Positions 1-33,171 of a DNA stretch of 33,171 bases are shown here, piece after piece. Within the stretch, counting starts at the first letter, position 1. Each line of letters begins with the position of its first letter. This DNA is from Minisyncoccota bacterium. GTDB lineage: Bacteria; Patescibacteriota; Minisyncoccia; Phycocordibacterales; UBA5272. The stretch is taken from contig JAYUCW010000039.1 in the NCBI GenBank assembly GCA_043740125.1, positions 1 through 33,171 on the forward strand. Reading direction: 5' to 3'. The notes under the pieces are model-generated. The model did not search any database. It was given only the letters and a program-made list of their open reading frames with translations, and had not been told where the DNA came from. A program made the position numbers and the translations under genes.

Positions 1-238
1 ACCCAGCAGGCAGCCAACTGACAAGAGCTTCCTTGATGGCGTTAATGATGCGCTTTACTTGTTTTTTTGACCAGCTAAGGAAGTTGCGAACTTCTTCAAC
101 GATGTTGTCGATTGATATAGTTCGTGTGTGCCACAAGAAAGGGTTTGGTGCGGAAATGAGAGCCAGAGCAATGGCTCCTTCAAGTTGAAGTTTTTCTGCT
201 TCATTTATCTCAACTGTCCTGCTTGTCTTTTTCGACAT
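1..238 (-). CDS. hypothetical protein, first 79 codons (gene runs off the left window edge)
   Basis: Minus-strand ATG at 238-236 with GAGGAG about 8 nt upstream. Open to position 1. Begins MSKKTSRTVEINEAEKLQLEGAIALALISAPNPF. No family recognised. Absent from the ORF track because it is truncated. Confidence 0.45.
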   Translation of the reverse strand, partial: MSKKTSRTVEINEAEKLQLEGAIALALISAPNPFLWHTRTISIDNIVEEVRNFLSWSKKQVKRIINAIKEALVSWLPAG

Positions 239-473
239 GTAAAAAACTCCTCGGTTTTTTCTGCAATCCGAAACGTCGGAAAGTCAGAAATATATACTAC
301 TATACCTTTCCATTCTCGTAAAGCATTAATTAGTGTATAATCTTCGAGTCGGCTCGGCCGCGAAGATGTCGAACAGTCAGCAGACTTTCGACCAGTGAAT
401 GATCACATTCCTTATATAGGTAAAGTGCTTGTATAATGTTCTAAATTAACATAATTAGAGAAAAACAAATAAT

Positions 474-554
474 GCCGGAGTGGCGGAATGGTAGACGCGC
501 ACGACTCAAAATCGTGTATCGCAAGGTGTGAGAGTTCGAGTCTCTCCTCCGGCA
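474..554 (+). tRNA. tRNA-Leu (anticodon CAA)
   Basis: Cloverleaf read by eye: acceptor GCCGGAG/CTCCGGC, anticodon stem CACGA/TCGTG with loop CTCAAAA, long variable arm, T-arm GAGAG-TTCGAGT-CTCTC. CCA is not encoded. Confidence 0.9.
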
Positions 555-710
555 CTAAAGAGAAAAATCTTGATTATATTCCCGAGACATCCTCCCATTC
601 TAAAGGTAGGTTGATTAAATACATTAATTTTGTATTAAAAAACCTACTTTTGATGATATACTTATAATGGCATTACATAATTGCATTATTAACTTTCTCA
701 ATAAAAAACT

Positions 711-1067
711 ATGGACTCATATAATTCTCCACGGACAAAACCATTGCACCGTGGAACACAAATTGTTTGGTATATTCTGGGAATTCTTGAAGCGCTTATG
801 GCATTTAGATTTGTTCTTAAATTACTTGCTGCTAATGCTGGTGCTGGATTTACAAGTTTCATCTATGGGGTCACGTACCCATTTGTGCTGCCGTTCCTAA
901 GTGTCTTTAAAATATCACGAGTTGAGGGTTCTATTTTTGAGTGGACAACTTTACTTGCCATGTTCGTCTATTGGCTTATTGCAATTGCAATTATTAAGTT
1001 ATTCGTCATGGGTAAAAGTGTTTCTACTGTAGAAGCTGCAGTTAAGCTAGATCAACAGGATAAATAA
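711..1067 (+). CDS. YggT-family small membrane protein
   Basis: 118 aa with 2-3 TM helices. RGTQIVWYILGILEALMAFRFVLKLLAANAGAGFTSFIY matches the YggT repeat pattern as I remember it. Confidence 0.6.
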   Translation: MDSYNSPRTKPLHRGTQIVWYILGILEALMAFRFVLKLLAANAGAGFTSFIYGVTYPFVLPFLSVFKISRVEGSIFEWTTLLAMFVYWLIAIAIIKLFVMGKSVSTVEAAVKLDQQDK

Positions 1068-1129
1068 AAAACTTCACATTACGTAGTAGACACCTAGTTT
1101 TTTCTGGAATGTACACATAAAAAAATGAT

Positions 1130-1660
1130 ATGAATCACAGAAACAAAAATATAGATAACATACGTACATCAGTGATATCATACTGGCCTTTACTAGCTGC
1201 GTATGCTTTGGCTTTTATGGCAGCGACCCAAAGTGTTAAATTTAATACTGCTCCAGATTTTATGTCCCATTTTATGGGTTTTGTGCTTGTAGTATTTGGC
1301 CTTTTTAAATTGTATGATGTGGAAGCATTCGTGAAAGGCTTTGTGCAGTATGATCCAATAGCGAAAAGATTTAAGATCTATGGTAAGATGTACCCTTTTG
1401 TAGAAATTTTATTAGGAGTTATGTTCATCTTTCAAATGTTTGTCCTCCCATCGACACTTATTGCGCTCGCTATCTATAGTGTTAGTCTGTATGGTGTAGT
1501 AAAGTCACTTTTAAAGAAGGAAAAACTTCATTGTATGTGTCTCGGTACGTACTTTAAGTTGCCCTTATCAAAGATCACACTTATTGAATCATTGTTTATG
1601 ATCTTGATGTGTTTGTGGATGTTGGTAATGATTGTTCAAATGAGAACTATGTCAATGTAA
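1130..1660 (+). CDS. MauE/DoxX-like redox-associated membrane protein
   Basis: 176 aa, multi-TM. Has the FGLFKLYD helix and a C-x-C (CMC) in a late helix. Sits next to a DUF305 gene. Family assignment is from memory only. Confidence 0.45.
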   Translation: MNHRNKNIDNIRTSVISYWPLLAAYALAFMAATQSVKFNTAPDFMSHFMGFVLVVFGLFKLYDVEAFVKGFVQYDPIAKRFKIYGKMYPFVEILLGVMFIFQMFVLPSTLIALAIYSVSLYGVVKSLLKKEKLHCMCLGTYFKLPLSKITLIESLFMILMCLWMLVMIVQMRTMSM

Positions 1661-1680
1661 TTATTAACTAAGTAAATTAT

Positions 1681-2088
1681 ATGAAAAATAATACACCATT
1701 TGTTGTCACGATCTCCTTATTAATAGGGTTAGGAATTGGATATGTAGTTGGTGTACAAAGAGGAGATGGTATGCCAACCCAGATGAGCTCTACAGCTGGA
1801 GGTCATACGATGTCTGATGGTACTATGATGGATAAAAGCATGGGAATGGAAAGTACTATGAATACCATGATGGCTAGTTTGCAAGGAAAAACAGGAGCAG
1901 AGTTTGATAAAGCATTTTTAAGTGAAATGATTACGCATCACCAAGGAGCTGTCGTTATGGCACAAGCTGCTTTAACAACGTCGAAAAGACCTGAGTTAGT
2001 TGCGCTTGCAAAGAATATTATTAGTGCTCAAACCACAGAAATTAAAATGATGAAGGATTGGCAGAAAGCTTGGTTTAACAAAAATTAA
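1681..2088 (+). CDS. DUF305 domain protein (membrane-anchored, Met-rich linker)
   Basis: FDKAFLSEMITHHQGAVVMAQ and AKNIISAQTTEIKMMKDW are the paired DUF305 helix motifs. N-terminal TM segment is present. Confidence 0.75.
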   Translation: MKNNTPFVVTISLLIGLGIGYVVGVQRGDGMPTQMSSTAGGHTMSDGTMMDKSMGMESTMNTMMASLQGKTGAEFDKAFLSEMITHHQGAVVMAQAALTTSKRPELVALAKNIISAQTTEIKMMKDWQKAWFNKN

Positions 2089-2385
2089 CTTACTAGACTA
2101 CTTGTCATGTAAAGAAATCTCTAAGTGTATGCATTTTATCACGGGTACTTTTGTGTAGAGAAAAGTGATTTTTATATCATTTTCTCTTCTTTCATTTTTC
2201 GTGCAAATGTAGCATCATAAAGATTTTCCTGTGAAAGTGTCTGTGACAACGCCGGAGTACAATCACCTCTCCTAAGAGTATTGTAGAGGCAGGTAAGATT
2301 TTAAAGATTTTGGAAAAATAGTTTGCTTTGACGTGGGAGTATTATGTATGGTATAAAAATAGGGGAGTTAAGAAGTTCTTTAACC

Positions 2386-2408
2386 GATGTCATAGACATC
2401 ATTTTTTT
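2386..2408 (+). terminator. intrinsic-terminator-like hairpin inside the 5' leader of the rlpA-like gene
   Basis: GATGTC-ATA-GACATC stem-loop followed by A-T7. Ends 15 nt before the ATG at 2423. Confidence 0.4.
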
Positions 2409-2422
2409 GAAAGAAAGTAATA

Positions 2423-2947
2423 ATGAAACGACGAAGTACGGTGAGCCTTATCACAAGTGTTGCTTTTTGTTTATGTACTACTGGTAGCACCAAAAGCACT
2501 CTTGCTTTTGATATTTCCAACAGTACAGGAGATAGTTCACTAAACAAAAATGGCACTGAGATGAGTGCTCACCAGGAATCACACGTGTTAATTGCACCTC
2601 CACAGCCAAAAAATAGGCAAGGGAAGTTCGTGTGTACTCATAATAGATACGTACCAGGTGAACAGCAAATTGGTGTTGCTTCTTGGTACGGTGCTGAGTT
2701 ACACGGGTCAGTCACTAAAAGTGGTGAGCGTTTCAATAAAAACGCTTCCACTATTGCACATCTGACACTCCCTATGGGAACAGGAGTACTCATCAAGAAT
2801 CCTGTAACAGGAGGTACTGTATATGCAACAGTGAATGACTGTGGTCCGTATGTCGCAGGTCGCATTGTTGACCTTTCAGAGTATGTAGCTCACGTGCTCG
2901 GTATCAAAAAGCGTGGAACAGGTATAGTGGTCCTCACTGTACTTTGA
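2423..2947 (+). CDS. rlpA: RlpA-like double-psi beta-barrel (septal ring lytic transglycosylase family) secreted protein
   Basis: Signal-like N-terminus, then GVASWYGAELHGSVTKSGERFN...TIAHLTLPMGTGVLIKN...VNDCGPYVAGRIVDLS, the RlpA/DPBB signature. Confidence 0.8.
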   Translation: MKRRSTVSLITSVAFCLCTTGSTKSTLAFDISNSTGDSSLNKNGTEMSAHQESHVLIAPPQPKNRQGKFVCTHNRYVPGEQQIGVASWYGAELHGSVTKSGERFNKNASTIAHLTLPMGTGVLIKNPVTGGTVYATVNDCGPYVAGRIVDLSEYVAHVLGIKKRGTGIVVLTVL

Positions 2948-2967
2948 TTTCTTTTGTAACCTATAAC

Positions 2968-2993
2968 GGGCACCATGATGGTGCTCGTTTTTT
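2968..2993 (+). terminator. rho-independent terminator after the rlpA-like gene
   Basis: GGGCACC-ATGAT-GGTGCTC stem (one G-U pair) followed by a T-run. Confidence 0.5.
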
Positions 2994-2996
2994 ATT

Positions 2997-3176
2997 AGGA
3001 CTTACGCACTTGGCGATTTTCTTTGTCGAAACTCCTGAATCAGCAGATTCATGGCTTGGCCATAAACTTTTCTCGCAAGCGTACTACTCGTACGTCTCTC
3101 GAACCAGCAGGTTCGCGGCTTTGCCGTAAACAAAATAAGGGTTTCTTCGCGAATCTCATCCAAGTGCGTAAGTCCT
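2997..3176. repeat. 180-bp MITE-like element bounded by perfect 17-bp inverted repeats
   Basis: AGGACTTACGCACTTGG at 2997-3013 and its exact reverse complement CCAAGTGCGTAAGTCCT at 3160-3176. The interior is G+C-richer than its surroundings and carries three short hairpins (3037-3050, 3051-3063, 3100-3115). Confidence 0.6.
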
Positions 3177-3263
3177 ATTTATATTATTTTTAGTATGCAT
3201 TAGACTCTTTTCTTTCTCCACACCTAGATTTTTTCGCATGGTATACTGACCTCATAAATACCT

Positions 3264-4478
3264 ATGGGGCACACTGAATCATCAATTTATTGGATAGAAA
3301 TAGAAAAAATAATACCAAATCCGTATCAACCACGGCGTGAATTTGATCAGGACAGACTTAGTGAACTCTCTGCAAGCATTCGTCAGTATGGAGTACTTCA
3401 GCCGCTTGTCGTGTCCCGTCAAGAGACGATGCTAGAAGATGGCGGCATAAAAGTAGAGTATGAGCTTATCGCAGGGGAGAGGCGTTTGCGAGCGTCTAAG
3501 CTCGCTGGAATTCTCCAGGTGCCTGTTGTTGTGCGTAGTGGAGATGATAGTCGTGCCAAGCTTGAGCTTGCTATTATTGAGAATCTTCAACGAGAAGACC
3601 TCAATGCTGTTGAACGTGCACAATCATTCCAAAGACTGGCGGATGAATTCAAACTCACCTGGGCAGAAGTTGGAAGAAAGATGGGCAAGAGTCGTGAATA
3701 TGTGTCTAACACAGTGCGCATCCTCATGCTTCCTCAAGATATACTAGATGCGCTCTCTAAGGGTAAAATTACTGAAGGACATACTCGACCACTTCTTATG
3801 TTAATTGACAGAACTTCGGAACAGATGACACTCTTTAAAGAAATGATGGTGAGGAAGATGACCGTGCGAGAGGCAGAACAGATAGCGCGCCGTATCGCAT
3901 TTGAAAAAGTTCGTAAGAAGGACTTATTCATGACACCTGAGGTTGTTGATATGGAAGAGGCTCTTGCTTCAACGCTTGGCACTCGAGTACAAATAGAACC
4001 TCGTGAACGTGGAGGGAGAATTTCTATTGATTATTTTTCACATGATGAGTTGCTCGCGCTTTCTATTGCTATTAGGAAAGCAGGAGAGCAGAAGACTCAC
4101 AAGGGGATGTTCGATAAGTTACGCGATGAGGATATTGAGACATTAAACGCTGTGCCTAATACTGAGCGATATATCAGACCGATTACTGAGTTTACCCATC
4201 TTGATCAAGAGGGTAAGCCTCATGTTGAAGTAGTAGAAGAGATAGCGCTCCCTGAACTATTGAGTGATGTGGTTACAATAACTTCGTCCGAGGCGATCGA
4301 GTTAGATGGAATCAAGCCTGAGAATATCGCTGTTGAGGTACAAGAAGAATTTGTAGCTAAAGCACTTCACGAAGAAATTGTACAAACAGAAATTGCAGAA
4401 GATGATAGGTCTCTTGAAGATATCAAGAGTGATGAACAGAATGAAGATTTGTATTCGATAAAGAATTTTGCACTATAA
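3264..4478 (+). CDS. parB: ParB/Spo0J-family partition protein with long acidic C-terminal extension
   Basis: IEKIIPNPYQPRREFD, GERRLRASKLAG and IIENLQREDLN (ParB N-terminal boxes), plus an HTH region. The last 120 aa or so are rich in E/D. Confidence 0.85.
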   Translation: MGHTESSIYWIEIEKIIPNPYQPRREFDQDRLSELSASIRQYGVLQPLVVSRQETMLEDGGIKVEYELIAGERRLRASKLAGILQVPVVVRSGDDSRAKLELAIIENLQREDLNAVERAQSFQRLADEFKLTWAEVGRKMGKSREYVSNTVRILMLPQDILDALSKGKITEGHTRPLLMLIDRTSEQMTLFKEMMVRKMTVREAEQIARRIAFEKVRKKDLFMTPEVVDMEEALASTLGTRVQIEPRERGGRISIDYFSHDELLALSIAIRKAGEQKTHKGMFDKLRDEDIETLNAVPNTERYIRPITEFTHLDQEGKPHVEVVEEIALPELLSDVVTITSSEAIELDGIKPENIAVEVQEEFVAKALHEEIVQTEIAEDDRSLEDIKSDEQNEDLYSIKNFAL

Positions 4479-4481
4479 AGT

Positions 4482-4742
4482 ATGCAACAAGAAATATTTA
4501 TAATTCCAGATAGTGCTCCACAGATTGGTGCTATATATGTACATTTTAAAAACCCGGGAAAAGAGTATCAGGTGACAGGAATCTCGCTTAACTCTGATAG
4601 TGATGAGTGGCACATTGAATACGTGCCACTTTATGAAGGTGCTGTTGCTCAGAAATTTAATAGGTCACTTGCTACATGGTCAAATAAAGCTACTGTTGAT
4701 GGAAAGGAGGTGGAAAGATATCAGTTTGTGAGGATTAATTAA
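4482..4742 (+). CDS. DUF1653-like small protein
   Basis: 86 aa. YVHFKNPGKEYQVTG...SDEWHIEYVPLY resembles the DUF1653 Y-x-H-Y-K-G ... VVY-x-x-LY pattern. Starts 4 nt after parB. Confidence 0.45.
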   Translation: MQQEIFIIPDSAPQIGAIYVHFKNPGKEYQVTGISLNSDSDEWHIEYVPLYEGAVAQKFNRSLATWSNKATVDGKEVERYQFVRIN

Positions 4743-4745
4743 GTA

Positions 4746-5113
4746 TTTGTCATTCCCGTGAAGACGGGAATCCAGGTCTTATAATTCCTCATATACTCAT
4801 ATACTCATATAAATCTTTCCACTCGTAATTCTTTTCTTCAATCATTTTAATCTTCCAGTCACGGTTCCACTTTTTCATTTGCTTTTCTTTAATTAACGCT
4901 GCTTCGATTGATTCAGTTGACTCGTACCAGATTAATTTGTCTACCTTGTACTTTTCTGTGAACCCTTTGAATACTTTGGACTTATGTTCGTGGATTCTTC
5001 GTTTAAGATCGTTAGTAACCCCAACGTAGAGTGTTCCGTTTCTATCGCTCGCTAGTATGTAGACATAATATATTTTCATGGACCTAGATTCCCGTATTCA
5101 CGGGAATGACAAA
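4746..5113. mobile_element. GIY-YIG nuclease cassette framed by 31-nt hairpin-forming inverted repeats
   Basis: TTTGTCATTCCCGTGAAGACGGGAATCCAGG (4746-4776) versus the reverse complement of 5083-5113 (TTTGTCATTCCCGTGAATACGGGAATCTAGG): 29 of 31 identical. Each arm also folds on itself (ATTCCCGT/ACGGGAAT). The element fills the whole gap between two convergent genes. Confidence 0.55.
4789..5079 (-). CDS. GIY-YIG nuclease family protein (small stand-alone URI-domain type)
   Basis: YVYILASDRNGTLYVGVTNDLKRRIHEHK ... KLIWYE ... EKQMKKWNRDWK is the typical short GIY-YIG (COG2827-type) sequence. Confidence 0.85.
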   Translation of the reverse strand: MKIYYVYILASDRNGTLYVGVTNDLKRRIHEHKSKVFKGFTEKYKVDKLIWYESTESIEAALIKEKQMKKWNRDWKIKMIEEKNYEWKDLYEYMSI

Positions 5114-5118
5114 CAGAA

Positions 5119-6603
5119 TTACCTTGTAAGGAATTTATCCAAAATTCCTCCATGTTCCTTCACATACTGGCGTATTTTTCTTTTCGCAAGTGTTGTCTTT
5201 GCCATGTCTATCCATTTTCGTTTTGGTGAAGCAGATTCTTTTACTTCTATTTCTACAACATCGCGGTTATTAAGTTTTGTATCAAGTGGAACAAGCTTTC
5301 CATTTACTTTTACTCCTGCTACATGGTCACCAATATCAGAGTGGACTGCATAAGCAAAATCAATCGGCGTAGATCCATATGGCAGGTCAATCACGTCCCC
5401 CTTTGGAGTAAGAATGAATACTCGATGCTGAAAAAAGTCTTCCTTAAGATGTTTCATAAAGTCCTTGTGTGGCTCAATATCTTTTTGCCACTCAAGAAGT
5501 TCTTTGGTCCATCCAGTTTTTTTGATAAGATCTTCTTTTGTAGCACCACTTCCAAGTTCTTTATACGAAAGGTGACTTGCGACACCATATTCTGCTTCTC
5601 TATGCATTTCTTTTGTACGAATTTGAATTTCGAGGGTGTTGCCATCACCAGAAAATATAGTTGTATGAAGTGATCTGTAGCCATTTGGCTTTGGCACGGC
5701 GATATAGTCCTTGAATCTTCCAGGTACAGGTCTGTAGAAACCATGAATGACTCCGAGCGCTTGGTAACAGTCTGATATAGTTGGAACAATAATACGGAGT
5801 GCGAGTACATCATGCACTTTAGATTCATCCATTTTGTAACGCTTAAGCTTTTGCCATAATGAGTAGAGGTGTTTTACTCGGTGGTCGATCTGTTCTATTT
5901 CGACATCAAAAATTTGAAGTTCGTTTTTAAAAGTTGCAACTACTTTTTCTAATTGCTCATCTGATACTGGATTCATTGTTTTGAAAAGATCTACCGTTTT
6001 TTTGTATTCTTCAGGGTAGACATAGGGAAAGGCTGCATCTTCAAGCTGTGCTTTAAGTCGCCCCATACCAAGGCGGTCGGCAAGACGAGCGTGAATTTCA
6101 AGAGTTTCAAGAGCAATGCGTTTTTGTTTGTCAGGGGAAACATACTGAAGTGTTTGAATATTGTGAAGTCTGTCGCAGAGCTTGATGACAACCACTCGTA
6201 TGTCATCTGCCATCGCGATGAAAAATTTTCGAAGACTTTCGACGTGACGTTCTGTCCCCGTGTAGCGGAGCTTTCCAAGCTTGGTCACTCCTTCAACTAA
6301 CTTGGTGATGTGTTCACCGAAGGCTTGTGTCATTTCGATATCAGTCACGCTTGTATCTTCAAGAACGTCATGCATGATACCAGCCGCGATAGTGTCAGCA
6401 TCCATCTTAAGCATCGCTAAGTTAATTCCTGTTGCAAAAACATGGTTATAATATGGTTCGCCAGATTTTCGTTGCTGTCCTGCGTGAGCCTGCTGTGCAA
6501 AAGCACACGCATGTTTAATGAGTGACTTATCTGCCTCGCCCAGGTCAGGGAGGAGGGCAAAAATTCTATCGGGATTGGTGTCAGAATAAGGTCGAGAGTC
6601 CAT
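5119..6603 (-). CDS. rel: bifunctional (p)ppGpp synthetase/hydrolase, short Rel/SpoT homologue (HD + synthetase + TGS)
   Basis: HD motif region HDVLEDT. Synthetase region YRSLHTTI...EIQIRT. TGS-like FILTPKGDVIDLPYGSTPIDFAYAVHSDIG. 494 aa, so the C-terminal regulatory part is truncated. Confidence 0.85.
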   Translation of the reverse strand: MDSRPYSDTNPDRIFALLPDLGEADKSLIKHACAFAQQAHAGQQRKSGEPYYNHVFATGINLAMLKMDADTIAAGIMHDVLEDTSVTDIEMTQAFGEHITKLVEGVTKLGKLRYTGTERHVESLRKFFIAMADDIRVVVIKLCDRLHNIQTLQYVSPDKQKRIALETLEIHARLADRLGMGRLKAQLEDAAFPYVYPEEYKKTVDLFKTMNPVSDEQLEKVVATFKNELQIFDVEIEQIDHRVKHLYSLWQKLKRYKMDESKVHDVLALRIIVPTISDCYQALGVIHGFYRPVPGRFKDYIAVPKPNGYRSLHTTIFSGDGNTLEIQIRTKEMHREAEYGVASHLSYKELGSGATKEDLIKKTGWTKELLEWQKDIEPHKDFMKHLKEDFFQHRVFILTPKGDVIDLPYGSTPIDFAYAVHSDIGDHVAGVKVNGKLVPLDTKLNNRDVVEIEVKESASPKRKWIDMAKTTLAKRKIRQYVKEHGGILDKFLTR

Positions 6604-6682
6604 TACATTACAATACCATAAGATGGTTGTTAGGGGCTAGTAGTTAGTGTTTAGTGAATACAGAAAATAGTGAGGTGTTTTT

Positions 6683-7399
6683 TTAAAAAAAGTATGGTAT
6701 TGCGAGAGCAAGAGAAAAAATGAGTGAATATATAATGATATAGTCGGTAACTTTTTTCGGAAGTTTGTAGATAACCTTTTTACCAAGAAATACGGTGAGG
6801 AGCATGAAAGGAAAGAGAACAAGAATAGAAAGCATGTCATGAAAAGGGATTGACTCGTGGATCAATCGAGTAGAGAGCATACCAATACCGCTAGCAAGGA
6901 AGACTACCGCAATGGTGCCCTGTACAACAGCAAGTGAATGACCCTTTGCGAAGAGGTATCCTTGACGTAGTGGTCCGACAGACATTCCGAATGATTGGAG
7001 GAATGCTGTGATGAATCCGGAGACAAAGAGACCGTAATGTTTATTTTTTGTGTCTACGTGTGCAACTTTTTTGAAATATTTATAAATATACATAAACCCA
7101 GAAAGTATAAAAATTGTAATGATTACTTTTTGTGGGATGACACCTACAAAGTATCCGCCGACTATTCCACCGATTAGTCCGTAGATTGCGAAACCAAATG
7201 CATCTTCCCAGAGAATATCTTTCCAAAAAATAATAATACGAGCAAGTGCCCCCATGACGAGGAATACGGTTGTAAGGAAAAGCACTTTATGTGGCTCGTA
7301 GAAGTGAAGCAGTAGCGGATTGATATGAAGTGATCCAGGTAAGTTAATAACCGTGCCAAGGAATACAACAACAAGAGCGAGAGAGTAGAATGCCAGCAT
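6683..7399 (-). CDS. TauE/SafE-like anion exporter family membrane protein
   Basis: 238 aa, about 7 TM helices, with glycine-rich helix GLIGGIVGGYFVG. Family call is from memory. Confidence 0.45.
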   Translation of the reverse strand: MLAFYSLALVVVFLGTVINLPGSLHINPLLLHFYEPHKVLFLTTVFLVMGALARIIIFWKDILWEDAFGFAIYGLIGGIVGGYFVGVIPQKVIITIFILSGFMYIYKYFKKVAHVDTKNKHYGLFVSGFITAFLQSFGMSVGPLRQGYLFAKGHSLAVVQGTIAVVFLASGIGMLSTRLIHESIPFHDMLSILVLFPFMLLTVFLGKKVIYKLPKKVTDYIIIYSLIFSLALAIPYFF

Positions 7400-7415
7400 G
7401 ATTGGTAAAGTGTAG

Positions 7416-7439
7416 CAAAAAAAGCCGCGTGTGCGCGGC
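7416..7439 (-). terminator. rho-independent terminator (minus strand)
   Basis: GCCGCG-TGTG-CGCGGC hairpin. On the minus strand it is followed by a T-run (plus-strand A-run 7416-7423). Confidence 0.5.
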
Positions 7440-7483
7440 TAAGAATAGCTATATAAAATAGATATTGGTGAAGTTGGTGTAAT

Positions 7484-7517
7484 AAAAAATAAAGCCGGGC
7501 AGTGTATGTGCTGCCCG
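7484..7517 (-). terminator. rho-independent terminator after the 82-aa membrane protein gene
   Basis: CGGGCAG...CTGCCCG stem. The minus strand reads the stem, then CTTTATTTTTT. Confidence 0.5.
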
Positions 7518-7536
7518 ACTCGATGTCGTTCGTTTT

Positions 7537-7785
7537 TTACCCTGGAGGGTTTTGTTCTTTTTCCTTGAAAGCAAAACGTATCCCGACTATTATTAGGATC
7601 ATTATAAATGTCCAAGTGATAACAGCACGGAATATGGGATTCAAATCGATCCGACTGATCTCTCGGGAGAGTATCTGGATGGTGGGCATGGCAGTGAGTA
7701 ACAAGACCCCACTCACATAAACACTGAGAGCAAGTACAAAGATTGCTCCAGCAAAATTGACAAGAAGACGTGGAATTTTTTCCAT
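7537..7785 (-). CDS. small membrane protein, 2-3 TM helices, unknown function
   Basis: 82-aa ORF with a clear hydrophobic pattern, followed by terminators. Confidence 0.4.
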   Translation of the reverse strand: MEKIPRLLVNFAGAIFVLALSVYVSGVLLLTAMPTIQILSREISRIDLNPIFRAVITWTFIMILIIVGIRFAFKEKEQNPPG

Positions 7786-7924
7786 GGTTAGCTCCAGAAA
7801 AGTGGTTGAAAGTGCAAATTATATTATATCATTAATATATATAAAAGTCAAGTAAAAGTTGACATAACATAGTATAATTGGTAGTATTTTAAGTTGTTTC
7901 GTCTACTTTTTTAGAAAGGGAACT

Positions 7925-8272
7925 ATGTTCATTAGTACTGATGATCGAAGCGCGGGTGAGACCAAAATTTCTCCTGCTTCACAAGCTAGATCTTCTAGTC
8001 TTTGGGTTTTGTTAGTAAGAACAAGCCAGATTCTTCAAATTTGTGAACCGGATATACTTGGTTGTATGACGGAAGCCCGTTTTAAGGTGCTTGCAGCTAT
8101 TTTGAAAGAGCCTCCATCAAAGATTCAAGCTCAGTTTGCGTGTGTTTCAGAAACAAAAAAGCCCCAAGCTCTCAAGGTTGGGGAAGAAAACGAGATGCGC
8201 ATACTTAATCAACAGATTCAGTTTGTCGCGTGTAGGTGTATGTTTTACTTTGAAGTTGTACAGTCTCTTTAA
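7925..8272 (+). CDS. hypothetical protein (weak call; may instead be a noncoding transcript)
   Basis: 115-aa ORF between promoter-like sequence near 7859-7890 and the terminator at 8301-8325. No family recognised and composition is unremarkable. Confidence 0.2.
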   Translation: MFISTDDRSAGETKISPASQARSSSLWVLLVRTSQILQICEPDILGCMTEARFKVLAAILKEPPSKIQAQFACVSETKKPQALKVGEENEMRILNQQIQFVACRCMFYFEVVQSL

Positions 8273-8293
8273 GTCAGCGCAGTTTTAACTCCA

Positions 8294-8330
8294 AAACAAA
8301 ATGTTCTCAAGTGAGGACATTTTTTATTTT
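8294..8330. terminator. bidirectional terminator hairpin
   Basis: ATGTTCTC-AAGT-GAGGACAT with an A-rich 5' flank and a T5-A-T6 3' flank. Confidence 0.5.
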
Positions 8331-8443
8331 TTAGGTTCCAATTTATGTGGATTATGATTCGGGTAGGTCTTATCACTACATCTCTCAGGAATTGTCTTTG
8401 TTCCGGTCCACAGCTGCAACTTCGTAACAGCTGGACTGCGGGA
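8324..8443 (-). pseudogene. displaced, divergent duplicate of the last 25 or so codons of topA, in frame directly after the topA TAG
   Basis: Minus-strand translation is SRSPAVTKLQLWTGTKTIPERCSDKTYPNHNPHKLEPKK*. The topA tail is GTKTIPERCSDKSCPNHNPHKLQAK*. About 17 of the 22 aligned codons GTKTIPERCSDK..PNHNPHKL differ in nucleotides, but only 2 of those 22 residues differ. Confidence 0.6.
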
Positions 8444-10651
8444 CTATTTTGCCTGTAATTTGTGAGGGTTGTGGTTCGGGCAACTTTTGTCTGAGCAACG
8501 TTCAGGTATAGTTTTAGTCCCTTGCATCATAAGCTCATCACATTTTGTTCCATCTGCTTTTACATATGAGCAGCGATTACCTGTTGGGCGAGTCTTAATG
8601 ATGTGTTTACAATCTGGGTAGTTAGAGCATGAGTAGAAGACTCCGAAGCGTCCTTTTCTTTCTTCCATGTAGCCATCTTTACACTTGTTGCAGTGGACAC
8701 CTGTTGAATTGGCTTTTCGCATCTCCTCATCTTGCTCTATATATTTACACTTTGGATAATTATCACAGGCAATGAACTTACCGTAACGCCCTTCACGTTC
8801 CATGAGTTCACCTTTTTCACATTTTGGACATTTCTTGCCAAGCTTCTTCGGTCCTTCCATGACACTACCATCCATTTTCCTCGCACCCATACATTCTGGA
8901 TAGCGAATACAAGAGTAGAACTTGCCATTCTTTGCAAGTTTGATCACCATGTTCGCATCACACAGTGGGCACTGCATGCCGTCCGGTGCATCACCCATAC
9001 TTGTAGCCTTTTCGAGCTTGTCTTTTTCTTTTACATCTTTAATGAATGGTCCATAAAAGTCCTTCAGTGTTTTTAGGTATGTCGCTTTACCTTCTGAGAT
9101 GAGGTCAAGCTTGTCTTCCATGTCTGCAGTAAAGGTATCACTGATGTACTGTGCAAAATGTTCTTCAAGAAATGAGATAACCACTTCACCAGTATCAGTT
9201 GGATGAAGTGCTTTGTTGACTTTATCAACATATCCACGAGCTTCAATAGTGGAAAGAATGGAAGCATATGTCGAAGGTCTTCCGATACCACGCTTCTCAA
9301 GCTCCTTAATTAGCCCTGCTTCTGTATACCTGTTTGGCGGTTCTGTTTCTTTTTGGATAGACTGAAGTGTTGTGAGATTAAGTTGATCACCTTTTGAAAG
9401 ATCGGGTAAAATAACATCATCACCTCGTGAGTCAGGGTCAACTGCAAGCCATCCAGGAGAAAGCAAGATGGAGCCATTCACGGTGAAGTTAGGAATGCTC
9501 TTGGTAGTAATATTTGCAGTTACTTTGCTTCGCTTAATCTTGGCATCAACCATCTGACTTGCAACGGTGCGTTCCCAAATAAGGGAATAGAGACGTTTCT
9601 CATCATCTGTTGTGCCACCACTTCGAGTTGCAGCGTGTGTTGGGCGGACTGCTTCGTGGGCTTCTTGAGCATTTTTACTTTTGGTTTTGTATTGACGAAC
9701 TTGCACTTTATCTTTACCGTAATTTTTTTCTATCACTTGAGTTATCTCAGTGACTGCTTGTGTAGAGAGGGTAGTACTATCTGTACGCATGTAGGTGATG
9801 AGACCTTTTTCGTACAACTTCTGTGCGATGCCCATGGTACGTGATGGTGCATAGCCTAAGCGTGATGATGCAGCCTGTTGAAGTGTTGAAGTTGTAAATG
9901 GAGCTTTTGGTGAACGTGATGCTTCAGTGCTCTCTACATCAAGAATTTCCCATGATCCATTCTTTCCCTCACGAACAATTCTCTCTGCTTCATCTTTGTT
10001 ATTTGGCTGTACTTCACACTCCATTAATAATGGATAGGTTTTACTCTCAGCCATTCTGCCAACAGTTTTCCATTCTCCTGCGATAACGAAATAGGTCACA
10101 GGAATAAATGCGCGGATCTCTCGTTCTCGTTCCATGATGATACGAAGTGCGGGGGATTGTACGCGTCCTGCTGAGAGTCCATAACGAACCTTTTTCCAAA
10201 TAATACCAGAGAGGTCATATCCAACAAGACGGTCGAGTACTCGCCGTGCTTCTTGAGCTTCTTTCATCTTCATGTCAATCTCACGGGGGTGCTTGAGTGC
10301 TTCCTTGATGGCACTTTCGGTGATTTCGTGGAAGGTGACACGTTTAGCGCCGTCAAGCTCACATGCATCTTTAACATGCCACGCAATAGCTTCTCCTTCA
10401 CGATCGGGGTCGGTTGCGAGGATTACCTCATTAGCTTTTTTGGCGAGTGCTTTTATTTCAGCTATTACCTTTTCTTTACCAGGACTAACTTCGTAATGTG
10501 GAATGAAGCCTCCTTCGATGTCCACTGCTTTTTTATTACTCTTCGGCAGGTCTCTCACATGACCAACAGAAGCACGTACTTCGTACGCGCCGTCTAGATA
10601 TTTTGCAATTGTTTTTGCCTTTGAAGGACTTTCGACGATTAAGAGTTTCAT
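8444..10651 (-). CDS. topA: DNA topoisomerase I with multiple C-terminal zinc ribbons
   Basis: TOPRIM start MKLLIVESPSKAKTI. DPDREGEAIAWH. Active-site region YMRTDST. Repeated C-x-x-C ... C-x-x-C ribbons at the C-terminus. Confidence 0.95.
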   Translation of the reverse strand: MKLLIVESPSKAKTIAKYLDGAYEVRASVGHVRDLPKSNKKAVDIEGGFIPHYEVSPGKEKVIAEIKALAKKANEVILATDPDREGEAIAWHVKDACELDGAKRVTFHEITESAIKEALKHPREIDMKMKEAQEARRVLDRLVGYDLSGIIWKKVRYGLSAGRVQSPALRIIMEREREIRAFIPVTYFVIAGEWKTVGRMAESKTYPLLMECEVQPNNKDEAERIVREGKNGSWEILDVESTEASRSPKAPFTTSTLQQAASSRLGYAPSRTMGIAQKLYEKGLITYMRTDSTTLSTQAVTEITQVIEKNYGKDKVQVRQYKTKSKNAQEAHEAVRPTHAATRSGGTTDDEKRLYSLIWERTVASQMVDAKIKRSKVTANITTKSIPNFTVNGSILLSPGWLAVDPDSRGDDVILPDLSKGDQLNLTTLQSIQKETEPPNRYTEAGLIKELEKRGIGRPSTYASILSTIEARGYVDKVNKALHPTDTGEVVISFLEEHFAQYISDTFTADMEDKLDLISEGKATYLKTLKDFYGPFIKDVKEKDKLEKATSMGDAPDGMQCPLCDANMVIKLAKNGKFYSCIRYPECMGARKMDGSVMEGPKKLGKKCPKCEKGELMEREGRYGKFIACDNYPKCKYIEQDEEMRKANSTGVHCNKCKDGYMEERKGRFGVFYSCSNYPDCKHIIKTRPTGNRCSYVKADGTKCDELMMQGTKTIPERCSDKSCPNHNPHKLQAK

Positions 10652-10761
10652 AAGAACAGCTTGTAGCCGTTAGCTAGTAGCCTTTAGCTTAACACATGAA
10701 CACAATTTATCTTCTATGATGTGAGAATGACTAGAAACAGAATGTCTGTGTTTGATCTACT

Positions 10762-11670
10762 CTACACTAAACGGCGGACTTCACCAAATGTTTCTTCGAG
10801 GGCACCGGATAATTCAAGAGAGGAGAACGCAGCAATGAAATCTTCGAATGGTAAGTGCGTTAAAGCAAAAAGTGAATCTTTATTTGTTGGTTCACGAAGA
10901 TTTTTGATAATACTTTTTTCGTTGTCAGTATATTTTTCAAGTGAGGATATATTGGCTTCTTCTTCCTTGGTTTTTGGTTCTGAGATATGTAAAAGTGCAA
11001 AAAGATCAGTGGGGGAGGTTATAGAGTAGGCACCTTCACGGATGAGCATATTGGTACCAAATGCAGTCGGAGAAAAAATATCTCCTGGAACTGCCCCAAC
11101 ATCACGCCCAAGTTCAATCGCATGCCTAGCAGTGATGAGTGTGCCTGATTTTTCTTCTGCTTCAATAAATAATACTGCGTCAGATAGTGCCGCCATAACA
11201 CGGTTTCTTTGGGGGAATGTCCACAATGCTGCGACGGTGTCACTTGGAAGTTCAGAGATGAGCGCCCCATTGTTTTCTACAATGTCTTGTGCGAGGTTTC
11301 TGTGTGCGCTTGGATAGAGAACTTTCTCATTTAGGCCACTTCCAGGAATGGCAATAGTAATGAGATTATTTTTGAGTGCACTTTTATGTGCGAGACTATC
11401 TATCCCAAAAGCAAGACCAGATATAATGACGACCTCTTGACCTTCTAAGGATGCAAGTAACATTTCAAGAGCTTGTTTTCCGTAGGCAGTATTTTTACGT
11501 GATCCAACGATGGTGAGAATACGAGGAGTTGCTCTCCCGTAGAGGTCTATTTTTACTTCAGGAAGTTTACCTTTAATATGTATCTCTTTTGGAATCTGAT
11601 GAAGTTCAAGAAGACGACCAAGAAGAGGGTGGTCGGCAAAATCTTTTTTAAGGATGGTGGTTGTTTCCAT
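10762..11670 (-). CDS. dprA: DNA processing protein DprA/Smf
   Basis: GSRKNTAYGKQA, SGLAFGIDSLAHKSAL and FPQRNRVMAALSDAVLFIEAEEKSGTLITARHAIELGRDVGAVPG. Start trimmed to the ATG at 11670 because a strong terminator (11692-11727) lies inside the longer 11748 ORF. Confidence 0.85.
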   Translation of the reverse strand: METTTILKKDFADHPLLGRLLELHQIPKEIHIKGKLPEVKIDLYGRATPRILTIVGSRKNTAYGKQALEMLLASLEGQEVVIISGLAFGIDSLAHKSALKNNLITIAIPGSGLNEKVLYPSAHRNLAQDIVENNGALISELPSDTVAALWTFPQRNRVMAALSDAVLFIEAEEKSGTLITARHAIELGRDVGAVPGDIFSPTAFGTNMLIREGAYSITSPTDLFALLHISEPKTKEEEANISSLEKYTDNEKSIIKNLREPTNKDSLFALTHLPFEDFIAAFSSLELSGALEETFGEVRRLV

Positions 11671-11691
11671 AACTATAAAAAGTATATCAAA

Positions 11692-11727
11692 TAAAAAAGT
11701 GCGTACGTTAGTATTACGTACGCACTT
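11692..11727 (-). terminator. rho-independent terminator after the 259-aa membrane protein gene
   Basis: 11-bp stem AAGTGCGTACG/CGTACGCACTT. The minus strand continues with TTTTTTATTT. Confidence 0.6.
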
Positions 11728-11738
11728 AAGAATCTTCT

Positions 11739-12518
11739 TTAGAAACATAGAACTGCATGTTCATAAAACTTTGCTCTTACTTCAAATGGTTTGTATCCAC
11801 CTGCAAATGAAAAGAGATCATCCCAGTCTCTTTCAAACTCGCCCCAAGTAGCTTCCTTTCTATACGAGACTATAATGTCTGTCTTCTCGTTAGAATTCTT
11901 AAAAAGATACCTTGGATGAATGGCAATTTCTTTTACATATCTCCAAAATGGGAGACTTGGAAGCTTTTGCTCAATGGTGTATTCAACAGCATCGATAAAT
12001 CCTTCTGCTTCCACAGGAAGATCTTTTGACGAAAATAGAGAGATTTCATTTCGAGGTAGAAGTGGGCATGTACCTTGAAGCACTTTTTTGGCAACATCTT
12101 TTGTATAACCAGCATACGTTAAGTATTTTTTTGATGAGCCACTATCAAGTTCTAGTAATCTGTTATTTCCTTCTGTTACAAAGTGTGATGGGTCAGGAAA
12201 AAGAATTCTTGTACCCGTTGTGTTTCTATTAAGTGTATGAGACTTTGAAAGTGTAAGGTCACGAAAAAACTGAAATTGCCACAGTCCAAAGATAGTGCTA
12301 CACAAAAATACAAAGATGACGCTTACTTTGATCATAGCAACCTCTTTAGTTGTATCTCTAAAGTCAAACAACCAAGAAAAAAGTGGTTTAAGTATCCATC
12401 CGAGTAAAGCAAGTAGTGCTCCAAGCAGCATCAGAAACGCCGCCGCAAAAACCCCATGGTGTTCTTGTGGAGGCGCGCTCGGAGTACTTTTTTCTTCTTC
12501 ATTAAAGAACCAGCCCAT
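11739..12518 (-). CDS. hypothetical membrane-anchored protein (two N-terminal TM helices plus about 170-aa outer domain)
   Basis: Long ORF with TM segments FAAAFLMLLGALLALLGWIL and VSVIFVFLCSTIFGLW. No family recognised. Confidence 0.5.
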   Translation of the reverse strand: MGWFFNEEEKSTPSAPPQEHHGVFAAAFLMLLGALLALLGWILKPLFSWLFDFRDTTKEVAMIKVSVIFVFLCSTIFGLWQFQFFRDLTLSKSHTLNRNTTGTRILFPDPSHFVTEGNNRLLELDSGSSKKYLTYAGYTKDVAKKVLQGTCPLLPRNEISLFSSKDLPVEAEGFIDAVEYTIEQKLPSLPFWRYVKEIAIHPRYLFKNSNEKTDIIVSYRKEATWGEFERDWDDLFSFAGGYKPFEVRAKFYEHAVLCF

Positions 12519-12675
12519 AATGTTCTCCTTAAAGTACTGTTTAGATGGATACTATCAGGTTTTTGTTGATAGTACAATGATATGAAATAACTTAAAGTTA
12601 AGAAAAATGTTACGTTGCTATTATTTTCATTTTGTGTAGAATGAAATTAATTGTCCTTATATTTTATTTAAGAAA

Positions 12676-13617
12676 GTGGGGTGTGTTATGGTCTTACGTG
12701 ATAGGCAGTTAGGTGGAATACCACTTACCTGGGGAATAGCAGTTGTGGCAACACTGCTTACGGCTTGTACTATACCAATCATTGCAGAATTAGTTTGGTT
12801 CAAGTTGGTTCCTTTCATACCTGAGATGATACGACCTTGGCTAGTCTATATGGGAATGATTCTCTATATTGGTCAATGTGCAGGAAATGTGAAGGCAGGG
12901 ACCGAGCAGGCGCAGCAGTGTTTTGGTATGTATACAGGCATATCATTTTCTGCAGGTTTTTATCTGCTCCCAAGGCTTCCTTTTCCTATAGTTTCTCTTT
13001 TACTTCGTGTGGTCTTTGGTCCAAATGTGTACAAATACCTCGGATGGATTCTAGAAGGTGAAGTAAGGGTAGAAAGTATCACTACATCATTTACCGCAGA
13101 AGGTATGACGAGTGATGATATTATTGTAAGTCTTAAAGGTACACTTGTGTTTGAAATTGAAAATGCTGCGATATATCTTTCGCAGACAAGGGATGGGGCT
13201 GATAGGTTAGCAATTTTGGAAGCACTTCCAAGTGAGTCCTCAGCACGTATCAAGGAAAAAGTAATTGCTGGTCACACTGCAAAAGAGCTTCATCAGGGCG
13301 CGTATAGCGGTGGAAAAGATCTAACAAAGTGGATCACAGAGGCTTGTAGTTTTGTGGAAGACTTTGGGTTGTCGCTATCACGTGCGCCGATAGTGAGAGC
13401 AGAAATCAAAAGTGAACGTATCAGAAAAGCGTTTGATGTGGATAATGCAAAGGTACTCTTGAGGCGAAATACAAACGAAGTCGCAGAAGCGTTTAGTCAA
13501 TTCAGAAAGGGATTGCCTCCTGAAACGAGCGATGAAGTTGCCTTTTTGCTTTTCAACGCTGCGAGACTGGATGAAAATCTTCCAACAGTAACAATGGCAA
13601 ATCTTAAAGTGAAGTAG
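12676..13617 (+). CDS. membrane protein with possible SPFH/band-7-like domain
   Basis: 313 aa starting at GTG 12676 (alternative ATG 12688). N-terminal TM helices. SDDIIVSLKGTLVFEIENAAIYL loosely resembles the SPFH beta-strand pattern. The function call is weak. Confidence 0.45.
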   Translation: MGCVMVLRDRQLGGIPLTWGIAVVATLLTACTIPIIAELVWFKLVPFIPEMIRPWLVYMGMILYIGQCAGNVKAGTEQAQQCFGMYTGISFSAGFYLLPRLPFPIVSLLLRVVFGPNVYKYLGWILEGEVRVESITTSFTAEGMTSDDIIVSLKGTLVFEIENAAIYLSQTRDGADRLAILEALPSESSARIKEKVIAGHTAKELHQGAYSGGKDLTKWITEACSFVEDFGLSLSRAPIVRAEIKSERIRKAFDVDNAKVLLRRNTNEVAEAFSQFRKGLPPETSDEVAFLLFNAARLDENLPTVTMANLKVK

Positions 13618-13635
13618 TGAATATTCATAAAGCAT

Positions 13636-13666
13636 AAAACGTGGTCCTTACGGACCACGTTTTTTC
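13636..13666 (+). terminator. rho-independent terminator
   Basis: AAAACGTGGTCC-TTAC-GGACCACGTTTT followed by a T-run. Confidence 0.65.
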
Positions 13667-13680
13667 TATTGTCTAAATCT

Positions 13681-13773
13681 CAGTAGGGATCGCCCCTCCT
13701 TCCAGTCGGAACGCACTATTTTTATAGTCGCTTTGCTCATTAAAAATAGGCGCCTACGGTTCGATCCCTACTG
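13681..13773. repeat. 93-nt element with perfect 12-bp terminal inverted repeats that copy the 3' end of the adjacent tRNA-Lys
   Basis: CAGTAGGGATCG (13681-13692) and CGATCCCTACTG (13762-13773). 13758-13773 (GGTTCGATCCCTACTG) equals 16 nt of the tRNA-Lys T-loop/acceptor in the opposite orientation. 13681-13692 is a direct repeat of 13832-13843 inside the tRNA gene. Confidence 0.6.
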
Positions 13774-13778
13774 ATACT

Positions 13779-13824
13779 ATGAATAGAAAACACAGACCTT
13801 TAAAAGTCTGTGTTTTCTATTCAT
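13779..13824. repeat. perfect 19-bp-stem palindrome abutting the tRNA-Lys 3' end
   Basis: ATGAATAGAAAACACAGAC - CTTTAAAA - GTCTGTGTTTTCTATTCAT. Confidence 0.7.
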
Positions 13825-13825
13825 G

Positions 13826-13898
13826 TGTCCCCAGTAGGGATCGAACCTACGACCTGCGGATTAAGAGTCCGATGCTCTACCAGCTGAGCTATAGGGAC
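13826..13898 (-). tRNA. tRNA-Lys (anticodon CTT)
   Basis: Reverse complement is GTCCCTATAGCTCAGCTGGTAGAGCATCGGACTCTTAATCCGCAGGTCGTAGGTTCGATCCCTACTGGGGACA. Anticodon loop CTCTTAA, T-arm GTAGG-TTCGATC-CCTAC. Confidence 0.9.
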
Positions 13899-14008
13899 AT
13901 TGACACACGCCTCATACTATACCACAATGTGAAAAATAATTCTAGAGTCTTCTTTAATTTTGTGATAGAATGGAAAAACTTTTGATGCTAGTAATTAAGC
14001 ATTGAACT

Positions 14009-14156
14009 AAATGATGCAGTGGTCGAGAAGCTTGGCTTCGAAGATGTCTAAGGTCATCAGACCGAAGACCAAAAAGAGGCCGGTAGGCTAATTAGTAAGC
14101 ACCACTCTGAATTCTGGTAAATTAAATAAGTTATTATAGACGAAATGATGCAGTGG
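14009..14156 (+). repeat. 14-bp perfect direct repeat of the tRNA-Cys 5' end bracketing a 120-nt insert
   Basis: AAATGATGCAGTGG occurs at 14009-14022 and again at 14143-14156. The second copy is the true 5' end of tRNA-Cys plus 4 upstream nt. Confidence 0.7.
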
Positions 14157-14223
14157 CGAAGAGGCCTAACGCTGCGGTTTGCAAAACCGCCATTCGCGGG
14201 TTCGACTCCCGCCTGCATCTCCA
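14147..14223 (+). tRNA. tRNA-Cys (anticodon GCA), CCA encoded
   Basis: Acceptor GATGCAG/CTGCATC, discriminator T. Anticodon stem GCGGT/ACCGC with loop TTGCAAA. T-arm GCGGG-TTCGACT-CCCGC, then CCA. Confidence 0.85.
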
Positions 14224-14395
14224 AAAATAAGCGAAGCATTTTTTGAGATGCAGGAAGACATGGCCCGCGCCATGTCTGTCGGGAGTCGAAGCGCGCAGCG
14301 ATATTTTGCTAGTAAGCAAAATCGCGAGCGGCGGTCGGCGAGAAACTTTTGCGACGGCAAAATTTTACTTGCCGAAGACATTCCCGCCTGCATCT
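14207..14395 (+). repeat. 14-bp perfect direct repeat of the tRNA-Cys 3' end bracketing a 161-nt G+C-rich hairpin-dense insert
   Basis: TCCCGCCTGCATCT occurs at 14207-14220 (in the tRNA) and at 14382-14395. The insert contains GACATGGC-CCGC-GCCATGTC and other stems, plus GAGATGCAGG complementary to the tRNA 3' end. Confidence 0.7.
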
Positions 14396-14446
14396 ATATA
14401 AAAATCCCACTTAATGTTAGAATAATCCTCACATAGAAATATGCAT

Positions 14447-14528
14447 GCCCGGGTGATGAAATGGTAGACATAAGACACTTAAAATGTCTGGCGCTATGCG
14501 CGTGCGGGTTCGAGTCCCGCCCTGGGCA
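14447..14528 (+). tRNA. tRNA-Leu (anticodon TAA)
   Basis: Acceptor GCCCGGG/CCTGGGC. Anticodon stem AGACA/TGTCT with loop CTTAAAA. Long variable arm. T-arm GCGGG-TTCGAGT-CCCGC. Confidence 0.9.
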
Positions 14529-14606
14529 CAAATAGGTTTTAAGCTAAATAGTCCATACTAAGCATGGGTTTTTTAGTTCTAACTTTTAATTATTTTAAAT
14601 TAAGTT

Positions 14607-14634
14607 TTGAATTAAATTATTTCTTTGTTAGACT
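14607..14634 (+). promoter_or_regulatory. candidate promoter of AT-rich block 1 (TTGAAT - 16 nt - TGtTAGACT extended -10)
   Basis: TTGAAT at 14607-14612 and TAGACT at 14629-14634 preceded by TGT. The ATG at 14641 is only 6 nt downstream. Same architecture as 22235-22262. Confidence 0.4.
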
Positions 14635-14640
14635 TTAAAT

Positions 14641-15876
14641 ATGAATACTTTTATTAATACTTTAGGAAGTCCTTTAGATATAGAAGTTGTTGAACGTAAA
14701 GGAATAGGTCACCCTGATTCCTTAGCAGATATAATTGCTGAGGATTTTTCAAACAAATATTCACTTTACTGTCTAGAACAATTTGGTGTTGTTCTGAACT
14801 ACTGGTTTGATAAGGTAACCATTTCAGGAGGGGTTTGCGATTTGGGTTTTGGTAGGTGTGATGTTTTAAAACCGATTACAATATATTTATTTGGTAGAGT
14901 TACTACAAAATTTGCTAATCATGAAATACCGTTTGAGGACATGTTTAAAGAAAGTTGTCTCAGTGTTTTTCGACAAATTTTTGGAGATACATATCCGAAA
15001 GAGTCTATTAATTTTTTCTTTGATGTGAACAGTGCGCTAGGTGCTGATCATGAAAAAACTTATTATTCTCCAAATTCTGTAGATTCACTAAAAACCTTTG
15101 AAAATTTTACTGCAAATGACACAGTTGTTTGTCATGGATACGCTCCCTATACAAAAACTGAAACTATTTGTATTGCAATTGAAAACTTTCTTAATTCAGA
15201 TTCATTTAAAAATAAATATAGAGCCACAGGCTGGGATATAAAAGTTTTAATAATTCGTGAAAGTAATTCATACAGAATAACAGTTTGTGTTCCTTTTATT
15301 GCTACTAAAACAAAATCTCATGAATTTTATCTAAATTCAAAAAATGAGATCAAAAAAGAGATAAGTGAATTTCTTCAAACTGGTGACTTTTTCTCCAGTA
15401 ATGATAGTTATGAAATCTACTTAAATACAAAGGATCGAGATAATCTCGCATATCTTGTTGCATATGGTTCGGCTGCTGATAAAGGAGATTATGGTGCTGT
15501 TGGAAGAGGAAACAGATACTCTGGTGTAATTTCAGTAAATCGTGGTACGAATGTTGAGGCTGTAAATGGAAAAAATTCTCGAAACCATAGTGGTAAGTTA
15601 TATACTGTTTTGTCTCATTCATTAGCTTCTTTTGTTTACAATAAAACAGGTGAACCATGTCAGGTTATTATTACTACGGATAACGGTAGACCACTTAGTG
15701 ATCCGACTATGGTTGTGGTTCATTTTGATAACAAAGGGTTTAACTTGAACCAAGGCGACGATTTAATAATTAAAAAACACATTAAGATGGTTTTTGATGA
15801 AATTGAAAAACTTTCTTCTCTTATAATATCTCGCAATCCAGTTACTGATTTTAAAAATATTTTTATCTATGCTTAA
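14641..15876 (+). CDS. archaeal-type S-adenosylmethionine synthetase (methionine adenosyltransferase)
   Basis: VERKGIGHPDSLAD, NDTVVCHGYAPYTKTE, DIKVL, YGSAADKGDYGAVGRGNRYSGVIS and GKNSRNHSGKLY align along the whole length with the archaeal MAT family as I recall it (Methanocaldococcus type). Confidence 0.8.
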   Translation: MNTFINTLGSPLDIEVVERKGIGHPDSLADIIAEDFSNKYSLYCLEQFGVVLNYWFDKVTISGGVCDLGFGRCDVLKPITIYLFGRVTTKFANHEIPFEDMFKESCLSVFRQIFGDTYPKESINFFFDVNSALGADHEKTYYSPNSVDSLKTFENFTANDTVVCHGYAPYTKTETICIAIENFLNSDSFKNKYRATGWDIKVLIIRESNSYRITVCVPFIATKTKSHEFYLNSKNEIKKEISEFLQTGDFFSSNDSYEIYLNTKDRDNLAYLVAYGSAADKGDYGAVGRGNRYSGVISVNRGTNVEAVNGKNSRNHSGKLYTVLSHSLASFVYNKTGEPCQVIITTDNGRPLSDPTMVVVHFDNKGFNLNQGDDLIIKKHIKMVFDEIEKLSSLIISRNPVTDFKNIFIYA

Positions 15877-16429
15877 AATAATATTAATTGGTGGAGGAGA
15901 TTTAACCGAAGAATCACTTTTAAAAATAAAAGAGGAAGCTACTTCAAGTTTTTTAAAATCAAAGAATATTAAGACAATGATTATCCCGTTTGCAAGATAC
16001 GAAGAGGATTGGGAAGCTGTATACACTAAAAATATAACCAAGTATGCCTGTGATGATTACAAGTATACTTTTATGTACCCGAGTAAAGATCATAATGCTT
16101 TTCTGGAACAGTTAAATGATTCAGAATTAGTAATTATCCCCGGAGGCAGTGAATTAAGCCTTATAAAAAATTTACCAGAGCTTTCAAGTGCTAATTTTGA
16201 TAATAAAGTAATAATTGCAACATCTGCTGGAACTAATTTTTTAGCTAGTTCATATTATTCTAACGATAGAGATGAGTTTGCTGTGGGTTCTAATATTTTA
16301 AAGATAAATACAATTTGTCATTTTAAAGATGATGTAATTGATAAGGTAAAAGTATTAACAGAATTAAATGGTCTACCAACTTTTACACTAAGAGAAGGTG
16401 ATTTTATTGTGTTATATGAAAGTAAATAA
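15869..16429 (+). CDS. peptidase S51 (PepE/cyanophycinase-fold) family hydrolase
   Basis: IIPFARYEEDWEAVYTK, LVIIPGGSELSLIKN, IIATSAGTNFLA (nucleophile Ser) and TICHF (His) parallel the E. coli PepE motifs. 8-nt overlap with the upstream gene. Confidence 0.6.
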   Translation: MLKIILIGGGDLTEESLLKIKEEATSSFLKSKNIKTMIIPFARYEEDWEAVYTKNITKYACDDYKYTFMYPSKDHNAFLEQLNDSELVIIPGGSELSLIKNLPELSSANFDNKVIIATSAGTNFLASSYYSNDRDEFAVGSNILKINTICHFKDDVIDKVKVLTELNGLPTFTLREGDFIVLYESK

Positions 16430-16919
16430 TTCCATTTTAAATTTTTTGGAGGTGTATTCTAAAAATTGTCATATTGATGCAATAGATAGTGTGGTTGTGC
16501 TTCTTAAACCTGATTATCCTGAAGATAAAAAAATGTCTTTTTTATCCTATTGTAATGAAAAGTCGTTAAAGATTATATTTAATGATTCTTCTATTTTAAA
16601 TAAAGAAAAAATTTTCGGTATTTATTATGATCTTTTTAGACAAAAAGACGATGATCTGAAGTACGGAATACTATGGAAATTAAAATTAATTGACTATTTA
16701 ACAAGTGGAAAGTCTAATTATTACCTAATTCAAGGTGTTAATGCGCAAGAATTATTAAATAATTATAAAAAAGTGATTAGATTGGAATACGATAAAATCA
16801 CAACACCAAAGGAAGTAATGAGTGAAGATGTTTTTTTTGAAAAAGTTATCAAGAATTTAATCCATGTTACAAATACAGAAGAATTTGTTCCAACTTGTTG
16901 GTTTTTATTTATAAAATAA
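16416..16919 (+). CDS. divergent nucleoside-diphosphate-kinase-like protein
   Basis: VVVLLKPDYP (NDK: FSIIKPNAV), LKIIF...KIFGIY, LIDYLTSGKSNYYLIQG (NDK: LVEFMTSGPIVVSVLEG) and NLIHVTNTEE (NDK: NGTHGSDSVE, His kept). Start set at ATG 16416, overlapping the previous stop by 14 nt. Confidence 0.45.
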   Translation: MKVNNSILNFLEVYSKNCHIDAIDSVVVLLKPDYPEDKKMSFLSYCNEKSLKIIFNDSSILNKEKIFGIYYDLFRQKDDDLKYGILWKLKLIDYLTSGKSNYYLIQGVNAQELLNNYKKVIRLEYDKITTPKEVMSEDVFFEKVIKNLIHVTNTEEFVPTCWFLFIK

Positions 16920-16922
16920 ACT

Positions 16923-18278
16923 ATGGAAAAAAGAGAAAAAATCTCCAAGAGTTTTGAAGATGGTAACGAGGAAGAGTGGGGAAGTATTTTTCGGTTAGGT
17001 GTTTCTCCTGTAAAAGCAAATTTTCGTATTGGTCCACTACGATCCCATCTATATAATTATGTTTATGCTAGTAATGAAAAATTAAAAAATAAAGATTCAA
17101 GGGTTTATTTTCGTGTTGATGATTCAAACCAAGAAAAAGGAGACAGAGAAATGTCTGAAAAACTTTTTTATTTTTTCTCTGAAACTCTCGGGATGGAATT
17201 TGATCAACAAGAAGACAACAGTCAGATGATTTTTCAATCCGAAAGGGTTGATTTATACCGTGAGTATTTAGAAAAATTATTTGATGTTGGTGTGGTTTTC
17301 TTAGATAAAGAATCTGGATTAACTCTTTTTGATATTGAAAAATTTATTGATATATATGGAGAAACAATACAATTTCATGATGTTGTAAGAGGTCAAGTAG
17401 TTTTAAAATTAAAGAAACTTTTAGATAAACAAAAGTTTTTTCCTTTAGTGAGGTCAAATGGTTCAGTGCTCTATCACTTAGCTTCTGTTGCAGACGATCA
17501 TCTTCTCGGTGTTACGCATGTTGTCCGTGGTGCGGATAAGCTATCGGTTGCACAATATCAAGAAATGGTAAGAATTGCACTTGATTTGGAGCCTAAAAAA
17601 TTTATGCACACACCTCTTATGTTGGATGATGAAGGTGGTTTATTAAAAGGCGATGTTTTATATGACTCTTTTATTAAAAAAGGTATTTTGCCTCAAGCGA
17701 TGTTGTCTTATATGATTTCATCAGGTTATGGTGACCCAGATATGATCTATGATTCAATAGAGGCTATTGTGGAAGATTTTGATTACAAAAAAGTAAGACA
17801 AAATAATGGTAAATTTGATTTTAAAAAACTAGTTAGTGTAAATAGAAAAATTTTGTCTAGTGTTAGTGATGAAGATTATTCTATTTCATTAAGACTATAT
17901 TCCGCAAAAATAAATAGAGAAGATATGCATTATGACCTTAATAATGAGATAGAGTTGGCACCTCTTTTTTCAAAACTAAAAATACCATTTGAAAAAACTG
18001 AAGTGTTTTATGATACTTTAGACAGGCCAGATTATTCTGGTATTAAAACCCTTGATATAGAAACTAGGAATGAACTTGATTTGCTTATTGAGGAATTTAA
18101 GCTTGATAGTTTTGATTATAAAGATTATTTTTATTCTTCAAATAAGAATAAGATAAGAGCCTTAAAATTTTTCCTTATTGGTGATTTACAGGTTTCTGGT
18201 GGTTTAGTTGAGATAACAGAATATTTGATTTCTAAAAATTTGATTTCTAAAAGATTAGAAATGTTAAGTGGTTTGTAG
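16923..18278 (+). CDS. glutamyl-tRNA-synthetase-like class I paralogue lacking HIGH and KMSKS signatures
   Basis: [26 protein letters not shown] versus [36 protein letters not shown] versus [36 protein letters not shown] versus [32 protein letters not shown] sits where KLSKR should be. Confidence 0.75.
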   Translation: [451 protein letters not shown]

Positions 18279-18333
18279 TCTGTGAATTTATATTGTCTTA
18301 TTTTGTTTTTTTGTTAATGTAGTATCTAAGAGT

Positions 18334-18519
18334 GTGGGGTAAAATTATTTATTCACCCAATTCTTCAGGTTTGGAATGTATGGAATCACCTCAGACTTCA
18401 TCAGTTCAGTTCTAACCCTTCACAGGGCTGCGATTTTAACAAGTCGGGAGCCCTAAGACTGCATTTTCAATAACCTGATTATAGGTTAAGAAAACGGGAG
18501 CATTGTCTGTTAGGGTTAC
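18334..18519 (-). pseudogene. decayed 3' gene remnant, copy 1 of 3
   Basis: Minus strand encodes VTLTDNAPVFLTYNQVIENAVLGLPTC*, then after a roughly 30-nt insertion and a stop, RVRTELMKSEVIPYIPNLKNWVNK*. Homologous to 19981-20151 and 26958-27074. Confidence 0.6.
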
Positions 18520-18593
18520 ATTGAAAAAAACTCTCAGAAATAAAAGATTTTTTCTTACCCTGTTTTGCCGTTTGAACTGATATACTATTTGAT

Positions 18594-19331
18594 ATGAAAA
18601 AAGTCTTATTCTTCGATATGTACCAGACACTTATCGATACACAAATAGGTGACAAAAAGGAAATTGTAGAAAATGCCTATAAACAAGTTTTTTCTCATTT
18701 CTTGATTGAGAAAGGTATTGAGGTAGATCAAGCTAATAATTTCCAGTCAAATTACAAAAAACTTCAAGATGAATTTTACACAAGCCACGACAAAGAAAAA
18801 GAACATCATGACTTTAAAGTAATACTTAAAAAAACTTTTTCAGACTATTATCAAATTGATATTGATGAGAAAGTTTTGGTAGAACTTATCTGGCAGTATA
18901 GAAAATTAACAAGAGGCGATACTAAACTATATCCTGACGTTAAAGATACTTTAGAGTTGCTCTCCCATGAGTATTCTCTGTATCTTGCTAGTTATACGCA
19001 AGCTTGCTATTCATTATTAGAAATAGAAGAGCTTGGAATTAAGGATTACTTTAAAGGGTTTATTTTTTCTTCTGATATTGGTTATAAAAAAATGAGTGAC
19101 GGATTTTATTTAAAGTGTATAGAAGTTTCAGGGGTGTCTCCAGAAGATTGTGTTATGGTTGGTGATAATAAACTTGAAGATATGTATATGGCAAATAAAA
19201 ATAAAATGTTGACTGTATGGATTAAAAATCCTATTACAGTTAATAATGTGTCTAACGAGCCAATTGCACCCACGAAAGAGTTGGACCTAAAAGATTTTAG
19301 TAAATTGGGTGAGTTACTCTCAACAATCTAA
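18594..19331 (+). CDS. HAD-superfamily hydrolase (subfamily IA-like, D-x-Y type motif I)
   Basis: Motif I FFDMYQTLID, motif II region LASYT, motif IV VMVGDNKLEDM. Confidence 0.7.
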   Translation: MKKVLFFDMYQTLIDTQIGDKKEIVENAYKQVFSHFLIEKGIEVDQANNFQSNYKKLQDEFYTSHDKEKEHHDFKVILKKTFSDYYQIDIDEKVLVELIWQYRKLTRGDTKLYPDVKDTLELLSHEYSLYLASYTQACYSLLEIEELGIKDYFKGFIFSSDIGYKKMSDGFYLKCIEVSGVSPEDCVMVGDNKLEDMYMANKNKMLTVWIKNPITVNNVSNEPIAPTKELDLKDFSKLGELLSTI

Positions 19332-19335
19332 CTAT

Positions 19336-19983
19336 ATGGAAAATTTCTTAAAAAGCAATAATCAAGAAGAGATAAAGCCTCCTAAGACTGAAAGAGATTC
19401 TCAGTTAAACCCTTCAATTGGAATTGAAGAGGCAGTAAAACTACAATCTGTTCTAGATAGGTATACAGATAAGAGAGTTCTTGTCGTCGGTCCTCCGGCT
19501 TCAGGTAAAAGCACCTTGCTTCAACATGTACCAAGTGGAGTTGATATGGATAATGCTCTTTTTGACACAATGCCAAAAAGAGAAAAAGATTTTGCACTTC
19601 AACGAGAGAAACCTTACATGCTTACAGACCCAACCTCTAAAGGTTATCAAAAAACAATTAAGTATGTGCAAAGAGAATTTAATCCAAATGATGAGCAGAA
19701 TGTTACTGATTTTCATTTGTCAGCAGACTTTCTGACCACGTATATAAATGCTCATACAAAAATTGAGGCAGGTAAACCATTCTTTGCAACGAACGTGATT
19801 GATTCTGATGTTATTGTTTATCTGAAACTATCTGATGAAGAATATAAAAAAAGATTAGAATTAAGAAATAAGACAAATAGACCGCAACAAGTAGAGAAAG
19901 CTTTTGCTATAAAAGGTGATATTGAAAAGCATATAGCTATTGCAAGAAATAATGGAGTGATAGTAGAAGAGCTTGAGATGTAG
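19336..19983 (+). CDS. P-loop NTPase, small nucleotide/nucleoside-kinase-like protein
   Basis: Walker A VVGPPASGKSTLL. Its size and the helical lid-like region suggest an AAA_33/adenylate-kinase-like fold. Start set at ATG 19336, just after the HAD stop. Confidence 0.55.
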   Translation: MENFLKSNNQEEIKPPKTERDSQLNPSIGIEEAVKLQSVLDRYTDKRVLVVGPPASGKSTLLQHVPSGVDMDNALFDTMPKREKDFALQREKPYMLTDPTSKGYQKTIKYVQREFNPNDEQNVTDFHLSADFLTTYINAHTKIEAGKPFFATNVIDSDVIVYLKLSDEEYKKRLELRNKTNRPQQVEKAFAIKGDIEKHIAIARNNGVIVEELEM

Positions 19984-20151
19984 TGTCACCCACTGTGGGG
20001 TAAACTAAACTTTCTCAGCCCATGCTCTCAAATTCGGCATATAAGGAATTACTTCACTCTTCATCAATTCAGTTCTAACCCTAGACAGGACTGCATTTTC
20101 AAAAACATGATTACATGTCAAGAAAAGGGAGCCTTGTCTATTAGGGTGCAC
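19981..20151 (-). pseudogene. decayed 3' gene remnant, copy 2 of 3
   Basis: Minus strand encodes CTLIDKAP, then a 1-nt deletion, then ...FLTCNHVFENAVLSRVRTELMKSEVIPYMPNLRAWAEKV*. Shares both end points with copies 1 and 3. Confidence 0.6.
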
Positions 20152-20156
20152 AAATT

Positions 20157-20183
20157 TAAAAATCTGACTAAAGTCAGTTTTTA
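20157..20183 (+). terminator. rho-independent terminator closing block 1
   Basis: AAAAATCTGAC-TAA-AGTCAGTTTTT. Confidence 0.55.
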
Positions 20184-20200
20184 AATGCTACACTATATCC

Positions 20201-20800
20201 ATGAAACTCATTTCAAAATATTTTCCACATTTACTTTTACTTGCGTACATTATTGAATTTATTGTTCTCGCTATTAAACCATACGATCGTGCTGTATGGT
20301 TCACAGAGAACTTCACTATCATTCCGATAGTTGCGATTCTTATTATTTTATATGTTTGTAAAGTGAGATTTTCTAATCTTGCATATGCGCTCATGAGTGT
20401 TCTTGTCTTCATGCATACCTATGGGGGACACTATACCTTTGCTCTCGCACCTTTTGATTGGTTCAATCACATGTTCGGCTTCCAAAGAAATATGTATGAT
20501 AGAGTTGCACACATGACGGTCGGATTTTATGCATACGCAATGATCGAAGCGCTTATTAGATATAAAGTGGTCAACCAAAAGTGGTTCGCATACTTCGCAT
20601 CGTTTATGATTATCCCAGCTATTGCAGCTTTTTATGAAATCTTCGAATGGCGATACGCTGTTAGCTCTGACCCAGCTGCAGGCTTAGCAGTTCTTGGTTC
20701 ACAAGGGGATATTTGGGATGCACAGAAGGATATGCTTATGGATACAATAGGGGGAGTAATAGGTACGGTGATGTACTTCATTTTTCGCCGAGAAAAATGA
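20201..20800 (+). CDS. YjdF-like (DUF2238) inner membrane protein
   Basis: WFTENF..., HTYGGHYTFALAPF and QRNMYDRVAHMTVGFYAYAMIE match the DUF2238 pattern from memory. Confidence 0.6.
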   Translation: MKLISKYFPHLLLLAYIIEFIVLAIKPYDRAVWFTENFTIIPIVAILIILYVCKVRFSNLAYALMSVLVFMHTYGGHYTFALAPFDWFNHMFGFQRNMYDRVAHMTVGFYAYAMIEALIRYKVVNQKWFAYFASFMIIPAIAAFYEIFEWRYAVSSDPAAGLAVLGSQGDIWDAQKDMLMDTIGGVIGTVMYFIFRREK

Positions 20801-20858
20801 TATCGAAATGATCACATTTCGATATAGACTTTATAAGCAAAGTAACGTATACATCTGT

Positions 20859-21542
20859 TTAAAGAAATTCTTCCGGAGCATCTGTTGCGAAAAAATACTT
20901 TTCACCACCAATCTCAAACATGAGTGTCTTAGCATGAAGCATAATACGAGGGGAGTCATGAGTGCTTCCATATGCTTTATCACCAATGATTGGATGTCCG
21001 ATATGAGACGTATGTGCACGGAGTTGATGAGTGCGACCAGTCTTTGGGGTGAGCTCTACCAGTGTGGTATTTTCTTTTTCATTTCGTGTGATAACTTTTA
21101 CCTCTGTGACTGCAGCACGTAATTCTCCTCGAGGGTTCGTAGGATTAACCTGTTGCTTATAGTCTTTTTTATTGCGGCCTAGTGGAGCGTCTATCGTGAA
21201 CTCGGTCTCGGTAATAATTCCTTCAACTAGAGCAAGGTACGTTTTCTTTGTGACGTGATTTCTGAATTGTGATTTTAGTTCATCAAACGTTTCTTTATTT
21301 TTTGAGATCACCATCACGCCAGAAGTATCACGGTCTAATTTGTGAACAATACCTCCAAGATTTATTGTTCGTTTATCTTGTAGGGTTACAGGGTTATCAA
21401 TACCAAAAATATCTGGTACATGTGTCATCAAAAAATCAATAAGTGTTTCTTCAGTGGAATAGTCAAAAGGATGGACCACGAGTCCAGAGGGTTTATTGAT
21501 AACCAAGATATTTGTATCCTCGAATATGACAGAGATAATCAT
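20859..21542 (-). CDS. RluA-family pseudouridine synthase (no S4 domain)
   Basis: VINKPSGLVVHP, HKLDRDTSGVMV (catalytic Asp motif) and GRTHQLRAH. Start trimmed to ATG 21542 because the longer ORF (to 21821) runs through tRNA-Leu(TAG). Confidence 0.85.
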   Translation of the reverse strand: MIISVIFEDTNILVINKPSGLVVHPFDYSTEETLIDFLMTHVPDIFGIDNPVTLQDKRTINLGGIVHKLDRDTSGVMVISKNKETFDELKSQFRNHVTKKTYLALVEGIITETEFTIDAPLGRNKKDYKQQVNPTNPRGELRAAVTEVKVITRNEKENTTLVELTPKTGRTHQLRAHTSHIGHPIIGDKAYGSTHDSPRIMLHAKTLMFEIGGEKYFFATDAPEEFL

Positions 21543-21591
21543 AAGTAGCACTCTACCATATTTTAGTGTATAATCTCTAGACAAATAAGAA

Positions 21592-21676
21592 GCCCAGGTG
21601 GTGAAATTGGTAGACACATCAGTCTTAGGAACTGATGCCGCAAGGCGTGAAGGTTCAAGTCCTTTCCTGGGCACCA
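21592..21676 (+). tRNA. tRNA-Leu (anticodon TAG), CCA encoded
   Basis: Acceptor GCCCAGG/CCTGGGC. Anticodon stem TCAGT/ACTGA with loop CTTAGGA. Long variable arm. T-arm GAAGG-TTCAAGT-CCTTT(C). TATAAT lies about 18 nt upstream. Confidence 0.9.
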
Positions 21677-21748
21677 CGAAAAAATTCCTTAGAAATAAGG
21701 GATTTTTTCTTACACTGTATTTTACGTTGGAACTGATATACTTTAACC

Positions 21749-22189
21749 ATGTTTCGTAAAGGAGTCTCTGCCTTAATAATAAACAAGAATCAAGAGTTTT
21801 TGCTTGTAAACTTACAGTCATTTAAAGTTCATTTTTTCGCTGTCCCTGGAGGTGGTTTAGAAGATGATGAATCACTTGAAGAAGCTGTATACCGTGAAGT
21901 ACAAGAAGAGGTTGGGATACATAAAGAATCCCTTAAATGTATTGGAGCAAGTAAACAACCTGTACAGTTTAAGTTAAATCTTAATCGTGATGGGAAAGCA
22001 TATGAAGGTTCAGAGAGATATTTTTTTGGCTTTAGATTTATAGGAAATGATGATGAAATAAAATTACAAGAGTCCGAAGTACGTTCATATAAATGGGTGT
22101 CATTCAATGATTTAAAAGGCTATCTCCTTTTTGATAATCAGCTAGAAGAAACATCAGAGAAAATTATAGAACTATTTCCCTTTTTGTAA
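21749..22189 (+). CDS. NUDIX hydrolase
   Basis: Nudix box GGGLEDDESLEEAVYREVQEEVGI. Confidence 0.85.
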   Translation: MFRKGVSALIINKNQEFLLVNLQSFKVHFFAVPGGGLEDDESLEEAVYREVQEEVGIHKESLKCIGASKQPVQFKLNLNRDGKAYEGSERYFFGFRFIGNDDEIKLQESEVRSYKWVSFNDLKGYLLFDNQLEETSEKIIELFPFL

Positions 22190-22234
22190 ACAGAAGTAAG
22201 TAACCAGTTATTGATTAATCTGATTACAAGAGTT

Positions 22235-22262
22235 TTGAAATCTATCTTTTTCTTGTTAGAAT
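22235..22262 (+). promoter_or_regulatory. candidate promoter of the six-gene sub-operon (TTGAAA - 16 nt - TGtTAGAAT extended -10)
   Basis: TTGAAA at 22235-22240 and TAGAAT at 22257-22262 preceded by TGT. ATG at 22269. Confidence 0.4.
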
Positions 22263-22268
22263 GGCACT

Positions 22269-22955
22269 ATGAAAGAAACTCCTGAAAGTAGACAAATATC
22301 AAAAGTTGATTCTGATATCAATAGTGTTGAGAATAATTTTTCTAAAATAAAAAATTCGACTCATTGTCCATTTGCAGATAAGTCAAATATACAATATTTT
22401 GAATCATGGAATAGATATAAAACTTTTGATGAAAATTTAGTAGCATTAGCAGAAGAACTAGTAGTATTTACTCATAAATGTGAAGAAGAAAAGATGGATG
22501 GTTTTATCTTTGAAGTTTCTGGCGACAATTTACCTATGAATTTGCAGGATTTGTCATCTTTGTTAAAACATGTACTTTTAAAATTAAATGAGCTAGACCC
22601 AAAAAAAGATGACTGTATGTCTAAAGATATTTCTGCGCCTGGTTGGCAGTTCGTATTTAATGGACAAAGAATTTTTATGATTACATTCGGATCTTTTTAT
22701 AGTGAAGATAGTCCAAGATACTCTATGAATAAAGATTCAACTTTTATTTTCATGCAACCCGAATCATCTTTCCATTTACATATCATAAATCCAGCAAAAT
22801 CACCCCAGACACTAAAATTAAAAGAAAAAATCAGAAGTGCTTTCGTAGAAGGAGGGAAACCTTATAATACTGAAATTGTCGATAGTCCATCTGACGCTAT
22901 TAAATACATTAAACCGCTTCATAAAAATGACTCACATATAGAGTGGTGGAAATAA
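22269..22955 (+). CDS. YqcI/YcgG-family protein (family of heme-dependent N-oxygenases such as GntA)
   Basis: STHCPFA near the N-terminus and GWQFVFNGQRIFMITFGSFYSEDSPRYSMNKDSTFIFMQPESSF match the YcgG C-terminal pattern W-x-F-x-F-x-G ... F-Q-P as I recall it. Confidence 0.55.
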   Translation: MKETPESRQISKVDSDINSVENNFSKIKNSTHCPFADKSNIQYFESWNRYKTFDENLVALAEELVVFTHKCEEEKMDGFIFEVSGDNLPMNLQDLSSLLKHVLLKLNELDPKKDDCMSKDISAPGWQFVFNGQRIFMITFGSFYSEDSPRYSMNKDSTFIFMQPESSFHLHIINPAKSPQTLKLKEKIRSAFVEGGKPYNTEIVDSPSDAIKYIKPLHKNDSHIEWWK

Positions 22956-22960
22956 ATTAT

Positions 22961-23920
22961 ATGCAAAATAACAAGATAGGAATAATAACAACTTCTGCTC
23001 CGATTAAAAAACTTGATATAGATATGGTGAGGTCAGGGTATACCTACCTATTAAAAAATGGTTTTGAAGTTTTTGAACACCCAAGCTGTCAATTGGAAAA
23101 TGGATATATGGCAGGGAATGTTGACGATAGAGTAGAAGCAATTCATGATTTGGTTAAAGATAAGACAGTTGATATTATAATGGCTTTTTGGGGCGGAGAC
23201 AATACGAATCAGCTTCTAGATAAGTTAGACTATGACTTAATAAAAAATAATCCAAAAATATTTATTGGCTACTCGGACACAAGTAGTTTATTAAATGCAA
23301 TTCATGTAAAAACTGGCCTAGTTACATACCTTGGGCCTGCCGTTATTACTTTTTGTAAACCTAACATTTTCCCGGAGAGTATTTTCTATTTTAAAAAAGT
23401 TGTGAGCGAACGAGGTCTAAAACAAACATTGGTACAACCAACACTTTACGCTAAAGACGCATACTACAAAAGAAGCGATAATCAAAGAATTATAGAGAGT
23501 AACGATGGTTGGAAGGTATTGAGACATGGAGTTGTTTCTGATAAAAAAATAGTTGCAATATGTTTGTCGATGTTACAATCATTACTCTCTACACCGTATG
23601 AACCAGATCTTAAAGGAAAAGTTCTTTTTTGTGAAATAGATGAATCCATAAAAATAGAAGCATTCGATAGGATGGTTGTACAGCTTAAACAAACGGGTAT
23701 TTTGGATACTATTGCTGCTTTTGTATTTAGTAAGGCGACAGATGAATCAAATATTAATGAAATAGATATAGTAAAAGTTTTGGAAGAGAACATAAAGAAT
23801 GATATTCCAATTATTTATAATTTTGACTGTGGTCACACGGATCCTGTTATCACTATTCCAGTCGGTGGTTATTGTGATATTAATACGAAGGACGGTGTTT
23901 CTATTTCTGTGAGTTATTAA
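22961..23920 (+). CDS. S66-family serine peptidase (LD-carboxypeptidase / MccF-like)
   Basis: IGIITTSAPI, FWGGDNTNQLL, FIGYSDTSSLL (nucleophile Ser), CEIDE and DCGHTDPVITIPVG (His) follow the LdcA/MccF layout. Confidence 0.75.
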   Translation: MQNNKIGIITTSAPIKKLDIDMVRSGYTYLLKNGFEVFEHPSCQLENGYMAGNVDDRVEAIHDLVKDKTVDIIMAFWGGDNTNQLLDKLDYDLIKNNPKIFIGYSDTSSLLNAIHVKTGLVTYLGPAVITFCKPNIFPESIFYFKKVVSERGLKQTLVQPTLYAKDAYYKRSDNQRIIESNDGWKVLRHGVVSDKKIVAICLSMLQSLLSTPYEPDLKGKVLFCEIDESIKIEAFDRMVVQLKQTGILDTIAAFVFSKATDESNINEIDIVKVLEENIKNDIPIIYNFDCGHTDPVITIPVGGYCDINTKDGVSISVSY

Positions 23921-23933
23921 CCTTATTGTAGGT

Positions 23934-25067
23934 ATGATGTTTAATGAAAACTTTGAAACAAAACCCTTTGAAAAGGCTTCCAACATCGAATCTTTAGATA
24001 GGGTAAAAAGTTCATTCCTAAATCAACTAAAATATGACGATTTTTCATTACAAGTTAACAATGGTTTAGGTGTACATGATGATGAGACATTACTATTTGC
24101 AAACTCTACAATGGCTACACATAAGAAGGAAATTATATCAGACTCATTACCTGAAAATGGTTTAGCAATTTCTCAGAAATGTTTACGTATGAGAAGTTTG
24201 GCACACTTTCTTGATAGAAGTTCTGATTTTGGTTTTAACTCATACTTTACAATGGTTGGTATGTTGTTTGGTGGAGAATCATCTAGAAATATTTTAAATC
24301 AAACTCTTACTTTTCTAACAAGTCAGGGTTTTGACATTAAAAGATTATTTATAAAAACTGGTTCAGACTGTAAGAATGTTAATAAATCAATTATTGGTTT
24401 TAGTGAGAAAAAAACTATTCAAGACTCCGAAAGCGAATCATATTATAAATGGGCTTATGGTATTGAAGGGGTTGTAGGAGAAGGTCTCACGTTTACATAC
24501 TTTTTTCCAGATGGTTCCTATAAAGACTTAGGTAACATTATTTGTGTAGTTGATGAAGCTTCAGGAAAAATTAAGGCCTGGGAATCTGGTTTTGGGGTTG
24601 AGACATTGATTGCTGTGAGAGACGGTAAGGATTTATTTGAAACTCACCCCATTTGGGATGTTCTCCAATATGAAAGAAATCCGGATTTAAAAAAAGTTGC
24701 AGATTCTGTTGTTTCTGTTATTGAAATAATAAGAGAAGGAGTGCTTATTGGTTCGAAGAAACAGGGGTATATTTTAAAAAAATTTCTTAATGTTATATAT
24801 TATATAAACAAAGACTTACATTTGGATCTAAGAAAGGTTGTAACTGAATACTGTGAGCATATGAAATATGAGAATGGAGAGACAATAGCAGAAACAATTA
24901 TTTCATACTTAGAACAAATTGATTCTTCTAAACAGAAGAACTTAGAAGCTTTTAAGAAATTCTTGAAGAGTAATGGAAACTTAACTGAGCGCCAGAAAAT
25001 AGATATAGCAAAAAGTTCCTTTTCATTGGAGCTTTCTGAAATTAAGGATTTATTACAATTAATATAA
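23934..25067 (+). CDS. alanyl-tRNA-synthetase catalytic-core-like class II paralogue (377 aa; no editing or C-Ala domains)
   Basis: DDETLLFANSTMATHKKEI versus NDPTLLFTNAGMNQFKDVF. SQKCLRMRS versus SQRCVRAGG. YFTMVGMLFGG versus FFEMLGNFSFG. ESGFGVETLIAV versus DTGMGLERIAAV. KKQGYILKKFLN versus ENRGYVLRRIIR. Confidence 0.7.
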   Translation: MMFNENFETKPFEKASNIESLDRVKSSFLNQLKYDDFSLQVNNGLGVHDDETLLFANSTMATHKKEIISDSLPENGLAISQKCLRMRSLAHFLDRSSDFGFNSYFTMVGMLFGGESSRNILNQTLTFLTSQGFDIKRLFIKTGSDCKNVNKSIIGFSEKKTIQDSESESYYKWAYGIEGVVGEGLTFTYFFPDGSYKDLGNIICVVDEASGKIKAWESGFGVETLIAVRDGKDLFETHPIWDVLQYERNPDLKKVADSVVSVIEIIREGVLIGSKKQGYILKKFLNVIYYINKDLHLDLRKVVTEYCEHMKYENGETIAETIISYLEQIDSSKQKNLEAFKKFLKSNGNLTERQKIDIAKSSFSLELSEIKDLLQLI

Positions 25068-25094
25068 CTCATAATATGGTATTATTCTAGTAAT

Positions 25095-25901
25095 ATGAAA
25101 GAAGAAATTTTAAATCTCAATTACACTGACTTTGTCGGCTTCATTAATCAATGGAATGTCCTCCCTGGTGCACATGTAACACTTTCAAAATGGGTAACTT
25201 TTAGTGGAGTTAACGCCGATTCACATATACTAGAACTTGCATGCACTTCTGGCTTTTCATCTCGAGAAATTGCAATTATGACTGGGTGTGCTGGTGTTGG
25301 TATTGATATTTCTGCACCATCAGTTGAAGCCGCTATTTTGAATAAGAAGGTATATGCACCAGGTATTAAAATTACTTATGAAGTTGCAGACGGTCATATT
25401 TATGAACCAGAAGAAAAATTTTCACACGTAGTAGTTGGCGCAGCTCTAAAATTTTTTGGTAACCAAAAAGAAGTAACTGAGAGAATAGTTTCAAAATATC
25501 TTAAAGATGGCGGTTTTTTGTTAGCTTCACCTTTTTTTGCTGTGAGGACAGTTCCTCAGGAAGTTATTGATAGGGCTCGTGAGGTTTTTGGTATTACAAT
25601 AACAACAGAATCATATAAGGAGGCAATGAAGGCATACTCAGATTTTGAAATCATATATGAAGATAAGTGTGATTTGATTGAGGAGACAGAAGAGGAGCTG
25701 AGTGTTTACTGTACAGCAACAGTAGCTAGAGCTGCAGATTTCCACGGAATAGTGGATAATGAAGTAAAGCAAGTTATGTACGCAAGACTACTAGAGATAA
25801 GAAGAATGACTAATGTTCTTAGAGGATATCAAAACTACACAGTACTGGTATTGAGGTATAGAAAAAGTGTGTACCCAAATAGGTATGTGGAATTATTTTA
25901 A
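25095..25901 (+). CDS. class I SAM-dependent methyltransferase
   Basis: Motif I ILELACTSGFSS, followed by GIDIS and a downstream acidic/aromatic pattern typical of the Rossmann methyltransferase fold. Confidence 0.7.
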   Translation: MKEEILNLNYTDFVGFINQWNVLPGAHVTLSKWVTFSGVNADSHILELACTSGFSSREIAIMTGCAGVGIDISAPSVEAAILNKKVYAPGIKITYEVADGHIYEPEEKFSHVVVGAALKFFGNQKEVTERIVSKYLKDGGFLLASPFFAVRTVPQEVIDRAREVFGITITTESYKEAMKAYSDFEIIYEDKCDLIEETEEELSVYCTATVARAADFHGIVDNEVKQVMYARLLEIRRMTNVLRGYQNYTVLVLRYRKSVYPNRYVELF

Positions 25902-25906
25902 AAGTA

Positions 25907-26407
25907 ATGATTTTAACAGGCAAAGAAATTACACGAGAAGTTTCTAGCGGGAATATTTCTATTACCCCTTTTTTTCTTGATCAGATTAATCCTAATAGTT
26001 ACAATTATAGACTTGGGGAGACACTTAAAGTTTTCTCACAATTTGATGGAGTTAAGTCACTTTTTGAAGAAGTAAGGATTCCCAAAGAAGGGTATGTTCT
26101 TGAGCCAAATAAAATGTATTTAAGTACTACCAGCGAAGAGATAGGTAGTAGCGTATATGCAATGTCTCTTATCGGTAGAAGTTCGATGGGGCGGCTTGGG
26201 CTTTTTCTCCAGGTTTCAGCGGATCTCGGACATACAACTTCATGCCATAATTGGACGCTTGAATTAGTTGCTTCACATTCTATAAGGGTTTATCCTTGGA
26301 TGGTAATCGGGCAGGTTTCTTTTTGGGAGAATAAAGGAGAGCATAATGACTACGATGGTTTTTATGGAAATAAAAATAATGTCCAAGAATCAATTATTTT
26401 TATATAG
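25907..26407 (+). CDS. dCTP deaminase (Dcd/dUTPase-fold) family protein, copy 1
   Basis: MILTGKEI...ISITPF...NPNSYNYRLG, GRSSMGRLGLFLQVSA and WTLELV (catalytic Glu kept) parallel the E. coli Dcd motifs. Confidence 0.75.
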   Translation: MILTGKEITREVSSGNISITPFFLDQINPNSYNYRLGETLKVFSQFDGVKSLFEEVRIPKEGYVLEPNKMYLSTTSEEIGSSVYAMSLIGRSSMGRLGLFLQVSADLGHTTSCHNWTLELVASHSIRVYPWMVIGQVSFWENKGEHNDYDGFYGNKNNVQESIIFI

Positions 26408-26414
26408 TAAAATT

Positions 26415-26933
26415 ATGATTTTAACAGGAAATGAAATTAAATCAGAGGTAGGTTTGGGTAAGATAAAGATTGAGCCTTTTGATATAAATCATTGTACAAC
26501 TAATTCGTACGATTTATGTCTTGGTAATGTTCTTATTCAATATATCGAGGATGTCTTAGACCCTAAAAAAGAAAATAAATATCGAGAATTGGTTATACCT
26601 AAAGAGGGTATGATTTTGCCAAAAAATTCTTTCTTTCTTGGTTCTTCTAAAGAGAAAATTGGAAGTAATTTTTATGTTCCGATGATACATGCTAAGTCAG
26701 GAGTGGCAAGACTCGGATTATTTGTGCATGTCACAGCAGACCTTGTTGACATTGGTTACTATGGAGAAATAACTTTCCAGTTGTATGCTACCTTGCCTGT
26801 AAAAATTTATCCCGGAATGAAATTAGGACAAGTTTCTTTTTGGGTGCCAAAGGGTGAGATTAATCTATATAATGGTAAATATCAGAATAGTACTGGTCCA
26901 CAAGTTTCTAAAACCTATCAAGATTTTAGTTAA
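26415..26933 (+). CDS. Dcd-fold paralogue, copy 2, with altered catalytic positions
   Basis: MILTGNEI...IKIEPF...TTNSYDLCLG, then AKSGVARLGLFVHVTA (GRSS to AKSG) and ITFQLY (Glu to Gln). Start set at ATG 26415, 8 nt after copy 1. Confidence 0.7.
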   Translation: MILTGNEIKSEVGLGKIKIEPFDINHCTTNSYDLCLGNVLIQYIEDVLDPKKENKYRELVIPKEGMILPKNSFFLGSSKEKIGSNFYVPMIHAKSGVARLGLFVHVTADLVDIGYYGEITFQLYATLPVKIYPGMKLGQVSFWVPKGEINLYNGKYQNSTGPQVSKTYQDFS

Positions 26934-26957
26934 TTTTTATTTAGTAGTATATTATAT

Positions 26958-27074
26958 AGTGTCACAGACTGTGGGGTAAATCACGCTTTTTCTACCCAAG
27001 CTCGCAGATTCGGTATGTAAGGAATCACCTCACTTTTCATCAATTCAGTTCTAACATTGTCTATTAGGGTGCAC
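26958..27074 (-). pseudogene. decayed 3' gene remnant, copy 3 of 3 (internal in-frame deletion)
   Basis: Minus strand encodes CTLIDN-VRTELMKSEVIPYIPNLRAWVEKA* in one frame. About 75 nt is missing relative to copy 2, with the breakpoint right after GTTCTAAC. Confidence 0.6.
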
Positions 27075-27079
27075 AACAT

Positions 27080-27112
27080 AAAAAATGAGATGTCGAAAGA
27101 CATCCATTTTTT
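27080..27112 (+). terminator. rho-independent terminator closing block 2
   Basis: GAGATGTC-GAAA-GACATC(C) followed by ATTTTTT. Confidence 0.55.
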
Positions 27113-27211
27113 AGTTGTGCCCGGGAAGAAAGTGACCTGTTGATTAGTAAATCACGTCGGGAGACGCTAGGAATTTCGTAGCAATATCTTTTCTTTTTTA
27201 TATAAATTATG

Positions 27212-27253
27212 AAAACAAAAAGCCCCACGGAAGCGGAGCTTTTGGGTGGGGCT
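27212..27253 (-). terminator. rho-independent terminator after the 128-aa secreted protein gene
   Basis: AGCCCCAC ... GTGGGGCT stem. The minus strand continues TTTTGTTTT. Confidence 0.5.
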
Positions 27254-27262
27254 GGGCAATGT

Positions 27263-27649
27263 TCAGCGTTTGAGCCAAAACATGTACTTGCCTATATAGA
27301 CAGAGTAACTCATTCCGACCATCTTCATGGTTGGGGCTTGAGGAAAGTAGGTTTTCCAGAATTCCTCAAGTGTTCGGGTAGGAGAGGAGTTATCGCACGT
27401 ATCGAAGAAGTTACCTTGCTTACCGTTGTGACAAACAAGCATATAGCCATCAACACGATACTTGATGTATTTATCATCGATCACAAACATCAGGTCCGCT
27501 TGAGTCGGTTGAGGCAATGCTTGCTGTCCGCCAGCGTTGTTGTTATTGCTTGCCATTATCACAACAGCAGCGCTCGTTGCTGACGCTGTCGAAGCAACGA
27601 GCAACAAGGAGATCAGGAAAAAGACACGAGTGAAGATTTTTTTGAGCAT
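27263..27649 (-). CDS. small secreted protein, unknown function
   Basis: Signal peptide MLKKIFTRVFFLISLLLVASTASATSA, an N-rich linker and two Cys residues. No family recognised. Confidence 0.5.
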   Translation of the reverse strand: MLKKIFTRVFFLISLLLVASTASATSAAVVIMASNNNNAGGQQALPQPTQADLMFVIDDKYIKYRVDGYMLVCHNGKQGNFFDTCDNSSPTRTLEEFWKTYFPQAPTMKMVGMSYSVYIGKYMFWLKR

Positions 27650-27790
27650 GTTGCCCTCCTAGGCAGTAAGTTGAAAGATCAGACTACACTCATTTAATAT
27701 ATTATACTTTATGTATTCTGTCAAGTAATTTTCACGTCTTAATTTATTCATTCTTTTAACTTCAACTGACATGATACTATAAAATTAAAT

Positions 27791-28399
27791 ATGACCCCAC
27801 AAGATATAACTATAAAAACATATCGAGATAATTTTGAGCTGTATAAAGAAAAGACACCGAATGTTGTCTCGGGTGAGTTTGTTGTATGGATGAATGTTTT
27901 TGTAAGTGCGCTCACGCCTGATGGAAAAATATTTGAGCTTGGTTCAGCAGAAGGAAGAGATGCGCGATATCTACGAGATAAGGGATTTGTTGTGACATGT
28001 ACTGATGTTATCCCGCAGGCTCTACAGTCTCTTGAGGCGGATGGATTCACTACAGACCCATATGATCTTCGTGATACACCAAAGGAAGAATGGAAAAATT
28101 CTTTTGATGGTATTCTTGCAAAAGCTGTGTACCTCCATGTGCCACAGGAAGTTTTTGAAAAGTCTCTCACTCAAATGAACACACTTTTAAAAGTTGGAGG
28201 TATTTTTTGTTTAACATTTAAGTTGGGTGTTGGTGAAGAAATAGAAACAAAAAAGCTAGATGGAGAAAGATACTTTAAATATTACACACAAGAAGAGTTA
28301 GTGGCTATTGTAAAAAAATATCAGCATTACGGGCTTGTGAGCACTGCAACAACAGAAGATAAAAAGTGGATTCAGATTCTTTTGAGAAAGAGACAATAG
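27791..28399 (+). CDS. class I SAM-dependent methyltransferase
   Basis: Motif I IFELGSAEGRDARYL, acidic loop VVTCTD and post-I region ILAKAVYLHV. Confidence 0.7.
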   Translation: MTPQDITIKTYRDNFELYKEKTPNVVSGEFVVWMNVFVSALTPDGKIFELGSAEGRDARYLRDKGFVVTCTDVIPQALQSLEADGFTTDPYDLRDTPKEEWKNSFDGILAKAVYLHVPQEVFEKSLTQMNTLLKVGGIFCLTFKLGVGEEIETKKLDGERYFKYYTQEELVAIVKKYQHYGLVSTATTEDKKWIQILLRKRQ

Positions 28400-28537
28400 T
28401 AGTAAAACTAAGTCTTAATATAATAAAAGCCCCTCCAACGAATTAACATTGTAGGTGCTTGAGACCAAATTAATGGCAAGGTCTGCAGTCAACCAGTGGA
28501 TTTTTTTTGAGAAATCCAAGGTTGCTTTTTACCTGGT

Positions 28538-29533
28538 TTACGAATTTGCAGATTCTTCGCAAACCAGTGGTTTTCCCAAATTGACACCTTCACTTTTATC
28601 GGGTTGACCATCTGGGGTCTCTATCGCATCAACTGTCTTAGGCTTTAATGCCTCGGCAATCAGTGGATGATTGCGCAGATACTCGCGAAGGAGGTAGGCT
28701 TTTTTTGCCACATTCCCATCTTCCATATCAGCATAGTGAGCAGGATCTTCATCCTTACTCTTCAGTGCTGCACGGTTGATGAAAACTCCCACCACTTCAA
28801 GCTTTGCCAATGGATGCTCCGGGTCGATGTTTTCAACATAGATCTTTTGCACGTCGGTCGAGACGTACAGCGCATTGCCACCTTCATCAAAAATTGCAAT
28901 TTTCATGCCCGGTGTGTACCGAGTAAATTTCAATGCATTTTCTGAATTCAGTGGTTGGAAGTCTATCCGCAGCTGGCGTTTGATGGCGTCAATTCGCAAG
29001 GTTTCAATCTTACTCTTTGACCTCTCTTTGCGAGCATTTTCCTCAGCTTCTGCCTGCTTCTTCCCCTGTTCGCTCCACCAAAACTTGGCGGCGTGGATGA
29101 ACTCCTTCTGTCCGTGAAAGAAATATGCAAGTGCAGCCTTCGCGTTGTAGGCGGTCTCATTCGGAGCCCACCATTCAACAACGTCGGGGTGCTTGCGTAG
29201 GTCTTCCAGACTTACGATGGCAGACTCTGACCGGTTACCCAGGAGAGCGTTCAGCTCTTCTCCGATAGCGTGGTTTCGTACAAAGTCTTGCACGAAAACC
29301 ATTAGGTAAGGTTTTTTACCTTCCTGTTTTGGGTGATACATCTGTATCTTTGCGTCGATGCCAAACATGCTGTACTGGCGGTCGACACCGTTGAAGAAGT
29401 CGGTAAGGTCCTTCTGCAGATTCTGCTCAGGTTGTTTTGGTTTAGTTGGAACGCTCATCGCGGAAGCAAGTGCTTCTGCGACTTGACTATTCTCAATAGT
29501 GTTCTTCGGTGATTTACGAATTGTCTTTCCCAT
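28538..29533 (-). CDS. hypothetical protein, 331 aa, G+C-richer than its surroundings
   Basis: Long uninterrupted ORF with a charged coiled-coil-like centre (QGKKQAEAEENARKERSKSKIETLRIDAIKRQL). No family recognised. Adjacent to the IS30-like element. Confidence 0.5.
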   Translation of the reverse strand: MGKTIRKSPKNTIENSQVAEALASAMSVPTKPKQPEQNLQKDLTDFFNGVDRQYSMFGIDAKIQMYHPKQEGKKPYLMVFVQDFVRNHAIGEELNALLGNRSESAIVSLEDLRKHPDVVEWWAPNETAYNAKAALAYFFHGQKEFIHAAKFWWSEQGKKQAEAEENARKERSKSKIETLRIDAIKRQLRIDFQPLNSENALKFTRYTPGMKIAIFDEGGNALYVSTDVQKIYVENIDPEHPLAKLEVVGVFINRAALKSKDEDPAHYADMEDGNVAKKAYLLREYLRNHPLIAEALKPKTVDAIETPDGQPDKSEGVNLGKPLVCEESANS

Positions 29534-29662
29534 TTTTAACTCTCCAGTTGGTGCCGATGAGGGCGGTTGTGATGTAGTAAGAACAGAAGTTACGCTATTT
29601 TTAAGGACCGTAAAATCTATATAATATTATACATTAAATACAGATTTTGTCAATCATTCTCG

Positions 29663-30700
29663 CCTGAATCCTCACTCTAACCGCAAAGAAGTTTGCACTC
29701 TAACTGCAAAGGTAATTTAGGGTACATTTGTTGATATGGCATACAAACAAATAGGTAATGAGGATTATGGATGTATAGCTAAGATGATTAAAGCTAACTT
29801 TTCATATTCAGAAATAGCAAGAACTATTAATAAAAATGTTGGGTCTGTGAGTAGACACGTACGGAACAATGGAGGTAGAGATGTTTACGATGTTAGAGAT
29901 GTTAAGAGAAAGAAGAGATACACCAGAATAGACGCAATGGATTGCACGAGAGTAATAAAAGGATCACTGCTAACAACTACAACCAAGTTATTGAAAGAAC
30001 ATCTATCACCCGAACAAATAGAAGGGGTTCTTAAGGGTAAAGGTAAACAATTCTCCGCTAGTAGTATATATCGATATATAGAAGCAAGAGCTCCTCACCT
30101 TAAGACATATCTGCGATCACAGAAAGGAAAGTATCGTAGAAGATATGGAACTAAGAAACGAGAGGTCGAAAGAGAGCTTAAAAAGAAACGAAGAATTGAT
30201 GAGAGGTCTGACATAGTGAACAGGAGAGGGAGACTAGGAGTCTTCGAAGGAGACACTGTTTTAGGTAAAGATAAACGAGTAAGAATAGTTACTTACGTAG
30301 ACAGAAGGTCTGGCTACTTGATTGCTTTTCTTTTACCTAAAATGAATGCAGAGCTTCTTTCCTTGTTAAGCATTAGAGCATTAAAAAAATAGACAAGAGT
30401 AAAAGAAAAACTATCACCTTTGATAACGGTACTGAGTTCTCAGATTGGGAATCACTAGAAGAGAAAACTAAGATGATAGTATATTTTGCTTATCCATATC
30501 ATTCTTGGGAACGAGGAACTAATGAAAATACCAATGGGTTGCTACGACAATATTTCCCAAAGAAATATGATTTTAATCTCATCACAGAAGAAGAACTGAA
30601 ACACGTAGTTAAGAAAATAAATAATAGACCGAGAAAAAGATTGGGTTTTAAAACTCCTAAAAAGATATTTCAGGGTTTGCAGTTAGAGTGACGATTCAGG
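29663..30700 (+). mobile_element. IS30-family insertion sequence (1038 bp) with 3-bp target duplication
   Basis: Terminal inverted repeats CCTGAATCCTCACTCTAACCGCAAA (left) and the reverse complement of the right end, CCTGAATCGTCACTCTAACTGCAAA: 23 of 25 match. TCG directly flanks both ends. An extra internal copy, CACTCTAACTGCAAA, is at 29696-29710. Confidence 0.8.
29736..30691 (+). pseudogene. IS30-family DDE transposase split into two frames at an A7 run
   Basis: ORF1 (29736-30392) carries the HTH and first Asp region (GDTVLGKD...VTYVDRRSGY). The frame after the A7 run (30383-30389) reads IDKSKRKTITFDNGTEF...HSWERGTNENTNGLLRQYFPKK. A -1 slip or one extra A fuses them. Confidence 0.75.
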
Positions 30701-30743
30701 TCGTAGAATAGCATATTTATATAGGTTTTTGGTGAATTTAAAG

Positions 30744-30774
30744 AAGAAAGGCCGCGTAACGCGCGGCCTTTCTT
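30744..30774. terminator. bidirectional terminator between the IS element and rbfA
   Basis: AAGAAAGGCCGCG - TAACG - CGCGGCCTTTCTT with T/A-rich flanks. Confidence 0.6.
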
Positions 30775-31191
30775 TTAATTATCACTTACTTCACTTTCTA
30801 CTTGCTCGGTAGGTCGTGTGATTTTAGCTTGGTAGTCTTCGTTAGCTTTCTTTTCTTTGCGAAGAAGGTCTTCAACATGGAGGCGGTTTTTTTCTCCGAA
30901 GTCGATTTCAACTTCAAAAAATGGGATCACTTTTACCGGAAGTCTTTTCATGACGAAGTGACGAAGTTCACTTCGCATACGCTTCGCGAAGTTGATCGCC
31001 GCATCTTCTTTATTTTCTGGGAGGACGGTAATAAAAATAGTTCCATGCTTCATGTCACGAGATACTTCGGTGCGAGTAACTGTGATCATAGAAGCACCTG
31101 AACTTTCGCGCTGAAAGAAGTCCTGGGTGATACCAAGAACTTGTTGCTCGACTTGGAGCTGACGTTGTGATTTTGGGATGTTGGCGTCCAT
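30775..31191 (-). CDS. rbfA: ribosome-binding factor A with charged C-terminal tail
   Basis: ITVTRTEVSRDMKHGTIFITVL...RMRSELRHFVMKRLPVKVIPFFEVEID fits the RbfA KH-like core. Lies immediately downstream of infB, as is usual. Confidence 0.8.
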   Translation of the reverse strand: MDANIPKSQRQLQVEQQVLGITQDFFQRESSGASMITVTRTEVSRDMKHGTIFITVLPENKEDAAINFAKRMRSELRHFVMKRLPVKVIPFFEVEIDFGEKNRLHVEDLLRKEKKANEDYQAKITRPTEQVESEVSDN

Positions 31192-31285
31192 GTGGGCAGT
31201 GGTTAGTTATTAGTGACTAGTGGTTAGTGGGCTCTGAAGTTGGTCTGTATTTTGCTACAGTCTACTGGCTAAAGTCTACAGTCTA

Positions 31286-32803
31286 TTAAATACGGAGTTT
31301 CTCGACAGTGATTGCTTCGACGAGGTCTCCTGGCACCATCTCGACTTTACTTTCAACCATGAGACCACACTCTGTACCTTCCATGACTGTATTAGTCTTT
31401 ATCTTCTGTGATTGAAGTTCGACAATTCTTCCGCGGCCTAGTTCAACACCACGACGAATAACACGCACAAGAGCTCCGTTGTCAATTTTCCCCGTTTCAA
31501 CTCTTCCTCCGATCACATGCTTTTCTTTTTGGGAACTAAATGTACGGAGAATTTTGAGTGTTCCGAGTATGGTTTCTTTTTCTTCAAAAGGAAGACGAGC
31601 TTCGACGATGGTGTCGAACCACTCTGAGAGTTTATAGATAATGTCAAAAATCTGTGGAGTGATTTTGAAACGATCAGCTTGATCTCGTGCCTTTGCTTCC
31701 ATCTTCACTGTAAAGCCGATGATCACCGTCTTTTCATCAGAAGAAGCAAGCATGATATCACCTTCTGAAATATTCCCTATTCCTTCTGCGATAATCTTTA
31801 TTTTGATATCATCAGTTTCACGTTTTTTAATTTCGCGCTTCACTGCATCTAATGTTCCGAGAGAGTCAGCTTTGATAACAATCGGGATAACTACCTTTGC
31901 GTTACGATAAATACGAGGGTCCATAACTATTTTTATTTTAGCTTGTCTAGTTTCTTGTGCAAGTTTTTCCATTTCTTTTTTATCTGATGAAGAAATAAAA
32001 ATCGCGCCAGATGCTGGAATCTCATCAAATCCAGTCACCATAATTGGTTGACCTGCGTGAGGATTTTTGATTGCCTTACCGGCAAAGTTTTCAATAATAC
32101 GAATAGGGGAGAGTGCAGTGCCAGCTAGAATCGAACCACTTGCACTTAATGTACCATCTTTAATAATAAGAGTCGCAGATATACCGCGCTTTGCATCGAC
32201 AAAACTTTCTAGAACATGACCTGTTGCTTCAGTATCAAGTGTGGCAGTGAGTTCATTCATATCAACAAGAAGAAGTAAGGTCTCAAGAAGAAGGTCGATC
32301 CCTGCACCTGTTTTTGCTGAAATTTCTACACAAGGAACCTCTCCTCCGTACCCTTCGATATAAATTGCATTTTCAACAAGAGAATTTTTTGTTTTTTGGA
32401 TATCCGCACCTGGCTTGTCTATTTTATTAATAGCGACAACATAGGGAAGTTTATGAGCCTCGATTGTTTTCCACGCTTCAAGTGTTTGAGGTTTTACACC
32501 GTCTTCTGCTGAGACGATAAGGACTGCGATATCTGCAATTTCAACACCACGTTCACGCATGCCTTGGAATGCAGCGTGTCCTGGAGTATCTAAGAAGGTA
32601 ATTGGTTTTATTTTCCCGTCCGCCTGTTTGTGCTCAACTTCATATGCAGAAATTCGTTGGGTGATTCCTCCCGCTTCTCCTTCGACGACATTTGATTTTC
32701 GGATGTAGTCAAGTAGCGATGATTTTCCATGGTCAACATGCCCTAGCACTGCGATGATTGGCTGACGAGATACAATTCCTTCTGATAGAAGCTTTTTTGA
32801 CAT
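31286..32803 (-). CDS. infB: translation initiation factor IF-2, minimal form starting at the G domain
   Basis: G1 AVLGHVDHGKSSLLD, G3 DTPGH, G4 NKID, then IF-2 domains II-IV. Start placed at MSKKLL (32803). The ORF track alternative is 32836. Confidence 0.9.
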   Translation of the reverse strand: MSKKLLSEGIVSRQPIIAVLGHVDHGKSSLLDYIRKSNVVEGEAGGITQRISAYEVEHKQADGKIKPITFLDTPGHAAFQGMRERGVEIADIAVLIVSAEDGVKPQTLEAWKTIEAHKLPYVVAINKIDKPGADIQKTKNSLVENAIYIEGYGGEVPCVEISAKTGAGIDLLLETLLLLVDMNELTATLDTEATGHVLESFVDAKRGISATLIIKDGTLSASGSILAGTALSPIRIIENFAGKAIKNPHAGQPIMVTGFDEIPASGAIFISSSDKKEMEKLAQETRQAKIKIVMDPRIYRNAKVVIPIVIKADSLGTLDAVKREIKKRETDDIKIKIIAEGIGNISEGDIMLASSDEKTVIIGFTVKMEAKARDQADRFKITPQIFDIIYKLSEWFDTIVEARLPFEEKETILGTLKILRTFSSQKEKHVIGGRVETGKIDNGALVRVIRRGVELGRGRIVELQSQKIKTNTVMEGTECGLMVESKVEMVPGDLVEAITVEKLRI

Positions 32804-33001
32804 AATGATAAAGGCAATTATAGCACAGAATGTCAATAATTAACAGACCATGGGAGACTTCAGACCTTAGACTGTAGACTGTAGCTCAAGACAGCTCGGC
32901 TGCGAAGACATCATAAGCCAGCAGGCGTCGATGCAAATACAGCACAAAGAGCAAACCTTCGGGGTCGCTCTTTATGCTTTTTTTATGGAGTATACTCTTC
33001 T

Positions 33002-33171
33002 CTACAGTCTGTTCTGGTGTGCTGCGCGAGAATCATTAATGACTGCAAGTTCCTCTTCTGTAAGTTCATAGGTGCTTTCGTAGTTTTCAAGTGGCTTTGC
33101 AAAGGTGCTCATACGATCATGTGTATGAAGTGAAGAAAGAACGAGCCCATTTCCTTTTTCGTTAATGAGTG
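33002..33171 (-). CDS. hypothetical protein, C-terminal 56 codons (gene enters from the right window edge)
   Basis: Minus strand is open from the edge and ends ...LINEKGNGLVLSSLHTHDRMSTFAKPLENYESTYELTEEELAVINDSRAAHQNRL* with the stop at 33004-33002. The tail is not recognisable as NusA or YlxR. Confidence 0.4.
   Translation of the reverse strand, partial: LINEKGNGLVLSSLHTHDRMSTFAKPLENYESTYELTEEELAVINDSRAAHQNRL

Follow-up and report, generated by a model that had tools for sequence, protein, structure and literature searches.

The window analyzed here, a 33,171-nucleotide stretch of contig JAYUCW010000039.1 from the genome of a Minisyncoccota bacterium (G000; other G and L numbers denote related genomes and topA loci, respectively), carries topA on its reverse strand. 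The product of this gene has Pfam matches to Toprim, Topoisom_bac, and, three times, Zn_ribbon_Top1, and its translation terminates with ...GTKTIPERCSDKSCPNHNPHKLQAK-TAG. Beyond this stop, the same frame stays open for another 39 codons (SRSPAVTKLQLWTGTKTIPERCSDKTYPNHNPHKLEPKK-TAA, positions 8324 to 8443, with the TAA at 8324 to 8326), which contain the repeated segment GTKTIPERCSDK..PNHNPHKL. The features at the end of the gene are the following:

8444..10651, reverse strand: topA, DNA topoisomerase I, 735 amino acids (open reading frame [ORF] and its translation)
8444..8446, reverse strand: present topA stop, TAG
8456..8521, reverse strand: copy 1 (X), core of the working tail, GTKTIPERCSDKSCPNHNPHKL, in-frame end of topA
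8324..8404, reverse strand: copy 2 (X'), displaced tail, GTKTIPERCSDKTYPNHNPHKLEPKK plus TAA, untranslated and decaying (Cys to Tyr)
8298..8323, no strand assigned: two-way terminator hairpin, directly after copy 2

The core of copy 2 covers positions 8339 to 8404, and its offset of 117 nt from copy 1 places it in frame in G000. The hairpin that follows is likely the original topA terminator, shared with a convergent ORF at 7925 to 8272. In several relatives, relA/spoT comes directly after topA, while in G000 the interval between the two genes (5119 to 8272 of the window) holds this ORF (forward strand, 115 amino acids, no Pfam match) and a TauE-family exporter (6683 to 7399, reverse strand); the region downstream of topA is a variable spot.

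Over 22 aligned codons, the two copies differ at 23 of 66 nucleotides, 18 of which are third codon positions. Although 19 of the 22 codons differ (about 17 according to an earlier note on this sequence), only two residues change, as that note had stated, namely, Ser to Thr and, at the last Cys of the terminal zinc ribbon, Cys to Tyr. Random placement of 23 substitutions never resulted in as few as two amino acid changes in 200,000 trials. In addition, 9 of the 10 two-fold codons differ between the copies, with ca. 43% each expected from the codon usage of the genome (P = 0.003). The synonymously diverged copy of the topA C terminus, lying in frame after the TAG over 39 codons, is thus confirmed, and its derivation from a diverged allele is supported; since the G000 copies are only 65% identical in nucleotides, recent slippage in this genome was rejected. 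Positions 7900 to 9000 were identical in contigs of four DNA metagenome runs (depth of 7 to 29), without joints or variants across the duplication, indicating that it is no assembly artifact. Assembled contigs of these four runs contained no excised or empty-site variants either.

The in-frame position of copy 2 in G000 speaks for read-through of the TAG, or its reassignment, which would add a pseudo-repeat to TopA and which the earlier note had kept as its less likely alternative. The remaining evidence refutes it, and we place its probability close to nil. TAG is the stop of 73 of the 267 long open frames in G000 (27%), which also speaks against reassignment, and no G000 tRNA has a CUA anticodon. 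In the sister genome G011, which has the same arrangement, the copies are separated by an in-frame TAA, and the offset of the copy in other relatives is 0, 1, or 2 modulo 3, with stops in between, for instance, directly before the second copy (Y[PL]-stop-PKTIPERC). Copy 2 also lacks one zinc-binding Cys, and the sole ORF over it starts with TTG, has no ribosome-binding site, and is not conserved. Given that frames are inconsistent and stops intervene, read-through and frameshift were both rejected; the tail duplication does recur in relatives, though not in the form of a translated extension. As regards stop usage in general, TAA ends 178 of the 267 long open frames of G000 and TGA only 16, besides the 73 with TAG.

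Identity of the resident tail

When whole genomes were searched, 14 of 41 relatives, among them members of two other families, turned out to have a second copy of the tail downstream of topA. These copies lie in frame 0, 1, or 2, mostly with a preceding stop. In at least 13 related genomes, the tail copies are separated by a folded element, here called R1, at a spacing of 130 to 245 nt. On the TopA tree, R1-bearing loci are scattered, with several sister pairs in which one member has the element and the other does not, and G000 and G011 are nested among R1-bearing relatives. In G008, the second copy is reduced to PNHNPHKLDKK, and L080, G003, and G009 have no second copy.

Comparison with these relatives indicated which of the copies had been there before. 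The G000 copy 2 is nearest to the working tail of the closest relative, G003 (59 of 69 nt), while copy 1 matches that tail at no more than 51 of 69 nt. Copy 2 ends with LEPKK and a stop, as does the working tail of G009, and the Thr codon that precedes copy 2 fits MMTGTKT of the relatives, not MMQGTKT of G000 itself. The sister pairs gave the same picture. L080, a sister of G011 without the duplication, has a working tail that is 88% identical to the G011 copy 2 and 61% identical to the G011 copy 1; it shares with the former the Met in DKMC, and its downstream flank aligns with the flank after the G011 copy 2. In the near-identical pair formed by L092 (empty) and L121 (with R1), the topA genes are 92.5 to 94% identical over 2.1 kb up to ...GGCACCAAAAC, and identity drops to 70% in the 60-nt tail beyond ...GGAAGGCACCAAAAC. 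The displaced copy of L121, which contains indels, resembles the L092 tail (82% identity) more than the tail of L121 itself (65%).

Since tail and flank of element-free relatives match copy 2, the downstream copy is the resident tail in these sequence comparisons, and the upstream one arrives with the element. The claim that an incoming segment with its own topA 3' end displaced the resident one is therefore supported by the comparisons with G003, L080/G011, and L092/L121; the arrangement of a regenerated target with a displaced copy behind it recurs in the 14 of 41 relatives. A recombination junction within topA, which the earlier note had suggested looking for, was sharp in the pairs L092/L121 and L080/G011; in G000, sliding identity against five relatives revealed no clear step, as these relatives are 12 to 25% diverged everywhere (70 to 92% identity per sliding window).

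The copy 2 sequences carry changes at residues that are invariant in all working tails (C to Y, K to stop, E to G, P to S, H to Y, and D to N), mostly of the G:C to A:T type. That of G011 is intact at the protein level. In this genome, the 11-nt repeat ACTGGGACTAA is found at the left ends of both copies and could mediate precise loss. At L019/L076 (G010), two tandem R1 units accompany three topA tail copies, in the order working tail, ..CSMYNPHKL.., and ..SNKTCPNHNPHKLEAK, an array that points to successive insertions at one site.

The similarity between copies has some puzzling aspects. Both copies share lineage-specific residues, and copy-to-copy identity is bimodal, with either 60 to 64 or 39 to 48 of 66 to 69 nt identical; the former class comprises L006, L014, L022, and L024. 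The Ser codon of C-S-D-K is TCA in the G000 copy 1 and the G011 (L002) copy 2 and AGT in the G000 copy 2 and the G011 (L002) copy 1, a reciprocal swap suggesting that the copies may have exchanged sequence. For a pseudogene abandoned long ago, copy 2 appears unexpectedly protein-like, which would be explained by such exchange or by excision cycles that reuse X'. Among diverged pairs, 57 of 95 two-fold codons differ (sum of per-pair counts) versus 46.6% between genomes; this modest excess may reflect AT drift of copy 2 or the survival of pairs less prone to recombinational deletion.

The R1 family and its probable trace at the G000 locus

We built a covariance model (R1) from the aligned spacers of the relatives' topA loci. 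The repeating unit consists of a tail copy X, the stop, a linker, arm 1, hairpin P1, arm 2, hairpins P2 and P3, and GTGACC. The core is made up of P2 (GGCGGAG..GAGCCGGGG), P3 (loop GCGACGGC), and GTGACC, which ends every R1 and lies directly before the displaced copy, and both ends of the unit fall at GAC(C)/NAAR (here and below, the slash marks the boundary). Compensatory changes were found at 27 of the 37 predicted base pairs in 14 sequences. In 51 R1 copies, in an alignment fitted to the R1 model itself, 95.3% of cells were paired versus 62.8% in shuffles and 33 to 50% in slid controls, and 36 of the 37 pairs had changes on both sides. The frequent G-U pairs of R1 place the structure on the sense strand of the upstream gene. 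R1 was present, always on the sense strand, at 13 of 80 further topA loci, all with a second copy behind it; 12 of these copies were recovered by a motif scan and the decayed one of L121 by alignment. A cmscan search of 10 topA loci, 8 of them with R1, against Rfam (including RtT, RF00391) gave no match on the element at an E value of ≤1. The literature that we searched contained no description of it either, and the family is apparently undescribed.

Across the order, R1 matches came from 234 of 301 genomes, which represent 152 of 190 genera, and the remaining 67 genomes had none. Five fully searched genomes of 0.7 to 0.8 Mb had 5, 9, 23, 33, and 38 copies, and G000 has 9 to 11 (9 firm). Most of the G000 copies immediately trail a tRNA gene in the same orientation, and behind them comes a 12- to 21-nt direct copy of the 3' end of that tRNA. 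In some genomes, most tRNA genes are trailed by R1, and tandem arrays occur. The window itself contains one complete example:

14242..14377, forward strand: complete R1 behind tRNA-Cys (14147..14223), covariance model match of 72.8 bits, E = 1e-17
14382..14395, forward strand: displaced tRNA-Cys 3' end, TCCCGCCTGCATCT, 14 nt, repeat downstream of R1

The signature that the earlier note had likened to that at the tRNAs is hence rightly so described, as this R1 and the 14-nt copy behind it belong to the same element family; its arms are antisense to the acceptor and T-arm of tRNA-Cys. The whole arrangement (14242 to 14395) sits between tRNA-Cys and tRNA-Leu(taa), and this R1 probably lies inside a multi-tRNA transcript. 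Another R1 of G000, on contig C98 (961 to 1135), has a gene terminator instead of a tRNA before it and, behind it, the remnant of a tRNA 3' end with a terminal CCA (atcctctcgtctcctcca), a case that suggests R1 as a possible far end of larger, cargo-bearing inserts. In G194 (L030 versus L031), the R1 cores behind tRNA-Val and tRNA-Ala are 94% identical and the arms 45%; these cores were either copied between sites and refitted to their targets or homogenized by gene conversion.

The 5' part of R1 is the reverse complement of its target, split by P1. At tRNA genes, the order is anti-acceptor, P1, and anti-T-arm, and at topA it is anti-(ATHCCNGARNG), P1, and anti-(GGNACNAARACN). The longest complementary stretch averaged 10.65 nt with the element's own target, compared to 6.56 ± 1.42 nt with other targets. 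At topA, the arms track synonymous codons (ACG/ACT/ACC/ACA, AAG/AAA, and GGAC/GCAC/GTAC), and arm half 2 crosses the left boundary of the duplication (GGAC/N). At 49 of 57 sites that distinguish the tail copies, the arm had the Watson-Crick complement of copy 1, and at 3 that of copy 2 (binomial p of about 1e-11), with some G-U pairs tolerated. Judged from these sites, it is the regenerated copy upstream, not the one downstream, with which the arms pair or are coinherited.

At the G000 topA locus, the R1 covariance model gave no match in 8324..8443 (E ≤ 10, filters off). The 39 nt from the TAG to copy 2, a short form of the spacer common to G000 and G011, do contain two segments that resemble parts of the element:

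8436..8446, reverse strand: TAGTCCC plus GCAG, corresponding to R1 arm half 2 and the 5' strand of P2; probable remnant, provides the topA stop
8405..8436, reverse strand: hairpin GTCCAGCTG..CAGCTGTGGAC ending in GTGGACC; resembles R1 P3 and the GTGACC end

TAGTCCC comes directly after ...CAG GCA AAA, is found in both G000 and G011, and is antisense to GGGACTA of copy 1; this short match covaries with the unusual ACT Thr codon of copy 1 in the two genomes, and in the minimum-free-energy fold, GGGACUA and UAGUCCC are base-paired with each other. At the corresponding place, the R1 consensus is ..arm..G.CG[GC]AG. The hairpin is present in the same fold and is kept in G011 by changes on both sides, and GTGGACC, a short match to the R1 end, abuts copy 2 (GGA ACA AAG..). 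The duplication boundary is that of R1-bearing loci, with the spacer directly 3' of the gene end, on the sense strand, and followed by the displaced copy. From the 11-nt match, the hairpin, the terminal GTGGACC, the matching position, and the phylogenetic setting, we infer that the G000 spacer descends from R1.

Origin of the duplication

The explanation that we favor, and regard as probable, is that a module brought a replacement tail to topA, that copy 2 is the former 3' end of the gene, and that the module has since decayed. A small noncoding module would enter topA in the last zinc ribbon, at about the codons Gly-Thr/Lys-Thr (GGNAC/NAARACN), carrying a stop-terminated topA tail of its own (X, the present copy 1), then a short linker, the arms, and the core; the two arms would be antisense to 22 nt of the target and split by hairpin P1. 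Insertion would regenerate an intact topA and push the resident tail X' and its terminator downstream, where X', no longer translated, would decay (Cys to Tyr in this case). X would have evolved in another lineage, as a functional gene end, hence the almost exclusively synonymous differences between X and X'. An internal deletion would later have taken most of the module in the G000/G011 ancestor, leaving 39 nt with the end of an arm (now the TAG stop), the hairpin, and GTGGACC. We infer that R1 is mobile as a unit of X, arms, and core. The generic DNA segment of the earlier note is thereby refined to a specific, small, structured, noncoding module.

No element-encoded recombinase was found, either in the 39-nt spacer of G000 or in the 130- to 245-nt spacers of the relatives, which contain no ORF. 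G000 has one PF00589 (tyrosine recombinase) gene, on contig C76, away from the contig of the window, and its reverse transcriptase (RT) genes are on other contigs as well. Seven R1-bearing genomes lacked IS110 (PF01548) and, above the cutoff, TnpB (PF07282); RT was absent from G058 and G194, the two genomes richest in R1, and the Y1 transposase was absent from three R1-bearing genomes. None of the five (PF00589, Y1_Tnp, TnpB, RT, and IS110) had a consistent association with R1, and in the R1-dense regions of G058 we found only tRNA genes and unannotated ORFs of ≥90 amino acids. The four RVT_1 and four Y1_Tnp matches of G000 are an unusual load for 0.88 Mb. A diversity-generating retroelement was also considered and rejected: the differences between the copies are of all types (C<->T, A<->G, G<->A, and codon family switches) and not adenine specific, the protein is nearly unchanged, and RT is not adjacent in G000 and is missing from G058 and G194.

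A foreign topA 3' end could also have been acquired, for example by natural transformation, and joined in one event of homology-facilitated illegitimate recombination with no dedicated element, the R1 of the relatives being unrelated. This would agree with the absence of a match to the R1 model in the G000 spacer, with the presence of dprA next to topA (10762 to 11748), and with the variation downstream of topA among relatives. We nevertheless hold it to be very unlikely, given that all R1-bearing loci share the boundary G.GAC(C)/NAAR with G000, that the spacer starts with an arm-like antisense of copy 1 and ends with GTGGACC, that G000 and G011 have R1-bearing relatives all around them on the tree, and that independent sister pairs have sharp junctions at the same site. 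The sister comparisons also weigh against a local tandem duplication followed by long divergence, with copy 2 retained for a function (as a decoy, as a small ORF, or as a spare tail put back to use upon excision), because the tail of element-free sisters has its ortholog in copy 2, and copy 1 stands apart. Such a duplication, whose probability we put lower still, would account for the nearly identical copies of L006, L014, L022, and L024, for the lineage-specific residues common to both copies, and for the intact protein sequence of the G011 copy 2, but not for a copy 2 that has no conserved start codon or frame, is preceded by stops in most relatives (TAA in G011), and has suffered damaging changes (C to Y, K to stop, and the indels of L121).

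A different possibility concerns the role of R1 itself. R1 with its flanking copies might be a host-encoded RNA device that works at the 3' end of the transcript containing it, in processing, stability, termination, or as a switch for tRNAs and a few mRNAs, with the downstream copy as a designed part. Its location behind most tRNA genes of some genomes, its constant sense orientation with G-U pairs on that strand, and the covariation between the arms and the end of the upstream gene, which pairing within a transcript would be expected to produce, all fit this idea. However, presence is patchy between near-identical genomes, tandem arrays occur (including the two units at topA in G010), 67 of the 301 genomes do without R1, and the arm does not follow the downstream copy, which decays. 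On balance we find a host device unlikely; copy 2 is a displaced tail in either case.

Within the favored explanation of a module that replaced the topA tail, R1 might further represent a new class of guide-programmed mobile module without a protein gene, combining a copy of the target 3' end, split antisense arms, and a three-hairpin core. Arm half 2 would act as a splint, pairing both with the intact target (GGNAC/NAARACN) and with the joined unit ends (GTGACC/NAARACN), and either the RNA or single-stranded DNA itself or a recruited host enzyme would cut and join at GAC/N. Entry into conserved gene ends (tRNAs and topA) would be harmless, exit would be precise, and the displaced tail would serve as a reusable spare. 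We advance this part tentatively and consider it rather doubtful.

Significance and comparison with known systems

The in-frame pseudo-repeat behind topA is explained without recoding, and topA emerges as a recurrent insertion target in these bacteria, hit inside the last zinc ribbon. It is also the first place where this tRNA-trailing family can be read by means of synonymous sites, which is impossible at tRNA targets; it is these sites that indicate that the element brings a foreign tail, that the downstream copy is resident, and that the arms follow the incoming copy. The hosts are ultrasmall Paceibacteria, with up to 38 copies of R1 in 0.7-Mb genomes and the family in about three quarters of a Patescibacteria order. 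Should R1 be mobile, alone or via a host enzyme, it would represent a new mode of site-specific insertion and possibly a programmable tool, whereas an RNA device acting on its own transcript would mean that CPR bacteria control the 3' ends of tRNAs and mRNAs at a further, new level.

The closest parallel that we considered is the prophage e14 (and phage 21) at icd, where the target is likewise a protein gene, the element supplies the 3' end, and the original end is displaced as the direct repeat icdC. In Escherichia coli K-12, the last 165 nt of icd lie inside e14, and icd and icdC differ at 12 of these 165 nt, 11 of them third positions, with two amino acid changes. Differences are almost all synonymous in both systems (12 of 165 nt there and 23 of 66 nt at topA). 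However, e14 is a 15-kb prophage with the integrase intE and the excisionase xisE, while the intervening DNA at topA is 39 nt long (130 to 245 nt in relatives), noncoding, and folded, with arms antisense to its target.

The topA arrangement further agrees with what is generally the rule for tRNA-gene islands (PMC4383910), and protein-gene targets of islands are known as well (PMC8409611 and PMC4482086). Islander-type islands in tRNA and tmRNA genes, SGI1 at the 3' end of trmE, and the dusA islands resemble R1 in forming tandem arrays at one target, but they carry cargo and encode or borrow tyrosine integrases, whereas R1 units have no ORF. CIMEs and MITE-like elements are, like R1, tiny, multicopy, and without an enzyme of their own, presumably being moved by one encoded elsewhere. 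R1 differs from them in its conserved three-hairpin fold, strand-specific G-U pairs, and target-specific antisense arms and in having neither terminal inverted repeats nor a short target site duplication of fixed length.

In the IS110 bridge RNA, the omega RNA of TnpB/IscB, and the guide tetranucleotides of IS608, a structured noncoding part base-pairs with the target site. R1 similarly has a target-complementary segment, with two guide halves that flank a hairpin, but both halves are antisense to the same strand, and 14 to 80 nt of target are duplicated. To our knowledge, target duplication with same-strand guide halves occurs in none of the IS110, TnpB/IscB, and IS608 systems. Each of the RtT (178-bp) repeats (RF00391) behind E. 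coli tyrT contains a copy of the tRNA 3' end. They thus resemble R1 as repeats behind a tRNA gene, but are set apart by the lack of any Rfam match (RtT included) at the R1-bearing loci at an E value of ≤1; we know of RtT only as specific to one locus, not at protein-gene tails. The signature left at topA is, in summary, of a known kind, that of icd and icdC, and the vehicle is new.

Follow-up and report, generated by a model that had tools for sequence, protein, structure and literature searches.

Framed modules with aminoacyl-tRNA synthetase paralogues and serine hydrolases 3' of two tRNA-Leu genes of a Minisyncoccota bacterium

Architecture and composition of the locus

The window analysed here, the whole 33,171-nt stretch of contig JAYUCW010000039.1 (assembly GCA_043740125.1, Minisyncoccota bacterium), contains 13 co-oriented genes grouped in three modules; all features described below map to the + strand except for the antisense micro-ORFs. 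Module A encodes an archaeal-type methionine adenosyltransferase (MAT), an S51 hydrolase, an NDK-like protein and a GluRS-like protein, and its left anchor is tRNA-Leu(taa) (14447..14529), whose end lies 111 nt before the MAT start. Module A' contains a HAD phosphatase and a P-loop kinase. Module B, with tRNA-Leu(tag) (21592..21676) as its left anchor, starts with a NUDIX gene 72 nt past the tRNA end, followed by genes for a YqcI/YcgG-family protein, an S66 hydrolase, an AlaRS-like protein, a methyltransferase and two proteins of the dCTP-deaminase fold, DCD1 and DCD2. The common orientation and the position directly 3' of both tRNA genes had been correctly anticipated in the original prediction. 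Instead of the two blocks described there, the region is made of three framed modules, with an R repeat at the end of each and an L leader opening two of them. The proposed overlaps or gaps of less than 30 nt do not hold throughout: 79 nt, including a promoter-like site of its own, separate NUDIX from YqcI/YcgG, and a gap of 315 nt, occupied by R and L repeats, lies between GluRS-like and HAD. Moreover, DCD2 most likely starts at 26415, because its orthologues begin with MILTG, and therefore DCD1 and DCD2 would not overlap.

The R repeat, which spans roughly 120-190 nt and contains an antisense micro-ORF, closes every module (n=3 in the window), whereas the L leader opens modules A' and B (n=2). 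The first R copy (18317..18520), in which a stop interrupts the micro-ORF, forms the 3' frame of module A, and is followed by the first L copy (18523..18593), composed of a hairpin and an extended -10 box (TGATATACT) located 7 nt before the HAD ATG. The second R copy (19978..20177) harbours a terminator hairpin (20164-20177) and a micro-ORF of 48 aa (20005-20151, - strand), as does the third one (26954..27104; hairpin at 27089-27104; micro-ORF of 40 aa at 26981-27103, - strand). The second L copy (21678..21748) abuts the intact 3' end of tRNA-Leu(tag), with its extended -10 box 6 nt before the NUDIX ATG. A 9-mer corresponding to the R core, AGTTCTAAC, also occurs at 14575-14583, 46 nt downstream of tRNA-Leu(taa). 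In other lineages, the L...R frame brackets different cargo, either NUDIX alone (locus L025) or an unrelated ORF (L035), and in both loci L adjoins remnants of a tRNA-Leu 3' end (p about 0.0005 for L025, by inspection for L035). The modules are exchangeable, and NUDIX is probably a unit on its own, the 74-76% identical copy of L025 being framed as L-NUDIX-R directly upstream of module A.

The AT-richness noticed in the original prediction was borne out by the base composition, with 30.5% GC in block 1 and 32.7% in block 2 against 40.3% in the left flank, 38.1% between the blocks and 40.8% in the right flank, and 43.3%, 41.3% and 40.9% in topA, rel and infB of the window. GC3 values range from 0.18 to 0.28 in block genes and from 0.27 to 0.50 in flank genes. 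Tetranucleotide signatures, once normalised for base composition, are deviant as well, with correlations of 0.52-0.59 between blocks and flanks; independent halves of the flanks correlate at 0.75-0.80, and the two blocks with each other at 0.69. The three modules are compositionally foreign, separately framed and inserted downstream of two tRNA-Leu genes, and the tiny genome that hosts them belongs to the Patescibacteria, probably to the Paceibacteria.

Two synthetase-like proteins, each with a serine hydrolase

Modules A and B share a common design, a serine hydrolase together with an aminoacyl-tRNA synthetase (aaRS) paralogue that has degenerate adenylate-forming motifs and still retains its amino-acid pocket and tRNA-binding parts, class I GluRS-like plus S51 in module A and class II AlaRS-like plus S66 in module B, and nucleotide- and SAM-handling enzymes go with both pairs. 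In module A, the divergent MAT or SAM synthetase (14641..15876; PF01941 AdoMet_Synthase, 2e-82) reaches a best NCBIfam score of 317 bits, below the 481 cut-off, and shows a dN/dS of 0.10. The next protein (15869..16429; Peptidase_S51, 1.5e-8), assigned to the PepE/MccG family at the family level only, conserves Ser (SAGTN) and His (CHF) and carries YYSNDR as a subfamily motif; its profile matched alpha-aspartyl dipeptidase 7C9B (1.9e-8) and PepE 1FY2 (1.8e-6) in the PDB, and its single sequence gave no match among solved S51 structures. Twelve of the 13 predicted domains were confirmed, and the remaining one, the 167-aa NDK-like protein (16416..16919; motifs LLKPD and KNLIHVT), by fold only: it gave no Pfam or NCBIfam match and no HMM match even at E<10, and a low-confidence AF2 model (pLDDT 54), with nearly all of the Foldseek top 50 being NDKs (E about 1e-4), points to a probable NDK fold. 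Its three homologue clusters are confined to closer relatives.

The GluRS-like paralogue (16923..18278; tRNA-synt_1c, 1e-22; dN/dS 0.125) shows FRIG in place of HIGH, a KMSKS loop shorter by 3 aa (LLK-G) and an acceptor/Zn insertion from which about 36 aa are deleted, and retains the anticodon-binding region as well as the residues of the glutamate pocket. It belongs to a distinct, Patescibacteria-only family that can be aligned with T. maritima GluRS2 over the whole length. In module A', the HAD-IA phosphatase (18594..19331) weakly resembles the pyrimidine-nucleotidase groups TIGR02253 and YjjG/PynA, and no informative relatives were found for the P-loop kinase-like protein (19336..19983; AAA_18).

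In module B, NUDIX (21749..22189) precedes a member of the YqcI/YcgG thiolate-haem N-hydroxylase family (22269..22955; YqcI_YcgG, 2e-8) with a conserved Cys in NSTHCPFA. The S66 hydrolase (22961..23920; Peptidase_S66 N and C domains) retains its Ser (GYSD), His (CGHT) and Glu triad and falls in the MccF clade, with matches of 1e-40 to 1e-33 to MccF and of 1e-12 to 1e-6 to LD-carboxypeptidases, that is, about 28 orders of magnitude better for MccF than for LdcA. The truncated AlaRS-like protein (23934..25067, 377 aa; N-terminal part of tRNA-synt_2c, 1e-9) comprises the aminoacylation and tRNA-recognition domains only. D235 is invariably replaced by E in this protein, the motif-3 Arg is lost, and the fold corresponds to the catalytic fragment only (TM 0.62-0.71). 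A class I SAM-dependent methyltransferase of the small-molecule type (25095..25901) follows, and then DCD1 (25907..26407), which keeps the Ser/Arg and the catalytic Glu (WTLEL) and lacks the DxGFxG motif, and DCD2 (26415..26933; dN/dS 0.10), in which neither the catalytic Ser (KSGVAR) nor the catalytic Glu (TFQL) is left but a DIGxxG motif is kept.

Conservation, mobility and selection

Comparisons with MAGs and metagenome contigs, the sources in all cases, confirmed that divergent relatives keep the gene sets in synteny. Module A is conserved across Patescibacteria classes and widespread without B: at 33-84% identity, MAT, S51 and GluRS-like are found side by side in Paceibacteria, Magasanikbacteria and Uhrbacteria (MAT is joined to the other two in L017, L024, L025, L028, L030-L032 and L036), and the S51-GluRS-like pair is also present in a bin labelled Saccharibacteria. 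Module B is very rare, occurs without A, and keeps S66 and AlaRS-like with DCD1-DCD2-methyltransferase through inversions at 44-55% identity. The HAD-kinase pair was absent beside module A or B in every relative's locus fetched. One fixed 13-gene toolkit, as originally conceived, is therefore not what these genomes contain, and the modules are genuinely, if loosely, linked to one another, as in L025, where a NUDIX homologue adjoins module A, or in L036, where a single operon comprises MAT, AlaRS-like, S51, methyltransferase and GluRS-like. Since both the motif-3 Arg and the Asp persist in it, the AlaRS-like protein of L036 may be a normal adenylating enzyme.

A quite improbable explanation is that these genes evolve fast but serve housekeeping or salvage in a reduced genome and are AT-rich due to low expression, with MAT as sole SAM synthetase, DCD1/DCD2 as dCTP deaminase and dUTPase for dTTP, the aaRS-like proteins as relics, NUDIX, HAD, kinase and NDK in nucleotide salvage, and S51 and S66 in peptide or cell-wall recycling. 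All the folds are indeed housekeeping folds, Patescibacteria depend on salvage, and DCD2 scores 107 bits against the NCBIfam dCTP deaminase cut-off of 92.8. However, DCD2 misses its catalytic residues, a relative carries a canonical 368-aa Dcd within a thyA-folA-glyA-tmk cluster, and a canonical 571-aa GluRS adjoins S51-GluRS-like in L018 and L019, which, together with the 377-aa AlaRS-like fragment, upholds the earlier view of divergent copies rather than ordinary housekeeping genes. The AlaRS-like family amounts to 7 clusters among 5.8 billion and the GluRS-like one to about 50, so most Patescibacteria do without them. Relics are ruled out by purifying selection, detected in every tested gene (dN/dS 0.10-0.22). 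Finally, the modules change position between close relatives and keep a GC content of about 31% irrespective of that of the host; module A of other genomes is also AT-rich with respect to its flanks, and its neighbourhoods differ at 80% and 63% identity.

Such mobile, island-like behaviour would also fit anti-phage defence, in which DCD-like, NUDIX and kinase/phosphatase proteins deplete or alter dNTPs upon infection. Defence systems based on dCTP deaminases exist, and weak PADLOC matches were obtained for the kinase (VakA, 1e-5) and NUDIX (PDC-S07, 1.5e-9). The same scan, run on the proteins other than the methyltransferase, DCD1 and DCD2, matched neither aaRS-like protein, nor S51, S66, YqcI or MAT; DCD2 is catalytically degenerate, close phage homologues were not found and the aaRS-like plus hydrolase cores stay unexplained, all of which makes defence highly improbable.

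A possible aminoacyl transfer and hydrolysis system

The S51 and S66 families include members proven to cut the aminoacyl-nucleotide amide bond, as both MccG (S51) and MccF (S66) hydrolyse processed microcin C, and MccG homologues mostly stand alone as resistance genes (PMC9239234). AcmF (AlaRS-like) and its class I analogue SbzA (IleRS-like), with degenerate adenylation sites, are aminoacyl-tRNA-dependent transferases acting on nucleoside-like acceptors, and AcmF works alongside a hydrolase and an additional, canonical AlaRS (PMC12945691). As compared from the review description, the AlaRS-like protein of module B shares with AcmF the two-domain architecture, the lost ATP-binding residues and the D->E change. 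Cytidylate-type mcc operons include a methylase and a YqcI/YcgG gene (PMC4010828), and all the YqcI/YcgG enzymes characterised are N-hydroxylases of antimicrobial pathways (PMC12866846). These precedents reinforce the aminoacyl-nucleotide theme of the original prediction, whose interpretation is partly supported overall, and suggest that the modules encode an undescribed pathway either making or disarming amino-acid-nucleotide compounds.

Disarming alone would define a resistance island, where the hydrolases detoxify imported McC-like or ascamycin-like aminoacyl-nucleotide antibiotics, the aaRS-like proteins act as decoys or sensors that bind the inhibitor and the rest is co-travelling nucleotide salvage. 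MccF-like genes occur outside mcc clusters, and L013 combines an S66 gene with a second LeuRS of full length, as is classic for resistance. The standalone nature of most MccG homologues is in line with this role, as is the lack, among the proteins encoded in the blocks, of an MccB/ThiF-type enzyme, a precursor peptide and an exporter, which would be unusual for a secreted antibiotic. Resistance alone nevertheless seems unlikely, given that it leaves unexplained the tightly conserved partners of module B (methyltransferase, DCD1/DCD2, YqcI and ATP-grasp) and those of module A (MAT, NDK-like and a glycosyltransferase), and that a decoy needs no conserved active-site-like residues at a dN/dS of about 0.1.

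An improbable alternative is the modification of macromolecules, with the aaRS-like proteins aminoacylating a tRNA base, a cell-wall precursor or a protein, S51/S66 trimming and SAM/methyltransferase methylating, after the models of GluQRS on queuosine or of a Fem/MurM-like logic with UDP-MurNAc-peptide. GluQRS, a GluRS paralogue that modifies tRNA-Asp, appears among weak NCBIfam matches at 76 bits, the anticodon-binding-like region is kept in GluRS-like, S66 is also the LD-carboxypeptidase family, and S51-GluRS-like has a glycosyltransferase as partner in L018 and L037. However, GluQRS has no C-terminal domain and its ATP-binding motifs are intact, the opposite of the GluRS-like pattern, the S66 protein is much nearer to MccF than to LdcA, and the DCD pair, the YqcI N-hydroxylase and NUDIX would have no obvious role.

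The best explanation, tentative and with somewhat less than even chances, is by analogy an aminoacyl-tRNA-dependent system for the synthesis and hydrolysis of aminoacyl-nucleoside or -nucleotide conjugates. Like AcmF and SbzA, the GluRS-like and AlaRS-like proteins would not activate amino acids with ATP, but use the Glu-tRNA or Ala-tRNA that the canonical synthetases produce as donor of an aminoacyl group, which they would transfer to a nucleoside or nucleotide acceptor sitting where the adenylate normally binds. The resulting conjugates would be adenylate mimics and possible aaRS inhibitors, and S51 and S66 would reverse the transfer for self-immunity or turnover, the HAD-kinase module being a presumed phosphate-handling accessory acquired independently. 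Several points weigh against this reading: besides the lack of MccB/ThiF-type enzyme, precursor peptide and exporter and the residues retained by the L036 AlaRS-like protein, MAT could be the only SAM synthetase of the genome, linked for other reasons; the S51 assignment stays at the family level; and the GluRS-like family has lost a portion of the insertion through which canonical GluRS touches the tRNA acceptor arm, which could argue against aminoacyl-tRNA use. To our knowledge, no enzyme of either module makes a sulfamate, phosphoramidate or similar acceptor. In the transfer pathway, MAT and NDK-like would supply or tailor the acceptor of module A, a compound derived from SAM or adenosine. 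For module B, NUDIX, the methyltransferase, DCD1/DCD2 and the YqcI/YcgG N-hydroxylase would do the same with a cytidine or uridine nucleotide in modified form. Only the two DCD-like proteins speak for the pyrimidine substrate of the original prediction, and module A indicates SAM or adenosine chemistry instead.

tRNA-Leu genes and framed modules

The region carries two tRNA-Leu genes, tRNA-Leu(taa) at 14447-14529 and tRNA-Leu(tag) at 21592-21676, each detected by both ARAGORN and Rfam, and 13 co-oriented ORFs, whose first set begins 111 nt past the former and whose second set begins 72 nt past the latter. This arrangement was part of the original prediction, and the tRNA searches and ORF calls bear it out. 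The two sets also differ in composition from their surroundings, as had been proposed from a few lines of sequence: GC content is 30.5% in block 1 and 32.7% in block 2, against 40.3% in the left flank, 38.1% between the blocks and 40.8% in the right flank, and GC3 is 0.18-0.28 in the block genes against 0.27-0.50 outside them. Tetranucleotide signatures, normalised for base composition, correlate at 0.52-0.59 between block and flank, at 0.75-0.80 between independent halves of the flanks and at 0.69 between the two blocks. The domain calls hold according to Pfam and NCBIfam except for the NDK-like gene, which gives no match to PF00334 or any other HMM at E<10.

The layout, however, is not one of two blocks, but of three framed modules, with a repeat (R) that is present three times. 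Module A comprises the genes for MAT, an S51 hydrolase, an NDK-like protein and a GluRS-like protein; module A' those for a HAD protein and a P-loop kinase; and module B those for a NUDIX protein, a YqcI/YcgG protein, an S66 hydrolase, an AlaRS-like protein, a methyltransferase (MT) and two dCTP deaminase-fold proteins (DCD1 and DCD2). The modules occur independently, and therefore the 13 genes do not make up a single, fixed operon; the proposed aminoacyl- and nucleotide-tailoring toolkit is supported in part and can be sharpened, whereas its reading as a single 13-gene set falls. The same sequence is also present in the metagenome-assembled genome GCA_043780875.1 and in several metagenome assemblies, and the cassette genes have relatives with the labels Paceibacteria, Parcubacteria, Magasanikbacteria, Uhrbacteria, Falkowbacteria and Saccharibacteria, so that the genome belongs to the Patescibacteria (CPR). 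A search for empty-site variants among close strains was uninformative, the layout being the same on all contigs that carry the identical DUF2238 protein.

Some ties between modules are given by two relatives. The NUDIX protein of block 2 has a homologue of 74-76% identity directly upstream of module A in one contig (L025), and a single operon at 6361-11311 in another (L036), located at the end of a 374-kb contig, encodes MAT (302 aa), an AlaRS-like protein (389 aa), S51, a methyltransferase and a GluRS-like protein. The AlaRS-like protein of this operon is a distant homologue of the window family (hhalign 95%, E = 4e-8) with motif 3 intact, and orthology of the two methyltransferases is not supported. 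For rebuilding the whole pathway in a heterologous host, this operon is the best candidate. The HAD-kinase pair was not seen with module A or B in any of the relatives' loci fetched, and the kinase itself has no informative PDB, Pfam or NCBIfam matches.

Degenerate synthetases and their hydrolases

The homologues of the GluRS-like protein are bimodal, with about 50 clusters at 38-80% identity, all from Patescibacteria where named and with no detectable Pfam anticodon domain, followed by canonical GluRS at 25-30%. In this family HIGH is replaced by (K/R)IG(P), as FRIG or KKIG, the KMSKS loop is reduced to LLK-G, and the insertion that separates the Rossmann halves lacks about 36 residues; the glutamate-pocket Arg and the YHLAS and THVVRG motifs are retained, and the alignment with T. 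maritima GluRS2 runs end to end, the C-terminal, anticodon-binding region included. As a canonical GltX the protein fails, with 138 bits for TIGR00464 against a cut-off of 290 and with HIGH and KMSKS lost. The literature search found nothing on this family, nor on archaeal-type MAT in CPR bacteria.

The MAT, S51, NDK-like and GluRS-like genes recur together at 80%, 63% and 56% identity in unrelated neighbourhoods, as a cassette of about 31% GC whatever the GC content of the host, and in Magasanikbacteria and Uhrbacteria the GluRS-like gene is accompanied by MAT and S51 at 33-44%. A second variant, found in two relatives (L018, 4877-11383; L037, 7376-11392), consists of a protein of about 300 aa, a MurG-like glycosyltransferase, S51 and the GluRS-like protein, with a canonical 571-aa GluRS and a SAM hydrolase (SAM_HAT) ahead of them as further members; these genes hint that the product may be glycosylated or the acceptor SAM-derived. 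The GluRS-like gene always adjoins an S51 hydrolase and, repeatedly, SAM enzymes. This gene context, including the canonical GluRS alongside it in L018, marks the GluRS-like protein as a paralogue. Module A is under purifying selection, with dN/dS of 0.10-0.18. A housekeeping or salvage role for the genes of the three modules is quite unlikely.

GluQRS (YadB), which glutamylates queuosine in tRNA-Asp, is likewise a paralogue of the GluRS catalytic domain, and the window protein gives weak matches to its HMM (76 bits against a cut-off of 277). GluQRS has about 300 aa, lacks an anticodon-binding domain and keeps the ATP-activating motifs; the window family, in contrast, has 430-480 aa, and in it the C-terminal region is retained whereas HIGH and KMSKS are lost. 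Modification of a macromolecule, as by GluQRS, is quite unlikely as the function of these genes.

The partner of the GluRS-like protein matches PF03575 at 1.5e-8, and its profile recovers aspartyl dipeptidases from PDB at 1.9e-8 to 2.5e-6, the single-sequence PDB search having given no match. The Ser of SAG(T/A)N and the His of CHF are invariant in 10 orthologues, so that by sequence the protein belongs to the MccG/PepE (S51) fold family with the Ser nucleophile and the His present. The MccG clade proper, of which the cleavage of aminoacyl-cytidylates would be expected, is clade V of Yagmurov et al., and the window protein is placed at the level of the family. The AF2 model of the NDK-like protein is poor (pLDDT 54), and nearly all of its top 50 Foldseek matches are NDK at TM 0.4-0.5; the protein carries LLKPD and a conserved KNLIHVT motif, which we take to resemble NDK signatures, the catalytic His motif of NDK being NxxHGSD, and the call of a putative NDK can be regarded as moderately supported.

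The AlaRS-like protein of module B has 377 aa and consists of the aminoacylation and tRNA-recognition domains only, with the editing and C-Ala domains absent. Its family comprises 7 clusters among 5.8 billion, and the structures on which its AF2 model (pLDDT 84.8) superposes are catalytic fragments of AlaRS only (3HXU, 1RIQ and 4XEM, TM 0.62-0.71). An invariant E217 occupies the position of E. coli D235 and T or S stands in place of the motif-3 Arg (motif 3 reads GFGVET), and the motif-2 Arg and the W170 and N212 equivalents are retained. It is no canonical AlaS, which has about 870 aa and an editing domain, as its 39 bits for TIGR00344 compare with a cut-off of 457. The S66 and AlaRS-like genes recur with DCD1, DCD2 and MT at 44-55% identity and with the sub-blocks inverted; YqcI is also present in one of these relatives (L014), and an ATP-grasp ligase in another (L012). 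The most distant relative of the AlaRS-like protein (29%), at 1475-12880 of L013, is found with S66, an extra full-length LeuRS, an ABC transporter and two sulfatase-family genes, with a PNP/UDP phosphorylase, NIF3 and a resolvase alongside; possibly this locus represents another cluster of the aminoacyl-nucleoside type, equipped with a synthetase for resistance.

The S66 protein matches B. anthracis and E. coli MccF at 1e-40 to 1e-33, against 1e-12 to 1e-6 for the LdcA type, and the triad is aligned (the Ser of GYSD, the His of CGHT, and Glu), which places it by alignment in the MccF clade with an intact triad. Its substrate loop aligns with that of MccF, but the window protein has Tyr or Lys at the positions of the nucleobase-stacking Trp. 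In the DCD pair, both chains of which belong to the fold and family PF22769, DCD1 keeps Ser, Arg and Glu and is without DxGFxG, and DCD2 keeps DIGxxG and has Ser replaced by Gly and Glu by Gln, so that neither chain holds the full catalytic and nucleotide-binding set of a dCTP deaminase. This complementary degeneracy is conserved in L012 and L014, and the two chains may form a heteromeric, non-canonical enzyme. The YqcI/YcgG protein scores 34.6 bits for PF08892 against a cut-off of 27, and NSTHCPFA is conserved between orthologues of 56% identity; its Cys is a candidate haem ligand, a role taken from the characterised members of the family, all of which are thiolate-haem N-hydroxylases in antimicrobial pathways (PMC12866846).

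Known counterparts and a possible pathway

The closest model for these proteins is the ascamycin system of Streptomyces sp. 80H647. Its AcmF is a truncated AlaRS-like protein, with aminoacylation and tRNA-recognition domains, that has lost ATP-binding residues, carries N219Q and D232E, and moves Ala from Ala-tRNA onto a nucleoside sulfamate; AcmD is an extra canonical AlaRS responsible for Ala-tRNA supply and self-resistance, AcmE hydrolyses the AcmF product, and SbzA is an IleRS-like, class I analogue (PMC12945691). Compared by described features rather than by sequence, the window AlaRS-like protein resembles AcmF in its two domains, its degenerate ATP site and the D-to-E change, and differs from it in keeping the N that is Q in AcmF. 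A hydrolase for aminoacyl removal and, in the relatives of module A, an extra canonical synthetase are further points in common. On the other hand, the window is without sulfamate-forming genes, its hydrolases are S66 and S51 instead of an alpha/beta-hydrolase, and its host is a member of the Patescibacteria and not an actinomycete; the class I partner is GluRS-like with HIGH and KMSKS lost, whereas SbzA keeps HYGH and AMSKA.

The second counterpart is formed by the peptidyl-nucleotide systems of the microcin C type, whose cytidylate-type operons include MccS and MccX. MccF (S66) and MccG (S51) both cut the carboxamide bond of processed microcin C, the MccG of N. vaccinii has a preference for cytidylates, and the majority of MccG homologues stand alone (PMC9239234); moreover, a cytidylate-type mcc operon of Yersinia holds a methylase gene and a YqcI/YcgG gene (PMC4010828). 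The window has both hydrolase families, its S66 member being of the MccF clade, and, as in Yersinia, YqcI/YcgG and a methyltransferase stand beside nucleotide chemistry, with the DCD folds hinting at a cytosine nucleotide. No ThiF/E1-like (MccB) domain was found in any block ORF, however, and the blocks hold no MccA precursor peptide, MccC exporter or MccD/E, so that, unlike in microcin C, the amide bond would need the aaRS-like proteins; the window methyltransferase is not CmoA/MccS-like either.

In both modules, therefore, a synthetase scaffold that has degenerated is combined with a hydrolase of the aminoacyl-nucleotide type and with nucleotide tailoring, a known logic with new parts. In the reading that we tentatively prefer, by analogy with these systems, a conjugate would be made in an aminoacyl-tRNA-dependent manner and hydrolysed by S51 and S66. 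The paralogues would bind an acceptor, either a nucleoside or a nucleotide, in the former adenylate site, and the GluRS-like or AlaRS-like protein would pass Glu or Ala from aminoacyl-tRNA to it. The acceptor of module A would be prepared by MAT and the NDK-like protein, and that of module B by DCD1/2, MT, YqcI and NUDIX, and the product would finally be cleaved by S51 and S66. Among the main weaknesses of this reading are the lack of an exporter and the fact that the GluRS-like family has lost part of its acceptor-arm insertion. Resistance only, a role that would fit the standalone nature of most MccG homologues, is unlikely. Nucleotide depletion against phages is highly improbable: for 10 of the 13 block proteins (all but MT, DCD1 and DCD2) PADLOC gave no core-gene match to a defence system, and its matches were weak and accessory (Hydrolase, PDLC03008, 5.4e-8; VakA, 1e-5; PDC-S07, 1.5e-9).

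Bacteria of the Candidate Phyla Radiation are generally portrayed as metabolically minimal, with little secondary metabolism. The present system would join aaRS-like, tRNA-dependent aminoacyl-nucleoside chemistry with MccF/MccG-type hydrolases, a composition for which, as in the original prediction, no described counterpart can be named. The mobile and conserved pairing of synthetase paralogue and hydrolase would offer a plausible route to molecules resembling aaRS inhibitors, or a layered defence against them, and such chemistry would bear on the competition of episymbionts with their hosts or the control of them. Under the preferred reading of conjugate synthesis and hydrolysis, the very recent AcmF/SbzA concept would be extended by a new class I GluRS-like family of about 50 clusters, in Patescibacteria only, and by a new class II AlaRS-like family of 7 clusters, and testable enzyme pairs are now defined for the chemoenzymatic synthesis of aminoacyl-nucleosides.

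The L/R frame and neighbouring tRNA genes

Each module is closed by R, at 18317-18520 after the GluRS-like gene, at 19978-20163 after the kinase and at 26954-27086 after DCD2. The repeat is about 120-190 nt long, with an extra conserved insert of about 55-85 nt in the first two copies, and terminator-like hairpins lie behind the second and third. Its minus strand holds a micro-ORF ending in ...VRTELMKSEVIPY(I/M)PNL(K/R).W..K (stop), with ...CTLIDNVRTELMKSEVIPYIPNLRAWAEKV (stop) as the C-terminal part. Of the 23 codons that align ahead of the first stop, 18 encode the same amino acid, 11 of them with synonymous-only differences that include a serine switch between TCT and AGT, and 5 are replacements, four of which fall within the last six codons; this pattern of synonymous substitution in the micro-ORF is a signature of coding. 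When 1.84 billion representatives were searched exhaustively with HMMER, only 7 proteins matched the motif, six between 41 and 92 aa long and a seventh of 203 aa. As their common part is just the motif of about 30 aa, the notion that the micro-ORF is a piece of a larger target gene was rejected. Neither R nor L is a known RNA according to Rfam at gathering and permissive thresholds, and the consensus fold of R is weak; the distal end of R, considered as the decayed 3′ end of a tRNA-Leu (attR), scores no better than shuffles except for an A/T-rich tail and was rejected as such. A phage origin was also discarded, since the R pattern is absent from the viral contigs searched and phage genomes gave matches at the level of canonical aaRSs only.

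Modules A' and B are opened by a leader (L), at 18523-18593 before HAD and at 21678-21748 before NUDIX, the second copy directly abutting the 3′ end of tRNA-Leu(tag). It comprises 64-70 nt, with a hairpin and a TG-extended -10 box (TGATATACT) 6-7 nt ahead of the start codon, and this proximity of the box to the ATG predicts leaderless mRNAs. A similar promoter-like geometry is seen upstream of MAT (TGTTAGACT, by eye) and of YqcI (22235-22262). Profile searches found both elements in two relatives, with L at 437-499 and R at 954-1036 and 4741-4792 in L025, and L at 978-1039 and R at 1413-1535 in L035. The order in the former is L, NUDIX, R, MAT, S51, NDK-like, GluRS-like and R, and in the latter L, an unrelated 136-aa ORF and R; remnants of a tRNA-Leu 3′ end precede L in both (p ~0.0005 in L025, by inspection in L035). 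The same frame in these two contigs indicates that L and R bracket interchangeable cargo and that the linkage to tRNA-Leu recurs.

The modules recall tRNA-gene islands and integron cassettes in that AT-rich, co-oriented cargo follows tRNA genes on their 3′ side, the modules terminate in a repeated element and the frames are exchangeable around different cargo. They depart from integron cassettes in being multi-gene with their own promoters, and R differs from attC in its 120-190 nt, its coding-like antisense micro-ORF and the lack of an imperfect palindrome. Nor do they qualify as tRNA-integrated islands, as the window contains no integrase or IntI, the distal end of R shows no significant similarity to tRNA 3′ ends and exact att duplication was not found. 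Modules framed by L and R are previously undescribed, and they constitute a separate lead on cassette movement in genomes without obvious recombinases nearby. A possible though doubtful extension is that in episymbiotic Patescibacteria these cassettes would build aminoacyl-nucleoside or aminoacyl-nucleotide adenylate mimics without MccB, through GluRS-like and AlaRS-like scaffolds working backwards from aminoacyl-tRNA, with S51/S66 immunity and a tRNA-Leu-linked, integrase-less spread marked by the element with the R micro-ORF; if true, an ultra-small bacterium would possess a chemical weapon or a means of host control not known before.

Several minor features accompany the modules. The sole mobile-element gene near the blocks is a truncated IS30-family transposase at 29736-30392 (218 aa, NF033563 1.3e-25), 2.8 kb from the modules. 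A 331-aa ORF at 28538-29533 on the minus strand, which gave no family match, has 47.5% GC and a GC3 of 0.50, a bias opposite to that of the blocks in a genome of about 40% GC. An RluA-type pseudouridine synthase gene is called at 20859-21821 on the minus strand, where both the 320-aa ORF and a 272-aa database call run antisense across tRNA-Leu(tag); translation probably begins at the Met at 21542 (227 aa), which coincides with the beginning of the Pfam match. At 14207-14402, the 3′ end of a tRNA-Cys (TCCCGCCTGCATCT) recurs 175 nt downstream, around a GC-rich insert of about 155 nt that is in part similar, by eye, to a stretch at about 290-330 of L025, and the arrangement resembles that of a miniature insertion and its att-like duplication. 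Finally, the T-arm region of tRNA-Lys forms a perfect inverted repeat of 16 nt (GGTTCGATCCCTACTG), at 13758-13773 and 13832-13847, 58 nt apart, which suggests that the neighbour of tRNA-Lys(ctt) is a tRNA fragment in inverted orientation.

Follow-up and report, generated by a model that had tools for sequence, protein, structure and literature searches.

A GluRS-like paralogue of CPR bacteria that has lost both class I ATP signatures and may be a Glu-tRNA-dependent transferase

Here, we describe a glutamyl-tRNA synthetase (GluRS)-like protein of 451 aa, encoded in a 33,171-nt stretch of DNA (the window), which retains the glutamate-site residues and the predicted fold of GluRS while both ATP signatures of class I synthetases are lost. 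The best explanation, to which we give a probability of roughly 0.45, is that the protein is a transferase dependent on Glu-tRNA, passing glutamyl groups to a SAM- or adenosine-derived acceptor, with a neighbouring Peptidase_S51-type protein as the reversing or immunity hydrolase. According to a 2022 review of aminoacyl-tRNA synthetase (aaRS) paralogues, GluQRS is the only GluRS paralogue with a non-translational job (PMC9437257), and a 2026 review counts AcmF and SbzA as the only two aaRS-like enzymes with aminoacyl-tRNA (aa-tRNA) as donor. We found no description of the GluRS-like family in the literature searched, reviews of aaRS paralogues included, and it appears to be undescribed there. 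The gene and its motifs, with equivalents in Thermus thermophilus GluRS (Tth), are as follows.

16923–18278, plus strand: GluRS-like paralogue, 451 aa, ATG start (ORF list, Pfam, NCBIfam, AF2, Foldseek)
17025–17036, plus strand: HIGH-equivalent tetrapeptide R35-I36-G37-P38, no His (Tth H15-V16-G17-T18)
17472–17540, plus strand: core block with glutamate-site residues Y184, D192 and R202, plus D205 and the family-invariant K206 (Tth map)
17637–17651, plus strand: KMSKS-equivalent loop G239-L-L-K-G243, three residues shorter (Tth map)

Judged by profile scores, homology of the 451-aa protein to GluRS is far above chance level. The profile alignment to Pfam tRNA-synt_1c proposed with the original prediction gives E=1.2e-22 and bears out this homology, and the score against NCBIfam gltX_bact (TIGR00464) is 138.1 bits, below half of the equivalog cutoff of 289.95. 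Structure prediction, proposed at the same time, returned a full-length bacterial GluRS fold (AF2, pLDDT 92), which Foldseek matches to PDB 8jpv with a TM of 0.75 over ~459 columns. On the strength of this match the C-terminal helical anticodon-binding domains are present in the predicted fold; the Pfam search found no Anticodon_2 match in the protein, and on the residue map the anticodon-discriminating Arg (Tth R358) is not kept. The top PDB sequence match is the non-discriminating GluRS of T. maritima.

Residues were mapped onto T. thermophilus GluRS, using a sequence that agrees with PDB 1J09 at 468/468 positions, and motifs were aligned with MAFFT/HMMER for the GluRS-like family together with 35 canonical GluRS. 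The original prediction saw a GluRS paralogue with its substrate core kept and both class I ATP signatures gone, a view that the alignments, the Tth map and true GluRS genes co-located with relatives all sustain. It read the HIGH equivalent as F-R-I-G: His is indeed missing, and the register was one residue out, the tetrapeptide being R35-I36-G37-P38. Position 1 of this motif is K in 34, R in 7, N in 3 and T in 1 of the close family members and His in 0/45, versus His in 35/35 canonical GluRS; it is basic (K/R) in 41/45 close and 31/43 wider-clade members, and the wider clade also has N, G, E, T, S and W. The KMSKS position had been placed correctly at GLLKG, residues 239–243. Compared with Tth, K243 and I244 correspond to L240 and L241 and S245-K246-R247 are deleted, a three-residue loss found in 44–45/45 close family members. 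The leftover loop lysine, K242, is kept in 22/45 close relatives and 9/43 members of the wider clade, and an LSKR-type motif is absent from all wider-clade members. A displaced but intact HIGH or KMSKS, the outcome that would have spoken against the original prediction, was sought with the MAFFT/HMMER alignments and the Tth map throughout the protein and its family, and none was found; the alignment with the 35 canonical GluRS and the verified map rule out that reading. Both class I ATP signatures are lost in the protein, and the pattern generalises to the whole conserved clade, the motif losses being common to ~50 close clusters and ~60 deeper representatives.

The protein strings quoted in the original prediction were located at residues 28–46, 63–73, 184–206 and 255–264, besides the GLLKG loop, and the Tth map confirms that glutamate-site residues are kept. 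Tth R5, S9, Y187, D195 and R205 correspond to R24, S28, Y184, D192 and R202, with S9 a position that we take to belong to the glutamate site. Glutamate binding by Tth R5, Y187, D195 and R205 is established (PMC2978374). Y184, D192 and R202 occur in 45/45 family members and R24 in 42/45, the other three sequences being N-terminally truncated. The clade also conserves D205 (Tth E208), H229-x-P231 and L232/M233 (Tth L235/L236), presumably the adenosine-contact positions of the Tth GluRS–ATP structures, and it has invariant residues peculiar to itself, namely N33, H42, D66, K206, Q213, E214 and R217, of which K206 is found in 45/45 close and 37/43 wider-clade members. Purifying selection acts on the gene, with a dN/dS of 0.125 against the 80% identical orthologue in locus L001. 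Taken with the clade-specific invariant residues, this value points to an old active site that was probably remodelled and is not dead. The missing catalytic signatures would be expected of a decaying pseudogene or an annotation artefact, but the ORF is intact, and the dN/dS, the retention of the altered motifs across a deep clade and the confident predicted structure rule this out, so that its probability is negligible.

A basic HIGH position 1 (31/43 even in the wider clade) and a near-invariant K206 make ATP use with relocated catalytic residues possible. The protein might then still be an ATP-dependent glutamate ligase, with tRNA or a small molecule as acceptor, whose catalytic positive charges have moved to the K/R at HIGH position 1, to K206 and to R217. 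The retained putative adenosine-contact residues agree with this, as does a precedent from arginyl-tRNA synthetases, some of which, as Sekine et al. are said to have reported in 2001, make up for the absent lysine of KMSKS with one in the HIGH loop. Nevertheless, we consider such a ligase rather unlikely, given that HIGH position 1 varies within the clade, that the KMSKS loop is shortened in the close family with no LSKR-type motif in the wider clade, and that linkage to canonical GluRS and to SAM enzymes would be left unexplained.

All named members of the family are Patescibacteria (CPR), bacteria of ultra-small size, and cluster records of distant members carry no taxonomy. Its subgroups share a mutual identity of only 25–30%, close relatives occur in only 9/185,579 GTDB species genomes, and a profile search of the protein database gained no further named organisms with the gene. 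Present database labels are 'glutamate--tRNA ligase (family protein)' or 'glutamyl-tRNA synthetase'. No canonical GluRS lies inside the window, and one stands beside the GluRS-like gene in four loci only (L002, L012, L014 and L023), where the bona fide genes score 297–544 bits, above the TIGR00464 cutoff, and in L002 and L023 are on the same strand as the cluster genes and effectively contiguous with them. Because a true GluRS gene accompanies it in the locus of these four relatives, the GluRS-like gene is a paralogue of GluRS. The T. maritima match and the full-length fold would also suit a working second GluRS (e.g. a tRNA(Gln)-specific GluRS2) or a sole GluRS with diverged motifs; this is very improbable with both ATP motifs gone, 138 bits against a 290-bit equivalog cutoff, genuine GluRS genes alongside in four loci and a family as rare as ~50–60 clusters. 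The rarity and the co-resident true GluRS genes likewise rule out a housekeeping GluRS. A phage origin was also rejected: IMG/VR holds no relative of the protein, and INPHARED phages give matches of just 22–27% in unannotated records, consistent with distant or canonical GluRS genes.

Genomic context was absent from the original prediction, and we regard two parts of it as decisive, the SAM synthetase/S51 operon and a second, AlaRS-like paralogue in the window. The neighbouring genes are listed below.

14641–15876, plus strand: archaeal-type methionine adenosyltransferase (MAT, SAM synthetase), first gene of the operon (PF01941, 2.2e-82)
15869–16429, plus strand: short Peptidase_S51-type serine hydrolase (S51), 186 aa (PF03575, 1.5e-08)
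16398–16919, plus strand: 173-aa protein between S51 and the GluRS-like gene, no Pfam or NCBIfam match
18594–19983, plus strand: nucleotidase-like HAD phosphatase and P-loop kinase of type AAA_18, located downstream within the low-GC island of the GluRS-like gene (profile matches)
22943–23920, plus strand: Peptidase_S66 (LD-carboxypeptidase/MccF family; PF02016, PF17676)
23934–25067, plus strand: AlaRS-like protein, 377 aa, truncated, in a second low-GC island (PF01411, 1.1e-09)
25095–25901, plus strand: SAM-dependent methyltransferase (MTase), co-operonic with the GluRS-like gene in L006, L007, L014 and L024

The operon is conserved. S51 is the steadiest partner, present in ~21 of the 23 informative loci with the GluRS-like gene, and the operon includes MAT or a SAM hydrolase in ~19/23, versus 0/70 in each case for the negative control of 70 canonical GluRS loci among 80 from one metagenome scan. 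MAT, which overlaps the start of the S51 gene by 8 nt, aligns with solved archaeal MATs, catalytic motifs included, at E ~1e-51. Archaeal-type MAT genes with 35–38% identity also occur in Nocardiopsis and related actinomycetes. Among ten S51 partners the GxSAG nucleophile motif and the C-H histidine are invariant. In L014, S66 stands in for S51 (genes AsnA-like, GluRS-like, S66, MTase). Similarity of the AlaRS-like protein is confined to the catalytic domain (alaS 39 bits, cutoff 457), and its gene is functionally linked to the GluRS-like gene through their shared operon in other genomes, in the order MAT-AlaRSlike-S51-MTase-GluRSlike (L006, L024/25). Conservation of the 173-aa protein at this place is limited to L001, L005 and L019, which are the closest relatives. 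The HAD phosphatase and AAA_18 kinase are not kept in other GluRS-like loci; they are possible tailoring genes with weak linkage.

Other roles suggested by the surroundings were discarded. PADLOC has no match for the GluRS-like, MAT, S51, S66 or AlaRS-like proteins, and an anti-phage defence system was rejected on this ground. Nor is there a sign of a tRNA or riboswitch dedicated to the gene: all five tRNA genes of the window are ordinary ones for Leu, Lys and Cys, and the 315-nt spacer 3' of the GluRS-like gene has no Rfam match. A transamidosome-like glutamine amidotransferase formed by S51 and the GluRS-like protein was judged unlikely, because the family is too rare for an essential Gln-tRNA route and has no constant kinase-type activating subunit.

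The same hydrolases could be taken as signs of a protein that binds without catalysis. MccF cleaves acidic aminoacyl amides, and steady pairing with hydrolase families of this activity (PepE-type S51, MccF-type S66), next to kept ligand pockets and missing catalytic ATP motifs, would suit a decoy or immunity protein that passes a glutamyl-adenylate-like toxin to S51 or S66, or a Glu, SAM or tRNA sensor that regulates the neighbouring enzymes. We consider this unlikely, given that D66, K206, Q213, E214 and R217 around the old active site look catalytic and are under selection, and that a tRNA-shaped body of 450 aa is big for a small-molecule decoy. The SAM enzymes, in turn, could mean that SAM replaces ATP as co-substrate, such that the glutamate carboxylate attacks C5' of SAM and a 5'-glutamyl-adenosine ester results, or that SAM gives up an alkyl, aminocarboxypropyl or adenosyl group to the 3' end of tRNA(Glu). 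The alternative partners, MAT and the SAM hydrolase/fluorinase family, both carry out C5' adenosine substitution, in L013 and L016 the MAT gene overlaps the GluRS-like one, and the HIGH-loop sequence is unchanged whichever of the two is the partner. However, a sulfonium substrate is without precedent in the class I synthetase fold, SAM is ~three bonds shorter than Glu-AMP from ribose to distal carboxylate, and MAT may merely feed the methyltransferase or make an acceptor; hence, this use of SAM is distinctly unlikely.

For the Glu-tRNA-dependent transferase that we favour, the proposed mechanism starts from a repurposed GluRS that would have given up glutamate activation by ATP. HIGH and KMSKS, the two elements holding the ATP phosphates, are lost, and the glutamate pocket is kept, along with the whole tRNA-synthetase body, including its C-terminal helical domains, and residues that presumably, as in T. 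thermophilus structures, surround the adenosine moiety in the former ATP site. The protein would bind Glu-tRNA(Glu) produced by an ordinary GluRS and run the transfer step in reverse, so that the glutamyl group leaves the 3' end of the tRNA for the nucleophile of an adenosine-type acceptor seated in the former ATP/AMP site. As acceptor we propose SAM or an adenosine modified at 5', delivered by the SAM synthetase of the same transcript or, in the genomes that have it instead, by the SAM hydrolase/fluorinase-family enzyme; the resulting glutamyl-adenosine conjugate would mimic glutamyl-adenylate. S51 (S66/MccF-type in one relative) would cut the glutamyl–acceptor bond for self-protection, editing or maturation, and the AlaRS-like protein and methyltransferase of the second island would be further tailoring enzymes.

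Several observations argue for this transferase. The ATP signatures are gone clade-wide while R24, S28, Y184, D192 and R202 are kept, the putative adenosine-contact positions are conserved, and the predicted fold spans a full-length GluRS, of which GluQRS covers the catalytic half only. Selection, as measured by dN/dS, and the clade's own invariant residues add to this, as do the true GluRS genes in the four loci and the S51 and SAM-enzyme linkage that recurs across subgroups and is absent from the control loci. An AlaRS-like protein that resembles AcmF in size and architecture is co-operonic in L006 and L024 and lies in the same window here, and AcmF and SbzA are the closest working precedent, an experimental one (PMC12945691). 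Three points are what we infer: dependence on tRNA, the kind of acceptor and the part that S51 plays. The original prediction had left a choice between a pre-activated substrate, binding without catalysis and a new reaction; as far as function can be inferred, the first is now best supported, given the full-length synthetase body, the operon-linked canonical GluRS in some loci and the AcmF/SbzA precedent (PMC12945691).

Some points count against the transferase. The minimal MAT-S51-GluRSlike operon has no obvious nucleophile-installing enzymes (e.g. sulfamate biosynthesis genes), and because Tth R358 is not conserved, recognition of tRNA(Glu) is no more than putative. Production of nucleoside antibiotics is not known from CPR bacteria. 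The small number of loci with an adjoining canonical GluRS, four, also weighs on this side. S51 could have a quite different role from a reversing hydrolase, given its glutamine-amidotransferase-like fold and the GATase_3 matches of the S51 partners in L006 and L007. A bolder proposal, which we hold to be doubtful, is that MAT, S51 and the GluRS-like gene form a compact, horizontally mobile CPR module that joins the glutamyl group of Glu-tRNA to a SAM-derived acceptor, giving a glutamyl-adenosine or glutamyl-SAM conjugate, or, radically, that a class I fold here uses the SAM sulfonium and not ATP.

If true, the transferase would be a third aa-tRNA-donor enzyme and the first such transferase derived from GluRS, widening that enzyme class by a deep, diverse and CPR-confined clade linked throughout to a SAM enzyme plus a small hydrolase. 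In its product we would have the first glutamyl-adenylate mimic from nature, an aminoacyl nucleoside that targets GluRS, and the radical version would give the first class I synthetase fold with the SAM sulfonium as its energy-rich co-substrate in place of ATP. Either would imply small-molecule chemistry in organisms usually thought to be almost without secondary metabolism, chemistry that could be an aminoacyl-tRNA synthetase inhibitor directed against hosts or competitors. A module of three to five genes would be open to heterologous expression. For annotation, GluRS-like genes are to be left out of the GluRS count when CPR metabolism is reconstructed.

Among known systems, canonical bacterial GluRS (8jpv, 3afh, 1j09) shares with the GluRS-like protein a five-domain fold (TM ~0.7–0.75), the glutamate-binding Arg/Arg/Asp/Tyr network and the QSER and HxP motifs. 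In contrast to canonical GluRS, the GluRS-like protein lacks the HIGH His, has a deletion in the KMSKS loop and carries E41 to D and W209/H to K replacements, and, unlike most of them, it has no connective/zinc-binding insertion. GluQRS (YadB), which the original prediction offered as a precedent, is likewise a GluRS paralogue with a glutamate-binding catalytic core, but it proves a poor analogue, being without C-terminal domains and having intact ATP motifs. It consists of the catalytic domain only (~270–300 aa), whereas the GluRS-like protein has 451 aa with C-terminal domains, and membership of GluQRS is ruled out by a TIGR03838 score of 76.3 bits, below the cutoff of 276.7, and by partial structural cover (TMq 0.45–0.47). 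GluQRS, the tRNA glutamyl-Q34 synthetase, has been described as ~300 aa long with the C-terminal domains absent and as activating Glu without tRNA (PMC9437257).

Cyclodipeptide synthases combine a Rossmann fold like that of class I aaRS with the absence of ATP motifs and take aa-tRNA as activated substrate (PMC3105412), and in principle the GluRS-like protein resembles them in its class I fold without ATP motifs and in its proposed use of aa-tRNA. There is no sequence relationship between the two, and cyclodipeptide synthases differ in being class Ic (Tyr/Trp)-derived and ~230–300 aa long, in lacking tRNA-binding domains and in forming a Ser acyl-enzyme. SbzA, an IleRS-like protein of the SB-203207/altemicidin pathway, is a full-length class I aaRS paralogue that, in its aminoacylation site, loads a small-molecule amine with the amino acid of aa-tRNA, and it keeps HYGH, an AMSKA motif and weak charging activity (PMC12945691). 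The GluRS-like protein is class I and full-length as well, but it is without both motifs. AcmF of ascamycin biosynthesis is AlaRS-like with a degenerate ATP site in which most ATP-binding and activation residues are lost; it is proposed to take Ala-tRNA from AcmD, the AlaRS copy of the cluster, to acylate a nucleoside sulfamate in the former adenylate site, and the hydrolase AcmE undoes the reaction (PMC12945691). AcmF is a truncated class II AlaRS from Streptomyces with sulfamate biosynthesis genes, whereas the GluRS-like protein is class I and full-length, in CPR bacteria with SAM synthetase or SAM hydrolase genes. The likeness to the AcmF/SbzA type is one of functional class, with no homologous family implied, and lies in a degenerate ATP site with the amino-acid pocket kept. 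AcmF, AcmD and AcmE would have counterparts in the GluRS-like protein, the adjacent canonical GluRS (four loci) and the S51/S66 hydrolase (nearly all loci), and a truncated AlaRS-like gene, as AcmF is, lies in the window here and in the operon elsewhere.

The GluRS-like protein is, by sequence, unambiguously related to GluRS yet falls below family thresholds. It matches Pfam tRNA-synt_1c (E=1.2e-22) and scores 138 bits with NCBIfam gltX_bact (curated cutoff 290), 76 bits with the GluQRS profile (cutoff 277) and 37 bits with the archaeal GluRS profile.

16923..18278, +, GluRS-like ORF, ATG start, 451 aa

All peptide strings quoted in the original prediction were found (residues 28-46, 63-73, 184-206, 239-243 and 255-264). 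Residues were mapped by adding T. thermophilus GluRS (Tth; 468/468 identical to PDB 1J09) to an 80-sequence alignment. The Tth HIGH tetrapeptide H15-V16-G17-T18 aligns with R35-I36-G37-P38, with no His; the proposed loss of HIGH stands, but its F-R-I-G register was one residue off. In the Tth KISKR motif, K243 and I244 correspond to L240 and L241 and S245-K246-R247 is deleted, which bears out the loss of KMSKS, and the map places neither motif shifted but intact. The glutamate-binding network of GluRS (Arg5, Arg205, Asp195 and Tyr187; PMC2978374) maps to R24, R202, D192 and Y184. Because the HIGH His is absent, the S-K-R of KISKR deleted and the glutamate network intact, the claim of a kept substrate-binding core without the class I ATP motifs is confirmed. 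At what we take to be the ribose/adenine contacts in Tth GluRS-ATP complexes, E208 becomes D205 and H232-x-P234-L235-L236 becomes H229-x-P231-L232-M233. The glutamate site, these putative contact positions and the tRNA-shaped body survive, and exactly the triphosphate-holding elements are lost.

An AlphaFold2 model built from the 80-sequence alignment (pLDDT 92.2, pTM 0.87) is a confident full-length bacterial GluRS fold. The top Foldseek matches in the PDB are full-length bacterial GluRS (8jpv, TM 0.75 over ~459 columns; then 3afh, 2cfo and 6b1p), and GluQRS structures cover the model at a TMq of only 0.45-0.47. From these full-length matches, the C-terminal helical domains, which hold tRNA in GluRS, are predicted to be retained. 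Pfam Anticodon_2 has no match in the protein, and the C36-discriminating Tth Arg358 is not conserved on the residue map.

A search of 5.8 billion proteins returned ~50 clusters at E<1e-49 that are 35-80% identical to the protein, after which scores fall to canonical GluRS (E ~1e-27, 25-30% identity); named members come from Parcubacteria, Falkowbacteria and Uhrbacteria. The altered motifs are common to all 45 aligned close members, whose consensus reads S-P-[TV]-E-S-N-K-K-I-G-P-I-R-S-H-L-Y-N-Y where canonical GluRS has S-P-T-G-x-x-H-I-G-x-x-R-T-A-L-F-N-Y; the KMSKS loop carries a three-residue deletion, and E41>D and W209/H>K further separate these members from canonical GluRS. An exhaustive HMMER pass with the family profile over 1.84 billion representatives extended this to a deeper clade of ~55-60 representatives at the 50% level (185-715 bits, full-length, in a single stretch). 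It holds at least six subgroups with differing HIGH-loop replacements (SNKKIGP, YRLNRLR, GSMSICE, WNLWIWA, KDMKLGA and APFRICN), and every member in the motif table is without the HIGH His and without LSKR. D-D replaces the canonical E-D in 43/43 sequences of the clade alignment, most of which have R-G-x-D-K.

Residue conservation in the 43-sequence clade alignment
D66: 43/43
R202: 42/43
R24 position: 38 R + 4 K
K206: 37/43
H229: 39/43
P231: 40/43
Q213: 41/43
R217: 37/43
HIGH-1 position: basic in 31/43, never His
Residual 'KMSKS' Lys: 9/43

On these alignments the motif losses are a feature of the whole family and not an accident, and the active site seems to be remodelled under selection, not decaying. 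With a dN/dS of 0.125 between the window gene and its 80%-identical orthologue, and altered motifs shared across the family, a pseudogene is vanishingly improbable and effectively excluded. As most HIGH-1 residues are K/R and K206 hardly varies, the protein could conceivably still use ATP through relocated catalytic residues, which we consider unlikely.

The GluRS-like gene is a paralogue: in four relatives (loci L002/L020, L012, L014 and L023) a bona fide GluRS shares its locus. These co-resident genes score 297-544 bits with gltX_bact, above its equivalog cutoff, and have HIGH- and KLSKR-type motifs, the L023 gene being scored on the KLSKR-type motif only because its called ORF lacks the N-terminus including the HIGH region. 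In L002 and L023 the true GluRS is on the same strand as the cluster genes and essentially contiguous with them. Among 185,579 GTDB species genomes, a pattern scan detected the family in 9, eight of them Patescibacteria-type or unclassified MAGs and one a bin labelled Omnitrophota, far too rare for a housekeeping enzyme. Given this rarity and the true GluRS in four loci, a working GluRS2 or sole GluRS is highly improbable and effectively excluded.

The window is a CPR-type (Patescibacteria) chromosome segment that carries ParB, RelA/SpoT, TopA, DprA and IF-2, with two low-GC islands (~0.30 versus 0.40 elsewhere; in the GC profile ~0.28-0.34 at 15000-20000 and 22000-27000 versus ~0.40). Island 1 is an operon of overlapping or abutting genes for a methionine adenosyltransferase (MAT), a Peptidase_S51-type hydrolase (S51), a 173-aa protein (hyp173) and the GluRS-like protein, followed downstream by a HAD phosphatase and then a P-loop kinase. 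Island 2 (22269-26933) encodes a YqcI/YcgG protein, an S66 peptidase of the MccF/LdcA (LD-carboxypeptidase) family, a second aaRS paralogue, a methyltransferase and two tandem dCTP-deaminase-like proteins.

14641-15876, +, archaeal-type MAT, island 1 operon
15869-16429, +, short S51 serine hydrolase, island 1 operon
23934-25067, +, truncated AlaRS-like protein, 377 aa, alaS 39 bits (cutoff 457), island 2

Both islands start right after tRNA-Leu genes (14447-14529 and 21592-21676; TAA and TAG anticodons), which together with the low GC suggests horizontally acquired cassettes; a tRNA cluster (Lys, Cys, Leu) lies upstream of island 1. No integrase is found beside either island in the window, and an HTH_38 protein lies at 29736-30392. 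An intergenic repeat of ~130-190 nt occurs in three copies (18317-18516, 19978-20163 and 26954-27086; 64-85% identical), directly 3' of the block-final genes in the low-GC islands (GluRS-like gene, kinase and DCD2), with additional segments at 18523-18566 and 21678-21721. It has no Rfam match and may be a terminator, REP-like element, small RNA or cassette boundary; in spacer 18279-18593, folding of the minus strand is more stable than that of shuffled sequences (z=-3.5), which does not hold for the plus strand. A 320-aa pseudouridine synthase ORF (20859-21821, -) overlaps tRNA-Leu(TAG) on the opposite strand, and translation of this ORF probably begins further downstream.

The chief pointer to function is the gene neighbourhood. 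Neighbourhoods of relatives carrying GluRS-like genes (L-numbered loci; GluRSL below) were annotated with custom HMMs.

Gene order at GluRS-like loci
I: MAT-S51-[hyp173]-GluRSL (window, L001, L005, L019, L010, L012, L022, L011, L032-34)
II: SAM hydrolase (PF01887, fluorinase family)-P-loop protein-MurG-like glycosyltransferase-S51-GluRSL (L002, L027-31, L009)
III: MAT-AlaRS-like-S51-methyltransferase-GluRSL (L006, L024/25; partial in L007)
IV: MAT-GluRSL-sulfatase-like hydrolase-S51 or permuted order (L013, L016; distant subgroups, ~29% identity)
V: AsnA-like-GluRSL-S66-methyltransferase-unknown-MFS-GluRS-MFS-ATP-grasp (L014)

Among 23 informative non-redundant loci, S51 is present in ~21, with S66 substituting in one, and a SAM enzyme in ~19; MAT, S51 and SAM hydrolase are absent from all 70 canonical GluRS control loci of the same metagenome scan. 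Architecture III, with AlaRS-like and methyltransferase genes inside the GluRS-like operon in L006 and L024, combines genes from both islands of the window and links the islands as one functional set. The motif-3-like 'GxGxER', read by eye, is FGVET in the window AlaRS-like protein (Arg>Thr) and FGVER/FGMER in L006/L024. The L014 genes (6930-17467) form an apparent small-molecule biosynthesis/export cluster around a distant GluRS-like gene (subgroup C), with an AsnA-like class II synthetase paralogue, a 403-aa protein without assignment and two MFS transporters either side of a 559-aa bona fide GluRS. In L019 a NUDIX hydrolase gene (437-954), homologous to the one at 21749-22189 (+) in the window (76% DNA identity), lies directly upstream of the MAT-S51-hyp173-GluRSL operon, and within this sub-lineage NUDIX may thus be a module member.

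S51 enzymes cleave N-terminal acidic aminoacyl amides (PepE, cyanophycinase), and both the GxSAG nucleophile and the catalytic His are conserved in the partners of the GluRS-like gene. Pairing with a hydrolase is consistent with a non-catalytic decoy or sensor, a rather unlikely role into which the newly conserved polar active-site residues do not fit. The window MAT (PF01941, archaeal type) aligns with solved archaeal MATs, catalytic motifs included, and is below every NCBIfam MAT cutoff (317 versus 435-577). Its close relatives comprise only ~70 clusters at >=40% identity, many on contigs exactly equal in size to those with GluRS-like matches, which indirectly suggests a dedicated module component rather than a general CPR SAM synthetase; the closest named ones are from a DPANN archaeon (Aenigmatarchaeota, 45%). 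Extra archaeal-type MAT genes (35-38% identity) also occur in Nocardiopsis and other large-genome actinomycetes. Direct use of SAM as an energy-rich co-substrate is attractive because the alternative partners, MAT and SAM hydrolase, have only SAM chemistry in common, and the HIGH-loop sequence is the same in both operon types; being without precedent, it strikes us as improbable.

In databases, family members carry the name 'glutamate--tRNA ligase family protein' or 'glutamyl-tRNA synthetase', or are left without one, and our literature searches turned up no description of the family. YadB/GluQRS is the sole GluRS entry in a 2022 review of aaRS paralogues (PMC9437257), and AcmF and SbzA are the only aaRS-like members in a 2026 review of aa-tRNA-dependent enzymes (PMC12945691). 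We would place the family among aaRS paralogues with non-translational chemistry. AcmF and SbzA provide an experimentally validated template: AlaRS-like AcmF, without most ATP-binding/activation residues, moves Ala from Ala-tRNA(Ala) to the sulfamate nitrogen of a nucleoside, the acceptor's proposed place being the former adenylate site; AcmD, the cluster's own canonical, resistant AlaRS copy, makes its Ala-tRNA(Ala); the hydrolase AcmE reverses the reaction; and IleRS-like SbzA works in the same manner (PMC12945691).

Because the module can be matched to the ascamycin system component by component, we propose, with a probability of roughly 45%, that the GluRS-like protein is a Glu-tRNA-dependent glutamyl transferase. 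It would bind Glu-tRNA(Glu) and glutamylate a SAM- or adenosine-derived acceptor to give a glutamyl-adenylate mimic, from which S51 would take the glutamyl group off again for immunity, editing or maturation; the product may be an antibiotic, signal or storage form. In CPR bacteria the module forms a well-defined, compact operon that can be tested directly. Compared with the ascamycin system, the GluRS-like protein would correspond to AcmF, which the 377-aa AlaRS-like protein resembles in size and architecture; the adjacent canonical GluRS, in the four loci that have one, to AcmD; the S51/S66 hydrolase to AcmE or an MccF-type immunity peptidase; and MAT, SAM hydrolase or the sulfatase-like enzyme to the scaffold enzymes for a 5'-modified adenosine.

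What the first reader, a model, noticed from the sequence alone, without database searches (positions are those of the whole stretch)
18334..27074. Three decayed copies of one minus-strand gene 3' end punctuate the cargo blocks and carry a protein-coding substitution pattern
Copies at 18334-18519, 19981-20151 and 26958-27074 each lie between the stop codon of a plus-strand operon and its terminator. Read on the minus strand, they encode ...TL(T/I)D(N/K)APVFLT(Y/C)N(Q/H)V(I/F)ENAVL..RVRTELMKSEVIPY(I/M)PNL(R/K)xWxxK*. Across the last 20 codons, most differences are third-position or fully synonymous, including Ser TCT versus AGT, Leu CTG versus TTG and Arg AGA versus CGA. This indicates independent evolution as real coding sequence before decay. 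Each copy is broken differently: copy 1 has a roughly 30-nt insertion plus a stop, copy 2 a 1-nt deletion, and copy 3 a roughly 75-nt in-frame deletion. All three are truncated at the same 5' point and share the same downstream boundary (CCCCAC just past the stop). No intact parent gene is in the window. Inference: these are displaced 3' ends left by repeated site-specific integration or cassette exchange at the 3' end of one target gene family, or the conserved end of an uncharacterised mobile unit that delivers the cargo blocks.
Basis: partly seen in the sequence, partly recalled or inferred. Interest (0 to 1): 0.78.

Follow-up and report, generated by a model that had tools for sequence, protein, structure and literature searches.

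The report
Mini-gene cap on tRNA-linked gene cassettes
The three repeats are copies of a previously undescribed ~130-base module, found widely in ultra-small "CPR" bacteria, that carries a real 31-codon mini-gene and sits at the far end of blocks of accessory genes inserted just after tRNA genes. They are not the broken tail of a larger gene.

Summary
The three copies are real. Read on the minus strand they show a true protein-coding substitution pattern.

They are not displaced 3' ends of a larger gene. No protein among 1.84 billion cluster representatives carries this peptide, apart from 11 short spurious ORF calls over the same element.

About 85 copies exist in Saccharibacteria, Paceibacteria and other CPR (Patescibacteria) assemblies. 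All start at the same point (…TGTGC) and stop at nearly the same codon. They encode [M/L]C.V[LI][ED][ND]VRTELMKS.V.PY[IV]PNLS.WA.KV.*.

Window copy 3 is the intact canonical form. Copies 1 and 2 are a rare variant with a 75-nt insertion, and both are broken.

Neither strand has a conserved RNA fold.

The module (RM) lies downstream of, and co-oriented with, tRNA genes. It ends in …GCACA, which resembles a tRNA acceptor 3' end, and is followed by a bidirectional terminator.

Related genomes carry different cargo, or none, in the same tRNA-Leu slots. Cargo blocks are AT-richer than their flanks and begin with a shared left module (hairpin plus promoter).

No recombinase is nearby.

Best reading: RM is the conserved right end of integrase-less cassettes that pile up at tRNA 3' ends. 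How the mini-gene is expressed, and what moves the cassettes, is unknown.

The parts
14447..14529 (+). tRNA-Leu(TAA); seed of cassette array A (its 3' end …CCCTGGGCACA is the insertion point)
   Evidence: ARAGORN and Rfam. The same tRNA is followed by different cargo in L005/L018, L030 and L013.
14530..14640 (+). Left end of cassette A1 (type LM2): terminator hairpin, then the box AGTTCTAAC (14575-14583), then an AT-rich spacer up to the first cargo ATG
   Evidence: Sequence. AGTTCTAAC match. Similar modules follow tRNA-like ends in L005 and L019.
14641..18278 (+). Cargo A1: archaeal-type SAM synthetase, S51 peptidase, a 173-aa ORF and a GluRS-like protein. GC 0.29-0.35.
   Evidence: Pfam; composition.
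18317..18520 (-). RM copy 1: long-form module, decayed. It has a 31-nt internal duplication, in-frame stops and a degraded terminus (…TTAGGGTTACA).
18521..18593 (+). Left module LM1 of cassette A2: GAAA-loop hairpin, TTTTTCTTAC, GAACTGATATACT, then 7 nt before the ATG of the first cargo gene
   Evidence: Repeat D4; alignment A5; regex survey.
18594..19983 (+). Cargo A2: HAD hydrolase and a P-loop kinase-like protein
   Evidence: Pfam.
19978..20152 (-). RM copy 2: long-form module with a 1-nt deletion. About 89-92% identical to the module plus hairpin in L005, while both flanks are unrelated.
20153..20185 (.). Bidirectional terminator hairpin after copy 2
   Evidence: 20164-20177 on both strands; shared with L005.
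21592..21676 (+). tRNA-Leu(TAG); seed of cassette B
   Evidence: Orthologous tRNA in L030 and L015.
21677..21748 (+). Left module LM1 of cassette B
   Evidence: (D4). Absent after the orthologous tRNA in L030 and L015.
21749..26933 (+). Cargo B: NUDIX, YqcI/YcgG, LD-carboxypeptidase, AlaRS-like N-domain protein, methyltransferase and two dCTP-deaminase-like proteins. GC 0.31-0.34.
   Evidence: Pfam; composition.
26954..27075 (-). RM copy 3: canonical short-form module. On the plus strand it reads ATATAGTGT box, GGGGTAAAT, the antisense of the mini-ORF, the core TTCATCAATTCAGTTCTAAC, and the terminus …TTAGGGTGCACA.
26981..27079 (-). Intact mini-ORF MLCTLIDNVRTELMKSEVIPYIPNLRAWVEKA* (32 codons plus stop). 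Its first codons overlap the outer arm of the following hairpin.
   Evidence: Family-wide coding signature.
27076..27118 (.). Bidirectional terminator hairpin H. In L030 it is conserved, but there it is preceded by a tRNA-Leu(TAG) 3'-end copy instead of RM.
27118..27183 (.). Partial tRNA-like unit (TLU): acceptor-5'-like TGCCCGGG, a hairpin, then an inverted T-arm-like segment. It is the resident distal border of the tRNA-Leu(TAG) slot.

Best explanation
The repeats are copies of a conserved ~125-130-nt module (RM; ~200 nt in the long variant). It forms the distal (right) end of integrase-less gene cassettes that accumulate immediately downstream of tRNA genes in CPR/Patescibacteria.

SHOWN
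- A cassette consists of a left module (terminator-type hairpin plus an outward promoter-like box, with the first cargo ATG 7 nt after the -10), then cargo genes on the tRNA's strand, then RM.
- RM ends in …G(C/T)GCACA, which resembles a tRNA acceptor 3' end.
- The next unit (another cassette, a small tRNA-like unit, or resident DNA) begins with a hairpin right after that end.
- RM contains a genuine protein-coding mini-ORF of 31-32 codons on the opposite strand. The ORF starts at the module's terminus and reads inward.
- RM also contains a 20-nt core (GTTAGAACTGAATTGATGAA) that is conserved even at synonymous sites.
- RM carries a conserved ATATAGTGT box just beyond the ORF's stop.

INFERRED
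- The tRNA-like terminus recreates the insertion point. New cassettes can therefore enter at the tRNA or at an RM end and push older ones outward. This gives the window's array: tRNA-Leu(TAA) | A1-copy 1 | A2-copy 2, and tRNA-Leu(TAG) | B-copy 3.
- The 20-nt core is probably a binding site for a recombinase encoded elsewhere.
- The ATATAGTGT box is probably a plus-strand -10 that drives an antisense transcript across the mini-ORF to the terminator. The ORF is therefore insulated and silenced in the integrated state. It would be expressed only in another state, or at low level.
- The peptide's function is unknown. A cassette-retention or recombination accessory role is my guess.
- Copies 1 and 2 are older long-form ends that have decayed. 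Copy 3 is intact.
For: Family and coding
- 14 true copies in CPR MAGs by exact 20-mer. 61 more matches in metagenomes. 85 nhmmer copies in 72 sources.
- The minus-strand frame is the only open frame. It has a common start point and a stop within about 3 codons. Substitutions are conservative (L/I/V, D/E, N/D) and Ser switches between TCN and AGY.
- Outside the pattern-constrained codons, entropy is lowest at codon position 2 and highest at position 3.
- pN/pS is 0.48, against 0.66-1.4 in the other five frames.

No parent gene and no RNA fold
- (no parent). (no consensus fold). (no Rfam match).

tRNA linkage
- tRNA-Tyr is upstream and co-oriented in 17 of 17 pairs (12 loci).
- tRNA-Leu or tRNA-Asp play that role in other lineages.
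- Overall 35 of 58 tRNA-RM pairs are upstream and on the same strand.

Insertion evidence
- L030 and L015 keep RluA-tRNA-Leu(TAG) and the right-hand anchor (hairpin H/TLU, or window 27195-27251). Both lack LM1, cargo B and RM.
- The tRNA-Leu(TAA) slot holds four different cargo sets in the window, L005/L018, L030 and L013. Each ends in RM.
- GC is 0.29-0.35 in the blocks against 0.38-0.42 in the flanks.

Shared left module
- LM1 follows a tRNA, an RM or a TLU 3' end in the window (twice), L030, L001 and L005.

Recent spread
- The RM body is 96-99% identical in L002, L027 and L053/L069, while flanks are at background identity.
- Copy 2 plus its hairpin is about 89-92% identical to L005, with unrelated flanks.

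Nucleotide-level constraint
- Third-position entropy is 0.34 and 0.10 at the Val and Arg codons of the core, against 1.5-1.9 at other codons.

Box and terminators
- ATATAGTGT is conserved in 29-35 of 35 copies, 15-16 nt before GGGTAAAAT.
- Terminators are bidirectional.
Against: - No integrase, transposase or other recombinase is in the window. None is enriched among 148 neighbouring proteins.
- No circular or junction form was found. There are no copies in viral, phage or plasmid collections.
- RM's terminal resemblance to the local tRNA is only about 5-9 nt. It does not co-vary with the local tRNA's acceptor sequence. It is not a classical displaced tRNA fragment.
- The right-hand anchor of the L030 'empty site' is short: 57 nt at 88% identity.
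- In three deep lineages RM sits 42-53 nt upstream of rpmG without a hairpin. That looks like a stable resident gene.
- The hairpin after copy 2 travels with RM (L005), whereas the hairpin after copy 1 travels with the following cassette. The exact junction is therefore not fixed.
- No promoter for the mini-ORF is evident, and 11 of about 72 copies have TGG instead of a start codon before Cys.
- Most comparators are MAGs or metagenome contigs, so misassembly is possible (for example L018).
Confidence: 0.5

Rival explanations
1. RM is a resident, vertically inherited small-protein gene. Its ancestral place is between tRNA-Tyr and rpmG, divergent from rpmG. It is not part of any mobile unit. Cargo turns over next to it because tRNA-proximal regions are general recombination hot spots, for example by homologous exchange after natural transformation using the tRNA and RM as conserved arms. 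Extra copies arise by segmental duplication.
For: - RM lies 42-53 nt upstream of rpmG in L012, L043 and L071. The L33 proteins of these loci are only 40-82% identical, so the adjacency is old.
- tRNA-Tyr is upstream in 12 loci, and ClpB-tRNA-Tyr context recurs.
- In the RGLVDD subfamily the left flank (tRNA-Asp side) is 96-97% conserved together with RM.
- L019 shows a plain tandem segmental duplication that includes RM.
- DprA is present in the window.
- No recombinase is nearby.
Against: - In the tRNA-Leu(TAG) slot, RM is absent from both comparators that lack cargo B. RM therefore arrived with the cargo there.
- Cassettes share a conserved left module placed exactly at tRNA-like 3' ends.
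- RM is 96-99% identical in unrelated flanks.
- In most contexts the ORF is directly preceded by a bidirectional terminator, which is odd for a resident expressed gene.
Confidence: 0.27
2. RM is a selfish type I toxin-antitoxin-like module. A small peptide is encoded on one strand. A fully overlapping antisense RNA, with its own -10 (TATAGT) and an intrinsic terminator, is encoded on the other. The module is multi-copy and prone to decay. Its position at cassette ends would reflect stabilisation of the arrays.
For: - The ORF is 31-32 codons.
- Copies are clustered, multi-copy and intergenic, and some are degenerate.
- A conserved -10-like box lies at a fixed distance beyond the stop and points across the ORF.
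- A terminator lies on that strand right after the ORF's start.
- The ORF is insulated from upstream transcription.
Against: - The peptide is charged and amphipathic with no hydrophobic stretch, unlike most type I toxins (sequence).
- No promoter or Shine-Dalgarno sequence is visible for the ORF. SD-like sequences occur in only 22 of 78 copies and come from the terminator stems.
- No conserved RNA structure exists on either strand.
- No -35 accompanies the box.
- There is no PADLOC, Pfam or NCBIfam hit.
- There are no expression data.
Confidence: 0.12
3. One reading: the copies are decaying 3' ends of one host protein-coding gene, displaced by repeated site-specific integration into that gene.
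For: - Coding-type substitutions.
- Copies 1 and 2 are broken.
- Copies sit at block boundaries.
Against: - No longer protein carries the peptide in 1.84 billion representatives.
- About 80 copies share the same start and stop and stay open across CPR phyla.
- Upstream of the start there is always non-homologous DNA, usually a terminator.
Confidence: 0.03
4. The conserved sequence is a structured non-coding RNA or cis-regulatory 3'UTR/leader element on the plus strand, and the coding look is coincidental.
For: - Its position between a gene and its terminator.
- Its own -10-like box.
- In some loci it lies just upstream of rpmG.
Against: - RNAalifold gives 0 pairs and 0 kcal/mol on both strands for 35 diverse copies.
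- There is no Rfam match, even at E<=1.
- One minus-strand frame is kept open with conservative amino-acid replacements and a conserved stop.
Confidence: 0.03

Closest known systems
tRNA-seeded genomic islands built by repeated integration (Islander-type islands; tycheposons of Prochlorococcus, bioRxiv 10.1101/2020.12.28.424599)
   Same: - Accessory genes accumulate immediately 3' of tRNA genes, co-oriented in tandem.
- Newer units push older ones outward.
- Content differs between close relatives at the same tRNA.
- Blocks are compositionally distinct.
- Degenerate older ends remain inside the island (for the paper; here).
   Different: - Those elements carry a tyrosine recombinase. They are bounded by partial tRNA copies of about 40 nt.
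- Here no recombinase is present.
- Here the distal border is not a tRNA fragment. It is a conserved module with its own mini-ORF, and only its last 5-9 nt resemble a tRNA end.
Integron gene cassettes with attC sites (from established knowledge)
   Same: - Small co-oriented cassettes, each capped at its 3' end by a conserved recombination-associated repeat next to a palindrome.
- Cassettes lack their own recombinase.
- Cassettes form arrays.
   Different: - No IntI, attI or Pc is present.
- The RYYYAAC…GTTRRRY boxes are not generally present in the hairpins (by inspection).
- Cassettes here carry their own promoter-like left module.
- Arrays are seeded by tRNA genes.
- The repeat encodes a peptide.
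Multi-copy type I toxin-antitoxin repeats such as Ibs/Sib and Ldr/Rdl of E. coli (from memory)
   Same: - Repeated ~130-200-nt intergenic modules.
- Each has a <60-codon ORF and a possible fully overlapping antisense transcription unit.
- Some copies decay.
   Different: - The peptide is not hydrophobic.
- No toxin promoter is evident.
- No RNA structure is conserved.
- Copies are tied to cassette ends and tRNA slots.
Accretion of integrase-less cis-mobilisable elements (CIMEs) next to ICEs in streptococci (from memory)
   Same: Tandem arrays of att-flanked units without recombination genes, presumed to be mobilised in trans.
   Different: - Those arrays are bounded by true att repeats of a known integrase that sits in a neighbouring ICE.
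- No such partner is seen here.

Membership tests
tRNA-targeted integrative genomic island | Lies immediately 3' of an intact tRNA gene, in a fixed orientation | tested here: met
   - Window blocks start at 14530 (after tRNA-Leu TAA) and 21677 (after tRNA-Leu TAG).
- tRNA-Tyr is upstream and co-oriented in 17 of 17 pairs elsewhere.
tRNA-targeted integrative genomic island | Distal border is a direct repeat copying the tRNA 3' part (typically tens of nt) | tested here: not met
   - RM ends share only about 5-9 nt (GGG(T)GCAC / CGCACA) with the tRNA end. They do not track the local acceptor sequence.
- Exact 14-21-nt copies occur only in the separate tRNA-like units.
tRNA-targeted integrative genomic island | Encodes its own integrase | tested here: not met
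   Pfam scans of all window ORFs and of 148 neighbours found no integrase, recombinase or transposase enrichment.
tRNA-targeted integrative genomic island | Presence/absence polymorphism with defined borders in related genomes, plus deviant composition | tested here: met
   - L030 and L015 lack LM1, cargo B and RM at the orthologous tRNA-Leu(TAG).
- Four different cargo sets occupy the tRNA-Leu(TAA) slot.
- GC is 0.29-0.35 in the blocks against about 0.40 in the flanks.
Integron cassette / attC | IntI integrase with attI and Pc upstream of the array | tested here: not met
   No tyrosine recombinase is in the window or in the neighbourhoods.
Integron cassette / attC | attC with R'' RYYYAAC … R' GTTRRRY flanking an imperfect palindrome | tested here: not met
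   - Hairpins are ordinary A-tract/T-tract terminators of unrelated sequence.
- AAC…GTT is present in a few copies (window copy 3, L013) but not in general. This was by inspection only.
Type I toxin-antitoxin | Small ORF (<60 codons) under coding selection | tested here: met
Type I toxin-antitoxin | Hydrophobic, membrane-active toxin | tested here: not met
   The consensus xCxVLExVRTELMKSxVxPYIPNLSxWAxKVx is charged and amphipathic.
Type I toxin-antitoxin | Antisense RNA with its own promoter and terminator, and a toxin mRNA promoter | tested here: inconclusive
   - A -10-like ATATAGTGT box and a terminator exist on the plus strand.
- No -35 accompanies the box, and no ORF promoter is seen.
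- No transcript data are available.
Displaced 3' end of a protein-coding integration target | An intact gene exists whose C-terminus is this peptide | tested here: not met
   There were 11 hits in 1.84 billion representatives, all short ORF calls over the element. Word-index searches were empty.
Structured ncRNA / riboregulator | Conserved secondary structure with covariation, or an Rfam match | tested here: not met
   RNAalifold found 0 pairs on both strands. Rfam found nothing.
MITE | Terminal inverted repeats and target-site duplication | tested here: not met
   - Only TGTG…CACA (4-6 nt) is shared between the two ends.
- No duplication appears at the borders of the near-identical copies L002, L027 and L053.
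Xer/dif-exploiting element (IMEX, pdif module) | 28-31-bp site with two ~11-bp arms in partial dyad symmetry around a 6-8-bp spacer, acted on by XerC/D | tested here: inconclusive
   - GGTGCGC-N11-ATGTTA in RM recalls E. coli dif (recalled from memory). The two arms show no dyad symmetry.
- No Xer gene or chromosomal dif was examined.
- GC skew shows no terminus in the window.

The most novel reading that the evidence does not exclude
CPR bacteria possess a phylum-spanning gene-cassette system of a new type. Cassettes have a defined left module and a right module (RM). RM mimics a tRNA 3' end, so each insertion regenerates the target. Each RM carries a translated 31-residue peptide paired with an antisense transcript that keeps it silent while integrated. 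The small, highly structured tRNA-like units (TLUs) found in the same slots are the 'empty' form of the system. Mobilisation depends on a recombinase encoded elsewhere, or on a so far unrecognised enzyme.
Probability: 0.25. Interest if true: 0.85.

Novelty: new variant of a known kind. Interest (0 to 1): 0.66.

Why it matters
CPR/Patescibacteria have tiny genomes and few recognisable mobile elements. How they exchange accessory genes is poorly understood.

A conserved, unannotated module that caps variable gene blocks at tRNA genes across several CPR phyla would give three things:
- a sequence tag for locating their flexible gene pool;
- a concrete handle for finding the recombination machinery;
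- a new small-protein family of about 31 aa that gene callers miss.

The idea can be tested in the few cultured Saccharibacteria. It may also offer natural 'landing pads' for genetic tools.

Tried and rejected
- Parent-gene search. The consensus peptide and the intact long form found nothing in the word-indexed 5.8-billion-protein search. The exhaustive HMMER scan gave only spurious short ORFs. Cluster look-up shows them as singletons, either 'hypothetical' or unnamed.
- Known families. Pfam, NCBIfam, PADLOC and PDB gave no match to the peptide.
- RNA. Rfam gave nothing at gathering threshold or at E<=1. RNAalifold found no structure on either strand.
- tmRNA-like reading (tRNA-like unit plus an ORF without a conserved start). 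ARAGORN finds no tmRNA. Most copies lack a TLU. TLU acceptor sequences copy the neighbouring tRNA (Tyr, Leu or Cys) rather than tRNA-Ala. Rejected.
- TnpB/omega-RNA or group II intron 5' end (GUGYG after a terminator). The element is far too short, has no fold and has no associated protein. Rejected.
- SSV-type split integrase. It would require a full-length gene in free elements, and none exists in viral, plasmid or phage collections.
- Integron attC, MITE and dif-like site: see the membership tests.
- L018's apparent upstream extension of the ORF. It is an antisense ORF in a GC-rich segment that encodes a real gene on the other strand.
- Replication terminus/dif idea. GC skew stays positive across the window.
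- Circular contigs. None were found.
- Homology between cargo of different genomes at the same slot. None. This was used as evidence of turnover.
- Literature. Searches found no description of this element.

Full report
WHAT IS IN THE WINDOW

Three homologous segments lie at 18317-18520, 19978-20152 and 26954-27075. They share an invariant core, TTCATCA(A/G)TTCAGTTCTAAC. The 9-mer AGTTCTAAC occurs four times in the window against 0.37 expected by chance.

On the minus strand the three copies read …VRTELMKSEVIPY(I/M)PNL(K/R).W..K*. Copies 2 and 3 differ by 2, 3 and 10 bases at codon positions 1, 2 and 3. They show 9 synonymous and 3 non-synonymous codon changes.

The window is chromosomal. It encodes ParB, RelA/SpoT, TopA, DprA, IF-2, RbfA and five tRNAs, and no integrase.

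THE FAMILY

An exact search for the 20-mer in one genome per species returned 14 true copies. All are in Candidate Phyla Radiation MAGs: Saccharibacteria, Paceibacteria, Zambryskiibacteria and unclassified lineages. A codon-degenerate pattern found 61 further matches in 59 metagenome contigs and none in viral contigs. An nhmmer profile counts 85 copies in 72 sources, with up to three per locus.

Nearly all copies keep one minus-strand frame open. They share a start point (…NTG TGC…) and a stop within about three codons of one another. They encode xC.V[LI][ED][ND]VRTELMKS.V.PY[IV]PNLS.WA.KV.*.

Several measures support coding:
- In codons that the search pattern did not constrain, variability is lowest at position 2 and highest at position 3.
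- Replacements are conservative: L/I/V, D/E, N/D.
- Leu varies at positions 1 and 3 only.
- The other two minus-strand frames carry about four stops each.
- pN/pS is 0.48 in this frame, against 0.66-1.4 in the other five.

The first 14 copies were found without any codon assumption, and they show the same picture.

Window copy 3 is an intact 32-codon ORF and represents the canonical form. Copies 1 and 2 belong to a rare long variant with 75 extra nucleotides directly after AGTTCTAAC. This variant occurs in 4 of about 85 copies. Of those four, only the L005 copy is intact.

NOT A GENE TAIL AND NOT AN RNA

An exhaustive HMMER scan of 1.84 billion cluster representatives gave 11 hits. All are 31-203-aa ORF calls lying over the element, with unrelated upstream sequence. 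No longer parent protein exists.

Pfam, NCBIfam, PADLOC and PDB are silent on the peptide.

RNAalifold on 35 diverse copies predicts no pair on either strand. Rfam has nothing.

ANATOMY OF THE MODULE (RM), READ ON THE PLUS STRAND

1. An ATATAGTGT box, conserved in 29-35 of 35 copies. It lies 15-16 nt before GGGTAAAAT. It fits a -10 hexamer (TATAGT) on the plus strand better than one on the minus strand. The generic scan also flagged a minus-strand TTTACC-18-TATAAT.
2. The antisense of the ORF.
3. The 20-nt core. Its Val and Arg codons are almost invariant even at third positions: entropy 0.34 and 0.10, against 1.5-1.9 at other codons. This indicates a nucleotide-level constraint on top of the coding constraint.
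4. A terminus, …GTA(C/A)(N)GCGCACA or …TTAGGGTGCACA, which resembles a tRNA acceptor 3' end.

In most copies a bidirectional A-tract/hairpin/T-tract terminator follows at once. Its sequence is unrelated between copies. As a result the ORF's start codon abuts, or lies within, the hairpin's outer arm. The codon before Cys is TTG, ATG, GTG or CTG in about two-thirds of copies and TGG (the complement of CCA) in 11.

CONTEXT

RM lies downstream of, and on the same strand as, tRNA genes:
- tRNA-Tyr in 12 loci (17 of 17 pairs);
- tRNA-Leu in the Saccharibacteria-like group;
- tRNA-Asp in one subfamily.

In three deep lineages RM sits 42-53 nt upstream of rpmG. Among 148 neighbouring proteins there is no recombinase. 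ClpB, which is next to tRNA-Tyr, is the commonest neighbour.

Many loci also contain 150-290-nt tRNA-like units (TLUs). Their ends are inverted and direct copies (14-21 nt) of the adjacent tRNA's T-arm and acceptor 3' end. The window's TLU at 14245-14396 folds with z = -7.0 on the plus strand and -6.3 on the minus strand.

EVIDENCE THAT RM CAPS INSERTED CASSETTES

- Composition. GC is 0.29-0.35 from 14.6 to 20 kb and from 21.7 to 27 kb. It is 0.38-0.42 in the flanks and in the DUF2238-RluA-tRNA-Leu(TAG) segment between the two stretches.
- The tRNA-Leu(TAG) slot. L030 and L015 retain RluA-tRNA-Leu(TAG) at 69-80% identity over 0.8-1.5 kb. They also retain the distal anchor: hairpin H plus TLU in L030, and window 27195-27251 in L015. 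Neither has the left module, cargo B or RM. In L030 hairpin H is preceded by a TLU ending in the tRNA's own 3' sequence. In the window it is preceded by copy 3. Window 21677-27075 therefore behaves as an inserted or replaced unit whose right end is RM.
- The tRNA-Leu(TAA) slot. This slot holds SAM synthetase…GluRS-like | copy 1 | HAD-kinase | copy 2 in the window. It holds a 404+251-aa pair in L005 and L018, a P-loop kinase in L030, and a 566-aa gene in L013. Each set ends in RM.
- A shared left module. LM1 is about 75 nt long. It consists of a GAAA-loop hairpin, TTTTTCTTAC, GAACTGATATACT, then 7 nt before the first cargo ATG. It follows the 3' end of tRNA-Leu(TAG), of copy 1, of tRNA-Leu(TAA) (L030), of tRNA-Tyr (L001) and of a TLU (L005). 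A tRNA end, a TLU end and an RM end are thus interchangeable as the point after which a cassette starts. L019 shows the same hairpin following either a TLU end or an RM end.
- Recent spread. RM bodies are 96-99% identical in L002, L027 and L053/L069, while both flanks are at background identity. Copy 2 plus its hairpin is about 89-92% identical to L005, with unrelated flanks.

INTERPRETATION

The best-supported reading (confidence about 0.5) is that RM is the conserved distal end of integrase-less cassettes that accrete at tRNA 3' ends.

Shown:
- the module and its coding signature;
- the tRNA linkage;
- the turnover of blocks;
- the shared left and right modules.

Inferred:
- the tRNA-like terminus regenerates the target, allowing tandem accretion;
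- the 20-nt core is a protein-binding site;
- the ATATAGTGT box drives an antisense transcript;
- the ORF is silent when integrated.

The mobilising enzyme and the peptide's function are unknown.

The main rival (about 0.27) is that RM is a resident small gene, ancestrally between tRNA-Tyr and rpmG, beside which cargo turns over. Absence of RM from the cargo-free tRNA-Leu(TAG) slots argues against this for the window. A type I TA-like reading (about 0.12) is compatible with the cassette model, but it fails the hydrophobic-toxin and promoter criteria.

COMPARISON WITH KNOWN SYSTEMS

The logic matches tRNA-seeded islands built by successive integrations, as described for Prochlorococcus tycheposons. 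There, incoming elements push older ones into the island and leave partial tRNAs.

The window's system differs in three ways:
- it has no integrase;
- it has no long tRNA-derived repeat at the border;
- it has a conserved border module that encodes a peptide.

It resembles integron arrays in having recombinase-less capped cassettes, but it fails the attC and IntI criteria. I found no description of the element in the searchable literature.

I therefore rate it a new variant of a known kind, with a sizeable chance that the mechanism is new.

CAVEATS

- Most comparators are MAGs or short metagenome contigs.
- One right-hand anchor is only 57 nt long.
- Hairpins sometimes travel with RM and sometimes with the next unit.
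- No expression or excision data exist.
- The degenerate search pattern biases the codons it covers. These were excluded from the periodicity argument.

Noticed in passing
window 14245-14396; window 27118-27183; L019 3897-4112, 4159-4441, 4746-5028; L022 3393-3553; L030 2360-2240 (rc): tRNA-like units (TLUs) of 150-290 nt sit right after tRNA, RM or TLU terminators. The left end is an inverted copy of the neighbouring tRNA's acceptor and T-arm 3' part, interrupted by a conserved tetraloop hairpin (for example AAAGCCAACTGCTTGGCTTT). The right end is a direct copy of the same tRNA end. The window's TLU folds very stably (z = -7.0 on the plus strand, -6.3 on the minus). There is no Rfam or ARAGORN match. 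TLUs occupy the same slots as the gene cassettes.
   Followed up: partly
window 14575-14583, 18408-18416, 20071-20079, 27047-27055: The box AGTTCTAAC occurs in all three RM cores. It also occurs directly after the terminator that follows tRNA-Leu(TAA). LM2-type left ends in L005 and L019 carry near-copies in the same place. It is also the exact point where the 75-nt long-form insertion sits. That insertion is itself an inverted copy of the RM terminus plus a terminator-like hairpin. The box may be a recombination or insertion hot spot. Unexplained.
   Followed up: partly
L012 2432-2739; L043 9826-9502 (rc); L071 8311-7983 (rc): In three divergent lineages the module lies 42-53 nt upstream of rpmG (ribosomal protein L33), with no intervening hairpin. 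tRNA-Tyr is upstream and tRNA-Trp is downstream. This may be the ancestral location.
   Followed up: partly
window 14641-26933: The cargo is unusual. It includes an archaeal-type SAM synthetase, a GluRS-like paralogue, a protein with only an AlaRS N-terminal domain, an MccF-like LD-carboxypeptidase, an S51 peptidase, NUDIX, HAD, P-loop kinase-like proteins, a methyltransferase and two tandem dCTP-deaminase-like genes. This set suggests nucleotide or aminoacyl chemistry.
   Followed up: no
window 4746-5113: A 96-aa GIY-YIG ORF (4789-5079, minus strand) is flanked by 33-nt inverted repeats that are 94% complementary (4746-4778 / 5081-5113). Each repeat contains its own small hairpin. It looks like a miniature mobile GIY-YIG unit.
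   Followed up: no
window 29663-30700: A 218-aa ORF with only an HTH_38 domain (29736-30392) is flanked by 25-nt inverted repeats that are 92% complementary. It may be an IS30-like remnant.
   Followed up: no
window 31245-31284 and 32855-32894: 40-nt inverted repeats (80% complementary), rich in AGTCTACAG units, bracket the IF-2 gene.
   Followed up: no
L019 4494-4625 and 5085-5195: Two consensus promoters (TTGACA-17-TATAAT and TTGACA-17-GATATAAT-like) drive about 100-nt hairpin-rich units that end in terminators. These units lie immediately upstream of left-truncated RM copies. They may be small RNA genes. There was no Rfam match at E<=1.
   Followed up: no
L018 553-1436: An RM copy is cut exactly at its core by a GC-rich segment that encodes a 282-aa solute-binding-like protein on the other strand. 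This is either a foreign insertion or a chimeric assembly. It produced the only 'long' protein hit (P0002, an antisense ORF).
   Followed up: partly
window 20859-21821 (minus strand): The mechanical ORF for the RluA-type pseudouridine synthase runs across tRNA-Leu(TAG) (21592-21676). The true start must lie downstream of the tRNA.
   Followed up: no

What the first reader, a model, noticed from the sequence alone, without database searches (positions are those of the whole stretch)
23934..25067. Stand-alone AlaRS catalytic-core homologue with substituted amino-acid-binding residues
The 377-aa protein aligns to the first 400 or so residues of AlaRS (aminoacylation domain plus the start of the tRNA-recognition helices). 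It lacks the editing and C-Ala domains. The motif 2 arginine context is kept (SQKCLRMRS). The region corresponding to V-D-T-G-M-G-L-E-R reads W-E-S-G-F-G-V-E-T. So the Asp that I recall contacts the alanine alpha-amino group, and the motif 3 Arg, both appear replaced. Together with the GluRS-like gene, this gives one degenerate aaRS paralogue of each class in a single island. That is unlikely by chance.
Basis: partly seen in the sequence, partly recalled or inferred. Interest (0 to 1): 0.72.

Follow-up and report, generated by a model that had tools for sequence, protein, structure and literature searches.

The report
tRNA-synthetase-like enzyme in an antibiotic-type gene cassette
A shortened, rewired copy of the alanine tRNA-charging enzyme sits in a conserved five-gene cassette with microcin C-type tailoring and self-protection enzymes, and it most likely uses charged tRNA to build a toxic amino-acid–nucleotide mimic rather than to charge tRNA.

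Summary
ORF 23934-25067 (+, 377 aa) is a real, conserved, stand-alone homologue of the AlaRS aminoacylation and tRNA-recognition domains. The motif 2 Arg is kept (R85). Alignment software places WESGFGVET on VDTGMGLER, so the Ala-binding Asp is Glu (E217) and the motif 3 Arg is Thr (T224).

These changes are family-wide: E in 140 and non-Arg in 152 of 155 representatives. The family has at least 192 clusters of 320-420 aa proteins.

The closest characterised enzyme is AcmF of ascamycin biosynthesis. It is a 370-aa truncated AlaRS-like protein with the same Asp-to-Glu change. It does not activate alanine but transfers it from Ala-tRNA to a nucleoside sulfamate.

Here the gene lies in a tight operon with an MccF-like S66 hydrolase, an MccD-like SAM-dependent transferase and two dCTP-deaminase-like proteins. 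This five-gene core recurs in five lineages down to 31% identity. A sixth lineage swaps S66 for a LeuRS.

Best reading (0.55): an aminoacyl-tRNA-dependent transferase makes an aminoacyl-nucleotide antimetabolite, and S66 provides self-protection. The acceptor molecule is unknown.

The GluRS-like gene belongs to a separate, independently conserved module, so "one island" is not supported. The parallel theme is real. This is a new variant of a known kind.

The parts
23934..25067 (+). Truncated AlaRS-like protein, 377 aa, with aminoacylation and tRNA-recognition domains only. Proposed aminoacyl-tRNA-dependent aminoacyl transferase of the AcmF type.
   Evidence: Family conservation.
24171..24197 (+). 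Motif 2 region SQKCLRMRS (residues 80-88). Q81 and R85 are invariant in 155 of 155 family representatives. The AlaRS loop GGKHNDLENVG that follows is replaced.
24579..24605 (+). Motif 3 region WESGFGVET (residues 216-224). E217 replaces the alanine alpha-amino-binding Asp. T224 replaces the motif 3 Arg.
22943..23920 (+). S66 peptidase of the MccF type. Gene callers also place the start at 22961. Proposed self-protection hydrolase for the aminoacyl-nucleotide.
   Evidence: B. anthracis MccF 143 bits, E. coli MccF 118 bits, LdcA about 32 bits. Pfam S66 and S66C. Adjacent to the AlaRS-like gene in 5 lineages.
25095..25901 (+). MccD-like class I SAM-dependent transferase. MccD is the 3-amino-3-carboxypropyl transferase of microcin C maturation.
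   Evidence: PDB 5fcd MccD, E 1e-27, 100.7 bits, residues 2-254 against 11-265 of 267. The next hit has E 1e-3. Role of MccD: PMC10491745.
25907..26407 (+). dCTP-deaminase-like protein 1 (DCD1). It keeps the catalytic Glu (TLEL) and lacks the C-terminal lid.
26415..26933 (+). dCTP-deaminase-like protein 2 (DCD2). The ORF is open from 26346. The catalytic Glu is replaced by Gln (TFQL) and the C-terminal lid is kept.
22269..22955 (+). YqcI/YcgG-family protein and first gene of the operon. The family comprises haem-dependent guanidine N-hydroxylases. It is an accessory gene, present here and in L008/L009 only.
   Evidence: Pfam 34.6 bits.. PMC12866846. A yqcI/ycgG gene also sits in the Yersinia mcc operon (PMC4010828).
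22235..22262 (+). Promoter-like site (TTGAAA, 16 nt, TAGAAT, with an extended -10 TG) just upstream of the operon.
   Evidence: This is a consensus match only.
26954..27104 (+). Third copy of an intergenic repeat, ending in a terminator-like hairpin (27089-27104). It marks the 3' end of the operon.
21749..22189 (+). NUDIX hydrolase, a possible accessory gene of the cassette. NUDIX genes also flank the cassette in L034.
16923..18278 (+). GluRS-like paralogue. It belongs to a separate module spanning 14641-18278: AdoMet synthase, S51 peptidase, an unknown 173-aa protein and the GluRS-like gene.

Best explanation
The gene encodes an AcmF-type enzyme. It keeps the AlaRS active-site cleft and the tRNA-recognition domain but has lost the ability to make aminoacyl-adenylate. 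It binds a nucleoside or nucleotide analogue where AMP would sit. It accepts an aminoacyl-tRNA charged by a normal synthetase and transfers the aminoacyl group to an amine of the analogue. E217 holds the alpha-amino group and R85 holds the anionic linker. The product is a non-hydrolysable mimic of an aminoacyl-adenylate, that is, a synthetase inhibitor.

The rest of the operon fits this role:
- The two dCTP-deaminase/dUTPase-fold proteins handle or make the pyrimidine (deoxy)nucleotide part.
- The MccD homologue alkylates it with a SAM-derived group, as in microcin C.
- The MccF homologue cleaves the aminoacyl-nucleotide bond of any product released inside the producer.

Shown here: the fold, the residue changes, their conservation, the operon structure, the conserved gene association and the identities of the neighbours.

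Inferred: the tRNA dependence, the direction of transfer, the acceptor molecule, the amino acid and the antibiotic role.
For: 1. The architecture and residue changes match AcmF. AcmF is a truncated AlaRS-like protein of 370 aa (PMC4257720). It has only the aminoacylation and tRNA-recognition domains, lacks most of the key residues for ATP binding and alanine activation, carries D232E with Glu232 essential, and uses Ala-tRNA to acylate a sulfamate NH2 (PMC12945691). Here the protein is 377 aa with the same two domains. D to E and motif 3 R to T are confirmed, and the motif 2 loop is replaced.
2. The changes are conserved. R85 occurs in 155 of 155 representatives, E217 in 140 (Asp in 1) and Arg at position 224 in only 3. 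This points to selection for a new activity.
3. The cassette AlaRS-like + S66 + MccD-like + DCD1 + DCD2 is conserved in five lineages at 100, 55, 50, 44 and 31% identity. A sixth lineage (31%) lacks S66. Genes are spaced from -13 to +27 nt.
4. Two neighbours belong to microcin C families: S66 is MccF-like rather than LdcA-like, and the methyltransferase-fold protein is MccD-like. MccF cleaves the aminoacyl-nucleotide amide (PMC9239234).
5. Related clades pair the AlaRS-like gene with a full-length synthetase, as AcmF pairs with AcmD. A LeuRS is present in all 8 clade-B loci compared, and also in L033 and L032. P0136 is a fusion to a class IIb synthetase.
6. In two lineages, ATP-grasp ligases resembling BacD and DdaF sit next to the AlaRS-like gene. 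BacD and DdaF make Trojan-horse dipeptides.
7. The operon has low GC (0.327 against 0.40 in the flanks), and L032 lies beside an integrase. Both fit an accessory, mobile trait.
Against:
- AcmF's second hallmark change, Asn to Gln, is absent. N201 is kept here and in 136 of 155 relatives.
- The window cassette has no full-length partner synthetase, no exporter and no sulfamate-pathway genes.
- No enzyme that obviously supplies an amine acceptor has been identified.
- S66 is co-transcribed with the enzyme that would make its substrate. That looks futile unless the final product is protected by further modification.
- The host appears to be a small-genome CPR bacterium, where a salvage or housekeeping role cannot be excluded.
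- The amino-acid pocket residues look AlaRS-like and small, which sits awkwardly with the LeuRS partners seen in related clades.
Confidence: 0.55

Rival explanations
1. It is still an ATP-dependent, adenylate-forming ligase. It would activate an amino acid and pass it to a non-tRNA acceptor such as a nucleotide, small molecule or carrier. Precedents among class II synthetase paralogues include AsnA, EpmA/PoxA and the amino acid:carrier-protein ligases (named from general knowledge).
For: The motif 2 Arg, Q81, W173, N201 and the glycine-rich motif 3 backbone are conserved.
Against: The motif 3 Arg is absent in 152 of 155 relatives. The motif 2 loop GGKHNDLENVG and the FFEMLGN segment are replaced. 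The one characterised enzyme with this architecture and the D-to-E change does not adenylate (PMC12945691). The tRNA-recognition domain is retained, which such a ligase would not need.
Confidence: 0.15
2. It is a non-catalytic binding protein. It would act as a decoy or sequestering immunity factor that binds an aminoacyl-adenylate-mimic antibiotic, or tRNA, alongside the MccF-like hydrolase. On this reading the cassette is a resistance island rather than a biosynthetic one.
For: It has lost ATP-binding residues. It is always next to an MccF-type detoxifying hydrolase, and an S51/MccG-family peptidase lies nearby (PMC9239234). The window cassette has no exporter.
Against: Polar active-site residues are strictly conserved: Q81, R85, D198, N201, E217 and E223. 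The cassette is tightly linked to a biosynthetic-type MccD homologue and the DCD pair. ATP-grasp amino-acid ligases occur in two lineages. The AcmF equivalent of E217 is catalytically essential.
Confidence: 0.1
3. It acts on tRNA itself. Examples would be a deacylase or trans-editing factor for mischarged tRNA, or a partner that presents tRNA to the MccD-like and DCD-like enzymes for base modification.
For: The tRNA-recognition domain is retained, including the conserved KKQGYILKKF segment. MccD-type chemistry (aminocarboxypropyl transfer) and cytidine deamination both have counterparts in tRNA modification (general knowledge).
Against: Known AlaRS-derived editing factors come from the editing domain, which is absent here (general knowledge). 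The MccF-type hydrolase and the amino-acid ligases have no role in tRNA modification. The DCD fold acts on free dNTPs.
Confidence: 0.07
4. It is the N-terminal half of a split but otherwise normal alaS, or a decaying fragment.
For: Its length corresponds to the AlaRS catalytic fragment.
Against: It scores 39 bits against the 457-bit cut-off of the alaS equivalog model. It is 15-19% identical to AlaRS structures. Catalytic Asp and Arg are replaced family-wide. Full-length intact orthologues exist at 44-90% identity in the same operon context. None of the 6 lineages has an adjacent gene for the missing domains.
Confidence: 0.02
5. It works in cell-wall metabolism. S66 would act as an LD-carboxypeptidase, and the AlaRS-like protein would supply or transfer alanine for peptidoglycan peptides.
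For: Pfam names S66 "LD-carboxypeptidase". NCBIfam gives a weak muramoyltetrapeptide carboxypeptidase hit of 82.7 bits against a cut-off of 378.
Against: S66 is far closer to MccF (143 and 118 bits) than to LdcA (about 32 bits). The MccD-like and DCD-like partners have no cell-wall role. No mur or fem genes are present in the cassette.
Confidence: 0.04

Closest known systems
AcmF, the AlaRS-like aminoacyl transferase of ascamycin biosynthesis in Streptomyces (ACS Catal 2024 14:3533; review PMC12945691)
   Same: It is a stand-alone protein of about 370 aa with only the AlaRS aminoacylation and tRNA-recognition domains. The motif 2 Arg is kept. The alpha-amino-binding Asp is replaced by Glu. ATP and alanine-activation residues are lost. 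The Asp-plus-Asn G3:U70 reader is not evident. It is encoded in a cluster for an aminoacyl-adenylate mimic together with a hydrolase that removes the aminoacyl group.
   Different: N201 is kept, whereas AcmF has Asn to Gln. The window cassette has no AcmD-like partner synthetase and no sulfate-activation, sulfatase or sulfotransferase genes. The partners are instead MccD-like, MccF-like and two DCD-like proteins. The host is a low-GC, probably CPR, bacterium rather than an actinomycete. The sequence relationship to AcmF could not be tested.
Canonical alanyl-tRNA synthetase (AlaRS; PDB 3hxu, 1riq, 9jdn)
   Same: The fold of both N-terminal domains matches (TM 0.67-0.71). The motif 1 region DDETLLFANSTM, motif 2 QxCxR and the GxGxE backbone of motif 3 are shared.
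   Different: There are no editing or C-Ala domains. Asp is replaced by Glu, the motif 3 Arg by Thr, and the motif 2 loop is replaced. It scores 39 bits against the 457-bit cut-off of the alaS model.
Microcin C-type (mcc) peptidyl-nucleotide gene clusters (PMC9239234, PMC4010828)
   Same: The cassette has homologues of MccD (tailoring) and MccF (self-immunity). A YqcI/YcgG gene is present, as in the Yersinia mcc operon. An S51/MccG-family peptidase lies nearby. The cytidine-type nucleotide theme is shared.
   Different: There is no MccB (ThiF-like nucleotidyltransferase), no MccA precursor peptide, no MccC exporter and no MccE. The amino-acid-to-nucleotide link would be made by a tRNA-dependent transferase instead of by the ribosome plus MccB.
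SbzA, the IleRS-like aminoacyl-tRNA-dependent transferase of SB-203208 biosynthesis (PMC12945691)
   Same: SbzA is the class I counterpart of the same idea. It is the relevant comparison for the neighbouring GluRS-like gene.
   Different: SbzA keeps HYGH and AMSKA signatures. The GluRS-like protein here has Arg in place of the HIGH His, and its function is untested.

Membership tests
Canonical AlaRS (alaS) | Passes the curated alaS equivalog model | tested here: not met
   TIGR00344 scores 39.3 bits against a cut-off of 457.
Canonical AlaRS (alaS) | Asp that binds the alanine alpha-amino group and the motif 3 Arg | tested here: not met
   ESGFG-ET aligns to DTGMGLER. Glu occurs in 140 of 155 relatives and Arg in 3 of 155.
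Canonical AlaRS (alaS) | Editing and C-Ala domains, or a separately encoded remainder next door | tested here: not met
   The protein is 377 aa with no tRNA_SAD hit. No such gene is present in any of the six cassette lineages.
AcmF-type AlaRS-like transferases | Only the aminoacylation and tRNA-recognition domains, about 370 aa | tested here: met
   AcmF is 370 aa.
AcmF-type AlaRS-like transferases | Asp to Glu at the alpha-amino-binding position (AcmF E232, essential) | tested here: met
   E217.
AcmF-type AlaRS-like transferases | Asn to Gln in the active site (AcmF Q219) | tested here: not met
   N201 is kept. Gln occurs in only 14 of 155 relatives. The correspondence of this position rests on MAFFT and the motif pattern.
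AcmF-type AlaRS-like transferases | Loss of residues needed for ATP binding and adenylate formation | tested here: met
   The motif 3 Arg is Thr. The motif 2 loop and the FFEMLGN segment are replaced.
AcmF-type AlaRS-like transferases | Partner full-length synthetase in the cluster (AcmD) | tested here: not met
   None is present in the window cassette. Related clades do have one: LeuRS in L007, L012, L032 and L033, and a fusion in P0136.
AcmF-type AlaRS-like transferases | Aminoacyl-tRNA-dependent, ATP-independent transfer to a nucleoside amine | not testable with these tools
   This needs biochemistry.
AcmF-type AlaRS-like transferases | Sequence clustering with AcmF itself | not tested
   The AcmF sequence was not obtainable. 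The position scan and the supplement look-up both failed.
mcc (microcin C-like) biosynthetic cluster | MccB ThiF-like nucleotidyltransferase and MccA precursor ending in Asn | tested here: not met
   No ThiF-family hit in any ORF scanned with Pfam across the window. Three ORFs of 120 aa or more that overlap other ORFs (5454-5828, 27263-27649 and 27748-28170, all minus strand) were not scanned. Small ORFs were not searched for MccA.
mcc (microcin C-like) biosynthetic cluster | Dedicated exporter | tested here: not met
   No transporter is present in 22269-26933.
mcc (microcin C-like) biosynthetic cluster | MccD and MccF accessory enzymes | tested here: met
   5fcd MccD, E 1e-27 over the full length. 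MccF 143 and 118 bits.

The most novel reading that the evidence does not exclude
The cassette encodes a ribosome-independent, tRNA-dependent route to a microcin C-like N-aminoacyl (deoxy)pyrimidine-nucleotide antibiotic in candidate-phyla-radiation bacteria.
- The split deaminase/pyrophosphatase pair (DCD1 with the catalytic Glu, DCD2 with Gln plus the lid) supplies the nucleotide. It may even form the P-N bond by capturing the released ammonia at the alpha-phosphate.
- The AlaRS-like enzyme acylates that amine from aminoacyl-tRNA.
- The MccD homologue then alkylates the phosphate.

If so, the roughly 190 or more clusters of truncated AlaRS-like proteins would be a general family of "reverse synthetases" that make diverse synthetase inhibitors.
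Probability: 0.2. Interest if true: 0.85.

Novelty: new variant of a known kind. Interest (0 to 1): 0.7.

Why it matters
Only one truncated AlaRS-like transferase, AcmF, came up as characterised in the literature searched here, and it was reported in 2024. This finding places a distant relative in a completely different and conserved gene cassette. The exhaustive search shows a large uncharacterised family around it: 192 clusters at E below 1e-30, almost all with the same Asp-to-Glu and Arg-loss signature.

If the model is right, three things follow:
- There would be a second, tRNA-dependent way to make microcin C-like aminoacyl-nucleotide inhibitors of tRNA synthetases.
- It would predict a new pyrimidine-based chemotype.
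- It would give small-genome CPR bacteria a chemical weapon or a tool for manipulating their hosts.

It would also supply a clear residue signature for mining such enzymes, and candidate biocatalysts for making aminoacyl-nucleoside drugs.

Tried and rejected
- Megablast of 14000-27000 against plasmids found no match.
- A viral-contig scan for the family found nothing.
- PADLOC found no known defence system. There were only weak generic hits for the methyltransferase and the kinase.
- Rfam at permissive thresholds found only five tRNAs. There is no T-box or riboswitch near either module.
- I tested whether the two tRNA-Leu genes beside the islands are dedicated donors, given the LeuRS partners in related clades. 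I rejected this because none of 16 related loci carries a tRNA-Leu. They are more likely insertion sites.
- I tried to recognise AcmF among the 155 representatives from its published residue numbers (R93, W100, F104, E216, Q219, E232, E374). No sequence fitted. The review has no held supplement.
As a result the metagenome scan reached only close relatives and clade B.
- Pairwise and hhalign alignments of the middle of the catalytic domain were inconsistent. I do not rely on them for W173 and N201.
- Folding the thrice-repeated intergenic element gave a weak consensus structure with only 3 compensatory pairs from 3 sequences. This is inconclusive.
- The split-alaS and cell-wall readings were considered and rejected (see rivals).
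Full report
**Observation**

Gene callers in four independent assemblies call the same protein.

It matches Pfam tRNA-synt_2c above the curated cut-off (37.8 against 30.3 bits, E 1.1e-9). It falls far below NCBI's alaS equivalog threshold (39 against 457 bits).

phmmer against PDB sequences finds only AlaRS catalytic fragments. A profile of the protein's own family raises this to E 1.5e-14.

An AlphaFold2 model built on the family alignment is confident (pLDDT 84.8, pTM 0.81). Foldseek matches it to AlaRS catalytic fragments 9jdn, 3hxu, 1riq and 5knn, with E 6e-15 to 6e-14 and TM 0.67-0.71 over 409-433 aligned columns. That covers the aminoacylation domain and the helical tRNA-recognition domain and nothing more.

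**Residue claims**

- SQKCLRMRS (residues 80-88) aligns with SQRCVRAGG of E. coli AlaRS, so the motif 2 Arg is R85.
- HMMER aligns ESGFGLET of the family profile with DTGMGLER of three AlaRS structures.
- hhalign aligns ESGFGVET with DSGFGLER of an AlaRS-related protein that still has the canonical residues.
- The Asp-to-Glu (E217) and motif 3 Arg-to-Thr (T224) changes are therefore confirmed by software.
- After R85, the AlaRS loop GGKHNDLENVG and the HHTFFEMLGN segment are replaced by MRSLAHFLDRSS and FNSYFTMVGM.
- In the middle of the domain, automatic pairwise alignments disagree. MAFFT puts W173 on the DNFW tryptophan. The pattern G..G.G.TFTYF...DLGN, together with three predicted consecutive strands, suggests that N201 corresponds to the EIWN asparagine. 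I treat this correspondence as probable only.

**The family**

The word-indexed search found only seven relatives among 5.8 billion proteins. The exhaustive HMM search found 192 cluster representatives at E below 1e-30 and 649 at E below 1e-10. Nearly all of the listed best 150 are 320-420 aa.

In an alignment of 155 of them:
- Q81 and R85 are invariant.
- Position 217 is Glu in 140 and Asp in 1.
- Position 224 is Thr in 109 and Arg in 3.
- Position 201 is Asn in 136 and Gln in 14.

The substitutions are the signature of a sizeable family of truncated AlaRS-like proteins. They are not decay in one gene. NCBI names one member "alanine--tRNA ligase-related protein".

**Context**

The gene lies in a tight operon:
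- YqcI/YcgG (22269-22955)
- S66 peptidase (22943-23920)
- AlaRS-like (23934-25067)
- a methyltransferase-fold protein (25095-25901)
- two dCTP-deaminase-fold proteins (25907-26407 and 26415-26933)

Gene spacing runs from -13 to +27 nt. A promoter-like site lies at 22235-22262 and a terminator-like hairpin at 27089-27104. The operon's GC is 0.327 against 0.40 in the flanks.

The flanks are chromosomal. They encode ParB, RelA/SpoT, topoisomerase I, DprA, IF-2 and RbfA.

The core AlaRS-like + S66 + MT-fold + DCD + DCD recurs in five lineages with AlaRS-like identities of 100, 55, 50, 44 and 31% (L001-4, L008/9, L005, L006, L034). A sixth lineage (L032, 31%) keeps the MT-fold and DCD genes at 46-62% identity. 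It replaces S66 with a LeuRS and an alpha/beta-hydrolase, and it lies beside an integrase. This association is far too persistent to be chance.

**Identity of the neighbours**

- S66 is an MccF. It scores 143 bits against B. anthracis MccF and 118 against E. coli MccF, but about 32 against P. aeruginosa LdcA. The Ser, His and Glu of the MccF catalytic motifs are aligned.
- The MT-fold protein matches MccD (PDB 5fcd) at E 1e-27 over its whole length. The next PDB hit is at E 1e-3. MccD is the SAM-dependent 3-amino-3-carboxypropyl transferase that decorates the phosphoramidate of microcin C (PMC10491745).
- DCD1 keeps the deaminase Glu (TLEL) but lacks the C-terminal lid. DCD2 has Gln there (TFQL) and keeps the lid. 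They look like the two halves of a hetero-oligomer.
- YqcI/YcgG proteins are haem-dependent guanidine N-hydroxylases (PMC12866846). One is also encoded in the cytidine-type mcc operon of Yersinia pseudotuberculosis (PMC4010828). Here the gene is accessory and occurs in two lineages only.
- In two lineages, ATP-grasp ligases resembling BacD and DdaF sit next to the AlaRS-like gene.
- No MccB, MccA, MccE or exporter is present.
- No PADLOC defence system matches, and there is no cis-regulatory RNA.

**Precedent**

AcmF of ascamycin biosynthesis is annotated as a 370-aa "alanyl-tRNA synthetase" (PMC4257720). It has since been shown to be a truncated AlaRS-like enzyme with only the aminoacylation and tRNA-recognition domains. 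It lacks most of the key residues for ATP binding and alanine activation and carries N219Q and D232E.

AcmF does not charge tRNA. It takes Ala-tRNA made by the co-encoded AlaRS AcmD and transfers alanine to the sulfamate NH2 of dealanylascamycin. Glu232 is essential, and Arg93 (motif 2) holds the sulfamate (PMC12945691).

The window protein shares the architecture, the length, the retained motif 2 Arg, the Asp-to-Glu change and the loss of adenylation residues. It does not share Asn to Gln.

The AcmF-AcmD logic is visible in its relatives:
- Clade B (26-29% identity) sits in a conserved cluster in all eight loci compared. The cluster has a LeuRS, two sulfatases, an ABC importer, a nucleoside phosphorylase and NIF3 (a phosphoribosyltransferase replaces the phosphorylase in L033), sometimes with S66. 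The acm cluster also needs sulfatases.
- One representative is fused to a class IIb synthetase and another to a GNAT domain.

**Mechanism proposed**

- Shown: the fold, the residue changes, the conservation, the operon, the conserved cassette and the neighbour identities.
- Inferred: the enzyme binds a nucleoside or nucleotide analogue in the AMP site and an aminoacyl-tRNA through its recognition domain. It transfers the aminoacyl group to an amine, giving a stable aminoacyl-adenylate mimic. The MccD homologue alkylates this product, and the MccF homologue protects the producer.
- Speculative: the acceptor is a pyrimidine (deoxy)nucleotide made by the DCD pair, possibly a 5'-phosphoramidate.
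- The amino acid is unknown. The pocket residues look AlaRS-like.

**The GluRS-like gene**

It is a real paralogue:
- It aligns to GluRS residues 32-337.
- The HIGH His is replaced by Arg here. In 50 relatives it is Lys or Arg, whereas canonical GluRS has His in 30 of 30.
- It scores 138 bits against a cut-off of 290.
- It has no anticodon-domain hit.

It belongs to its own module of AdoMet synthase, S51 peptidase, an unknown protein and the GluRS-like gene. That module is conserved in Parcubacteria-type MAGs without the AlaRS-like cassette. In L031 a canonical GluRS lies nearby.

S51 peptidases (MccG) also detoxify processed microcin C (PMC9239234). So there are two separate modules with the same theme, not one island.

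**Host**

Named relatives of both aaRS-like proteins come from Candidatus Parcubacteria, Falkowbacteria, Uhrbacteria and Beckwithbacteria. IF-2 (505 aa as called) and RelA/SpoT (494 aa) appear short, but I did not compare them with typical lengths. A CPR (Patescibacteria) host is likely but not proven.

**Limits**

There is no biochemistry. The acceptor and the amino acid are unknown. Context could be read for only a handful of the 192 clusters.

Noticed in passing
window 14641-18278; L029, L030, L031: A second conserved module comprises an archaeal-type AdoMet synthase, an S51 peptidase (the MccG family that detoxifies processed microcin C), an unknown protein of about 170 aa and a GluRS-like paralogue with the HIGH His replaced by Lys or Arg. 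About 50 clusters exist, mostly in CPR MAGs. In L031 the module sits near a canonical GluRS and a SAM_HAT enzyme. It may be a class I counterpart of the AlaRS-like cassette.
   Followed up: partly
window 18317-18497, 19978-20163, 26954-27086: An intergenic element of about 130-180 nt occurs three times in the same orientation at 77-82% identity. Each copy directly follows the last gene of a cassette: GluRS-like, HAD-kinase and DCD2. Two copies are followed by terminator-like hairpins. No further copies occur in the window or in related loci from other organisms. Its structure is inconclusive.
   Followed up: partly
window 13825-14529 and 21592-21676; also 18523-18586 vs 21678-21742: tRNA-Lys, tRNA-Cys and tRNA-Leu(taa) lie just upstream of the first low-GC module. 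tRNA-Leu(tag) lies just upstream of the second. The 65 nt after tRNA-Leu(tag) are repeated (82-87%) upstream of the HAD gene. This looks like tRNA-targeted insertion with att-like remnants. A dedicated-donor role for tRNA-Leu was checked and not supported.
   Followed up: partly
L007, L012, L013, L017, L020, L021, L024, L025, L033: A sister clade of AlaRS-like proteins (26-29% identity) sits in a conserved nine-gene cluster. It has a LeuRS of about 770 aa, an ABC ATPase, a permease, two sulfatases, a binding protein, the AlaRS-like gene, a nucleoside phosphorylase (a phosphoribosyltransferase in L033) and NIF3. S66 is present in three loci. This resembles the ascamycin logic (sulfatases plus a resistant synthetase) and suggests a sulfamoyl-nucleoside product linked to LeuRS. 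One locus is from Candidatus Beckwithbacteria.
   Followed up: partly
P0136 (879 aa) and P0134 (520 aa): There are natural fusions of the truncated AlaRS-like domain. One is fused to an OB anticodon-binding domain plus a class IIb (Asp/Lys/Asn-type) synthetase core. Another is fused to an N-terminal GNAT acetyltransferase. Both fit a "charged-tRNA supplier" or "self-immunity" partner.
   Followed up: partly
window 25907-26407 and 26415-26933: The two DCD-fold proteins are complementary. DCD1 keeps the deaminase Glu but lacks the C-terminal lid. DCD2 has Gln at that position and keeps the lid (KYQ..GP..S..YQ.F). The pair is conserved at 61-67% identity across lineages in which the AlaRS-like protein has dropped to 31-55% identity.
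   Followed up: partly
window 18594-19983: A two-gene cassette bounded by copies of the repeat. It encodes a HAD hydrolase most similar to non-canonical pyrimidine 5'-nucleotidases (YjjG, PynA) and a P-loop kinase with weak deoxynucleoside-kinase similarity. It is another pyrimidine-nucleotide function next to the modules.
   Followed up: no
L032 12000-20800: The LeuRS-containing version of the cassette lies next to a tyrosine integrase, DUF932, and HepT/MNT and HigB toxin-antitoxin genes. It is therefore on a mobile element.
   Followed up: no
window 20859-21821 (-) vs 21592-21676 (+): The longest ORF of the pseudouridine synthase gene (320 aa) overlaps the tRNA-Leu(tag) gene on the other strand. 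Gene callers use a shorter 272-aa form that still reaches the tRNA. The true start is probably further downstream.
   Followed up: no
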